Source: Eledone cirrhosa (taxonomy: Eukaryota). Taken from it: 64,000 nt of DNA. The notes beneath the pieces are model-generated. The model saw nothing but the letters and a program-made list of their open reading frames with translations, did not search any database and was not told where the DNA came from. Positions within the stretch are counted from its first letter, which is position 1; each line of letters starts with the position of its first letter. The translations under genes and the position numbers were made by a program. Positions 1 to 64,000 of this stretch are shown here, one piece after another. The stretch covers positions 297,042,001 through 297,106,000 of the forward strand of contig OZ024741.1 of the NCBI GenBank assembly GCA_964016885.1, in the 5' to 3' direction.

Positions 1-198
1 ATACCTTATAAGACAGGACGATTCCCCACCAGTGTATCAATAGAAACCATGGAGTTATCCATGGCTAGCTATTTAGGATGAAAACAATGGATGTTGGATA
101 AAACGAAACACACACACACACAGACACAAAACAAGAAGAAATAACTAGACAGAAAGAGAGATGTAGAAATGATACTTTTTGTCTTTTTTTGTTTTTAG

Positions 199-240
199 TT
201 CTAACTCCTGTAGAGACACCTGAACCAGATTCATCAACAT
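199..240 (+). CDS. Internal coding exon of an unidentified plus-strand gene (xLTPVETPEPDSST)
   Basis: Pyrimidine tract ttttttgtttttag acceptor, T|GTGAGT donor, 42 nt, phase 1-1, in frame with exons at 10028 and 10694. Confidence 0.55.
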
Positions 241-269
241 GTGAGTATTATTGTTGTTGTTGTTATTAT

Positions 270-467
270 TTGGCAGTAACAGTAGAGGGTTGGACACCAT
301 GCTTTGACGCATAGAGTTACGGCCCTTGCCATTCTGAGTTCAAATCCCGCCGAGGTTAACTTTGCCTTTCATCCTTATGGGGTCGATAAAATAAAGTGCC
401 AGTAATACACTGGGGTATTGCTGGCCTTGTGCCAAAAGTAGAAACAATTATTATTATTATTATTATT
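270..467 (+). mobile_element. tRNA-derived SINE with Meta-domain-like body and (ATT)n tail
   Basis: Box B GAGTTCAAATCC; GCCTTTCATCC...GGGGTCGATAAAATAAAGT body; related copies at about 10218, 13255, 31770(-), 39180, 46440 and 56948(-). Confidence 0.8.
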
Positions 468-940
468 TGGTCCAGGGACACGGTGATCCCTCCCATCCAC
501 AGTGACAAGCTGTAACACCAATCTGGAACACAGGATCCCTCCCCCTCCACAGTGACAAGCTGTAACACAATATATTTGCTGTCATCACCTGTCACTCTTA
601 CCTCCCATCCCCTAGGAACACTGGTGATATCTCCAGGGAGCAAGTCTGTGTTGGGTGTATTAAGATCCAAGCTTTCCCTGACATCACCACAATCCTCTTC
701 TCACCCTCACTGGTATAGTCCAAAATATTACAGAACAGTATGTTTAGTACCAGTTTGGTTTCAGAAGGTCTGGAAAAGTGTTGAATCAAACAACACAACA
801 CAAGTATATTATAAGTTTTACTTCCTATCATTGTCTCTCACAAGACAGTGAGGTTATTTAACTCTAGTATATCTATATATTTCCAGGCTATATATATATA
901 TTAAATAACCTCATTGTCTTGTATATATATATATATATAT

Positions 941-1256
941 GGAGGCACATGGCTTAGTGGTTAGAGCATTGGCCTTGCAATCGAAAGGTTGTGAGTTCAA
1001 TTCTCAGACTGGGTGATGTGTTGTTTCCTTGAGCAAGACACTTTATTTCACATTGCTCCAGTTTACTCAGCTGTGGGGTCCCTATCATTCCACTGCAAAG
1101 TGGTCGTGGAGGTGCCACAGCAAAAAAAGCACCCAGCAGTCACTGTAAATTAGGTTGGTGTTAGGAAGGGCATCCAGCTGTAGAAATCAAGCCAGAATCA
1201 GTTCCCGTCCCACCCTTGCAAGCAGGGAAAAGCGGACGTAAAATGATGATGATGAT
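941..1256 (+). mobile_element. tRNA-derived CORE-like SINE with RTE-derived 3' tail
   Basis: Box A TGGCTTAGTGG, box B GAGTTCAATTC, CORE-like CCTTGAGCAAGACACTT; tail identical to the RTE 3' end at 4506-4570; (ATG)n. Confidence 0.85.
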
Positions 1257-1394
1257 ATATATATAAGACAATGAAGTTATTTATATATATAGCATGGAAA
1301 TATATAGAATTACTAGAGTTAAATAACCTCACTGTCTTGTATATTTAGCATACTAGGGCTAAATAACTTCATTGTCTTATATAAATAATGATGA

Positions 1395-1728
1395 TGATCA
1401 TCATCATCATCGTCATTTCATTTTACGTCCACTTTTGGGATGGGAACTGATTCTGGCTTGATTTCTACAGCTGGATGCCCTTCCTAACACCAACCTCATT
1501 TACAGTGAGTGCTGGGTGCTTTTTTGCTGTGGCACCTCCACGACCACTTTGCAGTGGAATGATAGGGACCGCCAGTCCCTATCATCTCATTTCTACAGCT
1601 GAGTAAACTGGAGCAATGTGAAATAAAGTGCCTTGCTAGGGAAACAACACATCACCCGGTCTGAGAATTGAACTCACAACCTTTCGATTGCAAGGCCAAT
1701 GCTCTAACCACTAAGCCATGTGCCTTCA
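1395..1728 (-). mobile_element. Inverted copy of the same SINE family
   Basis: Reverse complement of 941-1256 with small indels. Confidence 0.85.
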
Positions 1729-1786
1729 TATATATATATACAAGACAGTGAGGTTATCTAACTCTAGTAATTCTATATATATATAG

Positions 1787-2068
1787 TGCAGGCACGTGGC
1801 CTAGTGGTAAGGGTGTTGGACTTAGGATCATATTGTCGTGGGTTTGATTCCTGGGTTGCGTGTTGTGCTCTTGAGCAAAACACTTCATTTCACATTGCTC
1901 CAGTATACTCAGCTGAAAATGAGTACCAGCAATAGCTTGGAGTTAAACCCTGTGTTGAACTGGTGTCCTATCTGGGGGGGGTCTTTTACTCTCAGTTGCT
2001 TCACGCCATGAAACCGGGATAAGCACTGGCCAAATGAGCCTTCTGGCTTAAGACAGACTTTAAACTTT
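1787..2068 (+). mobile_element. tRNA-derived CORE-like SINE, second family
   Basis: TGGCCTAGTGG / GGTTTGATTCC boxes, CTTGAGCAAAACACTT core; related copies at about 22365-22645(-) and 26805-27055. Confidence 0.8.
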
Positions 2069-2338
2069 ATATATAAAATTATCTCTAGGTGAGCTGTTCA
2101 TATAACCCTTACTCCTGTTGAGATGCCCTAGGGTTATCTGACACAGCCACAAATGTATGGTGAAGCAAGCTCTATCTGTAGTTTGTCCAAGAGTTTAATA
2201 GTTATAGAAATGGTTAGTATATTCTAATTCCTTTTTTCTGGTTATTATGTATTTTCCGTTTGTTCATAGATTATATGCATTGCACCAAAGTAGTTTTTTT
2301 AACCCATGTAATTCAAAACATTTCTTTGTGTGTTTATT

Positions 2339-2386
<48 letters not shown>

Positions 2387-2389
<3 letters not shown>

Positions 2390-2985
2390 TCATCATCACC
2401 GTTTTACGTCCGTTCTTCCACGCTAGCATGGGTTAGACGGGTTGTCCTGTTGTGTGCAGTATCTGGTCGGCTGACCATGCCTTGCTCATACAGGAACTGA
2501 TCTGGCTTGATTTCTACAGCTGGATGCCCTTCCTAACACCAACCTCATTTACAGTGTGGGCTGGGTGCTTTTTTGCCGTGGCACCTCCACGACCACCTTG
2601 CGGTGGGGGGTGTGGGGGCATATTGTTTATATGCTTCAGCATGTACCCATGGGAGGTCGGGTACTCTGTATTACTGCGTGACGCCAGAAGTCACGGTCGT
2701 GTGTCATTGTCTTTGAGAGGTGTAATTGGGTAAGGTCGGCTTTTATCACCTCATCCCAGGTCATCTTGGGTCTCCCCACTCCGCGGTTTCCATCAACTTC
2801 TAGTGCTCTGCACCTTTTTATGCAGCTGTCATCCTTCATACGCATCACATGTCCATACCAGCGCAACCGCCTCTCCTGCACACAGCATTTGATTCCTCTT
2901 ATGCTCAGTCTCTCTCTCAATTCATTTATGCTTTGTCGTTCACGTATATTACTGTTACACATCCATCGGAGCATGCAGGCTTCGT
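2387..2985 (-). mobile_element. 5'-truncated RTE LINE, near-identical to the 3' end of the 27342-30385 copy
   Basis: RRLRWYGHVMRM...GRPKMTW, 3'UTR and (GAT)n tail; lacks one 3'UTR tandem unit present in the longer copy. Confidence 0.9.
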
Positions 2986-3306
2986 ATATATATATATATA
3001 TATAACGAAGGAAATATGGTAAGGAACCAGATGGACCATAACGCACCAAAGTACTCAATACTTAGGGTAGTAGAGTGGGTAATAGGAACGAGTAGGACCC
3101 CGACGGCTGAGCTCAAGCCGTTTCGACGGCTAATTCTGGACTAAAATGATTTTAGTCCAGAATTAGCCGTCGAAACGGCTTGAGCTCAGCCGTCGGGGTC
3201 CTACTCGTTCCTATTACCCACTCTACTACCCTAAGTATTGAGTACTTTGGTGCGTTATGGTCCATCTGGTTCCTTACCATATTTCCTTCGTTATATATAT
3301 ATATAT

Positions 3307-3310
<4 letters not shown>
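2986..3310. mobile_element. Perfect fold-back palindrome of a Penelope-like element end (family 1), flanked by (TA)n
   Basis: Arms 3005-3147 and 3149-3291 are exact reverse complements around a 1-nt apex; they contain the GAAACGGCT...AGCCGTC GGGGT half of a hammerhead. Confidence 0.75.
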
Positions 3311-3352
<42 letters not shown>

Positions 3353-3354
<2 letters not shown>

Positions 3355-3757
3355 GAAAAGAGTCAGAACCCCGACGGCAGAGCTGAAGCCGTTACAACAG
3401 CTATTTCTGGACTAAATTAAATTTTTAGCGTGGTGTTGATATAGCTGATCTCTTCAAGGGGTAATTCCATGAACTTGCCTGAGAACAAAGAGGGAGTGGA
3501 TGAAGCCGGTCAAGCGTTATGAGTGAATTCTATACATCTATTTCTAAAGAGTGGATAAAGTAGGCTAGCTAAAAAGCATAGCGAAAATAGAATTATACAG
3601 GAATCTGAAAGATGGGAAATTAGAAAATTAAAGAACTATAGTCTAAAACAAGAAAACCGGAATTAATAAAATACATCTAATTCAGTACCCCGGGGCTTCA
3701 TTTCATAACGGTAAATTATCAATAACGATGCACCCCCCTGAAAAAGGAAACAACTTA
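3353..3757 (-). mobile_element. Penelope-like element 3' region (family 1, older copy)
   Basis: Homologous to 2986-3310 and 9659-9817; contains a degenerate full-length hammerhead. Confidence 0.65.
3368..3462 (-). ncRNA. Degenerate type I hammerhead ribozyme motif (family 1)
   Basis: ACCCC-UUGAAGA-GAUCAGCUAU..AUAGCUGUU-GUAAC GGC..GCCGU-C/GGGGU; the core GAAAC is intact in the sister copy at 3172. Confidence 0.6.
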
Positions 3758-3807
3758 TATATTTTTAGCTGGTGCTGTGTTTTCAGCCAATGCTATATAG
3801 ATTTCAC

Positions 3808-4572
3808 TTAGCTTTTGTTGACCTAGAGAAGGCCTTTGATAGGGTATCCCGATCTGTCATCTGGCGGTCCCTAAGGAAACTAGGTGTTGAGGAATGGCTT
3901 GTGGGGACAGTGCAAATTTTGTACAGAGGTGCTGTCAGTAAAGTGAGGGTAGGTATGGACCTAGGTGATCAGATTAGCATGGGAGGGGGGTTCCAAGGCC
4001 ATAGTATCTAGAATAAGGATGGGTTGGAAGAAGTTTAGGGAGCTGCTCCCTCTGCTGACAAAGAAGGATTTCTCCCTGCATACGAAAGGCCAGTTATATG
4101 ATGCCTGTGTGGGGAGCGCGATGCTGCATGGTAGTGAGACATGGGTAGCAACTGCAGAGGATATGCGACAGCTGGAGAGAAATGAGGCAAGCATGCTCAG
4201 TTGGATGTGCAGTGTCAATGTGCGTGAATGACTCAGCATGAATATGTTGAGAGAGAAACTGTGTCTGAGAGGGATAGAATGTAGTGTGCGAGAGAGGAGA
4301 CTGCGCTGGTATGGACATGTGATGTGCATGGAGGATGACCGATGGGTGAAGAAGTGCCAGGAAATGCCAGTTGAAGGAAAACATGGTAGAGGTAGACCAC
4401 GAAAAACATGGGCAGAGGTGGTAAGAACAGACCTCAGATTGCTGAAGCTCACGGTGGAGATGACGAAGGACCGTGACAAGTGGAGAGATGCTGTGTTGAA
4501 TAAGGCCCGTCCCACCCTTGCAAGCAGGGAAAAGCGGACGTAAAATGATGATGATGATGATGATGATGATGA
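3808..4572 (+). mobile_element. Internally deleted RTE LINE fragment with 3' end
   Basis: AFVDLEKAFDRV, MLHGSETW, RRLRWYGHV, GRPRKTW; (GAT)n tail. Confidence 0.9.
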
Positions 4573-4660
4573 TATATCCACACACACACGCAAGACAGTG
4601 AGGTTATTTAGCTCTAGTATATCTATATATTTCCAAGCTATATATATATATATATATATA

Positions 4661-4856
4661 TGTTTATCCCGGGTTCAATCGAAGGTAACCACAGTAAGTA
4701 AGGTACACAATACATAGCAGAGTATAGATATTTAATATAGAAATGGCTTCTACAGGACTAGAACTGTTTCATTTGTTAGAAATCATCAGGGCTTCCTGAT
4801 GATTTCTCCCGAATGAAACAGTTTTAGTCCTGTAGAAGCCATTTCTATATTAAATA
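4661..4856. mobile_element. Penelope-like element end (family 2) with short fold-back, between (TA)n tracts
   Basis: Homologous to 52371-53207; inverted arms at about 4728-4790 and 4795-4856. Confidence 0.7.
4790..4840 (+). ncRNA. Type I hammerhead ribozyme motif (family 2)
   Basis: GGCUUC-CUGAUGA-UUUCUCCCGAAU-GAA-ACAG(UUUUAGUC)CUGU-A/GAAGCC; intact core, GUA cleavage triplet. Confidence 0.8.
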
Positions 4857-4871
4857 TATATATATATATAT

Positions 4872-5323
4872 GGTGGCTGCCAACTCGTTTTCGAGTACGG
4901 CCACTACTTTATATCCATATAGGAGAACCCCTACCGATGCGCTGAACGAGTGTGACCTTTTAGTCCAGCCAGCGACTTGAAAACTCTGGTACAAACACTA
5001 CACTTGTGACAATTATTGACACATAGTGCTGGGCCCATGGTATCATGTGACGACAAGTGCAGAGAGATCTCCAGATACAAAGCAATGCCTGTGCCGTGAA
5101 GCTTTTATAGTGAGCAAAGACACTGCACAAAGCCAGTCCCACTCTCTTAACCGAGATGATATTTACCAAAAAGAAGAACAAGTCAACATCATTGGATACC
5201 ATCAGAGTTGCAGGTGTTATATCAGAGTTTTCCTTCTCCTAGAATTCTGCCTTGACAAAGGCTAAGGGGTCATCTCTCCCGATGATTTTGGATGGCCATT
5301 GACTCTTAAGAGCTCCTTTGCCC
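4872..5323 (-). mobile_element. Probable RTE 5'-region-derived non-autonomous element
   Basis: Minus strand has CTAGGAGAAGGAAAACTCTGA, resembling RTE 5'UTRs; bounded by (TA)n on both sides. Confidence 0.4.
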
Positions 5324-5340
5324 TATATATATATATATAT

Positions 5341-8300
5341 ACTTACTTGTACTTATGTCGAGATTCACCCTGGACGGGTTGAGCCGGCTTCTTCCCTTGT
5401 CCTGACGGCATCCTGAACCATGGCAGCCCATGCACGACGGTCCCGAGTTAGATCACTGGAAATAGCGAGCCAGTCACGGTTCCATTGGCTCAGGCCGACC
5501 ACCTGCGGACCTGAGAGTTCGGAGAGGTCCTCCTTGATCGTCGTTGCCCAGGTCTTCAGCTGCCCGCCAACGCGCTTGCGCCAGTTAGGGAGTGGAGGTC
5601 GGAGGAGAACATCGCGGATCAGCTCACCCTCAGGGCGCCAGGCTGCGTTGCAGAAGCACTGAAGGAAGGTGTCAAAGATTCAGGCGAAGACGAAGACTGG
5701 CGGTAGGTACCTGATCAATGCGTCGGCAGCAAAGAATGTGGCGGGGACAGTCATTGTCGAAGACCTCCAGCCCTCGTTGATCGACTACCCTCATAGGCCA
5801 TGTTTCATAGCCATAGAGGAGGATAGTGCAAACGACAGCCTGGTAGATTCGCCCTTTGGTCGCCGAGGTGATCTCTCCTCTGTCCCACAGACACCGCTGG
5901 AGGCACCCAAAAGCGGATCTGGCAGCACCTATTGACCTCGGCTGCACCCTGTCCCGTTGGAACCACTGTTGAGCCCAGGTAAATGAAGGACTCCACATCC
6001 TCCAGGTCCACGCCCTCGAGAGATATTGGCTGCCAGGCATCAGGCGAGACCAGTGACGTCATGACTTTTGACTTGGCGGCATTGAATCGTAGACCAACAG
6101 CAGCGGCTGCAGTGTGCACCCTTTCGAGAGCACCCTGTACATCTGTCCCGTTAGCGCCCATCAGCACGATGTCATCCGCGTAGGCCAGGTCCGTCACCAC
6201 GACTCCTCTCCCGACCTCTACGCCCGGGTAATCCCAGAGCGCTGTGTTGAGAGTGTAGTCAATGGCGTAGTTAAAGAGATTGGCGATAGCGCACACCCCT
6301 GCCGAACACCGGTCCCAACATCAAATGACTCCGTCTCCCCACCATAGACCCTCACTCGAGCCCAAGTCGACCGGTAGTAGCCTTGTATGAGACGAAGCAG
6401 CTTCACTGGGATGCCGTACGCCTGCATTATACGCCATAGGGCTTCCCGATCTACCGAGTCGAAGGCAGCTGCAGAGTCGATGAAGCAGAGGATGGTAGAT
6501 TGTTGATGTGCCCACCATTATTCCAGGACACGCCGGAGATTGAAGATTTGATCAACGCACCCCCTCCCCGGATGGAAGCCGCCCTGAGAAGGACGGGTTC
6601 GGACATCACGGATGGCCTGGAACCTCTTCAGCAGAAGGATTGCGAAGGTTTTGGCAGCAACGTCAATTAAGCTGATACCCTTGTAGTTGGAACACAGTTT
6701 CCTGTCGCCTTTTTTGAAGAAGGGTAGGAGAGTTGCCTCGCTCCAGTCACCAGGGAACCGCTCCGTCGCCCACACGGAGGAGAAGACTCGATGGAGCCAA
6801 GCTGCGAAGACATCAGGCTCGGCCTTGTAGACCTCAGCTGGAATGCCATCTTCGCCCGGCGCCTTGTTGTTCCGGAAATGTGTCAGGACACTACGTACCT
6901 CCTCAACCATTGGAGGCACAGTGCTGCACCCATATTCTTCTCCGGAAGGTTACACGTAGGTTGGCGTGGGTGGTGGTGGGTGGTTGAGCAGCTCGGAGAA
7001 AAGGTCCCGCCATCGGACTAGCCGGTCATTAAGATTGGTAATGACTGCCCCGTTCCGATCACGGATTGTCTCGCTGATACCCGTACTGCTTCGGCTGGCC
7101 CGCTTCACCAGTTGGTAGAGCTTGCGCGAGTCACCACAGGCTGCTGCACTCTCCATCTGCTCCGCAAATTCATGCCAGTGTGCATTCCGATCGGCCCAAA
7201 CAGCCCGAGATGTGCGACGTCGGAGATCTCGAAGATTGGGTGCACCCTTGAGTTGGGCCACTCTCACCCTCTTTGTGAATTCTAGAGTGCCGCTGGAGAT
7301 TCAGTCCCGATGGCGTCTTTGGGTTGACCCAAGATGCTCTCTGGCCACCTCAACCGTCACCGCGTTCCACTCCTGCTCTGGTTGCTGTTCCAGCATTTGG
7401 AATCGGTTTCGCAGCTCTAGCCGGAAAGCATTTCCAGCATCGAGCTTGAGTCGCGAGATGTCGATCCTTTTCTGACGGTGGGGAGGAGGTTTCGCCTGCA
7501 GCCACAGATGAAGGGTTGCTTGTACAAGAGTATGGTCTGACCCATGCTCACTGCCCGTATCAGCCCCTCGATATGCACGCGAGTCCAACACTGAGCTGGC
7601 CCAACGAGATCTGACCAGGATGTAGTCAATCTGATTGGCTGTTCTTCCGTCATTGGATCACCACGTGACGAGGTGACGCCGAGGATGTTGGAACCGGGTG
7701 TTGGTGACAATAAGACGATTGGCATCTGCGAAGGATACGAGCCATTCACCAATGTCACAGCGTACGCCTAGGGCGAAGCGTCCTAGAATATGCCGTGTTG
7801 TATCATCAGCCGGTCCTGTCCGCGCATTCCAGTCCCCAGCGACAATGAGAACGTCACTTGTTTGGAGATCGGCATAGAACTGCATCTTGTCCACCTCGTC
7901 CGCATTGAGTGTGGGAGCGTAGACGGCAATTACGCTGATGTTGGAGATTTGACCCTTCAATCGAACCAGCGCGAGTCGGTGTGAGATCGGCTGCCATACC
8001 AGCAGAGCCGCTTGTGTGTCGGGGCTGAGTGCTACAGCGACCCCGTGAAGGCCACTGTTGTCAGTCCCGCCACTATGGTTCAAGTGGTAGGAGATGTCCT
8101 CGCCAGGAACTTTGATCGGAAGATGACCAACATCAGGAAGTCAAACTTCTGAAAGGCAAGCGACACTAATGCAGTACTTGTGCAGAGCCTTCATTGTAAG
8201 TGCCTGGACACCGTCGTCACGAAGTGTTCAGACATTCCAGCACGCCACCGTCAATTCCTTCCTTCGTCTGAAGAGCGGGACTACTGCGGGAGTAGTCTGT

Positions 8301-8712
8301 AGAGCCATAGAGGTAGGACCGCTGTTGCTTTGCATTGCGTTCATAGCGGGAAGGTAATTCATATTCATAGTTCGTATCTGTAGGATTCATGGAAGTAGTG
8401 AATTCACAAGTGGTCCCCCAAAAAACCCGCATGTATATCCCGAGCGAAGGTAAAAAACGTCCTGTTTGCCGCAGATTCTCCACAGACGCAGGGACAGAAA
8501 CGACCCGAAGCCGCCGGCTGCCGGAACAGACACCTCTTGGATTTTCACCAGAGCCCCTTTTGCCGGGTTGCAGCCCTAATACCGCTGGGTGCCAGACCAA
8601 TCCGCCTTGGGTGGCCCTACCAGGAACTGAAGTTCCCGACGGCATAGCTCTGACACTACCCATTACCACTGCCCTGCCACGTTGAGGAGGGGTTGGACTT
8701 TAGGGATCGGAT
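5341..8712 (-). mobile_element. Apparently full-length GC-rich RTE LINE (APE endonuclease + RT), disabled by frameshifts
   Basis: 5' RTE motif CGTGGC..GAGCTATGCCG..AGGGCCACCCAAGGCGG; VYAPT, AGDWNA, GSDH; GVRQGCALSP, LAYADD, LLYGYETW; TAAG-type tail; inserted between (TA)n tracts. Confidence 0.92.
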
Positions 8713-8727
8713 ATTTATATATATATA

Positions 8728-9589
8728 TAAATGAAAAATGGTGTGCTGTGTTGTTGCAAATGTGATATACAAATTAAAATGAAGAATTAGAAATAGAAGC
8801 CAGGACTATCCATCATCAGTGGTCTACTAGCCATCATAGGTATTTCTTCGCATTAAAGACCAGATACCTCAGGCGAGCGCGAACAATAACTGAAATAAGT
8901 TATTGGGATAAAAAGAATTGGATGGAGAAAGAGAGACAGGTAAACAAACACGAATGGTGAGGCAACGTAAAGAGAGTAAACCACTGATGATGGATAGTCC
9001 TGGCTTCTATTTCTAATTCTTCATTTTAATTTGTATATCACATTTGCAACACAGCACGCCATTTTTCATTCCTATATGCTTTCTCCTTCGCTGTGATCTG
9101 TCTTTTTCTCTTCCTTTACTGCTATCCTCTTTCTCTCTCCCCTTTCTCCTTCTCCCTCTTACTTTCATTCACTCCCTCTGATAGTCACCCTCTCTCGGCT
9201 AGCCTCTTCCTCACACTTTCACTCACTCACTCTCTGCTACTCACCCTCTCTCTCACTTCCTCCATCGTCCCATTTCTTTCCTCGCTTACTTTTCACACGG
9301 TTAAGATGTGTCTTTTGTCTTCTCATCAATATTCGCAAGTTCTTATGTTCAAATGAATCATTGACTTGATTTTCTCATTTTTTCCTCTCTTTACGTTGCC
9401 TCACCATTCGTGTTTGTTTACCTGTCTCTCTTTCTCCACCCAATTCTTTTTATCCCAATAACTTATTTCAGTTATTGTTCGCGCTAGCCTGAGGTATCTG
9501 GTCTTTAATGCGAAGAAATACTTATGATTGCTAGTAGACCACTGATGATGGATAGTCCTGGCTTCTATTTCTAATTCTTCATGTTAATT

Positions 9590-9592
<3 letters not shown>
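8728..9592. mobile_element. Penelope-like element ends (family 4), inverted plus partial tandem arrangement
   Basis: Part of 8728-8975 is the reverse complement of 9385-9590; 8981-9030 directly repeats the 9539-9590 end; CTGATGA half-hammerhead; (TA)n flanks. Confidence 0.65.
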
Positions 9593-9649
<57 letters not shown>

Positions 9650-9658
9650 GTATATATA

Positions 9659-9816
9659 TGAAAAGAGTCAGGACCCCGACAGCTAAATCCGAACAGTTCA
9701 AATCTAGCTGTCAAAAAGGCCGGAGCTCAGCTGTCATATTACCCACTCTACTACCCAAGTATTGAGTACTCTGGTGCATTATGGTCCACCTGGTATCTTA
9801 CCACACCCTCTTTGTC

Positions 9817-9817
<1 letters not shown>
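9659..9817. mobile_element. Rearranged family 1 Penelope-like end
   Basis: GAAAAGAGTCAGGACCCCGAC and ATTACCCACTCTACTACCCAAGTATTGAGTAC match 3353 and 3212-3290. Confidence 0.65.
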
Positions 9818-9849
<32 letters not shown>

Positions 9850-10027
9850 AGACAGTGAGATTATTGAACCCTATATATATATATATATATTTCTAGGCTA
9901 TATATATATATATATATATATACAAGATAGTAAAGTTATTTAACTCTAGTAATTCTATATAAATCCATGCTATATATATTTGTGGGTTTGCTATAATTAT
10001 ATGTTGTTTGTTTTTACTTTGTCCTAG

Positions 10028-10096
10028 TCTATGAATTAGGTAGAGAGGAGGAACTTGAATCAGATTCAGAGAATATTCCGATTCCCGATATAGAGA
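10028..10096 (+). CDS. Coding exon of the unidentified acidic protein (FYELGREEELESDSENIPIPDIE)
   Basis: tttttactttgtcctag acceptor, A|GTAAGT donor, 69 nt, phase 1-1. Confidence 0.65.
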
Positions 10097-10693
10097 GTAA
10101 GTTAGAATAAACTACTTTTCTAGTTTTCAATTAACATATTAACCTATTATAACGTTATCAACATATTAACCTATTATAAAGTTATTATTTAACTCATTAA
10201 CCTATCATAACCTTAATCCTGCCGATGTTAGCTTTGTCTTTCATCCTTACGGGGTTGATAAAAGAAAGCACCAGTAATGCACTGGGGTAATAGCTGGCCT
10301 TGTGCCAAAAGTAGAAACCTTATTTAACCATTATTTAAAACTTTATTATTTAACATATTAACTTATTATAACCTTATTATTAACATATTATAACCTTATT
10401 ATTTAGCATATTAACCTATTATAATCTTATTATCAACATATTAACCTAGTATAACGTTATTATACACAAATTGTTGGTCAATTCTTGGCAGCAGCGTTTG
10501 GTTCTGTTTATAAACCATTATACATTTCACTGAATGTAAGATTGTTGTGACTGAACATTGTGGATATAGTCATCACTTAATATAATTTGAATAAACCTTT
10601 AAACATTCATACTTTTCTCACCATAAACTTTCCACAGTGTGTGTGTGTCTTATTTGCATCAAATTCTATGTTGTATTTTGTTTTACACAATAG

Positions 10694-10860
10694 ATAACAA
10701 TGATTGTGAAGATATTGAGGAATTACCCCGTCCACCAGAGACTATTCTTCTTATCCACTCCACCATCTTTTTAGAGAAAGGATTAGATCTTGTTCCAATT
10801 GCAGAAATCTTTGTTTTCTCTAAAGATGGCATAATTGGAATGAATTGTTTCATTATATAA
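10694..10860 (+). CDS. Last coding exon of the unidentified protein (NNNDCEDIEELPRPPETILLIH...GMNCFII*)
   Basis: tag acceptor in phase 1, open to TAA at 10858-10860, then AG|GTAAGT donor and tttttag acceptor at 10995 (3'UTR intron). Confidence 0.6.
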
Positions 10861-11134
10861 AGGTAAGTTACAATTTCATTATTTTTACATTTTTAAATAC
10901 TTATCAATTATAGGTTTCTATTTAATCTCTTCATCAATATATTATATATTCATGTATGTTTCATATCAATTTTGTCTTGGTTTATTTATTTTTAGGCTTG
11001 TGAAATCAAGTGGATATATTACTTGAAATATAATGAAATCAAAAGACAAATTATATTACATGAGTGATGAAAGAAACACCAAGTGTAGAAAGATGAAAGA
11101 ATGGAGTCAACAGTCAAAAAGAAAGAAAACTAAA

Positions 11135-12890
11135 TCCTTCTTCTGCTTCCCCCACTTATTCCAGAAAAGGTCATGTGAGCAGAGTCCTCAAACACTCCTT
11201 CCAGCAGGTCCTGTCAACCATCTCCAACAGATCCAGCTGGATCCCCAAGTGAGACTAGCCAAGCTCATGGATATGTTATCCAACCATCTGCTCGGGGGTC
11301 TACCCCTGGGTCTCCTGTCAGTTAGTTTTGCTCGTAAAATCTGTCCAGCGATTCTTTCCTGAGACATTTTAACCATAGTATCAGAGCTGTGATCGCTCAA
11401 TTCGGAGTAGTGGCTCTACCTGGAATGACTCTCTGATCTCCGAGATAATCACTCTATTAAATAATGTTACTCCAAAGACCCTCCGGAAGAACCCCATTTC
11501 GACCGATTGTATTTGCGATCGTATTCTTTCAGTCATTACCCAAGATTCATGACCATAGGTAAGATAGCGAGTTTGGCTTTTACACCTACCTCCCTTCTTA
11601 TTATTACCGAAGGAGATAGTTGATCCTCTCTACCTGCTTCAGTGGAGCTCCAGTCACATGTAAGAGTGCAGTGTAGGCTTCCTTGAGAAGATGAATGTCT
11701 CAGCTTTCACAGCACTGCTTTTCATTACAGCACTCGGCATCAAACCTATCAAGTGCAAGTTGGAGATCAACTTGTATTGTCAAGAGGTATATTCTTGTTT
11801 TGCTGACATTGAAAAAGCATATGACTGTGTTCCTTGGGACTTGTTGTGGAAGGTTCTGCTGGATGGTTAGCTTCTTGCTGTCCTGATGTCCGAGTTAAGT
11901 AACCCTCATTTCGCCTGCAAATTCCAGCTGACTGATTTCACATCCACCAGTCGTGATATCACTTCCAACCCAGCTGCGCATGTCAATCCTGTTTATTAAA
12001 ATAATAAAAAGGAGAGGTGACAGTACACACCCTTGGCGGAGTCTGAATCCCACATTGAGTGGTTTTGAGTTAGCCCCATTTATCCAAACACACATACTCG
12101 GACATCTGGGCAACAAGAAGCTGATCATCCTGCAGAACCTTCCACAGCAAGTCCCAAGGAATGCGGTCATATGCTTTTTCAATGTTGACAAAACAAGAAT
12201 ATATAACCCTAACTCCCACAATTTCTCGAAAACCTGTGGCAGTGTGAATATTTGGTCAGCTGTGCTGCATCCAGGACGAAATCTGCACTGTTCATCAGCT
12301 AGCTTGAACTCAACAATCTCCATGCATCTCTTTGCTAGACACTTAGCAAAGACTTTAGTGAGGAGGCTTTACAAGGAGATCCTCTGTAATGGAACAATCT
12401 CTCATCTCCCTTTTTGAAAATTGGAATTATCAATCCCGATTGCCATTTCTTAGATGCCTTTCCAGAGATCCAGGGCACTCAGCATGAGTCAGCCAGAGAA
12501 TACTTTTTCTATTTAAGTCTTTTAACATCTCATTTGAGCTCTTTATCTGCTCTTGTGACTTCATATTATGAAGTTGGCAGATGATCTGCCAGAAGACTAT
12601 TTGCTGATCCCCAAAGTCTTGCCATGTCTTAACTGCTGTGATTCTTCATGCCTGCCTATGCCACATGTTCAAGGAGGAGGACTTATTTCCAAGACAAGCT
12701 ATGTAGGCCTCCTTCTTTGCTTGAATGGTATCTTTAACCTCTTCATTGAACCACGAGGCCTCCTACCAGCTGGCGCCACAGCAGTTCTCTTTTGCCTGCA
12801 GCATTTAGCAGCTGAAGCAGAAACTGCTGAGCTGAACAATCTCCACTCTGTCTCAACATCCTCAGTTTGTAAAAAGATATATACACGTTG
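11135..12890 (-). mobile_element. Decayed RTE (Expander-like) LINE with internal duplication
   Basis: QCRFRPGCSTADQIF, LRQGCVLSPLLF, RRPRGRP; same family at about 31965-32260, 38020-38450, 39768-42285, 55580-56010 and 63831-64000. Confidence 0.85.
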
Positions 12891-13734
12891 GCCATAATTG
12901 GAATGCTTGTAAATGAGCCACATTTAAAAAATTTAATAAAATTATATAAAATTATATGAATTGCCTTTTTGAATAAAATATTTTTTTCAATATACTATCA
13001 TGTTGAATAAATTAACTTTAGAATATAAAATACTATTATTAAAGGTTTCATTTGAATTCACATTTCTAGACATTACGCTAAAGTATATTGAGTATATAAG
13101 GAGCAGTTGTAGTTATGTGGTTTAAAGGTTCGCTTCTAAAGCATGTGGTCCCAGGTTCATTCCCTCTGCATGGCACACCTTGTGAGTGAAATGTGGTAGA
13201 TGGGTCTCTCTGTGGAAGCCTTTTGTGTGTTTGTCTATGTCTAAACTTCCAAAAGGTGGTAAATTGGAGTTGTTAGAATGTCGGGTAGAATGCTTTGCAG
13301 TATTTATTCTGACACTCTACTCTCAAATTTTGCCAATGTCAACTTTGCCTTTCATCCATTTAAGGTCGATAAAAAAAGTAGTCAAGTACTGGAGTTGATT
13401 CTTCCTCTATATCTCTTTCTCACTTCCATTCTCTCACTCTTTCTATCCTTCTCTGGAAGAAATCTGCTGTATTCAGACAAGGAGAGGAGATGGACTCTGC
13501 CAGATTTTAAAATGCCCCAGAAACGGCATATGTCAACATGGCAGCCATACAACGCCTTCAGAAGTTACAGGTACATACATATCGAGTAAAGTGCAAGATT
13601 GGACTGCAACCATGCTGGGGCATGGTCTTCCAAGTTTTATTGAATATATTGAGCCAAGGATATTTTTAAAGTCTGATATTTTCAGTTTCTTTCTCAAACC
13701 ACTGTTACAAGGCACACATAAACAGAACCAGTTT

Positions 13735-14925
13735 TTCAGAGATAATTGCCTTGAATCAAAAAACCTTAAAGTTAACTTGTCTAAAACTAAAGTTCTAGTA
13801 TATAGAAAGGAAAATAAGGTACAGCTTTCCTCTGGGAAATGGCCTTGCTCAGTGTGTAGGAAAAGAGTAGGTAGAAATTCCATTCTCTGTCCCAAGTGTA
13901 AGCTATGGGTACATAAAAGATGTAGTGGGATCACAGGCAGGCTATCAAAGAACGTAGGTTTTATATGTGGCCGATGCTCAGGTGCAATAAGTAACAAGTA
14001 CCCATAGGATACTAGCTCCTTCAACTGCCCAGATGGTTCTATAGAAATAGTAGACACTTTCCGTTACCTGGGTGACAAAATCAGCAGTGGAGGAGGGTGC
14101 TCTGAAAGTACTGTAGCGAGAGTAAGAACAGGAAGGAAAAAGTTCAGAGAGCTAATACCGCTGTTGGCCACAAAAGGTTTTTCCCTAAAAATGAAAGGCA
14201 GATTGTACGATGCTTGTATACGAATAGCAATGTTACATGGTAGTGAGACCTGGGCGCTGTGCACAGATTGGAAAGAAATTAAGCATGCATGCTCCGATGG
14301 ATGTGTAATAATAACATACACGAACGGCAAAGCGTAAATGAAGTGAGAAATTAGGCATAAGTGGGATCAGAGGCAGTATACTAGGGAGGAAATTGCGTTG
14401 GTATGTTCATGTGATGCGTATGAAGGACAACAGCTGTATAAAAAGTTGCAGGGCATTCAAAATTGATGGAAGCTATGGAGTAGGAAAACCCAGAAAGCCC
14501 TGGGACGAGGTGATAAAAAGCTGACTTTGCACACTTGCACTTCTCAAAGACAATGACACAGGATCGAGATCTTTGGTGCTATGCAGTAATACAAAAGACC
14601 GCCTTCCCTTGTGCATGGACTCAAACAGACACTCAGTAGGTACTTCTTAATCCAATATACACACCCCACACCACCCTTACTCTGTAAAGTTATGTTGGTA
14701 TCAAAGAACCATCCAGCCCACACTGTAAAGTGGTTGTGTAGGAGACACGGCAAATTGCATCCAGCACTCACTGTAAATGTGGTTGGTGTTAGGAAGGGCA
14801 TCCAGCTGTAGAAATCCAACCAGAAACAGTCCTATATGAGCGAGACAAAGTCACCCGACCCAACTTGCCTCTAATAAGACAAACCTGTTTAAATCATGCT
14901 AGACATTAAACGATGATGATGATAC
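13735..14925 (+). mobile_element. 5'-truncated RTE LINE
   Basis: LKVNLSKTKVL, WPCSVC..CPKC..HKRC..CGRC, 3'UTR and (GAT)n tail. Confidence 0.85.
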
Positions 14926-15695
14926 AAACACATATACACACAAATATATTTCAATTTCGACATTGAAGACCTGAACAAGCTATTTAGTTCATTCAGTTTG
15001 AATGTATAAATTGGGCATGAAAATTTTAGATCTGCTAAGGATTTGCAAGCAAATCCACAGATGCTGCAAGAGTGAGGTTTACAAGATAATGTTAGAGTAA
15101 GTGACAGAATTATCAAAATCAGAATAGTCATAGGAAATAGGATGACAACAATTACCTCAAGCTACACACCATAAGCAGGACTAAGTAGGGAACAAAAGGT
15201 CCATTTCTATGAGCAACTTTTACAGACAACCTCATTACAGATGATTGGCATCTTATCAACCCCAGCTGGTGACTTCAATGAGCATATTGAACGGCACCAA
15301 GATGAATACACTGGACTACATGGAGGATATGGTTATGGCTCGAGAAATGAAGAGGGAGTGAGGCTCCTAGAATTCTGTGATGCAAATGAACTATTTGCAT
15401 CACTAATTTCAAGAAACCGGCCAGCCACCTGATCACCTATATGGACATTTTACTCGTTAAAAAATATGACAGGCAGATGATATTGAACACTAAGTCCACC
15501 AGAAGAATGCGACACACAATTAGTTATTTGTGACATCAGAATAAACACAAGATGGAGCAAAACATCTAGGAAAATATAGAGAAGTAGAGTATGGAAACTA
15601 AAAGACCTGACTGTTCAATATAGGTTCAGCAAAGTTCTATGTGATGCATATCACAAGAGGGAAAAGTCAGATATACATACATACATATATATATA

Positions 15696-17971
15696 CCAGA
15701 TAGAAAAATGCGTACAGCAAAAAAAAGTAATATTGTTGGAATATAAACCTTTAAAAATACAGGACAAGAAACTAAAATAAAACTTTAAAAGAATAGGACA
15801 AGAAACTAAGATAAAACTTTAAAAGAATAGGACAAGAAACTAAGATAAAACTTTAAAGAATTGGACAAGAAATAAAAAATGTTACAATAATATTAGTGGC
15901 AAAATTTTTATTGGTAAAAAATCGAGTTCCACATTCATAGGCTCTGGGTTCCACATTCAGAGGTCGTCGTCAGACTGGGGGGATCATTTGATCCTGGTTT
16001 GAACACCAATTGGGCCATAACCATACCCCTATTTCATCATTCGGCGACACGCCTCATGTGTCATGCATAATGTGAATGGACCCATGGGCCCATGAGCACA
16101 GATCTTGAGCAGCAGCGGACGGTCTTGTCGTCCCGCTCATCCTTGATCTTGACCAACCCGTCCATCTTCTCCTTGAGTTCAAGTCCGGCAGTCCAGATGA
16201 ATGCGTACCACAGCTTTCTGGTACAGGAAGGGGGAGCAGGAGGACTGGAGGGATGACGGGACAGAGGGAGGGAGGACCGGTGGTTGAGGGAGGTGCCGTA
16301 GTCGGTGGTCAGAGTCGACATCTTGTCCCGGTCGTCTTCTCCATCTTCATCTGGTGTTGCGGGACCAGAAGTGCATTCTTGGAGGAGACCTGCAGCTGCA
16401 TCGGCCAATTCTTCTTGCAATGGTCATTCTGACGGAGCAGAACTGCTCAGCCAACCAACCTCAACCAGAACCAACCGCTCAGGGGCAACGCACAATGAGA
16501 GCATGATAATTATTATGCACTAATCAAGAAGATACTGGGGCATAGCACAGAAACGAATAAAAAAAATTTGCCACTAATATTATTGTAATATTTTTTATTT
16601 CTTGTCCAATTCTTTAAAGTTTTATCTTAGTTTCTTGTCCTATTCTTTTAAAGTTTTATTTTAGTTTCTTGTCCTGTATTTTTAAAGGTTTATATTCCAA
16701 CAATATTACTTTTTTTTTGCTGTACGCATTTTTCTATCTGGTCTACTATTTTTTAAGTGAATTACTGACAAGTGATTGACATTTTAAAGTTCTTTTGAGT
16801 ATAAATGCAATCTAGTTGAGGCAACTGGCTTAAGGACAAAGCTAGTAAATCATGAATGCATTTGAGATGATTAGTGCATAATAGTGAATTGGTGAAACTT
16901 GTGCATTTCAATGGTGTTACAACAATAGATGTAAGTTATATAGTAGTAATACTTTATCATTTTAACTTTTTAGAATGGACAAAAACCCATGCAAAGAAAT
17001 GACTTTGACTGCAGTGATTCTCTCCAATTTACTTACAAAGCAAAACGTGGTCAAATACCTTATCATCTCTGATAAAATGCCCATTGAATCATTGAAAATC
17101 GGATGCATGGAATTCCTCATAAAATACACCTATGAATCGGAAGCCATCACATATATCAATGGATATAGGGAGTTGTTCACACTGGAAGACCATCACTTCA
17201 TTTGTGACTTCATCAGTTATCTCCACGATTATCTCAGACACCCAATGCCATTGATGAGAGGTGATCCAATGTGTGAGCATGTAACTAATCTTATAGAAGT
17301 TGTTATCGACCACCTGGCTTTTAGTGACATTTGACTGATTTGACTGATAATGATGTATTTTAAAAAAGTATGTGTACATTCTTGTTACTATTTTAAGGCA
17401 ATGCAAGCAACAACTATTTAATAAAATTTAAATTTAAAAATGACCATTGTGCATTACTAGTATGATGACATTTTATTAAGTCACAAAATTAGTCAGTCAG
17501 CCATAGAACAAGGATCAGGTGGCAAAAACATTGGCAAAAATTTGTGTCAATTTAAGATTTCCAACATTGTTCAAATGAATCATATCTGGTTTGAAGTCAG
17601 ATTTGTCAAATTTTGACCAATTTTCAATGTTGTGAAGATTGGGCAAGTTCAATTTTTGAATCATTTCTTTCATGCAGTAATTAAACTTTTCCAAACGTCG
17701 TCATTTCTGGATTACCTCCCCTAGAGTCACGCTTACTACTCACTCACTTGAACACAAGATTTATCAGCAAACTTTGATTATAAACTTTTTCCTGCTGGAC
17801 CAAATTTCTAGATTTTTAAGCCAAAAGATGCGTAATGATCTACTGTTCATGCTCATATAAGTTTTATCTCAGTTAAATAAAGTAGAGCCGCGCTGTACTG
17901 TCGTAAACAGACGGTTGCCAACGAAAACACGACCACAACAATATTACTAAACGGACTACCGTCCGTTTAGG
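15696..17971. mobile_element. Unclassified composite insertion with inverted repeat, cargo ORFs and terminal hairpin
   Basis: Inverted arms 15696-15909 and 16562-16741; hairpin 17947-17970; (TA)n at both ends; interrupts an RTE ORF. Confidence 0.75.
16975..17334 (+). CDS. 119-aa protein with SPOP-type BACK-like N-terminus, carried in the insertion
   Basis: ILSNLLTKQNVVKYLIISDKMPIESLKIGCMEFL resembles the SPOP BACK pattern [39 protein letters not shown] at 16800, candidate intron 16931-16973, AATAAA at 17420. Confidence 0.55.
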   Translation: MDKNPCKEMTLTAVILSNLLTKQNVVKYLIISDKMPIESLKIGCMEFLIKYTYESEAITYINGYRELFTLEDHHFICDFISYLHDYLRHPMPLMRGDPMCEHVTNLIEVVIDHLAFSDI

Positions 17972-20900
17972 ATATATATATATAGATAATAACTGGAATT
18001 TCTTACATGACAACTTACTGCCGGCTACTGATGAAACTTGTGCTGGAGCAGAGTTCCAACCAGACAGAGAGTGACCTGGTGGTAGAACAGCACAGTAGAT
18101 AAGGCCATTAGAGACAAAAGACTAGCATGGAAGGCTTGGAAAAAGAGTGGGAGTAGGGAAGAATATACAGCCGCTAAGAGAGAAGCTAGACGTCAGGTGT
18201 ACTTAGCACGCAGGGAGGCTGAGAGTAGGAGGTTTGCCAATGTTCTGCGACGGGAAGATCAGAGGCGTGCGGTGTTCCACATTGCAAGGCAGTGTGTCAA
18301 TGCAAATCAGGATGTTGTTGGAGATAAATGTGTCCGGAATGATGCCGGTGTACTTAATGTCACGAATGATCAGAAAAAGGAGGCCTGGAAATGTCATTAT
18401 GATGAATGTGGAGAACGAATGGGAGAGAGAGAAATTACCCTCAGTAGATCCGACAGAGGGACCAGCTATTGAGATTGACGAATATAGGGTCCAAGAGGCA
18501 ATTAAGGAAATGAAAAATGGTAAGGCTGCTGGACCATCGGGAATAGTTGCTGAGATGCTGAAGGCATCAGGGGACGTAGGCACTAAACTGGTTGCACGCA
18601 TCATCAATCAGGCTATATATGGTGGTGTCGTACCCAAAGGCTGGTGCAGCAGTATTCTCATAAATTGCTACAAAGGTAAAGGGGATACTCTGGAGAGGAG
18701 CAATTATAGGGGTATAAAACTGATGGATCAGGTTATGAAAGTGGCAGAAAGGATATTAGCACAACTAATTAGAGAAAGGGTCAAACTAGATGAGATGCAG
18801 TTTGGTTTTGTGCTTGGGAAGAGTACAACAGATTCCCTCTTCTTGGCGAGACAATTGCAAGAGAGGTTCTTAGAAAAAAATAAGCCACTATACTTAGCCT
18901 TTGTTGACCTAGAGAAGGCCTTTGATAGGGTACCCTGATCTGTCATCTGGTGGTCCCTAAAGAAACTAGGTGTTGAGGAATGGCTTGTGAGGACAGTGCA
19001 AACTTTGTACAGAGGTACTGTTAGTAAAGTCAGGGGAGGAATGGAGTTTAGTGAGGAATTCCAGATATAGGTAGGAGTACATCAAGGTTCGGTCCTCAGC
19101 CCGCTCTTATTCTTTATAGTCCTCCAAGACATAACAGAGGAGTTTAAGACTGGCTGTCCATGGGAACTTCTCTATGCTGACGATCTGGTTCTTATAGCAG
19201 AATCAGTAGAGGAGCTAGAGAATAAATTCTGGTTATGGAAACAGCAGTTGGAATCAAGAGGACTGAGAGTGAACCTAGCTAAGACAAAAGTGTTGATGAG
19301 TAGAAAAGAGGACAAAACTCTGATTCCGTCAGGGAAATGGCCATGTTCTATATCAGAAAAGGAACTGGCATAAATTCTATAAAATGCACCCATTGCAGAT
19401 CCTGGGTATACAAGAGATGTAGCGGGATAGCAGGCAAACTAACAGGTAGGGGGAAATATGTATGCAGTAGATGTACAGGGAAATTAGACAGTAGAAGTCG
19501 CATTGATAGACACATTTTTCAAATGCAGGCGGGTACTATAGAAGTGGTGGATAGCTTCCGGTACCTAGGAGATCAGATTAGCATGGGAGGGGGGTGCCCT
19601 GAGGCCATAGTATCTAGAATAAGGACGAGTTGGAAGAAGTTTAGGGAACTGCTTCCTCTGCTGACGAAGAAGGGTTTCTCCCTGCGTACGAAAGGCCGGT
19701 TATATGATGCCTGTGTGAGGAGCGTGATGCTGCATGGTAGTGAGACATGAGCAGCAACTGCAGAAGATATGCGATATTCTTTTTCTATTACCCACTCCAC
19801 CTGGTTTCTTACCATAATTCCTTCGTAATCTAGCTCCTACCTCTGCAGTGGAGCACTGTCCAACCCTACCATGCCATATCCCATATATACACATACATCT
19901 AAACCCATGCTAGCGTGGACGATAGACGTTAAACGATGATGATAATGATGATGATATGACAGTGAAGGTGCGTGGCTGAGTGGTTAGAGAATTGGATTCA
20001 CATCAAAGGTTGTGAGTTCGATCCGCAGGCCGGGCAATGCGTTATGTCCTTGAGCAAGACATTTTAGTTCACGTTGCTCCTTCTACCTGGAGTTGCAACC
20101 GATAGATAGTATTAGCAATTGGAAAGACCAATGTAAACATTGTTCCCTCGGTCCAATTTGACGAAAGTCGATCGAATGTGTATATATATGACATAGAAGA
20201 CAATTGGAAGTTTCTATGAGACAACCTACTACAGGCTACTGAGGAGACTTGTGGCTGGAGTAAAGCCCTAGCCGGACAGAGGGTAACCTGGTGGTGGAAA
20301 AATACTGTGGATAGAGCTGTTAAAGAAAAGATGCAGGTGTAGAAAGATTGAAGAAATGGGGACAAAGATTGATATCAAGTAGCTAAAAGAGAAGCTAGAT
20401 GACAGTTATACACAGCACATAAAGAAGCTGAAAGCAGGAGGTTTGCCCATATATTGCGACATGAGGATCAGAGATATGACGTGTACTGCATCACTAAGCA
20501 GTCCATTCATGATAACCAGGACGTCATTGGAAAAAAGTGTGTACAAAATCTCACCACACCATAAATACAACACTTTCCATTTCCTCTCTCACCTACTGTC
20601 ACCTTTGATATCATCCTTCATACTTCTTCCCACTTCTCTCTCCCTAAATAAGTCTGACTTGAGACAAGTCATCATTCTTCCTCCCTCATAGAATCAATAA
20701 CCAACAATCTCCCTAGTGTCAGTGCTGCAATAAAATGCACCTAATACACTCTGCAAAACAGCTGGTGTTAGGAAAAGCATCCAGTCATAGAAAACTTGCC
20801 AAAAAGGGTTGAGAGGACTCTTCAGTTCTCAGAAGACAACAATTTCCCTCATGACTTGCTAATCATCATGGCCCCCTGTCATCTTCATCATGAAGTTCAG

Positions 20901-21527
20901 TTTTTCCAGGTCAGTTTTCAGTACTTCATCCCATATTTTCTCAAATTCACACTTGAAGAGTGGCACCTCCTCACATGATTGACATGTCCATATCAGCACA
21001 ATCCTCTTTCCTACACACAACAACCAACTCCTCTTACACCTATTTTTTCCTTCTCAATTCATTTGCAACAACCTTACACATCCAACAGATACCCCATACT
21101 CAAAACCTAAGCCTTACCAACATACATCTTCTGAAAATAAAAACATGATTGATTGTACATGGAATAATAAAAATGATAAAAATAAATGAAAATAAATATA
21201 AATTTTTTTTTATTATTATTATCATTATTTTATCAAATAATTTTTTTATTTGATTTAATAGAATAAAAATCAAAACATTTGATATTTTAAATTTTCTGAT
21301 TGCATAACTTTACAATATTTTTCTTCATTGATTTACGTATCTTCAAAAATGTCTCCAAATACTGATATTTGCATAAAGTGTCTTTTTTTACTAAACATTA
21401 TTTGCAAATAACTGAAATTGTTGTTTTTACTATGTGTTGGTCTTATTACGTCTGATCAATTTTCATTGAAAAAAAAATAAAAACAAAAAAAAATTGATCT
21501 TTATTATATTAAATAACCGGTACCTCA

Positions 21528-21581
21528 CTAATCTTGGAAAATATTTTTGTTTGAATAAAAGAGGACGAAAGCAGCGGGTGT
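21528..21581 (-). CDS. USP8: USP8 last coding exon (TPAAFVLFYSNKNIFQD*)
   Basis: ttttctcttctttcag acceptor; AAF/YxLFY USP terminal box; TAG stop; AATAAA 23 nt downstream (21500-21505). Confidence 0.9.
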   Translation of the reverse strand, partial: TPAAFVLFYSNKNIFQD

Positions 21582-23594
21582 CTGAAAGAAGAGAAAAGTA
21601 GAATCTCAGGTTAAAACATTTTGGTATTTGACAAAAAGGAAAAGAAAAGTGGTCAATTGTTGCATTGGACCAAGGAAATTATGGTTTTAATGATCTTTCC
21701 ATTGCTAAAACGTTCAGATGGTCACAACACCTGAAAGTAGTTCTAACCCATGCTAGTATGAAAAGTGTATGTTAAACGATGACGATGATGATAATGATGA
21801 TATATATGATAGGTTTCAGCAGTTTTCGTCTACCCAATTCCTCTTACAAGGCATTAGACAGCCCCACACAACATGACTTATCCTAGAACCACATGATTGG
21901 GAAATAAACTCCTTATGAAGTTTATAAATAAAGTAGATACTGGCATGACTCAAACTCATAATTTAAATATATACGCCTAGATCAGAGGTCCCTAAAGTTG
22001 TTGATGGCATCACTCAAAGGGTTAATGGCAAGGAACAGGTAGTGAAATGCTGTACTAAGGAGGATTTGTCTAAATCACACAACAAGCACAAGTATGGAAA
22101 AACAGATGTATAAACAATGATAGTAGTGGGGGGGGGGGGTACTAGTGGTGATAGTGATGATGATGAACCAAAAAACAATATAATGGAATGGTATATTTTC
22201 GTGTGTGAACCAGAGAAGTACCATCTTATTATAATTCTGCTTGTGTTTCATCCATTCATAATACATGCTACACTTTAGTTACATACACACACATCTTCAA
22301 CTAAATACATAAACAGATACAAAGACAACAGAAGTGCAAACACACACATCTACTCATCTAAAAAAGTCTAAAGTCTGTCTTAAGCCAGAAGGCTCATTTG
22401 GCCGGTGCTTATCCCAGTTTCATGGCGTGAAGCAACTGAGAGTACAAGACTCCCCCCTGGACAGGATGCCAGTCCATCGCAGGGTTAAACCTCCAGCTAT
22501 TGCTGGTACTCATTTTCAGCTAAGTATACTGGAGCAACGTGAAATGAAGTGTTTTGCTCAAGAACACAACACGCAACCCAGGAATCGAGCCTACAACATT
22601 ATGATCGTAAGTCCAGCACCCTTACCACTAGGCCACGTGCCTCCACCTCATCTACTCATACATATTCATAAATAGACACATTATGCATAATAATTATTAC
22701 ACACACACATACATCTATGTAATGATTGAGGAAGGAAAGGGCTGGAGAAACATTATAGCGATGAGTGTTCCAAGATTAGCTACACTTGTGTGTGTGTGTG
22801 TGCATGCGTTTGTGTGAGTGTGTGTGTGTGCGTTTTGTGTGAGTGTTTGTGCATTTATATTTATATACTCATACATATAAATATAGATATAACACATACA
22901 CAATTGTAATGAATTGTGTGTGCATGTGTACAGAGATGTGAGGAAATAAATGAAGAACAGAGGCATATTATTTTAGAGCAAAGTGGATTAAGACAACAGG
23001 AGAGAAGAGATAATATACAGCTAGACGAACGTCTCTTAAATAGCTCCTCGTAATTTTTTTGTCCGTGGTATATAGTATCTTATATTTTATGGCTTAATTC
23101 AAAGAAATCATCATCATCGTTTAACGTCCATCTTCCATGCTAGCATGGGTTAATAAAGCTCCCAATCCACACTGTCAAGTGGTTGTGTTGGTGACACGAT
23201 AAAGCACCCAGTCTACACTATAAAGTGGTTGTGTAGGTGTGATGATAAAAAGCACCTAAACCACACTGTAAAAGTGGTTGTATTGGTGCCATAACAAAAA
23301 GCACCCTGTCCACACTGTAAATGTGATCGTTTTTGGTGCCATGATAAAAAGCACCCAGTCACTACATCATAAATGTGATTGGTGTTAGGAAGGGCATCAA
23401 GCCATAGAATCCAAGCTAGAAACAGTTCTGTATGAGCAAGACATAGTCATCTAATCTGACTTGTTTCACAATGGGAAACTCGTCTAACCCATGCTAGCAT
23501 GGAAAAGTGGATGTTAAACGAAATGATGAAGATAATATATATATTTATATATATATCATCATCATTTTTATATATATATTCTTTCATGACTCAC

Positions 23595-23683
23595 CTTTAC
23601 TTCTGGTCCACTCATATCAGAGATTTCTTGATCATCAAATCTATACCATTTTTTTAACGATGGGTTCTTGCAGAATGAAATAT
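23595..23683 (-). CDS. USP8: USP8 exon (YISFCKNPSLKKWYRFDDQEISDMSGPEVK), catalytic Asp
   Basis: WxxFDD motif; ag/GTGAGT; phase 1-0. Confidence 0.92.
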
Positions 23684-24685
23684 CTGGAAATAAGAATGAA
23701 AGAATTAGCAATCTATATCATAATAATTGTATAACATTTTGTTGTAGGTCTATCACACATACCACTAAAATCTGACAAAATAAATAGTACTACAATTTTT
23801 ATTCAGAATTCACGAAATATAAAAATAAGACAAAAATGAATGGAGGGCTGATAAGTGTTCTACATGCTTTCAATCATGTCAGAAGTCAGCCTTCTCTGCC
23901 ATGGTATTATCTCTCAAGAAACTATTATATAACAGACATCACACCACCCAGTCTGTCTTCCTCTATTCTCCCTTTTTACTTTTTCTACGACTTTTCTGTT
24001 TTACTATTTCTCTTGTTTCTATATTTTTTTCCTTCTTTGGTTACTCTTTGGTTACTCTTTGGTTACTCTTCCTTCTTTGTCAGTTGACATACTTGAAATG
24101 CTTTTTCTTCTATATTTGTGTAATTCATCTAAAGGCATAACTTATCTCTACCTATTTGTTATGTTCTAATGTGTACTGAAATGAATGGTTTCAACCTTAA
24201 TGCACTGAAACTGTAGTGATTTCCAACGGTTGACTGAGGAGATGAGACTGCCCGTCTTTCCATTGTCTTTGTCCTTTGAATATATTCATATTTGTGTGTG
24301 TGTGTAAAATATAATGCATGCATGCATGTTTGTTTTGTCTCGTAACTTTCATAAATTTGAAACACACACACTCAGTCTATACGATAGATCCACTGCAGTG
24401 TGCAGGAGAGGAGACTGCAATGGTATGGACATATGATACATATCGATGATGACAGCTGCATAAAGAAATGCAGAGCGCTTGAAGTCGATGGAACTTGTGG
24501 AAGGGGAACACCTAAGAAAACTTTGGATGATGTGATGAGGGCCAACCTCACACAGCTGAATCCCATGAGGGAGATGACCCCATATCGAGTTGATTGGCAA
24601 CATGTCATACAGCAGAAGAATTGGCTTCCCACGCAAATGGAATGAAACTACCATGGAGAGAATGTTCACAACTCCCCCACCTTAA

Positions 24686-24906
24686 CCCTTTAGCATTTAA
24701 ACTGGCTATATCCGGCCAGAATTCTCTCACCTCTTTCTGTTCGAACTGGCAGTGACCGGCTGCTCATACTGATGTTAAGGCACTGTTCTCAAAATTAATC
24801 CTATCAAAATCTCATAGATTTGATATTATGTGAGATAATTATGTGAGGTAAAGTGTTTACTGTGAAAATACAATAGTAAATACAGAGTAATGTAAATGCT
24901 AAAGGG
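24686..24906. mobile_element. piggyBac-type MITE
   Basis: TTAA target duplication and CCCTTTAGCATTTA terminal inverted repeats; related TTAACCCTTT fragments at about 26069, 27079, 59500 and 60499. Confidence 0.8.
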
Positions 24907-25653
24907 TTAATCCTTAAGAAGCAGAAAGTGGAACAACATTGAAGTCCCCACTTACCAGTATACTCCCAATTTTCCAGCCTTTATACCCCACTCACTAGCT
25001 AAGCCCCCACTTTAGTCTTCCCCTACTCCTTTCTTTCCTTGTCTAACCCATGCTAACATGGAAAGTCAGGGCAATCCACTTTCCCCACACCTTATACTCT
25101 CATTCCCCACCCAACCCACGTCAACATGGAAAGCTAGGCACATTCCACAATAAAAAGGCCAGACACCATTCACTTACTTCAAGGCTACTCCTAATGCTTT
25201 TTCACCTACAAAGACATGTCCCCACCTACACCAGTAAGTAGATATAGCCAGCCCCCCTCTCACCCATGGATATATGACCCCCCTCCTACCCTGGCAAGCA
25301 ACATATTTTTACCCACACACCCATCAATGCCTTCCCAGCCAGGTCAAGGACACAACAAGCTTCCTATATCATAATGAGGTAGTACCGATGCTATGATAAG
25401 AAGCACCCAGTCCACCCTGTTAGATGGTAGTGCTGGTGCTATGACAAAAAGCACTCAGTTTGCACTATAAGGTGGTAATACCAGAGTCATGATAAAATGT
25501 TCCCAGCATATGCTATGATGGGGTTGGGATTAAGAAGAGCATCCAGCAGTAGAAACCAAGTAAAAGAGCAAGATGTAGTCAGCTGGCCAGTCAAGCTCCA
25601 GTACATGACAACCTGTCTAACCCACGCAAACATGGAAAATAGATGTTAAATGG

Positions 25654-25687
<34 letters not shown>

Positions 25688-25710
25688 GAAGAAGAAACAC
25701 AAACACTCAC

Positions 25711-25741
25711 AATGTCCTCCTTTCATAGTTCCATAATGGTT
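25711..25741 (-). CDS. USP8: USP8 31-nt His-box exon (NHYGTMKGGH)
   Basis: Catalytic His box; ttctttcag/GTGAGT; phase 0-1 fits both neighbouring exons. Confidence 0.92.
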
Positions 25742-26538
25742 CTGAAAGAAAGTGAAAGATTGAAGAAGAATTTAATAAAATCAACAACAAAATTGAAATA
25801 TAAACAGAATATTACTCCTGATTAAATATAAATGGAATTCAATAAATATGTTTTGGTTAACTTTTCTGTTTCCATATCTGTTTCCATTTAATGAAACACA
25901 CTGTCTATGATTTTCAATTTATTTTGAAAATAATCAAACACTAACAAAATAAATGTTCATGCATACAATTATGATGGAAAGTTTAAACTTAAATATGACA
26001 CTTTACAATAAACAGCCTTGTATCAGTTTCAGGCAGTTTAGTGTTAGAAGGGTTTTAAAAAATAATGGTTAACCCTTTCATTGCCATATTTCAAATAAAA
26101 ATACTGCCTATGATTTTCAAATCATTTTGAAAATAATCAAGAATTTTGAAGAGATTTAGTCATATAATTAACTTTCTCATTATTAAGCTGATATTTGGAA
26201 TATAACTTAACAAAGCCATCAGGCTGCAGTTGTCATATTATCTAGTTTCTACATTACTCTGCAGATACGTCAACCCCACTATGTAATTGGCATAGTACTT
26301 GTGTCCATGTCTGTGTTTATATTTCTATATGTGCCTAAGTTTATGTCCTATAACTTAGGTGTTCAACATAAAGAGATTGATAAAGTAAGTACAAAACAAA
26401 AAACAAGTACCAGGGTCAATATTAACAACTAAAATCACTTCAAGGTGATGCCCCAACATGGCGTCAGTCTAATAACTGAAACCAGTAAAAAAATAAAAAA
26501 TAAATGTAATGGATTTTAAAATTTTAAAATCAGCTTAC

Positions 26539-26668
26539 CGAAACTGCATACAACTGGTAATGTGATTTTGAATTGGAACTGCACACATAGTTGCTCATAT
26601 CCAGCGTTTCTGTTGGGAAATCTACAAATGTATTTAACTTATGTCTCCATACCCCTTCATGAGAGAAC
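26539..26668 (-). CDS. USP8: USP8 exon (RFSHEGVWRHKLNTFVDFP...YQLYAVS)
   Basis: KLxxxVxFP and YxLxAV boxes; cag/GTAAGC; phase 2-0. Confidence 0.92.
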
Positions 26669-27341
26669 CTGAAGTTGGAAAGATATAATGTAACTATTGT
26701 AACAGAACAATTGGTAAACCAACAGACACTGATAATATAGAAAACTAGAACAATTCATAGACAATATCAGAGCTAAACCCACTTTAGCAAATGTTTCATA
26801 ATGTCATGGGTTTGATTCCTCGACTGGGCTGTGTGTTGTGTTCTTGGGTAAAACACTCCATTTCATGTTGCTCCAGTATACTCAGCTGAAAATTAGTACC
26901 AGGTATAGTTGGGTGGGAGGAGGGTTAACCCTGCGATGAACTGGCATCCTGTCCAGGGGGGATTTTGGAATCTCAGTCGCTTAACGCTTCGGAAACCAGG
27001 ATAAGTACCAGCCTGATGAACCGCTGGGTTCAAGACAGACTTTAGAATTAAACTTTTTATGCTATTGAGTTTCTTGTTTAATCCTTTTATTACCATATTT
27101 CAAAAGACAGTGCCTTATGCAATTCAAATCATTTGGAAAATAAACAAGAATTTGGAGGGATTTAGTAAAATAATTAATTTTCTCATTATGAAACTAGTAT
27201 TTGGAACATAACTCATAAAGGCTCTTACATAAAAGGATGATGGATGGGTTTAGATAAATATTAACAGTTTAAAACAAACGACTTTGTAGAGTTGTAACAG
27301 GGGCAGCTTGGTATAAAAGATTTGCTGCACCAAAAGAATTA

Positions 27342-30300
27342 TCATCATCATCATCATCATCACCGTTTTACGTCCGTTCTTCCACGCTAGCATGGGTTAG
27401 ACGGGTTGTCCTGTTGTGGGCAGTGTCTGGTCGGCTGACCATGCCTTGCTCATACAGGAACTGATCTGGCTTGATTTCTACAGCTGGATGCCCTTCCTAA
27501 CACCAACCTCATTTACAGTGAGTGCTGGGTGCTTTTTCGTGGCGCCTACACGTCCACTTTACAGTGTGGGCTGGGTGCTTTTTTTGCCGTGGCACCTCCA
27601 CGACCACCTTGCGGTGGGGGGAGTGGGGGCATATTGTTTATATGCTTCAGCATGTACCCATGGGAGGTCGGGTACCCTGTATTACTGCGTGACGCCAGAA
27701 GTCACGGTCGTGTGTCATTGTCTTTGAGAGGTGTAGTTGGGTAAGGTCGGCTTTTATCACCTCATCCCAAGTCATCTTGGGTCTCCCCACTCCGCGGTTT
27801 CCATCAACTTCTAGTGCTCTGCACCTTTTTATGCAGCTGTCATCCTTCATACGCATCACATGTCCATACCAGCGCAACCGCCTCTCCTGCACGCAGCATT
27901 TGATTCCTCTTATGCTCAGTCTCTCTCTCAATTCCTTTATGCTTTGTCGTTCACGTATATTACTGTTACACATCCATCGGAGCATGCAGGCTTCGTTTCT
28001 CTCTAATCTACGTAAGTCTTCCACCTTCAGCGCCCAGGTCTCACTACCATGCAACATCGCTGTTCGGATACACGCATCATACAGTCTGCCTTTCATTCTG
28101 AGGGAGAAGCCTTTTGCAGCTAGCAGTGGTAGTAGTTCCCTAAACTTCTTCCATCCCGTTCTTACCCTAGTTATTGTACTTTCTGAGCACCCACCTCCGT
28201 TGCTAATTCGGTCACCTAGGTAGCAGAAGCTGTCTACTGTTTCTACAGGGCCCTCCCAGAGATTGGTGGTACTTGTTTCCTGTGGCTGTTTGCTTGCTGT
28301 TTCAGCACAGCTGCTGCATGTGAATCCTACATTCTTAATTAAGCTTCCTGAGATCCCGCTACATCTCTTGTGTACCCATTGTTTGCATTTGGGGCAGAGA
28401 ATGGAGTTCCTACCTACACCTTTCCTACATACTGAGCAAGGCCATTTCCCTGAGGGGATCTGGGTTCTGTTTTCTTGTCTACTTACAAGGACCTTAGTCT
28501 TTGTCATGTTGACTTTGAGGCCCTTTCTCTCTAGTCCCTGCTTCCAGGTTTGGAATTTATTCTCTAGTTCTACCATAGATTCAGCTATGAGTGCGAGGTC
28601 ATCAGCATACAGGAGTTCCCATGGGCATCCGGTCTTAAACTCCTCCGTTATTGCCTGCAGGACTATGATGAACAGGAGAGGGCTAAGAACAGAGCCCTGG
28701 TGGACCCCAACCTGTACGCTAAATTCCTCGCTATACTCATTGCTAATCCTAACTTTGCTGACTGCTCCCCTATACATGGCTTGTACCGCTTTCACAAGCC
28801 ATTCATCTACTCCTAGTTTTCTAAGAGCCCACCAGATTACCGCACGTGGAACTCTGTCAAAGGCTTTCTCAAGGTCGACAAATGCCAAGTAGAGTGGCTT
28901 ACTTTTAGCTAGGTACTTTTCCTGTAATTGCCTCACAAGGAAGAGGGCATCAGTGGTGCCTCTCCCTTGTACAAACCCAAATTGCATCTCGTCTATATTC
29001 ACCCGGTCCCTAATCAGCTGTGCTATAACTCTTTCTGTTACTTTCATGACCTGGTCCATCAACTTTATACCTCTATAGTTTCCTCTATCTAGTGCATCGC
29101 CTTTACCTTTGTAGCAGTTGACAATGATGCTACTGCACCAATCTTTTGGTATGGCCCCTTCTAGTATTACCTGGTTAACGATACGTGTGGTTATAGTGTG
29201 ACCTACAGACCCAGATGCCTTCAGCATCTCGGCAGCTATACCCGATGGACCGGTTGCCTTCCCCATCTTCATATCTCTGATTGCCTTACTTACTACGCTG
29301 CCGCTGACTTGTACTGCTGGTCCCTCTATAGGGTCTACATGGGGTAGGGTCTCTTCTTCCCATGCATTCTCCTCATTTAGTAATCTATCATAATGACTCT
29401 TCCATGCATCTTTCTTCTCAGCACTTGTGAGGGCAAGCTCACCTTTATCATTCCGGATACACTTCTCTCCAATGACATCACAACTATCTCTGACACACTG
29501 CCTCACAATCTTGAATACCTCTTGTTTCTGGTCCTCACGTTGTAAAACATGCTTGAATTTTCTATCCTCTGCTTCCCTCCTAGCTAAGTATACTTGTCGC
29601 CTAGCTTCCCTCTTGGTCTCTATGTAATGTACCCTGCTCCCCCCGTTCTTCCATTCTTTCCATGCCTGTCTCTTGGCCTTGACTGCTTCATCTACCTTAT
29701 TGTTCCACCACCAAGTCACTCTCCTCCTGCTTGAGGTCTTACTCCAGCCACAAACCTCATCCATCGCCTCTAGTAAGTTATTTTTTAGGAACTCCCAGTT
29801 CTCTTCTACGTTAAATGTCTCTATCTGTTCTTCTTTACTGTCGTAGGCGTTGAGTAAAATATCTTTAAATCTGTTACTGGTTGAGGGGACTTTCAGCTTC
29901 CAGATCTTTCTTCTCCAGGTTGGCCTGTTTCCGGGTTCGTCTAGTTCTGACCGTGAGGTCGCTGACAACTAAGCTATGTTGGGATGTACATTCCTCACTA
30001 GGGAAGGCTTTTGTATTTACGACCGTCCATCTGTCACGTCCTCTGATGAGGATAAAATCTAACTGACTAGAGTGCTCCCCTGATCTATAGGTGATCAGGT
30101 GGTTGTCGGGTTTTTTAAAGTTTGTGTTACATATCGACATGTCATTGGCGTCGCAGAATTCTAGAAGTCTGAATCCTTCCTCATTCCTTGTGCCAACTCC
30201 ATGGCCTCCATGTACTCTATTGAAGCCGTCGCAGTGTTTACCTACGTGTCCGTTAAAATCTCCTGCAATGATTAGGAAGTCCTTGTCGTCTGTTAGAGCA

Positions 30301-30385
30301 GTAGTGTGTATTAGGGACTCGTAAAACCTATCCTTAAGTTCGTCTGGCAGCCCCGATTGGGGTGCGTAAGCTGATATTATTGTGG
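27342..30385 (-). mobile_element. Young 5'-truncated RTE LINE inside a USP8 intron
   Basis: 773-aa open RT frame (27647-29968) with GVHQGSVLSP and LYADD; endonuclease motifs AYAP, GDFN, SQH in an upstream frame separated by one frameshift; (GAT)n tail. Confidence 0.95.
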
Positions 30386-30683
30386 TTAATTATTAAAGGA
30401 ACTTGGTCTTACAAACAGTTAATTATTAAAGGAACTTGGTCTTACAAACTAAATTTAGAAGGATTTAGTAACAGAACTCATTTTCTCATTATTAAACTGG
30501 TGTTTGGAACATAACTTGTTAAAGGTTCTTACAGAAAATTATAATGGAAGGCTTTTAGATAAATATAAACTGTTTAAGAGATAGAAACAGGTTATTTCAG
30601 GTTGTTTGGTTATTAAATGGGTTAAAGCACTTTCCTATATAAAAATAATCAACCAATTATTGAAGAAACTTAGTCATACACAC

Positions 30684-30826
30684 CGACTTAAACCAATGAG
30701 CAAAACAGGAGGTAATTTCCAAATATCCATTTTCTTTACTGTATCTCTTTGCCTTTTGCACTGAGGACAATTCCACCGAGAATCTCCAGTCATTTCTTCT
30801 TCCTTTAAGAACAACTCCAAACAATC
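30684..30826 (-). CDS. USP8: USP8 exon (DCLELFLKEEEM...CPQC...IWKLPPVLLIGLS)
   Basis: DCL..F.KEE, zinc-ribbon CxxC, IWKLPPVL; tag/GTGTGT; phase 0-2. Confidence 0.92.
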
Positions 30827-31521
30827 CTACAGAATAAATAATGGTTTTGTTAAGTAGTTAAGCCATTGTTTTACAGACAGAATAAGAAACATTTAGTTTC
30901 TTCACTAAACTGTAACAAAGCTACATATGTAAGTGTGGGAGGACGGGAGAGGGGGAAACACAATTTGATGGGGTGAGGGGAGGCACTTCTTTCTTCTTTC
31001 TGTGTTGCCATGGGTGAGACAAGGAAAATGAGAATAAAAAATGTGAATGAAGGAAGTACTTGGAGAGTGGAGGGATAGTTGGGAGATTAAGGTTGGGGAG
31101 GTGGACAGAGAAGTTAGTAGCGTTTAAGACAGAAGATTGTGCTGGTATGAACATGTGATGTGCATGGATGATGAATGATGGGTGAAGAAGTACCAAGAGT
31201 TCCCAGTGGAAGGAGGTTGCAGAGGAGGAAGACCACATGGACAGAAATAGTGAGAGCTGATCTCACAGGGCAGATGAAGAAAGGATGCAATAAGGAGAGG
31301 GAAATTCTGCTGAAAACTCATCCAATCACTATCAACATGTAAAAACAAGTATAAAATGATGATGATGACTATGTACTGGAGAAGACCCATCCAACAATGT
31401 CAACAGGCAAAATCAAGTATAAAATTATGATGATGATGATGGCTATGGGCAGTAGAATACCCATCTAACCAATGTTAACAGGTAAAAACAGGTGTAAAAT
31501 GATGATGATGACCATTCTTAC

Positions 31522-31635
31522 CTGAAGTTTACATTTCGATATTGTAGGAATTGGTAAGGAGAGGTACTGGAAGGTTTGAAATGTAATTGACACTTTCTTA
31601 CAAGCAAGGCAGCAAAGAGTAGATTTCAATTGGCC
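31522..31635 (-). CDS. USP8: USP8 exon (GQLKSTLCCLAC...LSLPIPTISKCKLQ)
   Basis: GQxKS..CxxC..F..LSLP; aag/GTAAG; phase 0-0. Confidence 0.92.
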
Positions 31636-33272
31636 CTTAAAAAAACAAAAACAAAGAAAAACACAAATTTAAAGTTTTTAAGGAATTGTCTTCATTAGTC
31701 TTTGTTTAAAATGTTTATATTTATCTAAGAACCTTTGTCAAGTTATGTTCCAAATGCAAGCTTAATAAGAATGTTTCTACTTTTGGCACAAGGCCAGCAA
31801 TTACCCAGTGCATTACTGGTCCTTTATTTTATCGACCCCATAAGGATGAAAGGCAACGTTAACTTTGGCAGGATTTGAATTCGGGACATAAAGGTCTATA
31901 ACTCTATGCTGCAAAACATGGTGTCTGATGCCCTACTGATACTGTCAAACCATTAGTTATATTACTGAGCTGCTACTTCTCCAAATTGAGAGATCACAGC
32001 TCCAATACTATGGGCATGTGGTTAGAATATTGCAGAAAAGAATCACTGAACAGATTTTACAGGCAAAACCAACTGGCAGAAGACCCAGGGGTAGATCTCG
32101 AGCAAGATGGTTGAATAACATCCATGAGCTGAGCTGGTCTCACTTGGAAATCCAGCTGGATCAGTGGGAAATGGTTGCTTCTGACAGGATCCACTGGAAA
32201 GAGTATCTGAGGACTCTGCCCTCACAACCCTCTCAGGAATAAGTAGGTGAAGAAGAAGTTATATTACTAAATCTCTCTAAATGATTGCGAAGTGAACTTC
32301 TTAACAATTCAGTCATACTGGACTAGGTTCACTGTCTAGGGATACAGTTCAACATATAATACAACAGTACACCATTGAATTACATTTTTTATCAGGAACT
32401 GGTCATAGAGAATGACATCTATGTTCTTGTGGAGGTTACAAAAAGATTCAACAACAGAACCACCAAACTGCTTTCCATTTTTTCTTGACTTTTTTAATGC
32501 TTATTTTGCCTTCAGTTGACCTTCCATATTTAAATTTTTTATTTTATTTTATTTTATTTTATTTGAAATTTTTATTTCTATATTCACTTATCTCTATATA
32601 TCTTGTTTTTTTGTTTTTTAACTGTAAGAAATACTAGACAATTCCTCTAGTCTGTCGCGGCTTACTAGCTCTATATGGACGTTTAAATTGATTAAATCAA
32701 TAAATAAATGAGAAGATATGAGATTATAACTAATGAGCAACAAGTTTTTGTGTCAACACAAACCTTAACAAAACAAACCAACAAGTAAGTTTCAATGTGG
32801 CTGTTCAACCTGCTAGAAAAAACAACCAAATCTCACTCAAATCAAATTCTAGCAGCTTAGGAAACAAAGGACACATTGAATGATAAAGTCCTATATACAT
32901 CATTATGATCACAGCTGAAATACCTCCTCCATAGGTTCAACTGTATCAGGACTGACCAGGGTAAGTATATAGTAATATATGTCTAACTACATCATGACTG
33001 ACCAGGCTAGGTATATAGTAATATATGTCTAACTATAGGACTGACCAGGGTAGGATTATAGAAATATATGTCCAACAATAGAAGGACTGAGCTGGATACG
33101 ACTGAGCTGAAATAGTAACATCATTAGAAAATATAATCTGGAAATGTTGAAATTAATTATATAGCAGGAAAAACAGACAGATGATGATGATGGTGGTGGT
33201 GATTATGATGATGAGGAAGATGATGGTGGTGATGATGATGGGGAAGATGATGATGATAATGATGATCTATAC

Positions 33273-33395
33273 CTGAAATAAATTAACTATAACAGATTTA
33301 TTCAACTTCTTGTATGATTCCCAGGCAAGGTCTGCTGCAATGTCTTCTGGAAGGTTTTCATTGTCTTGTTCTGGCACCGGTTCACGTTTAGTCAC
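33273..33395 (-). CDS. USP8: USP8 exon (VTKREP...AWESYKKLNKSVIVNLFQ)
   Basis: AW....N.S.IV.LFQ box; cag/GTATAG; phase 0-0. Confidence 0.92.
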
Positions 33396-34692
33396 CTGCA
33401 GCAGAAAATGGCAGAAAACAGAGAGAAAAATAGTTATTGCACATTAATGAGACTGTTAAGGGGAACAATTCTGATAGGTGAGAAACTATATACATAAAAA
33501 GACTGTTATTGCTGTTCCACAATCTGTCCATGAAACACTGAGCAAACACCCTAAACCAAATACCAACCTGCACTTATGACTCATTCTAAACCAACCTAAA
33601 TTTGGCAAACCGAACGCGGACTGCCCACCTTCCCAAACACGTCAAACTGAATACAGACCACAACAACCAGGGAAGACAGACATCATTGAGCTGCAGCTTT
33701 CATATTACATAGTTTCTATATAATAAAGCTAATAAACTATTATAATCTTGAATTTAAAGAAAAAAAGAAGACGCATTTAGTGAAATGGGAAAAATTAGCA
33801 TAGGGTAGGGACAGCTCTTCAGTCAAGTCAATGACCAACAACATCCCTAGTGCCAGTCCCAGAAATAAAATATATCCAGTACACTCTGTAAAGTGGTTGG
33901 TGTCAAGAATGGCATCCAGTCATAGAAGCCATCCCAAAGAAAAAGCCAAGAAGACTCATTTGTGTTACAGACATGACAACCTTCCTAATACTAATGTCAT
34001 GGTAAAAATGCACCCAGTACATTCTGTAAAGTGGTTGATAATAGGGAGAGCATTCAGACTATGCCAAAACCAGAATTTATTTAAGTGAGATGTGGCCCTC
34101 AGCCCATTAAGGAGGATAGTAGCTCTGATTAAGTCATCTTGGACCATGATGACCCATCTAGTCCATGCCAGCAAATAAAAATGGACATTAAACAATGATG
34201 ATGAATGCTCAAATTTAATGAGAAACACATCCTGTACAAACAACAAACATTTTAAGGCCATTTACTCTGCTAAAACAGGGATTAGCTTTGTGGGCCCCTT
34301 GTCAATCTTCTCCATTTTCCCCCACCATCTGCGTCCCTCCTGACCAACTCCTTGGTTTTCATTTCATATTTACCCATGTCGTTCTTAGTCTTCCCCCTTC
34401 GAGTTCCTTCCACATTCATTTCCATCACTCCCATCACATCACCCAGTCACTTTCATCCTTCCTCAACACATGACCCAACCATCTCATTCTATTTCTCATC
34501 ATAACATTCATCACTGGTTCTATACCCATTACTTTCATCCTTCTTCAACATTTCTGGTATCTCTAAATGTTGTAGGAAGAGGCTAAAAGAGGAAGGGTAT
34601 CTGGCCTTAAATCAAAACCTCAAATAGGACCTCATGAGGAATATAACACTTACTGTGCAACAAATACGCAAATTTGATGAGACAACACTTAC

Positions 34693-34797
34693 CAAGTTTA
34701 AACCTTCATGTAGCTGATCTAACAAGAATGTGAGAAACTCTTGTGAATCCTGTTGATCAAAACCAGCAAACATTGGTGCATATTTCCCAACAGTATT
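34693..34797 (-). CDS. USP8: USP8 exon ([35 protein letters not shown])
   Basis: QQDSQEF switching-loop box; cag/GTAAGT. Confidence 0.93.
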
Positions 34798-35181
34798 CTG
34801 TAAAATAGACAGTGAACATATTGCAAATATATATATATATATTGTGACAACTATAATGGAAATATATATAATGTGGCAAATCTAATGGAAATATATATTA
34901 TGGCAACTGTAATAGAAATATATATATTCTGATAGCTATAATGAAAATATATATATTGTGGCAACATTTTTGCTTGACCTGCTAGAAATAGCAGCCAAGT
35001 CTCCTTCAAATTACATCCTAATATTTTACAAAAGGAATAACATGTTGGATAATGTACTTACTCCTAGATATTCTATGTCTGAAAATAAGACTGGATTGTA
35101 TGGTTACAAATATAATACCTTTCATGGTAAGTTAAAAGTCAGCTTGGTCAGAGTTGAACAACAAACAACTATGATACAGTA

Positions 35182-37851
35182 GTGGGGTCGAAATTTTATA
35201 TTCTGAGTCCACATATTGCATGGTGTTCATTTTGTATGAAAAATAAATGAACAAATTTTAAAAAGTATGCGATCACCCCTACCCCTCGCATAGCCCCCTC
35301 ACCTAATTCTGCGTTTTGAATACTGAAAATTTAAGGAACTGTAAACTTGTTTTAATGCTATCAGCTTTGTATTGGTTAAATATTACCTATATAACTTTTT
35401 ATAAATTATATGCAATTCCACCACCTGAAAAAAACAGTTATTGGAATCTATTTATTTATATAGTTTGTATTAATTCTTTTTATAAAAAAAAAAGCCTATA
35501 TTAAGAAAACCACTTTCAATGTATAAATAATGTAAATTCTCAATGTCTATTATGATGTGCAATAAAAAAAAACTATGCACAAATCTCAAACGAAATACAT
35601 GAACAGTGAACACCATAAAATAAGCTTTAATAGTTTTTACTATTTAATTAAATGACCATTGTCTTTGCCAGTCCAAGTGAGGTAAACTTTGTCTTGATTT
35701 CTATACATTTAATATGAATGTGTGCCTATTTTCGTAGCCTATTCTGACTTCAGAAGCTTTTGTCACTAAATTGATAGCATGCTCGACTCCTTGGCTATGA
35801 GAGGGAAGAGGTATTGCTATTAATGATCCTGAACGGGCTTTAAGAATATCAACATTTATAAAGTTCCATAAAATTGGAGAGGATGTTATAACTTCATTTT
35901 CCCAACATAAACCGGTGCTTTAAAATTAATTTTGCCTGGTAATTTGAAATTTCTTAATTCTTCGTGGGACATTCAGGGAAAAGTTCTTGCTTTAATAATT
36001 TGCTGAATTGCTACTTCCCTAATTTGTCTTCTTCCATCATTCAGCATAGTCAGTAAAATATTCTCCGGATGAGCAAAATACGAATTAGTTTTTAATGATT
36101 TCTCCATAACTTCTTTATGATCTTGGTTCATATCTTGCATTAGATGTATGTGCCATATAACAAAAATTACTTGCTCCTTCATGTAACTTTGGGTGAGATT
36201 TAATCCAGAACCAGCTTGGAGCATAAACTTGCGTTATGATTTTAACAAAATCCATAATATTCTTTTGGGGATTTTTTCTGAAACATATAAGTGAAGAATT
36301 CTGTTTGCACATGTTAACCACCTTGCATGATGGATTTTACCAGGTGATCTCTTTGCTTGATAGGTATTTTGTTTAATTTATAAGCAGATTAACTAAAAGT
36401 AAGCCACTCTACTTGGCATTCGTCGATCTCGAGAAAGCCTTTGACAGAGTTCCACGTGCTATAAGCTGTGGGCTCTTAGAAAACTAGGAGTAGATGAATG
36501 GCTTGTGAAAGCTGTACAAGCCATGTATAGGGGAGCAGTCAGCAAAGTTAGGATTAGCAATGAGTGTAGCAAGGAATTTAGCATACAGGTCGGTGTCCAC
36601 CAGGGCTCTGTTCTTAGCTCTCTCCTGTTCATCAAGACCGGATGCCCATGGGAACTCCTGTATGCAGATGACCTCGCACTTATAGCTGAATCTATGGTAG
36701 AACTAGAGAAGAAATTCCAAACTTGGAAGCAGGGACTAGAAAGAAAGGGTCTCATGGTCAACCTGACAAAGACTAAGGTCCTTTGTAGGTAGACGAGAAA
36801 ACAGAACCCAGATCCCCTCAGGGAAATGGCCTTGCTCAGTGTGTAGAAAGGGTGTAGGTAGGAACTCCATTCTCTGCCCCAAATGCAAACAATGGGTACA
36901 CAAGAGATGTAGCGGGATCTCAGGAAGCTTAATTAAGAATGTAGGCTTTACATGTAGCAGCTGTGCTGGGACAGCAAGCAGCAAACAACCACAGGAAACA
37001 AGTGCCACCAATCTCTGGGAGGGCTCTGTAGAAACAGTAGACAGCTTCTGCTACCTAGGTGACCGAGTTAGCAGCGGAGGTGGGTGTTCAGAAAGTACAA
37101 TAACTAGGGTAAGAACGGGATGGAAGAAGTTCAGGGAGCTACTGCCACTGCTAGCTGCAAAAGACTTTTCTATCAAAATGAAAGACAGACTGTATGATGC
37201 GTGTATACGAACAGCAATGTTACATGGTAGTGAGACCTTGGCGCTGAATGTGGAAGACTTGCGTAGATTAGAAAGAAACGAAGCCTGCATGCTCAGATGG
37301 ATGTGTAATAGTAATATACGCAAACAGCAAAGCATAAATGAATTGAGAGAGATTTTCCCACTTGAGGCAAGATTGGTTGTCTTGCTTGTATAGGACTGTC
37401 TGGCAGGTTTTCTATGGCTGGATGCCCTTCCTAACACCAACCACGTTTACAGTGTGGACTGGGAGGTTTTTATCGTGTTACCTACACGGCCACATTACAG
37501 TGTGGACTGCTTTTTTTTTTTGTCGTGACACCTACACGACCTCATTTATTTCGGACTGGATGTTGTGGTACCAACATAACTTTACATCGAAAGGATGGTG
37601 TGGGGGTAATGGGACGGGGGTGTATTTTTGTTAAGAGGTGCCTACTGACTGTAGGTTTTGCTTTGTACTTAGGCAAGGCGGGTCTTCTGTATATATAGAA
37701 AATTAGGGTATTTAATTGTGAGGGGTATATGCGAGGGGTACGGGGGTCACATAACCCTAATTTCCATATATTTTATTTAAAATACTATTTGAAACTCTGG
37801 GCATACTGTGGAATTAAGGTTCCTTAAAAATGGTTGTGTTTCGACACCCCC
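35182..37851 (-). mobile_element. Decayed DDE DNA transposon (family uncertain, possibly Sola2-like) with nested RTE pieces
   Basis: Ends GTGGGGTCGAAA / TTTCGACACCCCC; inverted subterminal CCCCTCGCATA motif; transposase remnants HARWLT, YFAHPENILL, PSHSQGVE. Confidence 0.65.
36395..37352 (+). mobile_element. RTE fragment (same family as 27342-30385) nested in the DNA transposon
   Basis: GVHQGSVLS, LLYADD, WPCSVC..HKRC; followed directly by an inverted RTE 3'UTR at 37356-37690. Confidence 0.9.
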
Positions 37852-38768
37852 TAATGATACATGTACCAGGTGAAGGTACATCGTTAAGTGATTGGGATGT
37901 TGGACTTACAATCATAAGGTCTTGGTTTCAATTCCTGGATTAGATGGTATGTTGATTTTTTGAATAAAATGCCTCATTTCACACTACTTCAGGCCACTCA
38001 GCTAATTAAAAAAATGAGTATCAGTAGCCTATGGTCATGAACTTTGGGTAATGACCAAAAGAATACAATAGTGAGTACAAGCAGCTGAAATGGGGTTCCT
38101 CCAAAGGGTCTTTGGAGTAATGTTACTTGATTAGAGTACTTAGCTCAAAAATCAGAAAGTCACTCCAGGTAGAGCTGCTACTGCTACGAATTGAGAGATT
38201 ACAGTTCCAATACTTTGGGCACGTGGTTAGAATTTCTCAGGAAAGAATTGCTGGACAGATTTTATGGACAAAGCCAAACGGCGGAAGACCCAGGAGTAGA
38301 CCCCGAGCAAGATGGTTGGATAACATTCATGAGCTTGGCTGGTCTCGCTTGGGGGAGACGGTTGCTTCTGACAGGACTCGCTGGAAGGAATGTTTGAGGA
38401 CTCTGCCCCCACAACCCTCTCAGGAATAAATGGGCAAAGAAGAAGAGAATCAGCAGCAACTGGGGGTTAACCTCTGCAATAAATTGATACCCAGGGGGAA
38501 GGCCTATACTGTAAGATCAGGGCCCCCACTATCATTAAAATACCCAAGAAAACTTCTGTGAAATGCAACCTTATAAGAGGTCACACCAGTTAAACTTACA
38601 CTGGTATGACCTCTAACAACAACAACTATTTATCTTTTACTGTTTCTTTCCTTCTTCTTTATCCAGCTTTATTAGCTCAATATTTGTAGCAGCTTCTAAA
38701 ACATACTTACCCTAACCCTTTCAAGCAAACTATAAAACTATTTAAACTATGATATAGATCAACATTAC

Positions 38769-38874
38769 CTTGAAATCTCTTGGGGTAATACATTTATATT
38801 GTCCGCTCCAAAGTGCCTTCACTATAACAGCAAATTCATCGACAACTTCTCCACTATCTCCTAATACACTATTT
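38769..38874 (-). CDS. USP8: USP8 exon (RNSVLGDSGEVVDEFAVIVKALWSGQYKCITPRDFK)
   Basis: Matches the USP8 G.V.EEF...KALW.GQY..I.P.DFK pattern; cag/GTAATG; phase 2-0. Confidence 0.93.
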
Positions 38875-39767
38875 CTGAAAAACAAAAATTTTAAATAAGC
38901 AAGTTTAAATTACTTAGAATAAGATAAATACACACCAAGAGTAAATATAGCATTACTGAAATTATTGTTCTTTTTTTTAGCATTTAGTCATGGAAGAAAC
39001 GACAGCATTCATAACCAAACATTTTTCTTCAGGTCTAGAAACAGTTCTGTCTGAACAAGACATTTGGTCACCAGACCCGACTTGCCTCAAATGGGACAAC
39101 TCGTCTAATCCAGGCTAGCATGGAAAATAGACATTAAACGATGATGATGATGATGATATCTCTGAAACTAATAGAGAGGGGGGGGGAGAACTTATCTTGA
39201 AACTGGACATTTGGCCTGAATGCCTGCAACAGTCCACTTAGTTTTCGTCCTTCAGAGGGTTGATAAAATAACAAGCCCAGGCAGGTATTGGAGTCATCTT
39301 CATCATTACCGTTTTAACATCTGCCTTCCTTGCTAGCAAGGAGTTGACGGGTATAGACAAACAAAGTCAGTTCTGAAGCAGGGCTACTGACCTCCCACTT
39401 AGGCCAGGATCTGTGTTTCGCTTATGTATGGTCTCACGTTCTACCGAGTGCACAGGAGAGGTTATCATGTTTCTGCAGGAACTCTGAGATTCATGGGACA
39501 TGAGTGAGTTAGGAAAATATTCTCAAACCAGAGATCTGGCTCAAATGTTTACATCAGGGTAAACTCTAATAAAGGCACCAAAGGACTAGGTGGTGGTGTT
39601 AAAATGGGTTACAAATTAAGTCTACCACCTATGAACTTGGTTAATAAGATAGGTTGGACTGAGTTTAGATGTATGAACAATATTTGCTTGAGTTTGTGGA
39701 GTGGATAGTGTTCATTTGGAGTAATTTTGTGTTTATGCAGATATAGTTGCATATATGTGTGTGTGTT

Positions 39768-42285
39768 CTTTTTCTTCTTTGGCCACTTATTCCTGAGAGG
39801 GTCATGGGGTCAGAGTCCTCAAACAATCCTTCCAACAGGTTCTGTCAGAAGCAACCATCTCCAACTGATCCGGCTGGATACTCAAGCGAGACCAGCCAAG
39901 CTCATGGATGTTATCCAACTATCTTGCTCAGGGTCTGCTTCTGGGTCTCCTGTCAGTTGGTTTTGCCTGTAAAATCTGTCCATCGATTCTTTGCTGAGAC
40001 ATTCTAACCCCATGTCCATAGTATTGGAGCTGTGATCTCTCAATTTGGAGAGGTAGCTCTACTTGGAATGTAAAGTTACTCCAAAGACCCTTCGGAGGAA
40101 CCCTAATTTGACCGCTTGTATTCATGATCATATTCTTTCAGTCATTACCCAAGATTCATGACCATAGGTAAGGGCTGGCATGAATACCGAATTGAAAATA
40201 GCGAGTTTGGCTTTTATGCCTACCTCCTTTCTTCTGGTCACTGAATGCTGAAGCTGGCACATTACTGCAGCAGCTCCGGCAATTCTTGCACTCAATTCAG
40301 CCTCCTGCCTTCCATCACTCATGAACGCAGCCCCGAGATACTTGAACTTCTCCACCTGCTTCAGTGGAACTCCATTCACATGCAGAGTGCATTGCACAGG
40401 CTTCCCTGCTAGAACGAGTGTCTCGGTTTTTGCAGCACTGATTTTCATTCCAGCCATGCAGCACTCGGCATGAAACCTATCAAATGCAAGTTGGAGATCA
40501 CTTTCTGTTGAGTTAAGTAACACCATATCATCTGCAAATTCCAGCTGACTGATTTTACACTCGGTTGCGCATGTCAATCCTGTTCATGTAAATAATGAAC
40601 AGGAAAGGTGACAGTACACACCCTTGGTGGAGTCCAAATCCCACACTGAATGGTTTCAATTTAGCACCATTTATCTGAGCATAAATACTCAGGCATTCGT
40701 ATAGAGAAAGCTGACCATCGATCCCATACTCCTGCAGAACCTTCCACAGAACGTCCCAAGGAACACAGTCATATGCTTTTCAATATCGACAAAACAAGAA
40801 TATACCTCTTGGCAATACTCCCACGATTTCTCGAACACCTGTCACAGTGTGAATATTTGGTCAGTTGTGCTGCATCTGGGGCAGAAACTGCACTGTTCAT
40901 CCGCTAGCTTGGACTCGACAATTTCCCTACATCTCTTTGCCAGATACTTAGCATAGACTTTACCAGGCAGGCTTAACAAGAGCCTACTGTAATTGGTACA
41001 ATCTCTCTTGGCTCCCTTTTTGAAAAATGAGATTATCACTCCCAATTGCCATTGCTTAGGTGCCTTTCCAGAGATTCAAGCCACCTGGCACACATGAATC
41101 AGCCAGGAAATACCTTCTCTAGTTAAGGCTTTTAACATCTCGGGTCAGATTTCCTCTTCCCCAGAGGCCTCGCCACATTTGAGCTCTTTAACTGCTCTTG
41201 TGACCTCAACCTCAGAGAGGTTAGTCACTGCTCCCAAATGTACCTCGTTTACATCCGAAGATGCTGTTGTGATCAGGTTTAGGAGATCAACAAAGTATTC
41301 TCTCCACCTCGCAAGGATGCACTTCTCTGAAGGAAGGAGAACCCCAGACGCATTCTTGATAGCAAGTGTGGAGGAGGACTTCTTATTACAAAGTTAGCAG
41401 ATAGTCTGGCAGAAGACTTTATTTGCTGATCTGGAGTTGGATTCTAGCTTAACCCCAAAGTCCTTCCATGTCTTAACTTTGGACGCCTTTACTGTCTCTA
41501 CTGCTATTCTTTGTGCTTGCTTGTACTGCAAGTGCAAAAAGGAGGACTTATTTCCAAGCCAAGCTTTTTAAGCCTCCCTCTTTGCTTAGATGGCATCTTT
41601 GACCTCTTGATTGAACCAAGGGGTCCTCCTGCCATTCGGCGCCACACCAAGCCTCTTTCGCCTGCAGCATTTAACAGATAAAGCAGAAACTGCTGTGCTG
41701 AACAGTCTCCACTGTCTCAATGTCCTCAGTTTTCTCAGGGAGTTCTCTGAATAAGATAGGTTGGATTGAGTTTAAATGTATGAACAATATTTGGATGCAA
41801 TAGTATCTGCATACCTGGTCCTGACTTCCTTATCCACCAATGCTTCCTACTTTATACTATAGGTCACTCTGAGTCTGCCAGTTTTGTAGGCTTCTTTGGC
41901 TTTTGGTAGTCTCAAGTTACAGATAACTAGATGGTAATCAGTTGACAGCTCAGCCCCTCTCTTAACACAAAACACCCAGCACAAAATCAAAGAGATAAAA
42001 GACAATAACAAAATCAATTATTAATCTCTGTCTCCGATTTCTCTTATACCATGTATATTTATGGATATCTCTGTGCTGGAAGATGTTCATAATAGAGAGT
42101 CCATTGCTGGAACAGAAGTCTAGTAAGGCCTCTTCATTTGTATTTAGATCGGGGTCACAAATCCTTCCAATCACTCCTTTCTATGTCAGGTCGTCAGTGC
42201 CAACATGTACATTGAAGTCTCCCATCAGGATATATGACTCAGTCTTAACTACATCTAATGCTGCAGTGACTTCATCAAGGAATAT
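39768..42285 (-). mobile_element. Long decayed RTE (Expander-like) LINE
   Basis: MGDFNVHVG, LLDFC, FADD, FKYLG, LTYGHESW. Confidence 0.88.
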
Positions 42286-42852
42286 ATATATAACGATAAA
42301 AAGCACTGTAAATGTGGTTGGCATTAGAAAGGGTATCCAGCTGTAGAAACCAAGCCAGAAACCGTTCTGTATGAGCAAGATACAATCATCTGATTTGACT
42401 TGACTCATAATGGGACAACTTGTCAGTTAGCGTAGAAAAATGGATGTTAAATGGTGACGAAAGTTAGAGTGAGTAAAGCAGAATAATAATAAATATAAAA
42501 ATACGTGAACAGAAATGTTCAAAACAAAATATGGTTAATTCAGAAAAATGAAGGAGACTAGAAAAAACATCTTATATGCTTTGGTTTTTGGTTCCATCGT
42601 GCCAAATGTTGAAAAAGAGACGGAAGAAGAGAAAAGGAAAGCCAGCCTGCCTGTTTGGGTTGTGTGATGGCAGCCTGACTGAAGGGAGGAGGGGAGAAAA
42701 ATACTCAGTCATCGTGACAAAAAGTTAGTGAAAAGATTAGGGCAAAATAACAGGAAGTTAGGGCTAGAAAAAGTAGAATAAAAATAAATATAAAAATACA
42801 TGAATCATCATCATTGTTTAACGTCTATCTTCTACGCTAGCATTGGTTAGAC

Positions 42853-44550
42853 CACAGATTCTCAACCCATTTAGGCCAAACGCCCTCTTTTGTCCCTCGA
42901 AAACACGAAACGCCCCCTACCTTATTTTTCCATTTTTCAATATACTACTGATTTTGATATCAGTAGATTACTAAAAAATTGATTAACAATATTCCAAAGA
43001 TACCATTGCAGGTAGCTGAGAGTATAAATACATTCCTTGAAAGGAAATATATAAATTTCAAAAAAAGGAACATAAATGTTCTTTTTTATGAATAAGGACC
43101 AGTTGAATTTGTTATATTCCCACCAGGCGATACCAGCTATTTTGAACATTTATACAAGAGCAACTCTGTCTATCCCAAGTGTGCTCTTATCTGGAAGAAA
43201 GAGGCAATTATATCATTTCAAAGCTTTCCAATGTTCCCTTTAATGAAACGGACAGAATAAATGTTGATATCTAACTTGATGTCCCCTCCGGAAGAGGGTT
43301 TTCATGACCACGTAAGAGGGTATATTTATTAGTAAATGGTAAAATATATACAACAAATGAGTAAGTGAATAAAAGTAGATGGTTTCCAGTCCAGTCAGAC
43401 TGCAAGTACAAATAAAAAAATTGTTAGTTTGCTTTGTAACAATAGCATAGCCAAGTTTTCGGATAAATCAACTTACTTTAACTTTGACCTTATTTCAATG
43501 GGACCCTTGAGCTTCATGGAGTCTAGCCTACTCTTTGACGCCAGGCTGGATTTTCGTAAAACATAGCTGGAGATCGCCATGTGTAAATACATTGTAGCGG
43601 TTGCGAGCCTTACTGTGCAGTCTGGAAACAACACCAAACCTCCTCTCGACTAAGTATGAGCTTGGAAAAGGCAGAGCAAATCTCTTAGCCTCTGCATGTA
43701 GGTGTGGAAATCGACGCTAAATTTCCTCTTGCATCCCAAAAAGGGGTTTACCTATTTTGGAAAATCTAATTTTGATCATGTCATCTGCTTGAAGTTCAAT
43801 GAATTCTTCCTGAAATTTAACGTCCAAATCATCGACGGTAGCTATGAAGGAATCTGCTATCCACATTGGGATGTCCATCTGCAAAAGGTCGACAAACCGT
43901 TCTCTCATGTTATCTTGTAGTGCACGGAGGTGAGTGGTATAAATTTGGAGATGGTCATCGCTTACAATGTTTTGAACATTGGCAACACTAGGAAAATTAT
44001 AGAATTCTCGTCCACAAAGATTCCTTTCGATGACATTCAATTTGGCCAGGAATGTTTTCACAGCATTCCTTGCTTTAAGCAAGGTGATCTTATTCCTCTG
44101 CAAAGCCAAGATGACGCTATTGCATTTGTCGAAGATGTTAGTGAGGTAGGCACAGTCTTGCCTCACATCGAGGGTTTTCTTGTACAGTTTTGTGTTGCGT
44201 CCTCGCAGAAACTCAATGATAGAGTCGAAGAGTTCAAAGAAGTGAGTAAGGCAGCTGCCCTTTGAAAGCCACCTCACTTCAGTATGAAGGAGCAACTTGA
44301 CGAATTCTTCGTCATTATCTTAGCACAGTTCCCGGAAAATTCGTTCATTGAGGGAATGCCGGTTGATAAAATTGATGACATCAATGGCCACCTGCAAGGA
44401 CTTGCTCAGCGGCTCGCTGAGTTTCTTCGCAGCCAAGTGAATGACACAATGAACAGCAAATACAGATAGATTTTCTCTCTTCAGAAGAGTGACGAAACCC
44501 TTATGTTGGCCGACCATTGCTCTTGCGTCGTCCGTAGCACATGATACAAT
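42853..44550 (-). mobile_element. hAT (Charlie/Buster-type) transposon, 3' half, disabled
   Basis: CATDDARAMVG, HCVIH, TEVRWLSKG, FPSSYLVERGF; terminal repeat CACAGATTCTCAACC next to a TAGAC target. Confidence 0.88.
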
Positions 44551-45475
44551 GTGTGTTGTATGTGGTCCTAGATGTTTGTATTACCTGATTATGTGTTGTA
44601 TGTGGTCCTAGATGTTTGTATTACCTCCTTATGTGTTGTTTATGGTCTTAGATGTTTGTATTACCTGCTTGTGTGTTGTATCTGGTCCTAGATGTATGTA
44701 TTACCTGCTTATGTGTTGTATGTGGTTCTATATATATATGTATTACCTGCTTATGTGTTGTATCTGGTCCTAGATGTATGTATTACCTGCTTATGTGTTG
44801 TATGTGGTCCTAGATGTATGTATTACCTGATTATGTGTTGTATGTGGTCCTAGATGTTTGTATTACCTGATTATGTGTTGTATGTGGTCCTAGATGTTTG
44901 TATTACCTGATTATGTGTTGTATGTGGTCCTAGATGTTTGTATTGCCTCCTTATGTGTTGTTTGTGGTCTTAGATGTTTGTATTACCTGCTTGTGTGTTG
45001 TATCTGGTCCTAGATGTATGTATTACCTGCTTATGTGTTGTATGTGGTTCTATATATATGTATTACCTGCTTATGTGTTGTATCTGGTCCTAGATGTATG
45101 TATTACCTGCTTATGTGTTGTATGTGGTCCTAGATGTATGTATTACCTGATTATGTGTTGTATGTGGTCCTAGATGTTTGTATTACCTGATTATGTGTTG
45201 TATGTGGTCCTAGATGTTTGTATTACCTCCTTATGTGTTGTTTGTGGTCTTAGATGTTTGTATTACCTGCTTGTGTGTTGTATGTGGTCCTAGATGTATG
45301 TATTACTTGCTTATGTGTTGTATGTGGTCCTAGATGTATGTATTACTTGCCTGTGTGTTGTATGTGGTCCTAGATGTGTGTGCTACCTCCTTACGTATTG
45401 CATGTGGTCCTAGATGTGTGTATTACCTGCCGGTGTGTTGTATGTGGTCCTAGATGTGTGTGCTACCCGCTTCTG
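44551..45475. repeat. 40-bp minisatellite, about 23 units
   Basis: TGTGTTGTATGTGGTCCTAGATGTWTGTATTACCTGMTTA tandem. Confidence 0.95.
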
Positions 45476-46065
45476 TGTTTTTTCTTTTCTTTTTCTATTT
45501 GTAATATCATTTATACAATAGGGAATAAAATAGATCTACATAGTGTTAACTCGTTACAGTTGAGTCAATAATTTCAGGCATGAAATACATTGTTATCGGT
45601 GAAGGAAAGATAAGATTCTAACTGGCTGAGCTCAAAGTGTCCTTGACCCAGTTGACTGTGGGATTTTCCATTTTTAGGATCTCAATTGCCGGTTAATGTC
45701 TAGACACACCTGCGGTCAGACCATAGTTATGCTGTCTGCATGCTCATTCAAATGCATTCACACTGACTATCTCAAAGACATACAAATATGGCTTATAAAA
45801 CTTACCAAAGTAAAGAGCCTTCCAGCGCCCCCCTTCCTCTCATTAATTTCAATAGCTTACATTTTTTAACACGATATTTTACTTTCTTCTTCTTGCTTTT
45901 TTCTTCCTTTCCTTTTCTTCCTTTGTTTCATTCATGAGACTTTCGCTCTATAAAAAATCACCAGACTTTCTCCCTGATATCACATAAAATTCTATGTGGA
46001 CTTGTTATAGCTTAATTGCTATAAGTTAATGTTTTGTCTTGTCTCTTACTCCACTGGACAGTGCT

Positions 46066-46153
46066 TTGGCTTGTGTCAGATGCTGTGACCCCAGGTGGAC
46101 CAGCAGTATCATTAGTAGGGGTCGAAACTGTCAAAGTCCATCTCAACAGCCAA
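46066..46153 (+). ncRNA. Degenerate hammerhead motif (family 5) in a probable Penelope-like remnant ending at (TA)n near 46290
   Basis: AGAUG-CUG[4 nt missing]UGACCCC..GGGGUC-GAA-ACU..AGU-C/CAUCU; outer pairing UUGGC/GCCAA. Confidence 0.5.
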
Positions 46154-46439
46154 TGAACCTGGAGTTCTGTATCTTTTGTTTGTAATTAATTTTTTTTTTA
46201 AGGTTTCCCCTTAAAAAAATTGTTTATCGTTTTGCCTTGTTTTCGTTTGTTGTCTTATCCTCTCTTTGTTAATTTTCTTAAGTTTTTCCTATATATATAT
46301 ATATGGAGTAGGAGATTAAAAGGCTATGGGAAGTGCCCCTTTTCCAATCTAATAATTAAAATAGAATATAATTATGTCCTATTTACAATACAGCAATGCA
46401 GTTATAAATAACATTATTATTATAGCAAGGTGGATAGAT

Positions 46440-46640
46440 TGGCAGGGCGGTGGATTGACAGTATCGGTAAAGGGTCGGACGCCATGCTTTGACGCATAGA
46501 GTTACGGCCCTTGCCATTCTGAGTTCAAATCCCGCCGAGGTTAACTTTGCCTTTCATCCTTATGGGGTCGATAAAATAAAGTACCAGTAATGCACTGGGT
46601 AATTGCTGGCCTTGTGCCAAAAGTAGAAACAATTATTATT
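46440..46640 (+). mobile_element. Meta-like SINE with target-site duplication, about 30 bp from the USP8 Cys-box exon donor
   Basis: Near-identical to 270-467; ATTATTATAGCAAGGT repeated on both sides. Confidence 0.85.
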
Positions 46641-46668
46641 ATAGCAAGGTAAAAGAAAGAGGGCTGAC

Positions 46669-46799
46669 CTATTTACATGATCAAGGTATGCGTCTTGGAG
46701 AAAGTATTTGAGTAAAGCATTAGTATTACTTAAGCACTGTATTATTGAGTTCATGTAGCAGGTATTACCAATATTTTTCAACCCAGTAAGTCCATGGTG
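46669..46799 (-). CDS. USP8: USP8 Cys-box exon ([23 protein letters not shown]...)
   Basis: GLxNxGNTCYMN catalytic Cys box; cag/GTCAGC; phase 0-2. Confidence 0.95.
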
Positions 46800-47755
46800 C
46801 TGCAAAAGTACAAGAAAACAACATTTAACATTTTGCTTCCACTGATCTGTGACTATATCCATCTTGGTTTAGAATAGGTGCACTATATTCCTGCTGGTTA
46901 TATGAGGTGACTAAACAGGTTGGTATCAGGAAGGGCATCCAGCCATAAAACACTGCTTCAAAAAGGATCCCATGACGAGTATGAGTATGGTTATGCCTGT
47001 CATGGGACCTTCAAGATTAAATCTTCCTTTAGCATGAAAAATGGCCTTAAATGCTTCTTGTTGTATATACATATTTCAAGTTTAAAATACATACACATAT
47101 AAAATAATATAACTATAGTGGAAAATCAGCTTGGTTAACTCACACAGCCTAGAAACCATCTATAGAAACCTCTCTGGTGCTGGTGCCATGATAGAATGCA
47201 CCCAATACACTCTGTAAAGTGGCTGGCATTAGGAAAGGTATCCAGCCATAAAAACCATGCCAAAAACTGAAACATATGTAAGCAAGAAAAGATGCCAGTT
47301 TGTCACAAGATTAACCTTCATCTAGTGCTGGTAGTCATTTTTTTTTTAGCTGAATTGGCGGGAGAGGTATGAAATGATGTGTCTTGCTTAAGGATGCAAC
47401 ATGCCACATAGTCTAAGAATCAAACCCACAACCTTACAATCATGAGTCCAACACCCTAACCACTAAGTGGTGGAACTTCATTCAATGTATAGTTGTTAGA
47501 TGAAATCATTTTTATATGTTTATATACTATTTATTTGATTCTCATTGAGGGGTGTATAACTCTACAAATTTAGTATTTAACATGTATGTTTAGTACAGAT
47601 ATTTTACATTTCTTTTAACACTAACATCATAACATTATGACATGGGATTGACAATTATTTTCTACCAGATGGTCTAACAACAGTCTAGATACTCCAAGAT
47701 AGCATTTCAGTAATATTTCCACAACTACAGTTGATATAGAACAAAACACACTTAC

Positions 47756-47813
47756 CACATTGCCAAACACGGGGTTCAAATTTCTAACTCGCACTTGATT
47801 AGGATTTGGTTTA
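47756..47813 (-). CDS. USP8: USP8 exon (SKPNPNQVRVRNLNPVFGNV)
   Basis: RNLNPVFG precedes the Cys box in human USP8; cag/GTAAGT; phase 2-0. Confidence 0.92.
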
Positions 47814-48354
47814 CTGTAAAGAGCTATATGACTGCTTCCAAAACTAACACATAAAAATAAGAGAATTTTTGTTAGTATAACCAGCAGGAAAAAATACAAC
47901 ATCAAACAAAAAAGAAATGTGAGTAAAAGGAAAAGAGAGGAAAGATGATGGAAAAGAAAGGAGGGGGACACAGAAGTGCGAGAGAAAAGAGATTTAGAAA
48001 GAAACGAAAGAAATATTTTAATGTCAACAATGTACAGATTATATATATATATATATAATATATATATATATAATATATATATATAACATATATATATAAT
48101 ATATATATATATAATATATAATATATATAGTAATAATAAATTTGAAGACTAAAATCCAAAGAGGTGAAAGCAGCGATTCTTTGCTTAAACTTTAATCTGT
48201 TATTTTAATAAATATAATATATATATATATATAATATATATATATAATATATATATATATAGATAATCAGATCCCGTCCCACCCTTGCAAGTAGGGAAAA
48301 GTGGACGTAAAATGAAATGAAAAATGAAAAATGATATATATATGTGTGTGTGGG

Positions 48355-49080
48355 TGAAGGCACATGGCTTAGTGGTTAGAGCATTGGGCTTGCAATCGAA
48401 AGGTTGTGAGTTCAATTCTCGGACCGGGTGATGTGTTGTTTCCTTGAGCAAGACATTTTATTTCATATTGCTCCAGTTTTCTCAGCTGTAGAAATGAGAT
48501 GATAGCACTGGGTCCCTATCATGCCAGTGTAAAGTGGTCGTGGATGTGCCACGGAAAAAAGCACCCAGCACTCACTGTAAATGAGGTTGGTGTTAGGGAG
48601 GGCATCCAGCTGTAGAAATCAAGCCAGAATCGGTTCCTGTATGAGCAAGACAAGGTCAGCCGACCGGACACTGCCCGCAACAGGACAACCCGTCTAACCC
48701 ATGCTAGCGTGGAAGAACAGACGTAAAACGGTGATGATGATATATATATATCATCATCATTTCATTTTATGTCCGCTTTTTCCCTGCTTGCAAGGGTGGG
48801 ACGAGAACTGATGCTGGCTTGATTTCTACAGCTGGATGCCCTTCCTAACACCAACCTCATTTACAGTGAGTGCTGGCTGCTTTTTTGCCGTGGCACCTCC
48901 ACGACCACTTTGCAGTGGAATGATAGGGAACCCTGTCCCTATCATCTCATTTCTACAGCTGAGTAAACTGGAGCAATGTGAAATAAAGTGTCTTGCTCAA
49001 GGAAACAACACATCACCTGGTCTGAGAATTGAACTCACAACCTTTCGATTGCAAGGCCAATGCTCTAACCACTAAGCCAT
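48355..49080. mobile_element. Tail-to-tail inverted pair of CORE-like SINEs
   Basis: 48355-48741 (+) and 48751-49080 (-), separated by (TA)n; same family as 941-1256. Confidence 0.85.
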
Positions 49081-49127
49081 ATATATATAGTAATAATAAT
49101 TAATTTCAAGACTAAAATCCAAAGAGG

Positions 49128-51247
49128 GCTCGATAAGGATAAATATATATCAAATATATAAGAACCGTAGAGCAAATATTTATTAAAATAACAGATTAAA
49201 GTTTAAGCAAAGAATCGCTGCTTTCACCCTTAACGGGATCTTCTAAAACTAACAAAGCCAATCTGTAAACGCAGAACTGGATATTTCAAAAAACGTTGCA
49301 ACCGGAGGAAGACAGGAAGACGATACTTTGGTTCGTGGAAACGTTCGCTGGCTAAGAACGGGAAAAAACAAATATAATACATCATTAATAGGAGCGGTGA
49401 AAAACAATTACGCGCAAAGACAGAACCATGTTTATGGTATAAAAGAGGTCGTAGACTAATGTTCTCTTAGGTGGTGCATAGAGACGTTCTCTGGCAATGA
49501 ACGAAAAAAACGAAGATAATACGTCATATGTGGAGCGTGGAGAACAATAGCACGCAAAGACAAAACCATGTAAATGGTATAGCAGAAGTCGTAGACTAAA
49601 TTCTAACTAGGAGACCAAATGAATCTCCGTTACAGAGTTAAGAACAAAGTAAATAAATACAATACAGAAGTAATAGAAATAAATAAATACATACACGCAA
49701 ACAAAAACGTACATACACAAGCATACGCAAAAACTTACCATAGGTAAACAAAACCATGCACATAAATATGTGTGTGTGTGTAAGCGTGTATACAAATAAA
49801 TAAATAATTATATAAACGTATATAAATAAATACGTATATAACAAGCGCACACACATACCTACATGTAAATACACGAATGTTCGGAGACGTAAGTCAACCA
49901 AAACATGAAGTACACATATACACACGCCCTACATACGTACGAACCTGCATACTCACACAGACGCAAAACTCCCGTATACACATAGCCGAACCATATGTAC
50001 CAGAATATATAAAAAAATTATACGCCATAACAATCAAATATACGTACGAGAAGGTATACGTACCTTCACAAAACATACGGAAAATATATACTTACCTATG
50101 CAAATAAGTAAAGATATAAACAAAACATATACTAAGCTCACCCAATTTAAGTTACACTGGGAGATCCTAGCTAGGACTAGATCGTATAATGGAAATAAAA
50201 GACCATGTGACCTCTGCGCCGCTGAGCGTTATACCCTAATGGATAGTACGATCTATACATGGATATTTTACGTCTCGATGTGGGAGCTAAGTATATGTTT
50301 TGTTTATACCTTTACTTATTTGCATAGGTAAGTATATATTTTCCGTATGTTTTGTGAAGGTACGTATACCTTCTCGTACGTATATTTGATTGTTATGGCG
50401 TATAATTTTTTTATATATTCTGGTACATATGGTTCGGCTATGTGTATACGGGAGTTTTGCGTCTGTGTGAGTATGCAGGTTCGTACGTATGTAGGGCGTG
50501 TGTATATGTGTACTTCATGTTTTGGTTGACTTACGTCTCCGAACATTCGTGTATTTACATGTAGGTATGTGTGTGCGCTTGTTATATACGTATTTATTTA
50601 TATACGTTTATATAATTATTTATTTATTTGTATACACGCTTACACACACACACATATTTATGTGCATGGTTTTGTTTACCTATGGTAAGTTTTTGCGTAT
50701 GCTTGTGTATGTACGTTTTTGTTGGCGTGTATGTATTTATTTATTTCTATTACTTCTGTATTGTATTTATTTACTTTGTTCTTAACTCTGTAACGGAGAT
50801 TCATTTGGTCTCCTAGTTAGAATTTAGTCTACGACTTCTGCTATACCATTTACGTGGTTTTGTCTTTGCGTGCTATTGTTCTCCACGCTCCACATATGAC
50901 GTATTATCTTCGTTTTTTTCGTTCATTGCCAGAGAACGTCTCTATGCACCACCTAAGAGAACATTAGTCTACGACCTCTTTTATACCATAAACATGGTTC
51001 TGTCTTTGCGCGTAATTGTTTTTCACCGCTCCTATTAATGACGTATTATATTTGTTTTTTCCCGTTCTTAGCCAGCGAACGTTTCCACGAACCAAAGTAT
51101 TGTCTTCCTATCTTCCTCCTGTTGCAACGTTTTTTGAAATATCCAGTTCTGCGTTTACAGATTGACTTTGTTAGTTTCAGAAGATCCCGTTAAGGGTGAA
51201 AGCAGCGATTCTTTGCTTAAACTTTAATCTGTTATTTTAATAAATAT
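49128..51247. mobile_element. Penelope-like element (family 3): ~960-bp inverted arms around a GIY-YIG C-terminal remnant
   Basis: Arms 49176-50139 and 50284-51247; the spacer encodes LHWEILARTRSYNGNKRPCDLCAAERY, the W.IL...Y...CxLCxxE motif of PLE endonucleases. Confidence 0.85.
51173..51223 (+). ncRNA. Hammerhead-like motif with variant core (family 3); mirror copy at 49200-49250 (-)
   Basis: AGUUU-CAGAAGA-UCCC(GUUAA)GGGU-GAA-AGCA(..)UGCU-U/AAACU, followed by AATAAA. Confidence 0.65.
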
Positions 51248-51291
51248 ATATATATATATATGTATTTATTAAAATAACAGATTAAATAACA

Positions 51292-52367
51292 TAGATTTTA
51301 CATGTGGCCGGTGCTCTGGTGCAATAAGTAGCAGCAAGTGCCCACAAACTACTAGCTCTTTCAATTGCGCAGAGGGTTCTATAGAAATAGTGGACAGCTT
51401 CCGTTACCTGGGCGATAAAATCAGCAGTGGGGGAGGGTGCTCTGAAAGTACTGTAGCTAGAGTCAGAACTGGTTGGAAAAAGTTCAGAGAGCTTATACCA
51501 CTATTAGCTGCTAAAGGGTTCTCACTAAAAATGAAAGGCAGGTTGTACGATGCCTGCATACGAACAGCAATGCTGCATGGCAGTGAGACCTGGGCATTGT
51601 GTGCAGAGGATATACGCAGACTAGAGAGGAACGAAGCTTGCATGCTCCGCTGGATGTGTAACAGTAATATACGTGAACGGCAAAGCATAAACGAACTAAG
51701 GAATAAATTAGAGATAAGAGGGATCAGATGTTGTTTACTCGAGAGAAGGCTACGTTGGTATGGACACGTGATGCGCATGAAAGTCGATAGCTGTATAACA
51801 AAGTGCAGGGCAATAAAGATAGACGGTAGTCACGGAATAGGCAGACCTAGAAAAACCTGGGACGAGCTGATAAACTCCGACATCACACACTTACACCTCT
51901 CCAAGACAATGTCACTGGACCGAGACCTTTGGCGGTACTCAGTAACAGAGAAGACCCGCCTTACCTAAATATATAGTAAAACCTACTCCAGCCAGTAGGC
52001 ATCTCTAACAAAATACACCCCGTCCCACCACCCCCACCCCCACCCGATCCACACCACCCCGTTCTATGTAAAGTTATGTTGGTGCCGCGCCATCGAGGCC
52101 GAAACAAATGAGATCGTGTAGGTGTCACGACAAAAAAACACACAGTCCACGCTGTAATGTGGCCGTGTAGGCAACACGGTAAAAACCTCCCAGACCCACA
52201 CTGTAAATGTGGTTGGTGTTAGGAAGGGCATCCAACTGTAGAAAACCTGCCAGACAGTCCTATGCGAGCAAGACAATCACTCTTGCCTCAAGTGGGACTA
52301 CCCCCGTCCAAACCCATGCAAGCGTGGAACACGGACGTTAAACGTTGATGATGATGATGATGATGAT
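51292..52367 (+). mobile_element. 5'-truncated RTE LINE with an open 192-aa C-terminal frame
   Basis: FRYLGD, MLHGSETW, RRLRWYGHV, GRPRKTW; (GAT)n tail. Confidence 0.9.
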
Positions 52368-52457
52368 ATATGTACGTTATTCCGGGTTGAATCGGAGGTA
52401 ACCACAGTAAGTAAGGTACTCAATACATAGCAGAGTATAAAAGTTTAAATATAGATG

Positions 52458-52508
52458 AGATTCTACAGGACTAGAACTGTTTCATTCATTAGAAATCATC
52501 AGGAATCT
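52458..52508 (-). ncRNA. Type I hammerhead ribozyme motif (family 2), co-oriented with the USP8 pre-mRNA
   Basis: Reverse complement of 53144-53194. Confidence 0.78.
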
Positions 52509-53143
52509 GGGTATCAAAAAATGAAAATGGTATTTATAGGTCTCTACAAGTGGTAGGAGGGGGTGGGGAGTGGGATGGGTGTAGGTCATTGGGTGATAGA
52601 AAAGGGAATTCATTAAAAGCTAATTCTACAAAGCTATAGTTTATTTTTATTTATTTATGTTTTTAGAGTAACAAGGGCAGACAGAATTCTATAAACAGGT
52701 TCCGGATGGCATACCATTCCTTGTCATTAAGTTTCCCTTAAGCTAACAGATGTCTATAAGATCAGTGGGGGGTCAGTCATGGTCGATAGTATTAAAGAAA
52801 AGGGAGATTCTTTAAAAGCTAAAATCATTTTAGCTTTTAAAGAATCTCCCTTTTCTTTAATACTATCGACCATGACTGACCCCCCACTGATCTTATAGAC
52901 ATCTGTTAGCTTAAGGGAAACTTAATGACAAGGAATGGTATGCCATCCGGAACCTGTTTATAGAATTCTGTCTGCCCTTGTTACTCTAAAAACATAAATA
53001 AATAAAAATAAACTATAGCTTTGTAGAATTAGCTTTTAATGAATTCCCTTTTCTATCACCCAATGACCTACACCCATCCCACTCCCCACCCTCTCCTACC
53101 ACTTGTAGAGACCTATAAATACCATTTTTATTTTTTGATACCC

Positions 53144-53194
53144 AGATTCCTGATGATTTCTAATGAATGAAACAGTTCTAGTCCTGTAGAATCT
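53144..53194 (+). ncRNA. Type I hammerhead ribozyme motif (family 2)
   Basis: AGAUUC-CUGAUGA-UUUCUAAUGAAU-GAA-ACAG(UUCUAGUC)CUGU-A/GAAUCU. Confidence 0.8.
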
Positions 53195-53382
53195 CATCTA
53201 TATTAAAACTATATATATATATATATAAAATATTAAAAAAATAATGAATAAAACAATGAAACAGTTCCTTATATTAAACAAAAAAAGTTCATTATTTAAC
53301 GATCGTTTCTGGGATATATATGTGTTAGAATCTATCAAAATTAAATATACATACCATTTATCTACATACCATTTATCTACAT

Positions 53383-53416
<34 letters not shown>

Positions 53417-54944
53417 ATATATATATATAAATATCAAACAGAATTTTCTTTTTTTAAAGTGTTCCTCCATTTGGATGTACTTTGCCTTAGAGTACATTGC
53501 TCTATATTAAGGAAGTATGAGTGTACACTGTATCGTCCTCTTGGCTTCTCCAGTCTATGATTTTTAGGAGGAAATCTGTAACATACATTAGGCTAACATG
53601 CTCTGCTGGATGTGTAATGTTAGTGCGCATGAATGACAAGAGCACAGATGAGTTGAAAGAAAAACTGGGCATAAGAGGAATCTTAAAAGTTTCTCAAAAA
53701 TGTTTTGCAAACTTTTCTCAAAAATTATTTCACTGAAAATTTTCCTGATAGGTTTTTGTGGAGATAATTTTTAGAAAAAAATCTGAGGAAATTCCAGGGA
53801 AAATTTTGAGAGAATTCGGAGGAAAATTTTTGATCAATTTTATGCAGATTTTTTGGGAAAACTTTTGAAATTTTTAATTAACTTTTTTTAAATTTTGAGA
53901 AAAAAGTTTGAAAAAAGTTTAGAAACATTTTGGATAGAATTTCTGGTGGAACTTTTGGAAAATATTTTTGGGAATATTTCTGAGAAAATGTTGATTATAT
54001 TAGTACAGACACTTGATGTATATGGAAGATAGCTGTAGTAGAAGACCAAGGAAACCCTGATTGTAAAAGCTGATTTCAAGATGCTGAACCCCATAAGGGA
54101 GATGAGTCATCCATCCCATTCTAACATAGAAAAGTGGACATAAACATGATGATAATGATGGTGATATACATTCTCCAAAGAAATAACCAATGTAAAAGGA
54201 AGTTAGAATAGAAATATGCACTCACTTGACCTACTACAAATAGAAACCAAATATCCTTGAAAATGATGCATGCTATACTAACTAAGAAAAAATATAAAAT
54301 AGTATATAATGTGGTATGGGTAATGTGGTATGTGGTACTTAGTCCAGGTGTCAATCATTTCCTGATAAGAATGGGGTCTATCATTAAAACACTAACAAAA
54401 TCTCTTATGAGATGCATACTTGAAGAACACTAATTAAAGCTACATAAGTGAGTTGCAACATCATATCATCATCATTGTTATTACGTCCATTTTTCCATAT
54501 TTGGATTGGTTAGAGAAGTCTTCTCCATGACAGCATCTCTTTACTTATCTCTTTCCTACAGCATCTCCTTTGTGAGGTTTAACACCTTTAGATCAGCTTT
54601 CACCACCTCAGCCAAGTTTTCCTTGATTTTCCTCTTCCGTAACTTCCTTGTACTAGGAATTCCTGTCCTAATACTTTTTCACCCAATGATCATCATCCAT
54701 ATACATTACAAGTCCATACTAGTACAATCTTTTCTCCTACAAACAACATCTGATTAATCTTATATCCAGTTTTCCTCTCAGCTCATCTATACTTCTTTAT
54801 TCATGTACAATAACATTACACATCCAACAGAACATGTTCAATTCATTTCCTTCATTTTCTGCACACATGCATGTGCAGATGTGTGTATGATTGTGTAAAT
54901 ATCAAATGTTTTTAAAAAATATTTTAAGAGTTTAAGGTCCTTAC

Positions 54945-55101
54945 CTTGGTTTCGTGGATCGATCAACAATAGGTTTAGGTTTACATTTGCCATCATTTTC
55001 AATTAGCTGTGAAATGTCTGGAGATGAATGTGACCGTTTCAAGCCAGTGTTTGATAATTGTGAATCATCTTTCAACTTAACTTTGTAAATCACTTCTTTT
55101 G
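54945..55101 (-). CDS. USP8: USP8 exon with 14-3-3 motif (GLKRSHSSPDI) and SH3-binding motif (PIVDRSTKP)
   Basis: Equivalent to human RSYSSP and the Px(V/I)(D/N)RxxKP STAM-binding motif; cag/GTAAGG; phase 1-2. Confidence 0.93.
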
Positions 55102-56606
55102 CTGCAAACATAAATGAAATAATCAATCATGAGTAATTAAAATAATTTTTTTAAAGTGAAAAAAAAAATCTAAATTTCATACATTAAAAACAAATTTCCT
55201 CATCGAGGTTACAGAATGAAACATTGGAAATTTGCATAGAAAAGAGGATCTACGCATCACTAGAATGAAACTTCTCATGAACAGGTGGGTGTGAGTTACT
55301 TGAAGCTGATTGGGTACTGTGACTATCACGGTTTACACATGTCACCCAGCTTTCCCCAAAACATCCTAACCACTTTAATGCATTTCTCCCTCCTCATTTT
55401 AAATAAGATATCTGTAAAAGGCTGTGTAAATAGAGAACTTTGTTCATTTTACCATTATTGAAAATTGATTGGGAACTGTATTTTTCATAGCATGTTTTCT
55501 TTTCTTCAGTTTGACATTGAATTAATCCAGAATATGCAAAACAGAAGTTTTCACAGCAAAATACAAACTCAGACTTACATTCAAACTTCTTTGCCCACTT
55601 ATTCCTGAAAGGGTCATGGGAACAGAGACCTTAAACACGCCTCCCAGTGGGTTCAGCCAGAAGCAACCATCTCCAATTGATCTAGCTGGGTCCCCAAATG
55701 AGACCAGCCAAGCTCATTGATGTTATCCAATCACCTTGCTTGGGTCTACCCCTAGGTCTCCTGATAATTGGTTTTGCTCCTAAAATCTGTCCAGCAATTC
55801 TTTCCTGACAGTTGGTTTTGCTCCTAAAATTTGTCCAGCAATTCTTTCCCAAGATGTTTTAACATGTCCATAACATGTAATCTCTCAATTTGGAGAAGTA
55901 GCAGCTCTACTTGGAACGACTCTCTAATCTCTGAGCTATGCACTCTATCGAGTAACACTACTCAAAAGACCCTTCAGAGGAACACCATTTCAGCTGTTTG
56001 TATTCAGGATTGTATTAAAACTGATTATTTAATTATATTATTTGGAAAACTGTAAAAATTGTATCAGTTTGCCTTAAAAAATAAGGTTTCTCAAAACATC
56101 CTCAACACTTTTTAAAAGTAATGTCAACCTCAAAATTGTATTCAGAACATTTCAATTCGTCTTAAATTTGTCAAAAACTTTTTCAATTTCATCTGAAATT
56201 TATTAAACCCTTTCCTCACATACTTTTTCACCGTTATTTCAAATTTGTTGAATATATTTAGTTCTGACAAGGGATCCTCACTCAGTTTCAACAATGAACA
56301 CTCAGTTGTTTATTCAACTGGGCTTCTAACTCATAAATTAACATGGGATTGAATATTTTGCAGGCACATGTACCCCTAACGTACTGGGGTCAATTCTTCC
56401 TCTATATCTCTTTCTATCCTTCACTGAAAGAAATTTGGTGTATTCAAACCAGAAGGGGAGATGGGCTCCCCCATGTTTAAATAATGTCCTAGAAATGTTG
56501 TATGTCAATACAGCCCCCTACGAGTTCCTCGGGAGTTATGGGACCATACATGCATACATAAGAGGGAGTGTAAATGTGAAAAGTAGGAAAAATGAAGCAT
56601 ACAGAC

Positions 56607-56765
56607 CGTGAGTTTCTGATCCTTCTGGTAAAATTAATTGTGGAGGGTTCCATTGGTTTTTCCCTGATGGAGGATGGAAGTAGTAGTATCTATTTGTAAT
56701 ACTATCTAGGTGTTTCTCCCAGTTAACAGGCAATGTTGGTGATGGGATTAATTTTGATTTACCTT
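56607..56765 (-). CDS. USP8: USP8 WW-domain exon (LPVNWEKHLDSITNRYYYFHPPSGKNQWNPP)
   Basis: WW signature; ttttgcag acceptor, G|GTCTGT donor; phase 1-1. Confidence 0.88.
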
Positions 56766-56794
56766 CTGCAAAAATACAAATTTAGAAGCCTTCA

Positions 56795-57215
56795 ATGAAT
56801 GTCTTGCTAATGCTATTTCATGTGGTACAGGACATTAAATGTTAATGTGATGCAGTCATGGTGTTGTTTCATACGTTTCAAGAATGTCTTGCTAATGGTG
56901 TTTTATGTTGTACAGGACATTAAGTGTTAATGTGATGCAGTCATAATTGTTTCTACGTTAGGCACAAGGCCAGCAATTACCCAGTGCATTACTGGTACTT
57001 TATTTTATCGACCCCGTAAGGATGAAAGGCAAAGTCAACCTCGGCGGGATTTGAACTCAGATCGTAATGTTGTTTCGTACGTTTCAAGAATGTCTTGTTA
57101 ATGCTGTTTTATGTGGTACAGGACATTAAGTGTTAATGTGATGCAGTCATAGTGCTGTTTTGTACTTTTCAAGAATGTCTTATTAATGCTGTTTCATGTG
57201 GTACAGGCCATTAAA
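56795..57215. repeat. 85-bp tandem repeat interrupted by a Meta-like SINE (56948-57062)
   Basis: GAATGTCTTG..GTACAGGACATTAA..GATGCAGTCAT recurs at 56797, 56882, 57088 and (partial) 57173. Confidence 0.85.
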
Positions 57216-57276
57216 TGTTCAACAACAAAGTAAATTAAATATAAGTGGAAAATAAAAAAAATAAAGAAGAGCTTAC

Positions 57277-57577
57277 CTTTCATTCTTTTAACTTTTTCTT
57301 CGGCCTCCTTCAAGGCACGTTGTTCAATTGAAAGTTTTTCAGGGGTTTCATTATTATGATACTGACCATTAACTTTAGCTTTAAGTAGCACTGGAGAGCT
57401 GGAGTCATCTTCCTTTTTCTCTTTCTGGATTTGGTCAGTTTTTGCCTTCTCCACCTGGTACCGATCTTTCTTCATGGAATCGCTGAGAATCTCTTTGCTA
57501 TTTTTACTGGTAGGAGGCGGTGGTTTGCTTGGCAGTGGCTTGTTGTAAGCCAGATTGGTGTAAGAAGGACCATCAGT
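57277..57577 (-). CDS. USP8: USP8 charged/Pro-rich linker exon (TDGPSY...KPLPSKPPPP...EEKVKRMK)
   Basis: Open 301 nt, pyrimidine tract + AAG acceptor, G|GTAAGC donor; phase 0-1 fits both neighbours. Confidence 0.8.
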
Positions 57578-57689
57578 CTTGCAATGATGAAAGAAAAAGA
57601 AGCAAAGTCACAAAATATCTTGCAAGCAGCCAAATTTATTTTTTTACATTTTACATTGTTTCTGTATTTTTTAACCCTTTCATTACTAT

Positions 57690-57830
57690 GCGCCCACGAT
57701 TATTACTTTGTTGTGGTGGTATGGCTTGCATACTCCAATGATCCTAAGAGCTATGCTGGCGGGAGTTCATCTCTTGGGAGGGCCACCCACTCCAGGCAGG
57801 TTGAGGGCTAGGAGCCAGAATAAAATAATC
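57690..57830 (+). mobile_element. Isolated RTE 5'-end fragment
   Basis: TTGTGGTGG..GGCTTGC..CAATGATCCTAAGAGCTATGC..AGGGCCACCCA conserved RTE 5' motif. Confidence 0.65.
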
Positions 57831-58832
57831 TACCAATGTTGAAACACACAAGAACTTACTGGGCGGAAGAACTTACAAAGTCAATGGCCAGAGCCCCCAT
57901 TTCAGTAAAGCAACTACAGTAACATGTATAGGTGTGGTGTCCGTAGATGGAATATACAGCTAATGATAAATAATCATGACCCTTTCTCATATCAGATGCC
58001 TAAACTGCATAGTATTAGTAGCAGCAGTAGTAGTATTAGCAGCAGCAACAGCAGTACTAGTAGTAGTGGCAGCAGCAACAGTAGCAACAGCAGTAGTAGC
58101 AGGAGTAGTAGTAGTAGTAAGTTACATATTTTCTTTATATAGCACATCAGAGATTTGTTCCCTTTAGACTTTTGTCATATCCTCAAGTAATTCATGATAG
58201 TTGACAAATATTCATTTAGCACATTCAGCTAATTACACTTCAATTAGATGTGTTGTGAGTTTCTGAGAGTCTTATGTATGTGTGTGTACATGTATGCATG
58301 CATGTGTGTGAGTTGCATGTATGTCTCTATGTCATTATCATCATCGTTTTCACATCCGTTTTTCCATGCTTGCATGGGTTGGATGAGTCCTTCTCAGCAC
58401 GGCATCCCTCCACTCTCCACATTCCTTTGTCATCTACTCTGCGAAACTTACTTCTGCACAGGTCTTTCTTCGTTTTTCTCTACTGTGGCTTCCTTCCACT
58501 GGGATTTCCTGGCATTTCTTCACCCAGCAATCATTGTCCATGCACATCACATGTCCATACCAATGCAGTCATTTCTCCTGCACACTACCTCAGATTCCTC
58601 TTAATCCAAGCTTCTCCTTCAGCTCATCGAAGCTCTGCCTTTCTCTCACATTACATTGCACATCTAACAAAGCATATCTGCTTCATTTCTTTCCAGTCTA
58701 TGCATGTCCTCTGCAGCCACAGCCCATGTTTCATTAGCATCATGCTTCGCACATGTGTGAATGTATATATGATTGTGTATGGAAAAGCAACTTCAACATC
58801 ATCAAAACCGAGTAAAATAGAGATATATAAAC

Positions 58833-59405
58833 ATCATCATTATCATCACCACCGTTTAACATCCATTTTTCCATGTTAGCATAGGTTAGATGAGTTGTCC
58901 CATCGTGAGACAAGTCAGAGGTCAGGTGGTCGTGTCTTGCTAATACAGAACTGTTACTGGCTTGGTTTCTATGGTTAGATGTCCTTCCTAATGCCAACCA
59001 CATTTAATGTGGATTGGGTGCTTTTCCTCGTGACACCATAAAAACCACTTTATAGTGTAGACAGGGTGCTTTTTATTGTGACACTAACACAACCACAATA
59101 CAGTGTGGACTGATCTTTTTTTGTCATGTCACCAACACAACCATTTTATAGTGTGGACTGGCCCTTTTTTGTTATGAACCCAACACGACTACTTTAAAGG
59201 GTGGACTAGCCATTTTTATTGTGACACCAACGTGACCACTTTTAACAGGGTGGACTGGACGTTTTTTATTGTGACACCAACATGACCACTTTACAGGGTG
59301 AACTGGGCATGCTTTATTGTGTCACCAACATAATCATTTTACATAGTGGACTGGGAACTTTTTGTTGAGACATAAACATAACACTTTATAGTGTGGACTG
59401 AGTAC
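58833..59405 (-). repeat. RTE 3'UTR with an expanded ~41-bp tandem unit (about 9 copies)
   Basis: GACACCAAC..ACCACTTT..AGTGTGGACTG..TTTT repeats next to an RTE tail; similar expansion at 23160-23400. Confidence 0.75.
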
Positions 59406-60002
59406 ATGATGATAAGCATTGTCAAAACTGAGAGAAAATACATAAATATAAAGACTTTAAAACAAACATAGAAGTGGTTTTAGCCAGTTTGGTATCTAAA
59501 GGGTTAACTATAAAGCTATCTATGTATGTTACATTTTAGCATAAACAACTTACCTATCATCAATTAAATAATTTGTATTTACACGTGTTATTACACAGCT
59601 GCAAGTCTTTCTTCATTGCCTTGACCACAAATTTTAGTCAACACAACCCAATTGAGAGGCTGTAAATGAGTTCACACTTTATACTAATAATAAACAACAT
59701 GCAAACAAAGAAACTACATTAAACCATATGCAAGGCACATTACTACTACAACCACTACGATTACCATCACTACTACTCCCACCACCACTACCACACTACT
59801 ACTACCACCACTACTACCATTACTACCACCACCACCACCACTGCTGCTGCTACTGCTGCTAAAGACACACAGGTATAATAATAAGTAAAGTTAAGATAGA
59901 CAAAAAATGTCAAGGGCCAAAAATTAGATAGAGTCACAAAGTGTAGATAATAACAGTTCATTCTGATAAGAAAAAGCCAGTCATTAATTTGACAACACCA
60001 AA

Positions 60003-60390
60003 TTTTGAGGCATAACACAGCTCATCTTAACCTTTTGAGGCATAACACAGCTCATCTTAACCTTTTGAGGCATAACACAACTCATTTTAACATTTTGAGG
60101 CATAAGACAGCTCATTTAAACCTTTTGAGGCATAACATGGCTCATTTTACCCTTTTGGGGCATAACACAACTCATTTTAACCTTTTGAGACATATCACAG
60201 ATCATTTTAACCTTTTGAGACATAACACAGCTTATTTTAACCTTTTGAGGCATATCACAGATCATTTTAACCTTTTGAGGCATAACACAGCTTATTTTAA
60301 CCTTTTGAGGCATATCACAGATCATTTTAACCTTTGAGGCATAACACAGTTTATTTTAACCTTTTGAAGCATAACTAAGCCCATTTTAAC
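60003..60390. repeat. 30-bp minisatellite, 13 units
   Basis: TTTTGAGGCATAACACAGCTCATTTTAACC tandem. Confidence 0.95.
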
Positions 60391-60689
60391 CCTTGTTTTT
60401 ACAGTTTAGTAAGGAAGGATAATGCCCATGACATTTTTCAGAGCCTCTAAGATTGGTGGGAGGAAAGGAGGGAGTTATTTGCAAATCAGGCAATGGATTA
60501 ACCCTTTTGCTACCATATTTCTAATGAAAGATACTGTCAATGTGTTTCAATTAATTTTGAAAATAACCAAACGTTTTGAGGAATTTCATAAAATAACCAA
60601 CTTCTTCATTAGCAAGTTGATGTTTGGAACATATCAATAACATTATGACAGAAAGATTTAATATAAGTATAAACACTTTAAACAGTCAC

Positions 60690-60789
60690 CTTAGGAGATG
60701 CATCAATGGAACCAGTTATTTTATTCTTATCTTCTGGCTTAGAAACAGTTACCATTTTATTTTCTTCATCCTTCTTCAAAGATGGCAAC
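60690..60789 (-). CDS. USP8: Probable USP8 linker exon (LPSLKKDEENKMVTVSKPEDKNKITGSIDASPK)
   Basis: ttttgtttgatttacag acceptor, AAG|GTGACT donor; ends in phase 0, matching 57577; no conserved motif. Confidence 0.65.
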
Positions 60790-60829
60790 CTGTAAATCAA
60801 ACAAAACAAGGTAACAACAACAATAATGC

Positions 60830-62900
60830 ATGCCACGCAAGCAGAAAAAAAAACCACCCCAAAAGTGCAATTTGGGAAACTTCAGCAGTCCGACTTGCCA
60901 GGAAAGAACGTCGGAATACTGAACGGGAATATAAACTGCATAAATCAAATGCCAACAGAAAAAAGCGGAATAAATCTTCCAGCCATCTCAAGCAAGTGAC
61001 AAAAAAGGCAGTGCTTGAATTTGAACAGTGCATAGCAACCAATCCTGACAGTAAGGTGTTCTGGAAATATGTACATTCAAAGCAGAGACCCCACTCTCCA
61101 GTTGGTCCTCTTCGTAATCCCCACACAAGCCAGATCACTGACGATCGCAAAGAATGCGCAGAAGTCATTGCTGAGTGCTATGCAAGCATTTTTACTGTTG
61201 AAAACAAGAATGTACCATCTCCACCATCTCTAACATCAAATTCCATAACAACTATAGAATTTACACCTGCAATGCTGCGACATCACCTTAAGAATAAGCG
61301 CAACTATGCCTCCCCTGGTCTTGATGGTGTTACATACCTGCTTCTCAAACGTGGTGGGTACTTCCTTTTGCACCAGCTTTCTTTCTTCTTTCAATACTGT
61401 CTCAACAATGGTGCTACTCCAGAGCAGTGGAAAACTGCCAGTGTCATTCTCCTGTTCAAAAAGGGCGACTGCACGTCACCTGTCAACTATCGTCCAGCCA
61501 GTCTTACTAGCTGTATTGCCAAACTGATGGAATCCTGTGTCAGAGAAACACTTTGAAACTTCTGGAGCTCTCACAGTCTCATCCAGCCCTCACAATTTGG
61601 ATTTATCCCTAACTCCAGCTGCTGTGATCAGCTTATCAAGTTCCTTGAAGACATTACCCGGATCACTGACAGCGGCTCATGTTGTTTACCTTGACTTCGC
61701 TAAGGCTTTTAATTCTGTGCCACACAAAAGACTTATGGCGAAACTCTCTGCAATGGGTGTGAAGGATGATCTTTTTAACTGGTTGAAATCCTTCATTCTC
61801 AGCCGAAAAGAGGTAGTCACAGTTCTAGGACAGCATTCTTCACCATATGAGATGTCATCTGGTGTACCACAGGGATCTGTTCTTGGTCCCCTTTTATTTG
61901 TTGCATACATTAATGACATAGATGCCAACTTAAAGAATGCCACAGTACTGAAATATGCAGATGACATCAACCTGTACCTTGAAATCAAAAGGACAGATCC
62001 TGAAATCTATAACTCTTTCTATAACTCTTTCAACAGCAATGGATTGCAGACTGGCAACTGAAGCTGGCTGTGGACAAGTGTACCACCATGCATTTTGGGA
62101 GGAAAAATCCAGCGTCCACATACTCCCTCCACAACGCTGATATCAAGGTGAACGTGACCTGGGTATTACTGTCAGCAGCGATTTGCGTTGGACAAAGCAC
62201 ATCTCTAAAATTGTCAAGAAGGCCGAGGGTGTCTTGGCATCACTCAGCAAAATCTTTGTTAGCCGCTCTCCAGCCATCTATTTAAAGCTGTATGCAGCTA
62301 TGGTACAACCACACTTGGAATTCGCATCATCAGTCTGGAACCCCTATTTTGCTCAGAACATTGACCTCCTGGAAACTGTTCAGAGACGTGCAACCAAGCG
62401 CATACCCTCCATCAGACACCTACCATAATCTGAACGCCTTGCTTCCCTGGGCATGGATTCATTGAAGCTCCGACGTCTGGCAATGGACTTGGTAAACACC
62501 CACAAAGTTATTAACCATCTCGCCAACAACAACCCTGAGCACCTTTTTGATCTCCATGTGTCTAACACACGTGGGCATGCCTACAAAGTCAGAAAACAGC
62601 ACAGCTCCCATGACTTTCGGAAACATTTTTTCATGCTTAGAGTTGCTGAAGCATGGAACTAACTGCCTGCATCAGTTGTTAGTTGCCTAGACACTGCATC
62701 CTTTAAAACCCTCATTCTTCCCGAAATTCGCCAAAACTACACCTGATGTCCCCCTTGCATACACATACACACATGTATTTCATGACTCATACACTGTTCA
62801 TTTTCCTGACGTTTGTACATTACCCTATGTATTATACATACACTTTTGATAAGTTGTAGTGCACCTGAGCACTGTACACAATATTTTCATTATTATTATT
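60830..62900 (+). mobile_element. 5'-truncated CR1-clade LINE, disabled
   Basis: NYRPASLTS, YLDFAKAFNSVPH, SGVPQGSVLGPLLF, KYADD, PHLEFASSVWNP, TRGH; (ATT)n tail. Confidence 0.9.
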
Positions 62901-64000
62901 ATTATCATTATGTGCAATGTTAATATGTATGAGACAAAGCATGGATGGTGTGAGAGAAAAGATGGATATAAGTAAAATCAGATGTAGTGTACAGGAGAGA
63001 AGATTGCACTGGTATAGACATGTGATGCATATGGATGATGACTGTTGGGTGAAGAAGAGCCAAGAGATTCTAGTGGAAGGAAGCTGCAGTAGAGAGAAAC
63101 CAAGGAAGACATGGGCAGAGGTTGTGAGAGCTAATCTCAAAATCACTGAAGCTGACAAAGGACCATGATGAGTGCAGGGATGCTGTGCTGGAAAGGACAC
63201 ATCCAACCCATGCAAGCATAGAAAAGTAGATGTAAAATGGTTATAATGATGTATTTGGTGAAACAAGCAATTGTTGATGAAGTATTGCATTAATGCATTG
63301 AGCCAAGTATATCACTGGTAAAGTGGTCTTTAACGTGAGTTGATACAAACCTGAAAGGTTCACTAAAGTATGGGGGGGGGGGGATACATGTGTAAAAAAA
63401 AAGGTTCTAATACAGTGTGTCAGTAAAGTTTATCAGTTCTTCATAACATTCTAAAATTTCTACTTAAATTTTTTTTAATGAAATGATATAGCATTTTAAA
63501 TAATTTTTTTTCAATTAGTACATACATATACTTTCTATTACCAAGTTTAAGGATTCCTTATAGGTCACTCAGAAATATTTGGGGCTTGTATTCTGAAATA
63601 TTAAATTTAACGGTTCTTGGTAAGTCTCTCAGTAATATTGGGGGTTTAAATCATCAAATGTCAAATTTAAGACCTTCAGTAATATTTGGGGTTTGTGTGG
63701 TGAAAAACGTTGGAGGCTACTGCACTATTACATATTTTATTGTCAGAGATGGAATTCAAACCTAGTAGAATTTGAACCTGAAACAAGACAGATGAAACTA
63801 AATACTACAAAGCATTTAATTTGCCCTTGATAGGTTTGATACTGAGTGCTACATGGCTGGAATGAAAATCAGTGCTGCAAAAACTGAGCCACTTGTCCTC
63901 TCAAGGAAGCCTTAGCAGTGCACTCTACATGTGAATGGAGTTTCACTGAAGCAGGTAGAGAAATTCAAGTATTTTGGGGCCATGTTCACAAGTGACGGAG

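Follow-up and report, generated by a model that had tools for sequence, protein, structure and literature searches.

Hammerhead ribozyme motifs from the terminal repeat of an abundant Hydra-clade Penelope-like element of Eledone cirrhosa and the likely start of its RNA

The stretch of 64,000 nucleotides from Eledone cirrhosa that we analysed, referred to as the window, contains three full hammerhead motifs in a strict type I scan, compared with 0.03 on average across 100 dinucleotide shuffles (Table 1). The two motifs named in the original prediction, here copies A and B, read as it described: both have the core CTGATGA...GAAA, stem III ACAG/CTGT and a GUA cleavage site, and stem I is GGCTTC/GAAGCC in A and AGATTC/GAATCT in B, with both pair swaps in place. 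Both are type I hammerhead folds by sequence, with CUGANGA, GAAA and UH around three helices and open at stem I, and catalysis is predicted. Two minus-strand cores, one full and one partial, had been overlooked. The Rfam search proposed along with the prediction matched no hammerhead model (E <= 1 in the window, E <= 10 in 53100-53230), and its miRNA matches were rejected as inverted repeats. Stem III had been described as longer than usual at 4 bp; the same ACAG/CTGT stem is already listed in the published Hydra table (PMC8557442) and only the 8-nt loop sets it apart. Loop III is normally identical in both subfamilies, and the difference at T4824 is private to copy A.

Table 1. Hammerhead motifs, insertions and putative promoter elements in the window
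Feature	Position	Strand	Remark
Type I hammerhead, older subfamily A (copy A)	4790..4840	+	predicted cut after A4834
Stem I, subfamily A hammerhead	4790-4795/4835-4840	+	
Core, subfamily A hammerhead	4796-4802	+	
Stem II, subfamily A hammerhead	4804-4806/4811-4813	+	
Stem III, subfamily A hammerhead	4818-4821/4830-4833	+	
Partial hammerhead core, stem I missing its 5' strand	4745..4789	-	second arm of insertion A
Insertion A, promoter-less fold-back mini-copy	4664..4856		
Type I hammerhead, young subfamily B (copy B)	53144..53194	+	predicted cut after A53188
Third full hammerhead	52458..52508	-	equals copy B over 51 nt; predicted cut after 52464
Insertion B, 5'-truncated pLTR	52370..53210		folded back at 52826
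TATAAATA box, likely core promoter	53114..53121	+	first T 30 nt before stem I
TATA box, minus-strand arm of insertion B	52531..52538	-	

Copy A forms half of an inverted repeat (4723-4790/4795-4862, 93%) in an insertion flanked by (TA)n on both sides (4639-4661 and 4854-4871). The minus arm carries the tail of about 90 nt, the plus arm stops about 20 nt beyond the cut site, and the arms join at the first nucleotide of stem I. This junction is explained equally well by 1-nt microhomology. We considered a MITE amplified as one unit as the source of the palindrome, but arm lengths and flanks vary and the identical junction recurs across several subfamilies, for which reason repeated events are preferred. 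No promoter accompanies copy A, and in its context the motif is predicted to be locked in a 68-bp hairpin and unable to fold as a hammerhead. Insertion B, also in (TA)n and with a tail on the minus arm only, folds back about 360 nt upstream of the cut site into arms that are 99% complementary (52442-52825/52827-53210), and matches the 3' end of an ORF-bearing element, L034, at 95%. Both window copies are probably inert fossils. Their arms lie head to head, and the head-to-tail array of short hammerhead units that marks a non-LTR retrozyme was not found.

The hammerhead core occurs 29,913 times genome-wide, against 2 for the control, and the 48-kb spacing of the two motifs is therefore meaningless. 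The motifs sit in the terminal repeat of a Hydra-clade Penelope-like retrotransposon (PLE) that is present in many copies and has the order hammerhead, tail, 712-aa ORF from +135, microsatellite-rich 3' region, hammerhead and tail (positions are counted from the predicted cut site). The suggested link to Penelope-type pLTRs is supported by the hammerhead pLTR, the GIY-YIG ORF, the partial tandems, the inverted 5'-truncated copies and the one-sided tail. A and B represent two subfamilies of this element, A being older (9.4% divergence) and B young (1.4%, with 40 of the 40 scored matches 100% identical).

The ORF is that of an EN+ Penelope by its YRDDGL and YIG motifs. A Pfam search with the protein gave no RVT_1 match and GIY-YIG only at E=0.02, and a PDB profile search gave no match, so that its identity as a reverse transcriptase rests on motifs; 636 homologues were recovered, the best with 43% identity over 99% of the protein. 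Hydra-clade features include the change from DKG to DKT (SSDKTKN), the linker CxCX5C (CNCLNKEAC), CxxC near the C-terminus (CDLC), the absence of CCHH and insertion into (TA)n. The RWK site reads RWR in 27 of 29 copies and RWK in 8 of 9 aligned database homologues, and after the conserved N, where homologues have CRH, L034 has C-x4-H rather than CxH. Frames were open in 14 of 29 copies over the 529 codons examined. A literature search, with most subscription papers and supplementary figures outside its reach, returned neither a report of this E. cirrhosa family nor a paper combining Penelope-like, hammerhead, TATA, transcription start and cap.

The original prediction had read the stem I covariation as a sign of selection on the fold. 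Selection is supported, mainly by the absence of majority changes between A and B at the 35 positions of the core, stems II and III and loop III (P ~4e-4), compared with 19 changes at 95 positions upstream of the motif. Loop II changed at 3 of 4 positions and stem I at 4 of 12, the latter amounting to two compensated pairs; helix pairs changed on both sides thus number 2 of 6 in stem I and none in stems II and III. Paired cells made up 96.8% in 29 distinct copies. The covariation itself is real but traces to two events within a single lineage, the intermediates including wobble and mismatched pairs, and neither double-change pair counts nor pair-type counts were better than in shuffles (437/500 and 334/500). 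The unchanged core, stems II and III and loop III are stronger evidence of selection than the covariation. Mismatched versions of stem I were themselves inserted (A.G in L282 and L295, C.A in L118 and L262), indicating that full stem I pairing is not strictly required.

These inserted intermediates could also be accommodated if the motif were kept as a promoter, initiator or protein site and the stem I swaps arose by templated arm-to-arm repair without catalytic selection. The motif overlaps the probable start site of the RNA, and in L195, L217 and L232 there are junctions at which the 5' arm has been restored with the 3' arm as source. Such an origin is nevertheless quite improbable, since loop II varies but no catalytic position does, wobble and mismatched intermediates speak for stepwise rather than one-step change, and the architecture is common to Hydra families of other phyla.

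Folding predictions weakened the earlier suggestion of monomeric activity. In stem II the three pairs are weak (pair probability 0.07-0.19) and a flanking U.U stands in place of the closing pair G10.1-C11.1, and the stem III hairpin is predicted at -1.4 kcal/mol versus -12.8 kcal/mol for a self-duplex via the invariant CUAG palindrome. The same U...U flank of stem II is seen in published Hydra motifs (PMC8557442). In the isolated 51-mer, the hammerhead fold comes to within 1.0 kcal/mol of the minimum for A and 0.3 kcal/mol for B; with the tail added to the sequence, the predicted minimum is a different fold and the hammerhead pair probabilities are <=0.1. Activity as a dimer seems more likely than as a monomer, and cutting is predicted to be weak and mainly dimeric.

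The TATA box stands at the same distance from stem I in both subfamilies. The 5'-most point fell at -47..-43 in 27 of 90 sampled tail-anchored insertions and at -5..+3 in 4; automated end-calling over-extended about 8 of the 90 junctions, most of which belong by eye at -45/-44. Among B-type direct target junctions, 235 were at -44/-45 versus 26 at the cut site. A-type direct junctions carry a G at -46, where the template has C, in 74 of the 100 listed (101 in total). An untemplated G is an accepted cap trace for L1 and SVA (PMC4859970), and the extra G at A-type junctions is likely a copy of the cap. The same test on B-type junctions shows nothing, with G before -44 in only 6 of 100, which fits only if the start is at -43 and the cap G mimics a template G, or if no copy of the cap is made. 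From these sequences, the short copies starting at the first nucleotide of stem I likely mark the start of the element RNA, which suggests that they derive from uncut RNA. A four-gamete test for a template switch at -45 versus +1 met homoplasy at many sites.

Two other explanations of the 5' ends were weighed. An efficient monomeric ribozyme could make the 5' end of the element RNA, just as the HDV-like ribozyme of R2 makes that of R2 RNA. The 8-nt loop III can close sterically, in contrast to the 1-3-nt loops of published Hydra motifs, the isolated fold is close to its minimum, 26 direct junctions do lie at the cut site, and one full-length copy (L034/L086) begins at +2. We nonetheless find this unlikely: the ends pile up at -45/-44 and not at +1, stem II is weak without its closing pair, and an invariant loop III beside a freely changing loop II is what trans pairing of loop III would produce. 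The cut site as the element 5' end, as L034 had suggested, was likewise rejected, with an end at +2 in 1 of 30 ORF-bearing copies and at -5..+3 in 4 of the 90 sampled insertions. As for the second explanation, a splice acceptor at -44, subfamily B reads T-rich...CCCAG|ATTC, and the intron of the D. virilis Penelope ends at helix I (PMC4209133). This is largely refuted and very improbable, given that subfamily A has GTC and not AG before stem I, and that truncated copies join target (TA)n or their own inverted arm with no shared upstream exon.

The ORF-bearing copies behave differently from the short ones. None of 30 stops at -47..-43 (Fisher p=0.0002 versus 27/90) and 23 extend beyond the TATA box (22 scored by script and L103 by eye), although these 30 are the best matches, and hence the youngest, rather than a random sample. 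The pattern would fit a cut and circularised template. Overall, we think it probable that these are terminal-repeat hammerheads of a Hydra-clade PLE whose capped RNA likely starts at the ribozyme, with cutting predicted to be weak and mainly as a dimer. Pol II would start at -45 (A) or about -44/-43 (B), and the element protein may prime reverse transcription at the tail near the RNA 5' end, for which another PLE provides an in vitro precedent. On uncut RNA, reverse transcription would meet the cap after about 135 nt and fold back, and dead minis like copy A would result. On a unit-long transcript, the end ribozymes could pair via the CUAG loop and cut, and ligation would then close a circle from which the enzyme, copying beyond one unit, restores the promoter; to this step we give slightly less than an even chance. 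That the ribozyme thereby sorts the RNA, uncut capped molecules yielding the minis of about 135 nt with a cap G and dimer-cut circles all ORF-bearing, promoter-regenerating copies, is a tentative proposal.

A comparably tentative alternative dispenses with the circle: the reverse transcriptase would jump from the cap to the 3' repeat, or use read-through transcripts, and the ribozyme would decap or turn over the RNA, or be a passenger. In the anole PLE, hammerhead mutants had no effect on insertion in vitro (PMC11167929), and both ends of the RNA carry a copy of -45..+90, in the manner of a retroviral R region. A jump from the cap should, however, often fail, as it does in the minis (27 stop versus 36 pass), whereas of the 23 ORF copies that the scoring places at -43 or beyond, none ends there; read-through templates are compatible with this.

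Hammerheads in Hydra-clade pLTRs are already published and the motifs themselves were expected; new here are the TATA box, the -47..-43 pile-up and the untemplated G. The role of PLE hammerheads is stated to be unclear (PMC8557442). The two-fate reading, if true, would amount to genomic evidence that PLE transposition passes through a circular intermediate, and the hammerhead would have a defined function. The value of the family is as a test system, with thousands of dated insertion ends in a young family, exact predicted start and cut sites and a visible stepwise path of compensatory change, making the choice between circle and jump directly testable.

The following comparisons refer to portions of the cited sources. 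Hydra-clade PLEs with a C-terminal EN and canonical hammerheads were described by Craig et al. 2021, including Hydra-1_Obim of Octopus bimaculoides (PMC8557442). The present element shares with them RW-, DKT, CxCX5C, CxxC, a C-terminal GIY-YIG without CCHH, (TA)n targets, a type I hammerhead, and tandem and inverted insertions with a one-sided tail. The U...U around stem II recurs in Hydra magnipapillata motifs, and the ACAG/CTGT stem III in Hydra-1_aMil, Penelope-1_NV and Penelope-1_SK, there with 2-nt loops. It differs from the clade in its palindromic 8-nt loop III (1-3 nt in published motifs), its AU-rich 3-bp stem II, its tail of about 90 nt (30-40), its length of about 4.9 kb with a long internal microsatellite (<3 kb), RWR in place of RWK, and the lack of the Hydra CxH in L034; its hammerhead also differs from that of Hydra-1_Obim (PMC8557442).

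Poseidon PAc of Anolis (Frangieh et al. 2024, PMC11167929) likewise has a tail set by two priming sites and uses mainly uncut RNA as substrate, and in the parts considered no ends fall at the cut site. Its hammerhead is protein-assisted. The element belongs to a different clade and its ribozyme overlaps the start codon, whereas the ATG here lies 135 nt beyond the cut site. The EN+ Penelopes of Adineta vaga (PMC3846280) and D. virilis Penelope (PMC2377424) also have pLTRs inverted head to head with palindromic junctions. A putative TATA/Inr is present in the Adineta pLTR, as here (PMC3846280), while D. virilis Penelope has a TATA-less internal promoter with an intron (PMC2377424); the sections of these two papers considered here report no start at the first base of the ribozyme and no cap-G trace. 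Non-LTR retrozymes (bioRxiv 10.64898/2026.07.22.740005) are also PLE-derived, with type I hammerheads and non-coding copies, but form head-to-tail arrays, unlike these head-to-head minis and partial tandems of an autonomous element. Finally, the hammerheads reviewed in PMC6765202 have in common with ours the pLTR location, thousands of scattered truncated copies, opposite-strand pairs, a palindromic loop III, a dimer model and a proposed circular template; here stem II is short, G10.1-C11.1 is absent and stem III is long, and the copy ends offer genomic evidence on the start site and the circle model.

A strict scan of the window found three complete type I hammerhead motifs; 100 shuffles of the same sequence gave 0.03 on average. 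Direct reading bore out both copies named in the original prediction, A and B, each of which forms an arm of its own inverted repeat, and an Rfam scan of the window, one of the checks it had proposed, returned no matching hammerhead model. The window is densely populated by fold-back insertions from several families, with 76 inverted-repeat pairs of at least 40 nt within 3 kb at positions 1-64000, and the segment with a 969-nt inverted repeat is, judged by its sequence, a second Penelope-like element (PLE) family. In the 3.0 Gb genome the core pattern had 29,913 matches versus 2 for a control pattern, or about one per 100 kb, so that two insertions within 64 kb are ordinary. Copy B had 449 candidates genome-wide (100% identity in 40/40 scored), and the B-type 5' half and A-type 3' half occurred at 9,199 and 7,834 places genome-wide. 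Genome-wide, forward matches outnumbered reverse ones for the core (16,600 to 13,313) and for the B 5' half (5,749 to 3,450), and the two strands were equal for the A patterns and the tail, the ~90-nt segment downstream of the hammerhead; somewhere in the genome there may be a large array of B hammerheads that lack the tail and all point one way.

Features of the window and of loci drawn from the genome (L-numbers)
Feature	Location	Strand	Description
Copy A	window 4790-4840	+	type I motif at 4796
Copy B	window 53144-53194	+	type I motif at 53150
Third type I motif	window 52502	-	
Fourth hammerhead core	window 4789-4745	-	5' strand of stem I absent
C-to-A substitution scored as compensatory	window 53146		would double as the new start base if B starts at -43, where the transcript's 5' ribozyme would keep only 4 stem I pairs
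Inverted repeat, 969 nt	window 49176-51247		99%
Fragment in this repeat	window 50140-50241		resembles C-terminus of Hydra-type protein, E=5e-7
Decayed hammerhead-like core, same repeat	near window 51176-51205		does not pass scan
LINE-type RT, then PHD finger	window 27647-29968	-	
Further PHD fragments	window 13399-14007, 36767-37393		
Mixed (TA/TG)n microsatellite	L034:6950-8790		~1.8 kb, inside element 3' region, common to many copies
Second Hydra-type ORF	L041:6941-9430	-	830 aa, 43% identical; ~95-aa Asn/Lys/Thr-rich insert after RT thumb
Another retroelement-like family	L031:5729-9379, 2487-4328	+, -	open frames of 1217 aa and 614 aa, nested between a pair of inverted B copies separated by 11 kb
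Minimal-hammerhead-like families in flanks	L013:3082, L010:2564, L002:2403, L026:1946, L017:910, L037:2733		at least five, unrelated; several head-to-head pairs, B elements sometimes inside
ORF-bearing copy starting at -51 right after (TA)n	L102, L222, L241		

The two copies represent subfamilies of different age, with private divergences of 9.4% for A (18 copies) and 1.4% for B (15 copies). Their majority sequences had 0/35 changes in the core, stems II and III, loop III and cut site, and differed at 3 of 4 positions in loop II, 19 of 95 upstream and 4 of 12 in stem I, the last making two compensated pairs. Pairing was kept in 96.8% of cells among 29 distinct copies, namely the two window copies and 27 others selected because their upstream sequence was intact (one truncated row was dropped), with A-type rows picked by a pattern fixing their 5' arm. 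Only two pair changes in this set were two-sided, and the counts were no better than shuffles. Sampled copies had the stem I versions GGCTTT/GAAGCC, GGCTTC/GAAGCC, GGCTTC/GAAGCT (wobble), AGCTTC/GAAGCT, AGATTC/GAAGCT and AGATTC/GAATCT, of which the mismatched AGATTC/GAAGCT intermediate, in L282 and L295, shows that the 5' change preceded the 3' change; the order of the versions was deduced from loop II and the bases next to it rather than a tree. Given the intermediates and the two both-sided pairs, we consider the compensation real and stepwise, consisting of two events; the making of a copy does not strictly depend on it. Selection on the fold, as originally proposed from the covariation, is supported mainly by the unchanged core, stems II and III and loop III; the two compensated pairs amount to two events on a single lineage, and mismatched copies were inserted as well.

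The isolated hammerhead fold is predicted to lie near the minimum (-8.3 versus -9.3 kcal/mol for A, -5.3 versus -5.6 for B), with predicted pair probabilities of 0.07-0.19 for stem II and 0.2-0.5 for stem III. The predicted energy of stem III is -1.4 kcal/mol for the hairpin and -12.8 for a self-duplex formed through CUAG, the latter weakened to -5.8 by the private T4824 of copy A; loop III is the same in both subfamilies and loop II differs. The near-minimal fold agrees with the monomeric activity previously thought plausible, whereas the weak stem II and the favoured self-duplex argue against it. Metazoan PLE hammerheads are described as cleaving poorly and as dimers (PMC4209133), and some as depending on the element protein (PMC11167929). 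The ACAG/CTGT stem III, earlier regarded as longer than usual, already appears in published Hydra motifs, as do U...U flanks, with loops of 1-3 nt (PMC8557442). In context, copy A is predicted to be caught in a -96 kcal/mol hairpin. Each arm of insertion B keeps a TATA box, so that a transcript running outward could get clear of the inverted repeat.

The main subfamilies of both types, A and B, have a TATAAATA box 30 nt upstream of stem I (which begins at -45, +1 being the first base after the predicted cut); in minor variants the distance is 24-37 nt. Using the tail pattern, 90 insertions were taken in genome order from the first 100 matches listed among 7,594; 59 of them are fold-backs. Automated calls placed the furthest 5' point at -47..-43 in 27, -42..-6 in 20, -5..+3 in 4 and beyond +3 in 3, with 13 more at -200..-48 and 23 beyond -200. 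On inspection by eye, about 8 of the upstream calls were over-extended, and most of these should be placed at -45/-44. Genome-wide, B-type sequence was joined to AT-rich target at 235 places at -44/-45 versus 26 at the cut site. A purine precedes 519 of 782 complete A-type 5' arms; 0/30 such arms examined continue upstream, and 26/30 pyrimidine-preceded arms do, with C templated at -46. Where A-type arms directly join AT-rich target, the base at -46 was G in 74, T in 12, A in 9 and C in 5 among 100 matches listed (hand count). In L1 and SVA, an untemplated G is recognised as a trace of the cap (PMC4859970). Since the minis, short promoter-less fold-back insertions, end at the ribozyme start and A-type copies carry the extra G, they were most likely copied from capped, uncut RNA starting at the ribozyme. 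B-type junctions have no extra-G pattern (G before -44 in only 6 of 100 listed), which would fit a start at -43 with the cap G mimicking template, or a cap that was not copied. The literature searched contained no report of this start-site and cap-G pattern.

None of 30 best-match ORF-bearing copies, selected on +41..+221, ended at -47..-43, versus 27/90 tail-sampled insertions (p=0.0002); 23 ran past the TATA box, five ended between +2 and about +42, and single copies ended at -51 and at -33. The templates of these ORF-bearing copies apparently lacked an end at -44. Such copies may arise from read-through transcripts or template jumps, with no circle. Cervera and de la Pena (PMC4209133) have proposed a circle that forms by cutting at both ends; if the ribozyme cut both ends of the RNA, the resulting circular template would account for the lack of -44 ends and, if true, give the hammerhead a function. 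More speculatively, the (TA)n right before the ORF-bearing copy that starts at -51 could replace its lost TATA box, and promoter-less copies may be rescued by targeting to (TA)n.

Extension of B loci yielded a near full-length element (L034) in the order tail, 712-aa ORF from +135, microsatellite-rich 3' region, hammerhead, tail and (TA)n, about 4.9 kb long given its internal microsatellite. The protein had at least 636 homologues (~40% identity) among 8,000 scored, and its RT was unrecognised by Pfam and PDB searches. It carries DKT, CxCX5C, CxxC and, at its C-terminus, a GIY-YIG-like part and lacks CCHH, as in the Hydra-clade diagnosis given by Craig et al. (PMC8557442), whose RWK is RWR here and whose CxH motif is absent in L034. 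The Asn/Lys/Thr-rich insert of the second ORF recalls the N-rich inserts of Adineta Penelopes. Both window insertions lie in (TA)n and consist of a tail-bearing arm and a second arm that is inverted and shorter, sharing the PLE layout described in PMC8557442. The carrier works like, and judged by motif is, a Hydra-clade PLE with a hammerhead in its terminal repeat (pLTR); the family is new, its kind is known.

Follow-up and report, generated by a model that had tools for sequence, protein, structure and literature searches.

A 2.3-kb insert in a decayed RTE element as a very probable non-autonomous derivative of an HLE2-type Helitron with HLE1-type termini and an inverted second copy of its 3' end

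The window, i.e., the whole 64,000-nucleotide stretch of DNA that was analysed, contains a decayed RTE copy with several stops, the two colinear halves of which are separated by an insert of 2277 bp. When read on the minus strand, the insert starts with A|TC and ends with CTGG|T, the outermost A and T belonging to the host; in the plus-strand view, its ends carry no recognisable signature. The following features were assigned to the locus (window coordinates, strand, description).

15142-15695, plus: left RTE half (decayed target), with an (AT)n run at its end
15696-17972, minus: whole non-autonomous Helitron, 2277 bp, with the parent's first 275 bp joined to its last approximately 2.0 kb
15696-15699, minus: 3' CTRR terminus (CTGG), followed by the host T (15695); T follows in 52/53 cases
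15696-15909, minus: outer arm, representing the true 3' end, with 34-bp tandem units
15709-15719, minus: weak palindrome with imperfect pairing, located 9 nt ahead of the terminal CTGG (z -1.0)
15726-15738, minus: 3' member of the asymmetric inverted-repeat pair (13 bp), 30 nt away from the terminus
15910-16560, no strand: GC-rich spacer of 651 bp between the arms, differing between families and inverted in copy L139
16561-16742, plus: inner arm, an inverted copy of the 3' end, ending in CTGG and then T
16743-16760, plus: start of the motif beside the inner arm (pyrimidine run, AAG, GCAWYGC), conserved in families A-E
16975-17334, plus: ORF of 119-120 codons, antisense to RepHel, BTB/BACK-like only in language-model features, neutral
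17385-17427, plus: repeat (approximately 45 bp) of the inner-arm motif, which with its partner brackets the ORF at 16975-17334
17518-17700, minus: tail of a broken reading frame
17697-17698, minus: deletion junction, with approximately 1.3 kb missing relative to the 3.6-kb form and approximately 9 kb (the whole RepHel gene) relative to the parent
17936-17948, minus: 5' member of the asymmetric inverted-repeat pair (13 bp), which begins 24 nt in from the terminus and shares 2 nt with the hairpin
17947-17970, minus: 5' hairpin with a 10-bp stem and a 4-nt GGTA loop
17971-17972, minus: 5' TC terminus, preceded by the host A (17973); A precedes TC in 29/30 cases
17973-19773, plus: (AT)n run together with the right RTE half (decayed target)

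An earlier note on this DNA had proposed that a discrete insertion splits the RTE element, and the paralogous RTE loci bear this out: 4/11 of them read straight across the site, and a fifth does so with a small insertion. The RTE halves had further been described as joining exactly; they are indeed colinear, but the join is inexact, as the window has approximately 20 extra bases of (AT)n/ACAT repeat compared with the RTE paralogues at the site. The right end, previously set at 17971, actually lies at 17972. The other RTE element of the window (27647-30389, minus strand), which had been taken as intact, was found in two frames of 773 and 171 aa that overlap near 29874-29968. Contigs of four runs contained 0 joints across the element at the window site, a count that does not bear on an empty allele.

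The termini and the target are highly regular. In the full copies of families A (that of the window copy), B, and C, the host A precedes TC in 59/61 and T follows CTRR in 60/61, and 28 of the 61 touch a (TA)4 run. At least 9 copies have paralogous empty sites outside microsatellites, in each of which A joins T with nothing gained or lost; there is no target-site duplication, a 3-base duplication being observed in only 3/61 full copies. The earlier note had called the insert unclassified and fitting no known end structure. The minus strand, however, displays TC and CTRR termini, an A|T target, a 5' hairpin, and 13-bp asymmetric inverted repeats, and the insert is classifiable as a Helitron with an HLE2-type parent.

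The perfect 10-bp terminal hairpin pointed out previously is present at 17947-17970 and constitutes the Helitron 5' hairpin (z -4.8; 0/200 shuffles equally stable). Its stem contains a compensatory G-C to C-G swap in subfamily B and is longer in family C; in family D, the GGTA loop and the length of the stem are as in A, and the stem sequence differs. Asymmetric inverted repeats are significant in four of the five family representatives, with lengths of 13 bp in A and B (0/300 shuffles each), 11 bp in D (0/300), and 10 bp in C (2/300); the 7-bp repeat of C' is not significant (47/300). At the 3' end, where Helitrons should also have a hairpin, there is no more than an imperfect palindrome of 11 nt (z -1.0), matched in stability by 29/200 shuffles. 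Four loci (G000:C2:44767211-44767260, L133, L177, and L207) have 5' ends that are duplicated or nested, among them a tandem duplication (29 bp) of the hairpin end, and the same set includes a family member inserted at A|T within the RepHel gene of another member.

The element is multicopy. A search of its own genome (3.0 Gb), suggested in the earlier note, gave 942 candidates, of which 40 were scored; 33 of these are near-full-length, including the window copy, and the others of the 33 match at 92-96%. The mean difference among the 20 best copies is 1.7% outside gaps, a low figure because these copies were picked for likeness. Exact 21-mers occur in the genome at least 331 times for the hairpin end, at least 845 times for the arm end, and at least 430 times for the inner arm together with its adjoining sequence (reversed-pattern controls, 0 in each case), and these lower bounds suggest a population of approximately 500 copies.

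The first 30 hairpin ends in genome order comprise 7 copies of the 2.3-kb form, 9 of other deletion forms, and 14 of longer forms. The longer forms that were fetched (11 of the 14 and some others) are mostly 3.6-3.9 kb long, and one of them, L130, is 6.5 kb. Full-length parents of 11-12 kb are present in the same genome, and the forms of 2.3, 3.6, 6.5, and 11-12 kb constitute a nested deletion series sharing both ends. The 3.6-kb form consists of the parent's first 1.1 kb and last 2.55 kb; at the 5' side, the window form retains the first 275 bp only. Most parts of the element were also found at 95-99% in contigs of two other organisms. Metagenome contigs include nine relatives, some too short to show the ends, and runs X7-X10 gave short low-depth pieces only, which are no basis for spread.

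The absence of a transposase reported earlier holds for the 2.3-kb copy, in which none is left, but not for the parent family, which encodes RepHel. The longer parent with RepHel anticipated in the earlier note is represented by L130 and the 11-12-kb elements, which share both ends with the insert. L130 carries a frameshifted RepHel with DUF6570 and Helitron_like_N on the TC-to-CTGG strand, matching approximately 24 loci at 79-100% and a further set at 56%. The parent ORF, on the TC-to-CTRR strand, has Pfam matches to DUF6570 (9e-18), Helitron_like_N (1.5e-26), PIF1 (3e-20), and UCH (1.5e-7); Pfam detected no endonuclease (Exo_endo_phos) in the parent RepHel, which has UCH instead. Subfamily B (L171/L172) contains DUF6570, Rep, PIF1, UvrD_C_2, and UCH in 1904 + 507 aa with one stop, and family C (L185/L186), 56% identical to A, contains the same domains as B in a single frame of 2230 aa. 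RepHel is intact in family C only; none of the approximately 24 coding copies of family A has an intact one, the longest frame being 1174 aa. At least seven copies of family C (L185-L190) have open frames of 2230-2245 aa with 99% DNA identity between copies, and this family was probably active recently.

DUF6570 is present in 28/29 database relatives of the parent protein. It is a marker of HLE2, in which UCH has been placed in subgroups c and d (PMC11417382). In a quick tree of 27 Rep regions, built without named reference elements and with 11/29 relatives left out, families A, B, and C group together (100) on the DUF6570 side, and six HLE1-type proteins of this genome are set apart (SH-aLRT 100). 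Membership in the Helitrons and in the HLE2 clade is firm. Among the three origins offered in the earlier note, the Helitron/Helentron-like one agrees with these data, whereas mobilisation by a PLE and a viral derivation fall because the parent is a RepHel element. The 2.3-kb insert, on the minus strand, is thus very probably derived by deletion from an HLE2-type Helitron; it is non-autonomous and was likely mobilised in trans by the RepHel of its parent.

An ordinary HLE1 Helitron cross-mobilised by the abundant HLE1 transposases would also have TC, CTRR, and A|T, all of which match HLE1, and the genome contains 3704 Helitron_like_N candidates, the best scored of which are HLE1-type. As to descent, this explanation is refuted, since the insert has no sequence in common with 40 HLE1-region loci (L041-L090) at E 1e-3, its colinear parent encodes an HLE2-type protein, and a strong 3' hairpin is lacking; we consider it very improbable.

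Two minor observations concern the parent protein. A hydrophobic stretch ending in VELNPGP was observed at L171:2849-3300 and at the N-terminus of the L130 RepHel, i.e., in A and B, and was not seen in C; we take it to resemble the 2A ribosome-skip motif, but with Cys where Asp is usual. The closest database relative (P0001, 40% identity, UCH present) carries the label of a protein from a Gammaproteobacteria MAG on a 7-kb contig and is probably a misbinned eukaryotic Helitron.

The families combine an HLE2 enzyme with a mixed set of ends, in which a 5' hairpin and short asymmetric inverted repeats, as in HLE2, stand beside TC, CTRR, and A|T. These last three form the HLE1 signature in PMC11417382, and the present element is like canonical Helitron1/HLE1 in its 5' TC, 3' CTRR, A|T target, and lack of target-site duplication. 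It differs in its transposase clade, with DUF6570, and in having a 5' hairpin and asymmetric repeats, whereas the 16-20 nt palindrome located approximately 11 nt from the 3' end of HLE1 is not present. With Helitron2/HLE2 (the available passages of PMC3627910 and, for FoHeli1-2, of PMC5148889; HELIANO subgroups c-d, PMC11417382) it shares a DUF6570-Rep-Pif1 transposase with UCH. Short asymmetric inverted repeats and a 5' hairpin are ascribed to Helitron2 in the passages of PMC3627910, and the likeness comprises the 5' hairpin, the asymmetric inverted repeats of 8-15 bp with the 3' one approximately 30 nt from the end, the non-autonomous deletion derivatives, and the duplicated or nested 5' ends of some copies. 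However, Helitron2 inserts ("usually") at T|T or T|C, in contrast to the A|T target and CTRR end found here, and its 5' repeat lies 0-2 bp from the end, compared with 24 nt, after the hairpin, in the present element. Helitron2 also has a 3' hairpin, which is vestigial here and likewise missing from FoHeli3-5 in the passages of PMC5148889. A further difference from Helitron2 is the inverted copy of the 3' end, 130-215 bp long and located 0.5-1.1 kb upstream, in the present clade.

The proto-Helentron of Phytophthora infestans combines an HLE2 protein with 5' TT, 3' CTAG, and A|T (PMC4067079); it is the accepted HLE2 exception to the T|T target, and nothing similar to it was detected in 404 genomes (PMC11417382). 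By description, the present families resemble it in an HLE2-type protein without endonuclease, the A|T target, the lack of target-site duplication, 3' CTAG (B, C, and D; CTGG in A), and a 5' stem-loop upstream of a short inverted repeat. The differences are that the proto-Helentron starts with TT rather than TC, its short repeat is 3.6 kb from the stem-loop rather than abutting it, its cargo is SET/TIR rather than UCH, the present host has a large animal-type genome, and a long 3' inverted repeat has not been described for the proto-Helentron. The supplement of PMC11417382 gives five HLE2 insertions for one octopus species; the present host may be a cephalopod, to judge from the features of its genome. 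Elements of the HLE2-reverse group (FoHeli3-5) have TGCCT at their start and CTCCTGT at their end, with no target preference established in the available passages of PMC5148889. Helentron/DINE-1 (HINE) elements are similar in their 13-bp subterminal repeats, single terminal stem-loop, and internal tandem repeats, whereas the AP endonuclease, TT target, and terminal T runs are absent here.

The internal part of the insert had been described as cargo of a non-autonomous element, including a minigene. The element is non-autonomous, cargo is present, and the minigene corresponds to the ORF at 16975-17334 on the plus strand; the cargo was, however, inherited from the parent's 3' region and not captured by the 2.3-kb unit. 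That region contains the spacer as well as the ORF and the SGNH-like tail, each of which is absent or different in B; the A lineage therefore acquired them before the deletions took place. The ORF had no match in Pfam, homologue searches, 1.84 billion representatives, or PDB sequences, and its structural model (pLDDT 53, low confidence) had no fold match. Language-model atlas features of 0.88-0.90 to BTB/BACK clusters make BTB/BACK a candidate identity that is only a lead. Changes in the ORF (20 synonymous, 59 non-synonymous, and 1 stop) compare with 18.8, 58.7, and 2.5 expected, omega is 0.94 for the 40 copies not chosen by protein score and 0.72 with all 52, and 42/49 frames are still open, matching the expectation at 0.7% divergence. 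The ORF is under no selection and decays neutrally, so "cargo genes" is too strong a term for what are captured fragments. The broken frame at 17518-17700 contains motifs that we take to be SGNH-hydrolase-like; neither the SGNH nor the NADAR label of the broken frames had a Pfam match under 0.1.

An unusual feature of the insert is its doubled 3' end. The inverted repeat of approximately 200 bp with an internal second arm was correctly recognised in the earlier note, with the inner arm now placed at 16561-16742, and it is common to related families. The two arms align over 182 bases with 2 substitutions and a 1-base gap in an A run, the inner arm having one 34-bp unit fewer. The spacer between them, at 15910-16560, is GC-rich as described before, with a GC content of 52-59% in 16000-16399 vs 25-33% in the arms, and has no Pfam match in family A. 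Long 3' inverted repeats were found in families A, B, C, C', and D (interrupted in the last), and four related families, whose transposases are as little as 56% identical, have the inner arm. Both arms occur in 3/5 of the family A coding loci examined, both B copies, and 7/8 of the C/C' copies, full or partial, that have a 3' end. Near family D, an inverted repeat of 533 bp was discarded, as it is not the end of that family.

Within families, the arms match over 170 nt with 0 mismatches in B, 211 nt with 0-1 in C, and 127 nt with 1-4 in C'; in family A, the majority sequences of the two arms show no difference across 126 columns. Between families, the arms differ down to their last bases (CTGG in A; CTAG in B, C, and D). 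This likeness within and unlikeness between families represents concerted evolution. The spacers, 0.46-1.1 kb long, are unrelated or barely related between families, the A-B similarity being marginal (score 47 vs 35 for the best of 30 shuffles). The B spacer contains a GC-rich frame of 205 codons (L172:1970-2584) with a PHD-finger-like start (language-model atlas 0.82), which is perhaps a piece of a LINE ORF1.

Near-perfect inverted repeats of 180-215 bp around spacers that vary between families could be accounted for by a separate TIR transposon (MITE) if the 1.05-kb arm-spacer-arm unit had landed at the end of a Helitron. This explanation is largely refuted and appears hardly tenable. The inner-context 21-mers (at least 430) amount to half of all arm 21-mers (at least 845), close pairs among the first 100 listed matches have the inner-context match on one side, and each arm ends in the Helitron's own CTRR, changing with it by family. 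Moreover, there is no target-site duplication, and no solo copies of the 1.05-kb unit were seen.

Arms that are identical within a family and different between families would also be produced by a replication device, in which the displaced strand folds back and the arm is re-copied at each jump in a rolling-hairpin-like manner, the spacer being a swappable cargo slot. The spacer is inverted in copy L139, and in copy L011 the repeat reaches approximately 80 bp beyond the 3' end, and both sides carry variants private to this copy; both cases agree with this device and demonstrate that arm-to-arm exchange does occur. However, the flipped spacer is 1 among approximately 55 cassettes, and private variants in both arms of one copy number 2 vs 0.79 expected in 44 A copies (p 0.17). 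In the same copies, the within-copy arm distance of 1.6% equals the between-copy distance, and 13 copies show one and the same variant in the outer arm alone; renewal of the arms at each jump is therefore not supported, and we consider such re-copying improbable. The extended repeat of L011 (G000:C3:41434751-41434800) abuts a perfect palindrome with 21-bp arms, and the extension looks like fold-back repair. At G000:C1:84724487-84724721, the arm ends are only approximately 215 bp apart, the spacer being gone and a near-perfect palindrome remaining.

A different explanation is that the inner arm lacks a function and is left over from an old self-insertion, being passively homogenised since long inverted repeats convert each other. 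Self-insertion in the opposite orientation is proposed for Helitron2 in the available passages of PMC5148889. Cassette-less copies with correct ends (L124 and L187) do occur, which means that the cassette either is not strictly required or was lost after insertion. Long inverted repeats are also common in this genome, as in a control set one was found within 20 kb at 8/13 HLE1-type loci; none of five inspected control repeats located just downstream of HLE1 RepHel ends in CTRR|T. On the other hand, the inner arm persists in four families down to 56% transposase identity, and the motif beside it, which lies outside the paired part and is not maintainable by conversion, is kept in 6/6 family representatives. 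In the window copy, approximately 50 bp of this motif are deleted. We take the motif to resemble a splice acceptor facing into the element. The inner arm may have been retained since it or the adjoining motif serves a purpose, the likeliest being that of a stop or splice trap for transcription that comes in from the 3' side, a reading that we hold tentatively and rate somewhat short of an even chance. The passive relic is rated likewise, just below even; at these nearly equal odds, retention for use is favoured.

In Helitrons, a RepHel provided in trans makes a nick at the 5' TC and strips off one strand as far as the 3' CTRR. In the case of the present element, the RepHel of the parent family would nick at the 5' TC beside the hairpin, one strand would be peeled off with a stop at the outer CTRR, and the rolling-circle copy would be joined into an A|T site without target duplication. 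The inner arm would have arisen once, in the ancestor of the clade, most simply by opposite-orientation self-insertion or by a fold-back copy of the 3' end, and would owe its continued identity with the outer arm to arm-to-arm conversion, taking place now and then in master elements. Circular intermediates are discussed for Helitron2 in the available passages of PMC5148889; a head-to-tail (CTRR-TC) junction had 0 matches in the assembly.

The families may even form a structural class of animal HLE2 Helitrons not described so far, with HLE1-type ends, a second inverted 3' terminus serving as a working cis-element, and an exchangeable cargo slot, a proposal that we regard as rather unlikely. Candidate cis roles within such a class may be those of an opposite-strand terminator, a second-strand origin on the circle, or an antisense splice/poly(A) trap. 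In the literature searched, an HLE2 protein with A|T and CTRR ends was found for Phytophthora only, and no proto-Helentron study on an animal was found among the titles and passages covered. No published report of a long inverted copy of a Helitron 3' end was found in a search outside which lie subscription papers, Repbase, and Dfam, which may hold the family.

Helitrons are sorted by their ends as much as by their enzymes, and here an HLE2 enzyme occurs with TC/CTRR and A|T in several young families. End-based tools would label the non-autonomous copies as HLE1, and TIR-based tools would label the tail as a MITE. If the proposed class is real, TC/CTRR/A|T ends are not HLE1 markers, and end-based counts of Helitrons mix both clades. 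The doubled 3' end with its concerted arms represents a natural test of 3'-end recognition and termination in HLE2, and the intact ORFs of family C (2230-2245 aa) are suited to an assay. If the inner arm is functionless, what is left is a correctly classified new Helitron family and little more.

Finally, near-identical HLE1-type Rep matches on one strand recur every 80-200 kb in three regions of the genome, namely G000:C20:3.5-5.2 Mb (14 matches), C27:13.0-15.5 Mb, and C19:35-40 Mb, which suggests very large tandem segmental repeats carrying a Helitron.

Follow-up and report, generated by a model that had tools for sequence, protein, structure and literature searches.

In the available portions of the HELIANO study (PMC11417382), DUF6570 and UCH domains are given as features of HLE2, a 5' TC, a 3' CTRR and insertion between A and T as features of HLE1, and a 5' stem-loop ahead of the left repeat as the arrangement termed 'HLE2-reverse'; in the sections consulted of the FoHeli paper (PMC5148889), the 3' repeat lies 20-40 bp inside the end. 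The same portions of PMC11417382 describe the capture by Helitrons of the ubiquitin-system domains OTU, UCH, FBA_3 and Peptidase_C48. With respect to the relevant host proteins, excerpts of PMC3597819 describe a CUL3 interface formed by the BTB domain plus the 3-box, the latter adding approximately 30-fold affinity, and excerpts of PMC4910529 describe SPOP BACK dimers, with contacts N326/Y353 and E334/R354, which build oligomers that stimulate ubiquitination.

The window (the whole 64,000-nt stretch of Eledone cirrhosa DNA that was analyzed) contains a rolling-circle element with an ORF as cargo (Table 1), and the closest described system is HLE2 (Helitron2/Helentron group), especially the 'HLE2-reverse' FoHeli3/4/5 and proto-Helentron. 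Unlike the HLE2-reverse FoHeli elements, it has a 5' TC, a 3' CTRR and an A-T instead of a T-T target, it carries a long inverted copy of its 3' end (approximately 200 bp), and its host is an animal; moreover, an endonuclease domain was not found in the scanned frames of its family. The cargo resembles the captured genes in the available portions of PMC11417382 in being an apparently host-type protein-degradation domain that occupies a constant position within a Helitron family, yet differs from them in being antisense and a lone sub-domain. BTB and BACK are absent from the main text and supplement of that study in the form available, and neither a BTB/BACK Helitron cargo nor a 3' fold-back of this kind was described in the open-licence literature searched. 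The carrier is the firmer novelty, as it joins an animal HLE2-type transposase to HLE1-type ends, a 5' hairpin and the long inverted 3'-end copy.

Table 1. Features of the element, in window positions
Feature	Position	Strand	Remarks
Non-autonomous rolling-circle transposon, 2,277 bp	15696..17972	-	Sharp ends shared across copies; 92-99% matches to parent copy
Terminal arm of long inverted repeat, with 34-bp tandem units; ends CTGG before target T	15696..15909	-	
13-bp sub-terminal inverted repeat, 3'-side copy	15726..15738		30 nt inside the 3' end
GC-rich loop between arms	15910..16560		On the transposon strand, no long ORF common to the family (82 aa in most copies)
Inner arm, inverted copy of the 3' end, likewise CTGG then T	16561..16741	+	
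First copy of junction motif (approximately 110 bp)	16743..16790	+	Window copy lacks 41 bp of the motif
TATAAA	16800..16805	+	Private to the window copy; TATAAT in most others
Candidate 43-nt intron	16931..16973	+	Donor unchanged in 34 of 38 copies, acceptor AG in 37 of 38
119-codon ORF; residues 16-77 SPOP 3-box/BACK-like	16975..17334	+	Antisense to transposase
Second, decayed junction-motif copy, 76% identical	17386..17475	+	Contains AATAAA 17420-17425
13-bp sub-terminal inverted repeat, 5'-side copy	17936..17948		Identical 13 bases in sister family
5' terminus: TC after target A, then hairpin with 10-bp stem (17947-17970)	17947..17972	-	

Termini, copies and parents of the carrier

RepHel (Helitron_like_N plus PIF1) is present on parent copies sharing both ends with the window element at 95-99%, which places the latter among Helitron-like elements. 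As in HLE1, the element has a 5' TC, a 3' CTRR and an A-T insertion site; read on the minus strand, A precedes TC in 54 of 55 distinct flanks and T follows CTGG in 66 of 67. Unlike HLE1, it showed no short hairpin 10-12 nt before the 3' end, the hairpin sought in the last 60 nt being no better than shuffles (z = -1.0; 29 of 200 as good), and its transposase comes with UCH and with DUF6570 (E-values of 7e-16 and 9e-18), the latter lacking in the HLE1 type. DUF6570 and UCH on the parent are HLE2 markers, and the 13-bp repeat lies within the 12-16 nt of HLE2 terminal inverted repeats, but the T-T site and 3' stem-loop of HLE2 were not found: the target is A-T and the stem-loop stands at the 5' end, as in HLE2-reverse (z = -4.97; none of 200 shuffles as good). 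Judged from these features, the element appears to mix the HLE1 and HLE2 sets and may be regarded as Helitron2-type by its DUF6570/UCH markers. It blurs the HLE1/HLE2 terminal rule of annotation tools and offers a test of 3'-end recognition. The 5' motif had 433 exact genomic matches in two forms, marking the window family and a sister family, and differing by a compensatory pair change in the hairpin. A TIR transposon or MITE was rejected based on the asymmetric ends and on the 11 of 39 copies without flanking duplication, the 2-10-nt flank matches of the other 28 being taken as those expected for (TA)n flanks.

The view that the ORF travels on mobile DNA was confirmed, as it is the cargo of a rolling-circle transposon with at least 214 copies. 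In a protein search of the 3.0-Gb assembly, 150 of 305 candidates were scored, all of them 96-100% identical and 3 of the 150 with a stop, and a degenerate codon pattern matched 214 genomic sites (vs. 0 for a control pattern); among the first 100 of these 214 matches, 92 were identical and 8 had a single silent change. Non-autonomous copies ranged from 1.4 to 3.9 kb in length.

The parents were reached through a helicase remnant beside one fetched copy, which shares DNA with the sister family; a search with this remnant gave 92 matches, and the 17 loci examined comprised 13 of the window family, 2 of the sister family and 2 more distant ones. The window element derives by internal deletion from a 12.6-kb element with RepHel and UCH: copy C28 (L237-L238), of that length, has both window-element ends and the order RepHel, UCH, ORF (on the opposite strand) and fold-back. 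Pfam matches on the parent were Helitron_like_N, DUF6570, PIF1 and UCH, and no examined copy of the window family (family 1) had an unbroken RepHel frame (longest, 1174 aa). The whole ORF was found in only 3 of the 13 parent-type copies (2 intact, 1 frameshifted); of the remaining 10, 7 had a common deletion from 16920 and 3 had other breaks. The seven deletion-sharing parents retain sequence from beyond the ORF, and the ORF is therefore ancestral in the window family. Sister parents are 86-88% identical across the transposase, with a single junction motif and no ORF. A canonical HLE1 RepHel as parent was discarded, since nine long-ORF copies and 20 core loci had no ends in common with the family except for one weak 98-bp match.

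Autonomous-like relatives were also recorded. A near-intact sister element at L231-L232 (C13:18.88-18.90 Mb) has a RepHel-UCH frame with one stop (1904 + 507 aa), and open frames of approximately 2230 aa occur in many copies of a more distant family. In the sister-family loop (L232:3666-4085, + strand) lies a Cys/His-rich ORF of 140 aa that is open in the sister copies compared and that by its motif we take to be PHD-finger-like; a Pfam scan of it at E 0.05 was empty. Sister-family copies (L087, L090, L091, L094, L097, L104) often have two or three tandem 5' termini, an arrangement known for FoHeli from the sections consulted of PMC5148889.

A fold-back of approximately 1 kb closes three partly similar families (window 15696-16741; L231-L234; L183-L196), and in each the 3' end recurs in the inner arm, together with CTRR and the following T, and a common T-rich motif comes next. 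In the window element the last 110 nt of the terminal and inner arms are 99% identical, and the inverted copy is kept identical to the true end in the three families; arms are 99-100% identical within a family and 87% between families 1 and 2. Across 76 arm pairs, 48 substitutions occurred in both arms (45 sister-family marks and 3 at copy level) vs. 60 single-arm changes, a pattern in which the arms seem to undergo homogenisation. In most copies the junction motif follows the inner arm, 681 bp upstream of the second motif copy. The opposite strand of the inner arm resembles a circle junction.

Likeness of the encoded protein to SPOP

The hypothesis of SPOP likeness was set ahead of the test, which used a profile built on 45 C-terminal SPOP regions, drawn from 47 of 120 listed proteins. 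Residues 16-77 of the ORF protein aligned at 11.9 bits, a value reached by none of 1000 shuffles (best, 7.0), 1429 long-ORF windows or 1535 short frames, and 21 genuine host BTB-BACK segments, included as positive controls, scored 0.7-22.4 bits. On a broader host BTB-BACK profile the ORF scored 10.1 bits and 3 of 1535 short frames were higher. The hhalign comparison with SPOP was weak (probability 9-14%; 1 of 60 shuffles above the SPOP score). In a multiple alignment the ORF protein was colinear with SPOP at 20-25% identity (residues 10-92), with three helices and the G of the GW motif in register. Atlas neighbours, taken as leads only, were mostly BTB/BACK clusters at 0.88-0.92, the first row being an unnamed 89-aa cluster, half of it viral. 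The sequence-only reading had assigned the SPOP BACK/3-box pattern to the N-terminal third; the BACK-like character stood, with the extent widened to residues 16-77.

Direct Pfam and PDB-sequence searches of the protein were empty, as were homologue searches near the ORF length and longer; the PF24570 cut-off was not reached, the Pfam scan being blank and the ORF copies falling outside the genome-search matches. A 19-residue metagenome match was judged to be chance. The absence of BTB and MATH, claimed from the sequence, agrees with the Pfam scan of the ORF, in which neither was found. Regarding the fold, the expectation of BACK likeness held for the sequence, by the SPOP profile, and not for the unguided model: the single-sequence prediction was all helix at pLDDT 56, and fold searches with this low-confidence model, viral folds included, gave no match. 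A SPOP-guided model reached pLDDT 74.5 and fitted SPOP at 2.1-2.7 A over 64-75 residues (Z 6.9-7.9), a circular result in which unrelated helical proteins tie.

Based on these comparisons, the ORF protein is likely, but not proven, to be a much-diverged 3-box/BACK piece of a SPOP-type gene. It shares colinear helices with the short BACK of SPOP/Roadkill (PF24570; PDB 4HS2). Unlike SPOP/Roadkill, it is without MATH or BTB, its dimer residues and basic C-terminal stretch are replaced, it has an extra C-terminal helix of 27 residues, and it lacks the intron that host SPOP has within BACK; one host exon begins near the ORF start, in a different phase. A host SPOP exon matches bivalve and gastropod proteins at 94% identity, and the genome search for a donor gene returned 2 weak non-SPOP matches and no close donor. 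In the alignment, SPOP N326/Y353 correspond to I49/I80 and E334/R354 to Y60/S81, so the dimer contacts are not kept. A BACK-only protein would likely fail to recruit CUL3 because the main CUL3 interface needs BTB (excerpts of PMC3597819); the proposed 'modulator of CUL3 ligases' is unlikely in the direct sense, and a CUL3-modulator role for the ORF protein is unproven.

Gene signals and decay of the reading frame

Every motif and ORF coordinate of the sequence-only reading was borne out on re-reading (TATAAA, 16800-16805; GTAAGT, 16931-16936; TTTTAG, 16968-16973; ATG, 16975; TGA, 17332-17334; AATAAA, 17420-17425), yet the signals are weaker than they look. Its 'self-contained minigene' was not supported by comparison of copies: the TATA box is a private mutation, present in 1 of 38 aligned copies (the window copy alone) and replaced by TATAAT in 34 of 38, and the leader 16756-16920 is retained in parent copies without the ORF. 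T was found at 16805 in all four sequencing runs compared; the contigs from these runs, of unrecorded kind, contained no 16930/16974 joint, an observation without bearing on splicing. AATAAA, present in 37 of 38 aligned copies, lies inside the decayed second copy of the transposon junction motif, whose other copy stands after the inner arm, and occurred in a comparable 160-nt slot in 70 of 500 shuffles. The donor-acceptor pattern by itself had 10 occurrences in the window (5.1 expected). Three features exceeded chance: the combination of donor, acceptor and ATG, a pattern picked after being seen, occurred in 2 of 500 shuffles; dinucleotide shuffling of 16746-17973 gave an ORF of at least 119 codons in 2 of 500 trials; and third-position GC (GC3) was 46% in the ORF vs. 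29% in either flank. A 43-aa upstream frame was rejected as a frameshifted BTB end (0.6 bits on the host BTB profile; equalled by 296 of 1000 shuffles).

Decay was followed in a census for which the protein score was not used: of 1738 flanking-motif matches the first 100 (C1, 1-74 Mb) were taken, and all 41 family sites in this set were included. The ORF was whole at 31 sites (24 intact, 7 broken), partial at 1 and missing at 9, with 44 replacement, 18 silent and 1 nonsense changes at a mean divergence of 0.69%. The resulting pN/pS of 0.75 (p = 0.19) covers inserted copies, not the master lineage, and selection among copies, which had been put forward as a check, was not detected; with BACK-like sequence found, the refuting conditions of the sequence-only reading came out mixed. 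Among 29 copies, substitutions amounted to 0.69% in the ORF vs. 0.59% in the adjoining 3' non-coding stretch, and 8 indels (7 frameshifting) were found in the former vs. 3 in the latter. The purifying selection suggested by 29 protein-ranked copies (pN/pS 0.16, p = 2e-5) was discarded as an artefact of choosing by protein identity, and the value for 60 pooled copies (pN/pS 0.63, p = 0.03) carries over the same ranking bias. Inserted copies decay neutrally; ORF-less derivatives spread too, and loss of the ORF does not stop spread.

Origin, possible role and surroundings of the cargo

The ORF is probably a passive passenger on a young Helitron2-type element, a captured SPOP-type 3-box/BACK piece that would not recruit CUL3 alone. 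The cassette would have been gained once in the ancestor of the family, between two junction motifs, via read-through or recombination between related elements, leaving behind a second junction motif that then decayed, and short copies would be mobilised in trans by the parent RepHel, starting at the 5' TC and stopping at the 3' CTRR. Under passive carriage, it is chiefly the recency of the burst (0.7% divergence) that would keep the frame open in most copies. This reading is modest in meaning, since Helitron gene capture is well known and one captured domain is added. However, a frame still open at approximately 22% identity to SPOP, whose host exon is 94% identical to that of other molluscs, requires coding selection somewhere, and no source gene was found; the ATG comes right after a good acceptor, like a genuine first coding exon; insertions would decay neutrally even if the gene were useful to the transposon; and the pN/pS of 0.75, from 62 changes, is compatible with mild selection. 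A working accessory gene is conceivable, if rather unlikely: the 43-nt leader intron would be spliced out in the active parent, and the resulting small BACK-only protein would cap SPOP-type oligomers or dampen a CUL3 ligase in some other way, beside the UCH deubiquitinase, so as to shield the transposase. The coding GC3, the open frame with its ATG adjoining the acceptor, the deep divergence from SPOP without stops, the missing BACK intron, the intact ORF in two RepHel-bearing copies with UCH on the same element, and the stimulation of ubiquitination by SPOP BACK oligomers (excerpts of PMC4910529) are consistent with such a gene, but the undetected selection among copies, the loss of the whole ORF in 10 of 13 parent-type copies and its absence from the sister family, the replaced dimer contacts, the lack of BTB and a TATAAA that is not general argue against it. 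If the BACK protein were expressed and bound SPOP, this would be a case of a transposon modulating a host cullin ligase in the manner of viruses. The most elaborate version, which we regard as quite unlikely, is a two-part ubiquitin counter-defence kit, with a transposase-fused UCH deubiquitinase and a stand-alone BACK decoy capping host SPOP-CUL3 oligomers, borne by a Helitron2 variant whose ends look canonical and whose 3' fold-back homogenises itself; if true, a transposon would here encode an inhibitor of a cullin ligase adaptor.

The BACK origin assumed for the passenger is itself exposed to the match under the Pfam cut-off and the weak hhalign result. An amphipathic helical ORF with another ancestry or none, BACK-like by chance, would fit the empty Pfam, PDB-sequence and homologue searches, the unguided model without BACK match and the 3 of 1535 short frames scoring higher on the broader profile. 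Chance likeness is nevertheless improbable, since the ORF stood above all 3964 controls on the SPOP profile under a hypothesis set beforehand, and the colinear three-helix alignment with the GW-motif G in register, with which the Atlas agrees, points the same way. Most improbable of all is a virus-derived gene acquired by the transposon and akin to poxvirus BTB-BACK-kelch proteins. The compact layout and the half-viral top Atlas cluster are in its favour, as is the binding of CUL3 by poxvirus BTB-kelch proteins (available part of 10.1101/461806), yet the ORF matches the short SPOP-type BACK profile best and the Pfam matches in the scanned frames of the parent include no viral gene. The 'virus-like' label gave way accordingly: the carrier is a Helitron, and no viral relative was found in viral contigs or, with the low-confidence model, among viral folds.

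The window DNA is rich in RTE retrotransposons, and the Helitron lies in a TA tract between endonuclease-like and reverse-transcriptase RTE remnants (window 15090-15480 and 18000-19750). Exons of a host ubiquitin-specific protease (Pfam UCH), presumably USP8-like, were found at window 21527-46868 (- strand); its last coding exon ends approximately 3.5 kb away, so the element lies outside the coding region. Elsewhere in the genome, near-identical Helitron Rep cores are spaced approximately 100-150 kb apart (G000 C20:3.5-5.2 Mb, C27:13-15.5 Mb, C19 and C16), suggesting large tandem segmental arrays. Two copies at L031-L032 (C1:18.34-18.36 Mb), 16 kb apart and in opposite orientation, have private variants in common, suggesting a local hop.
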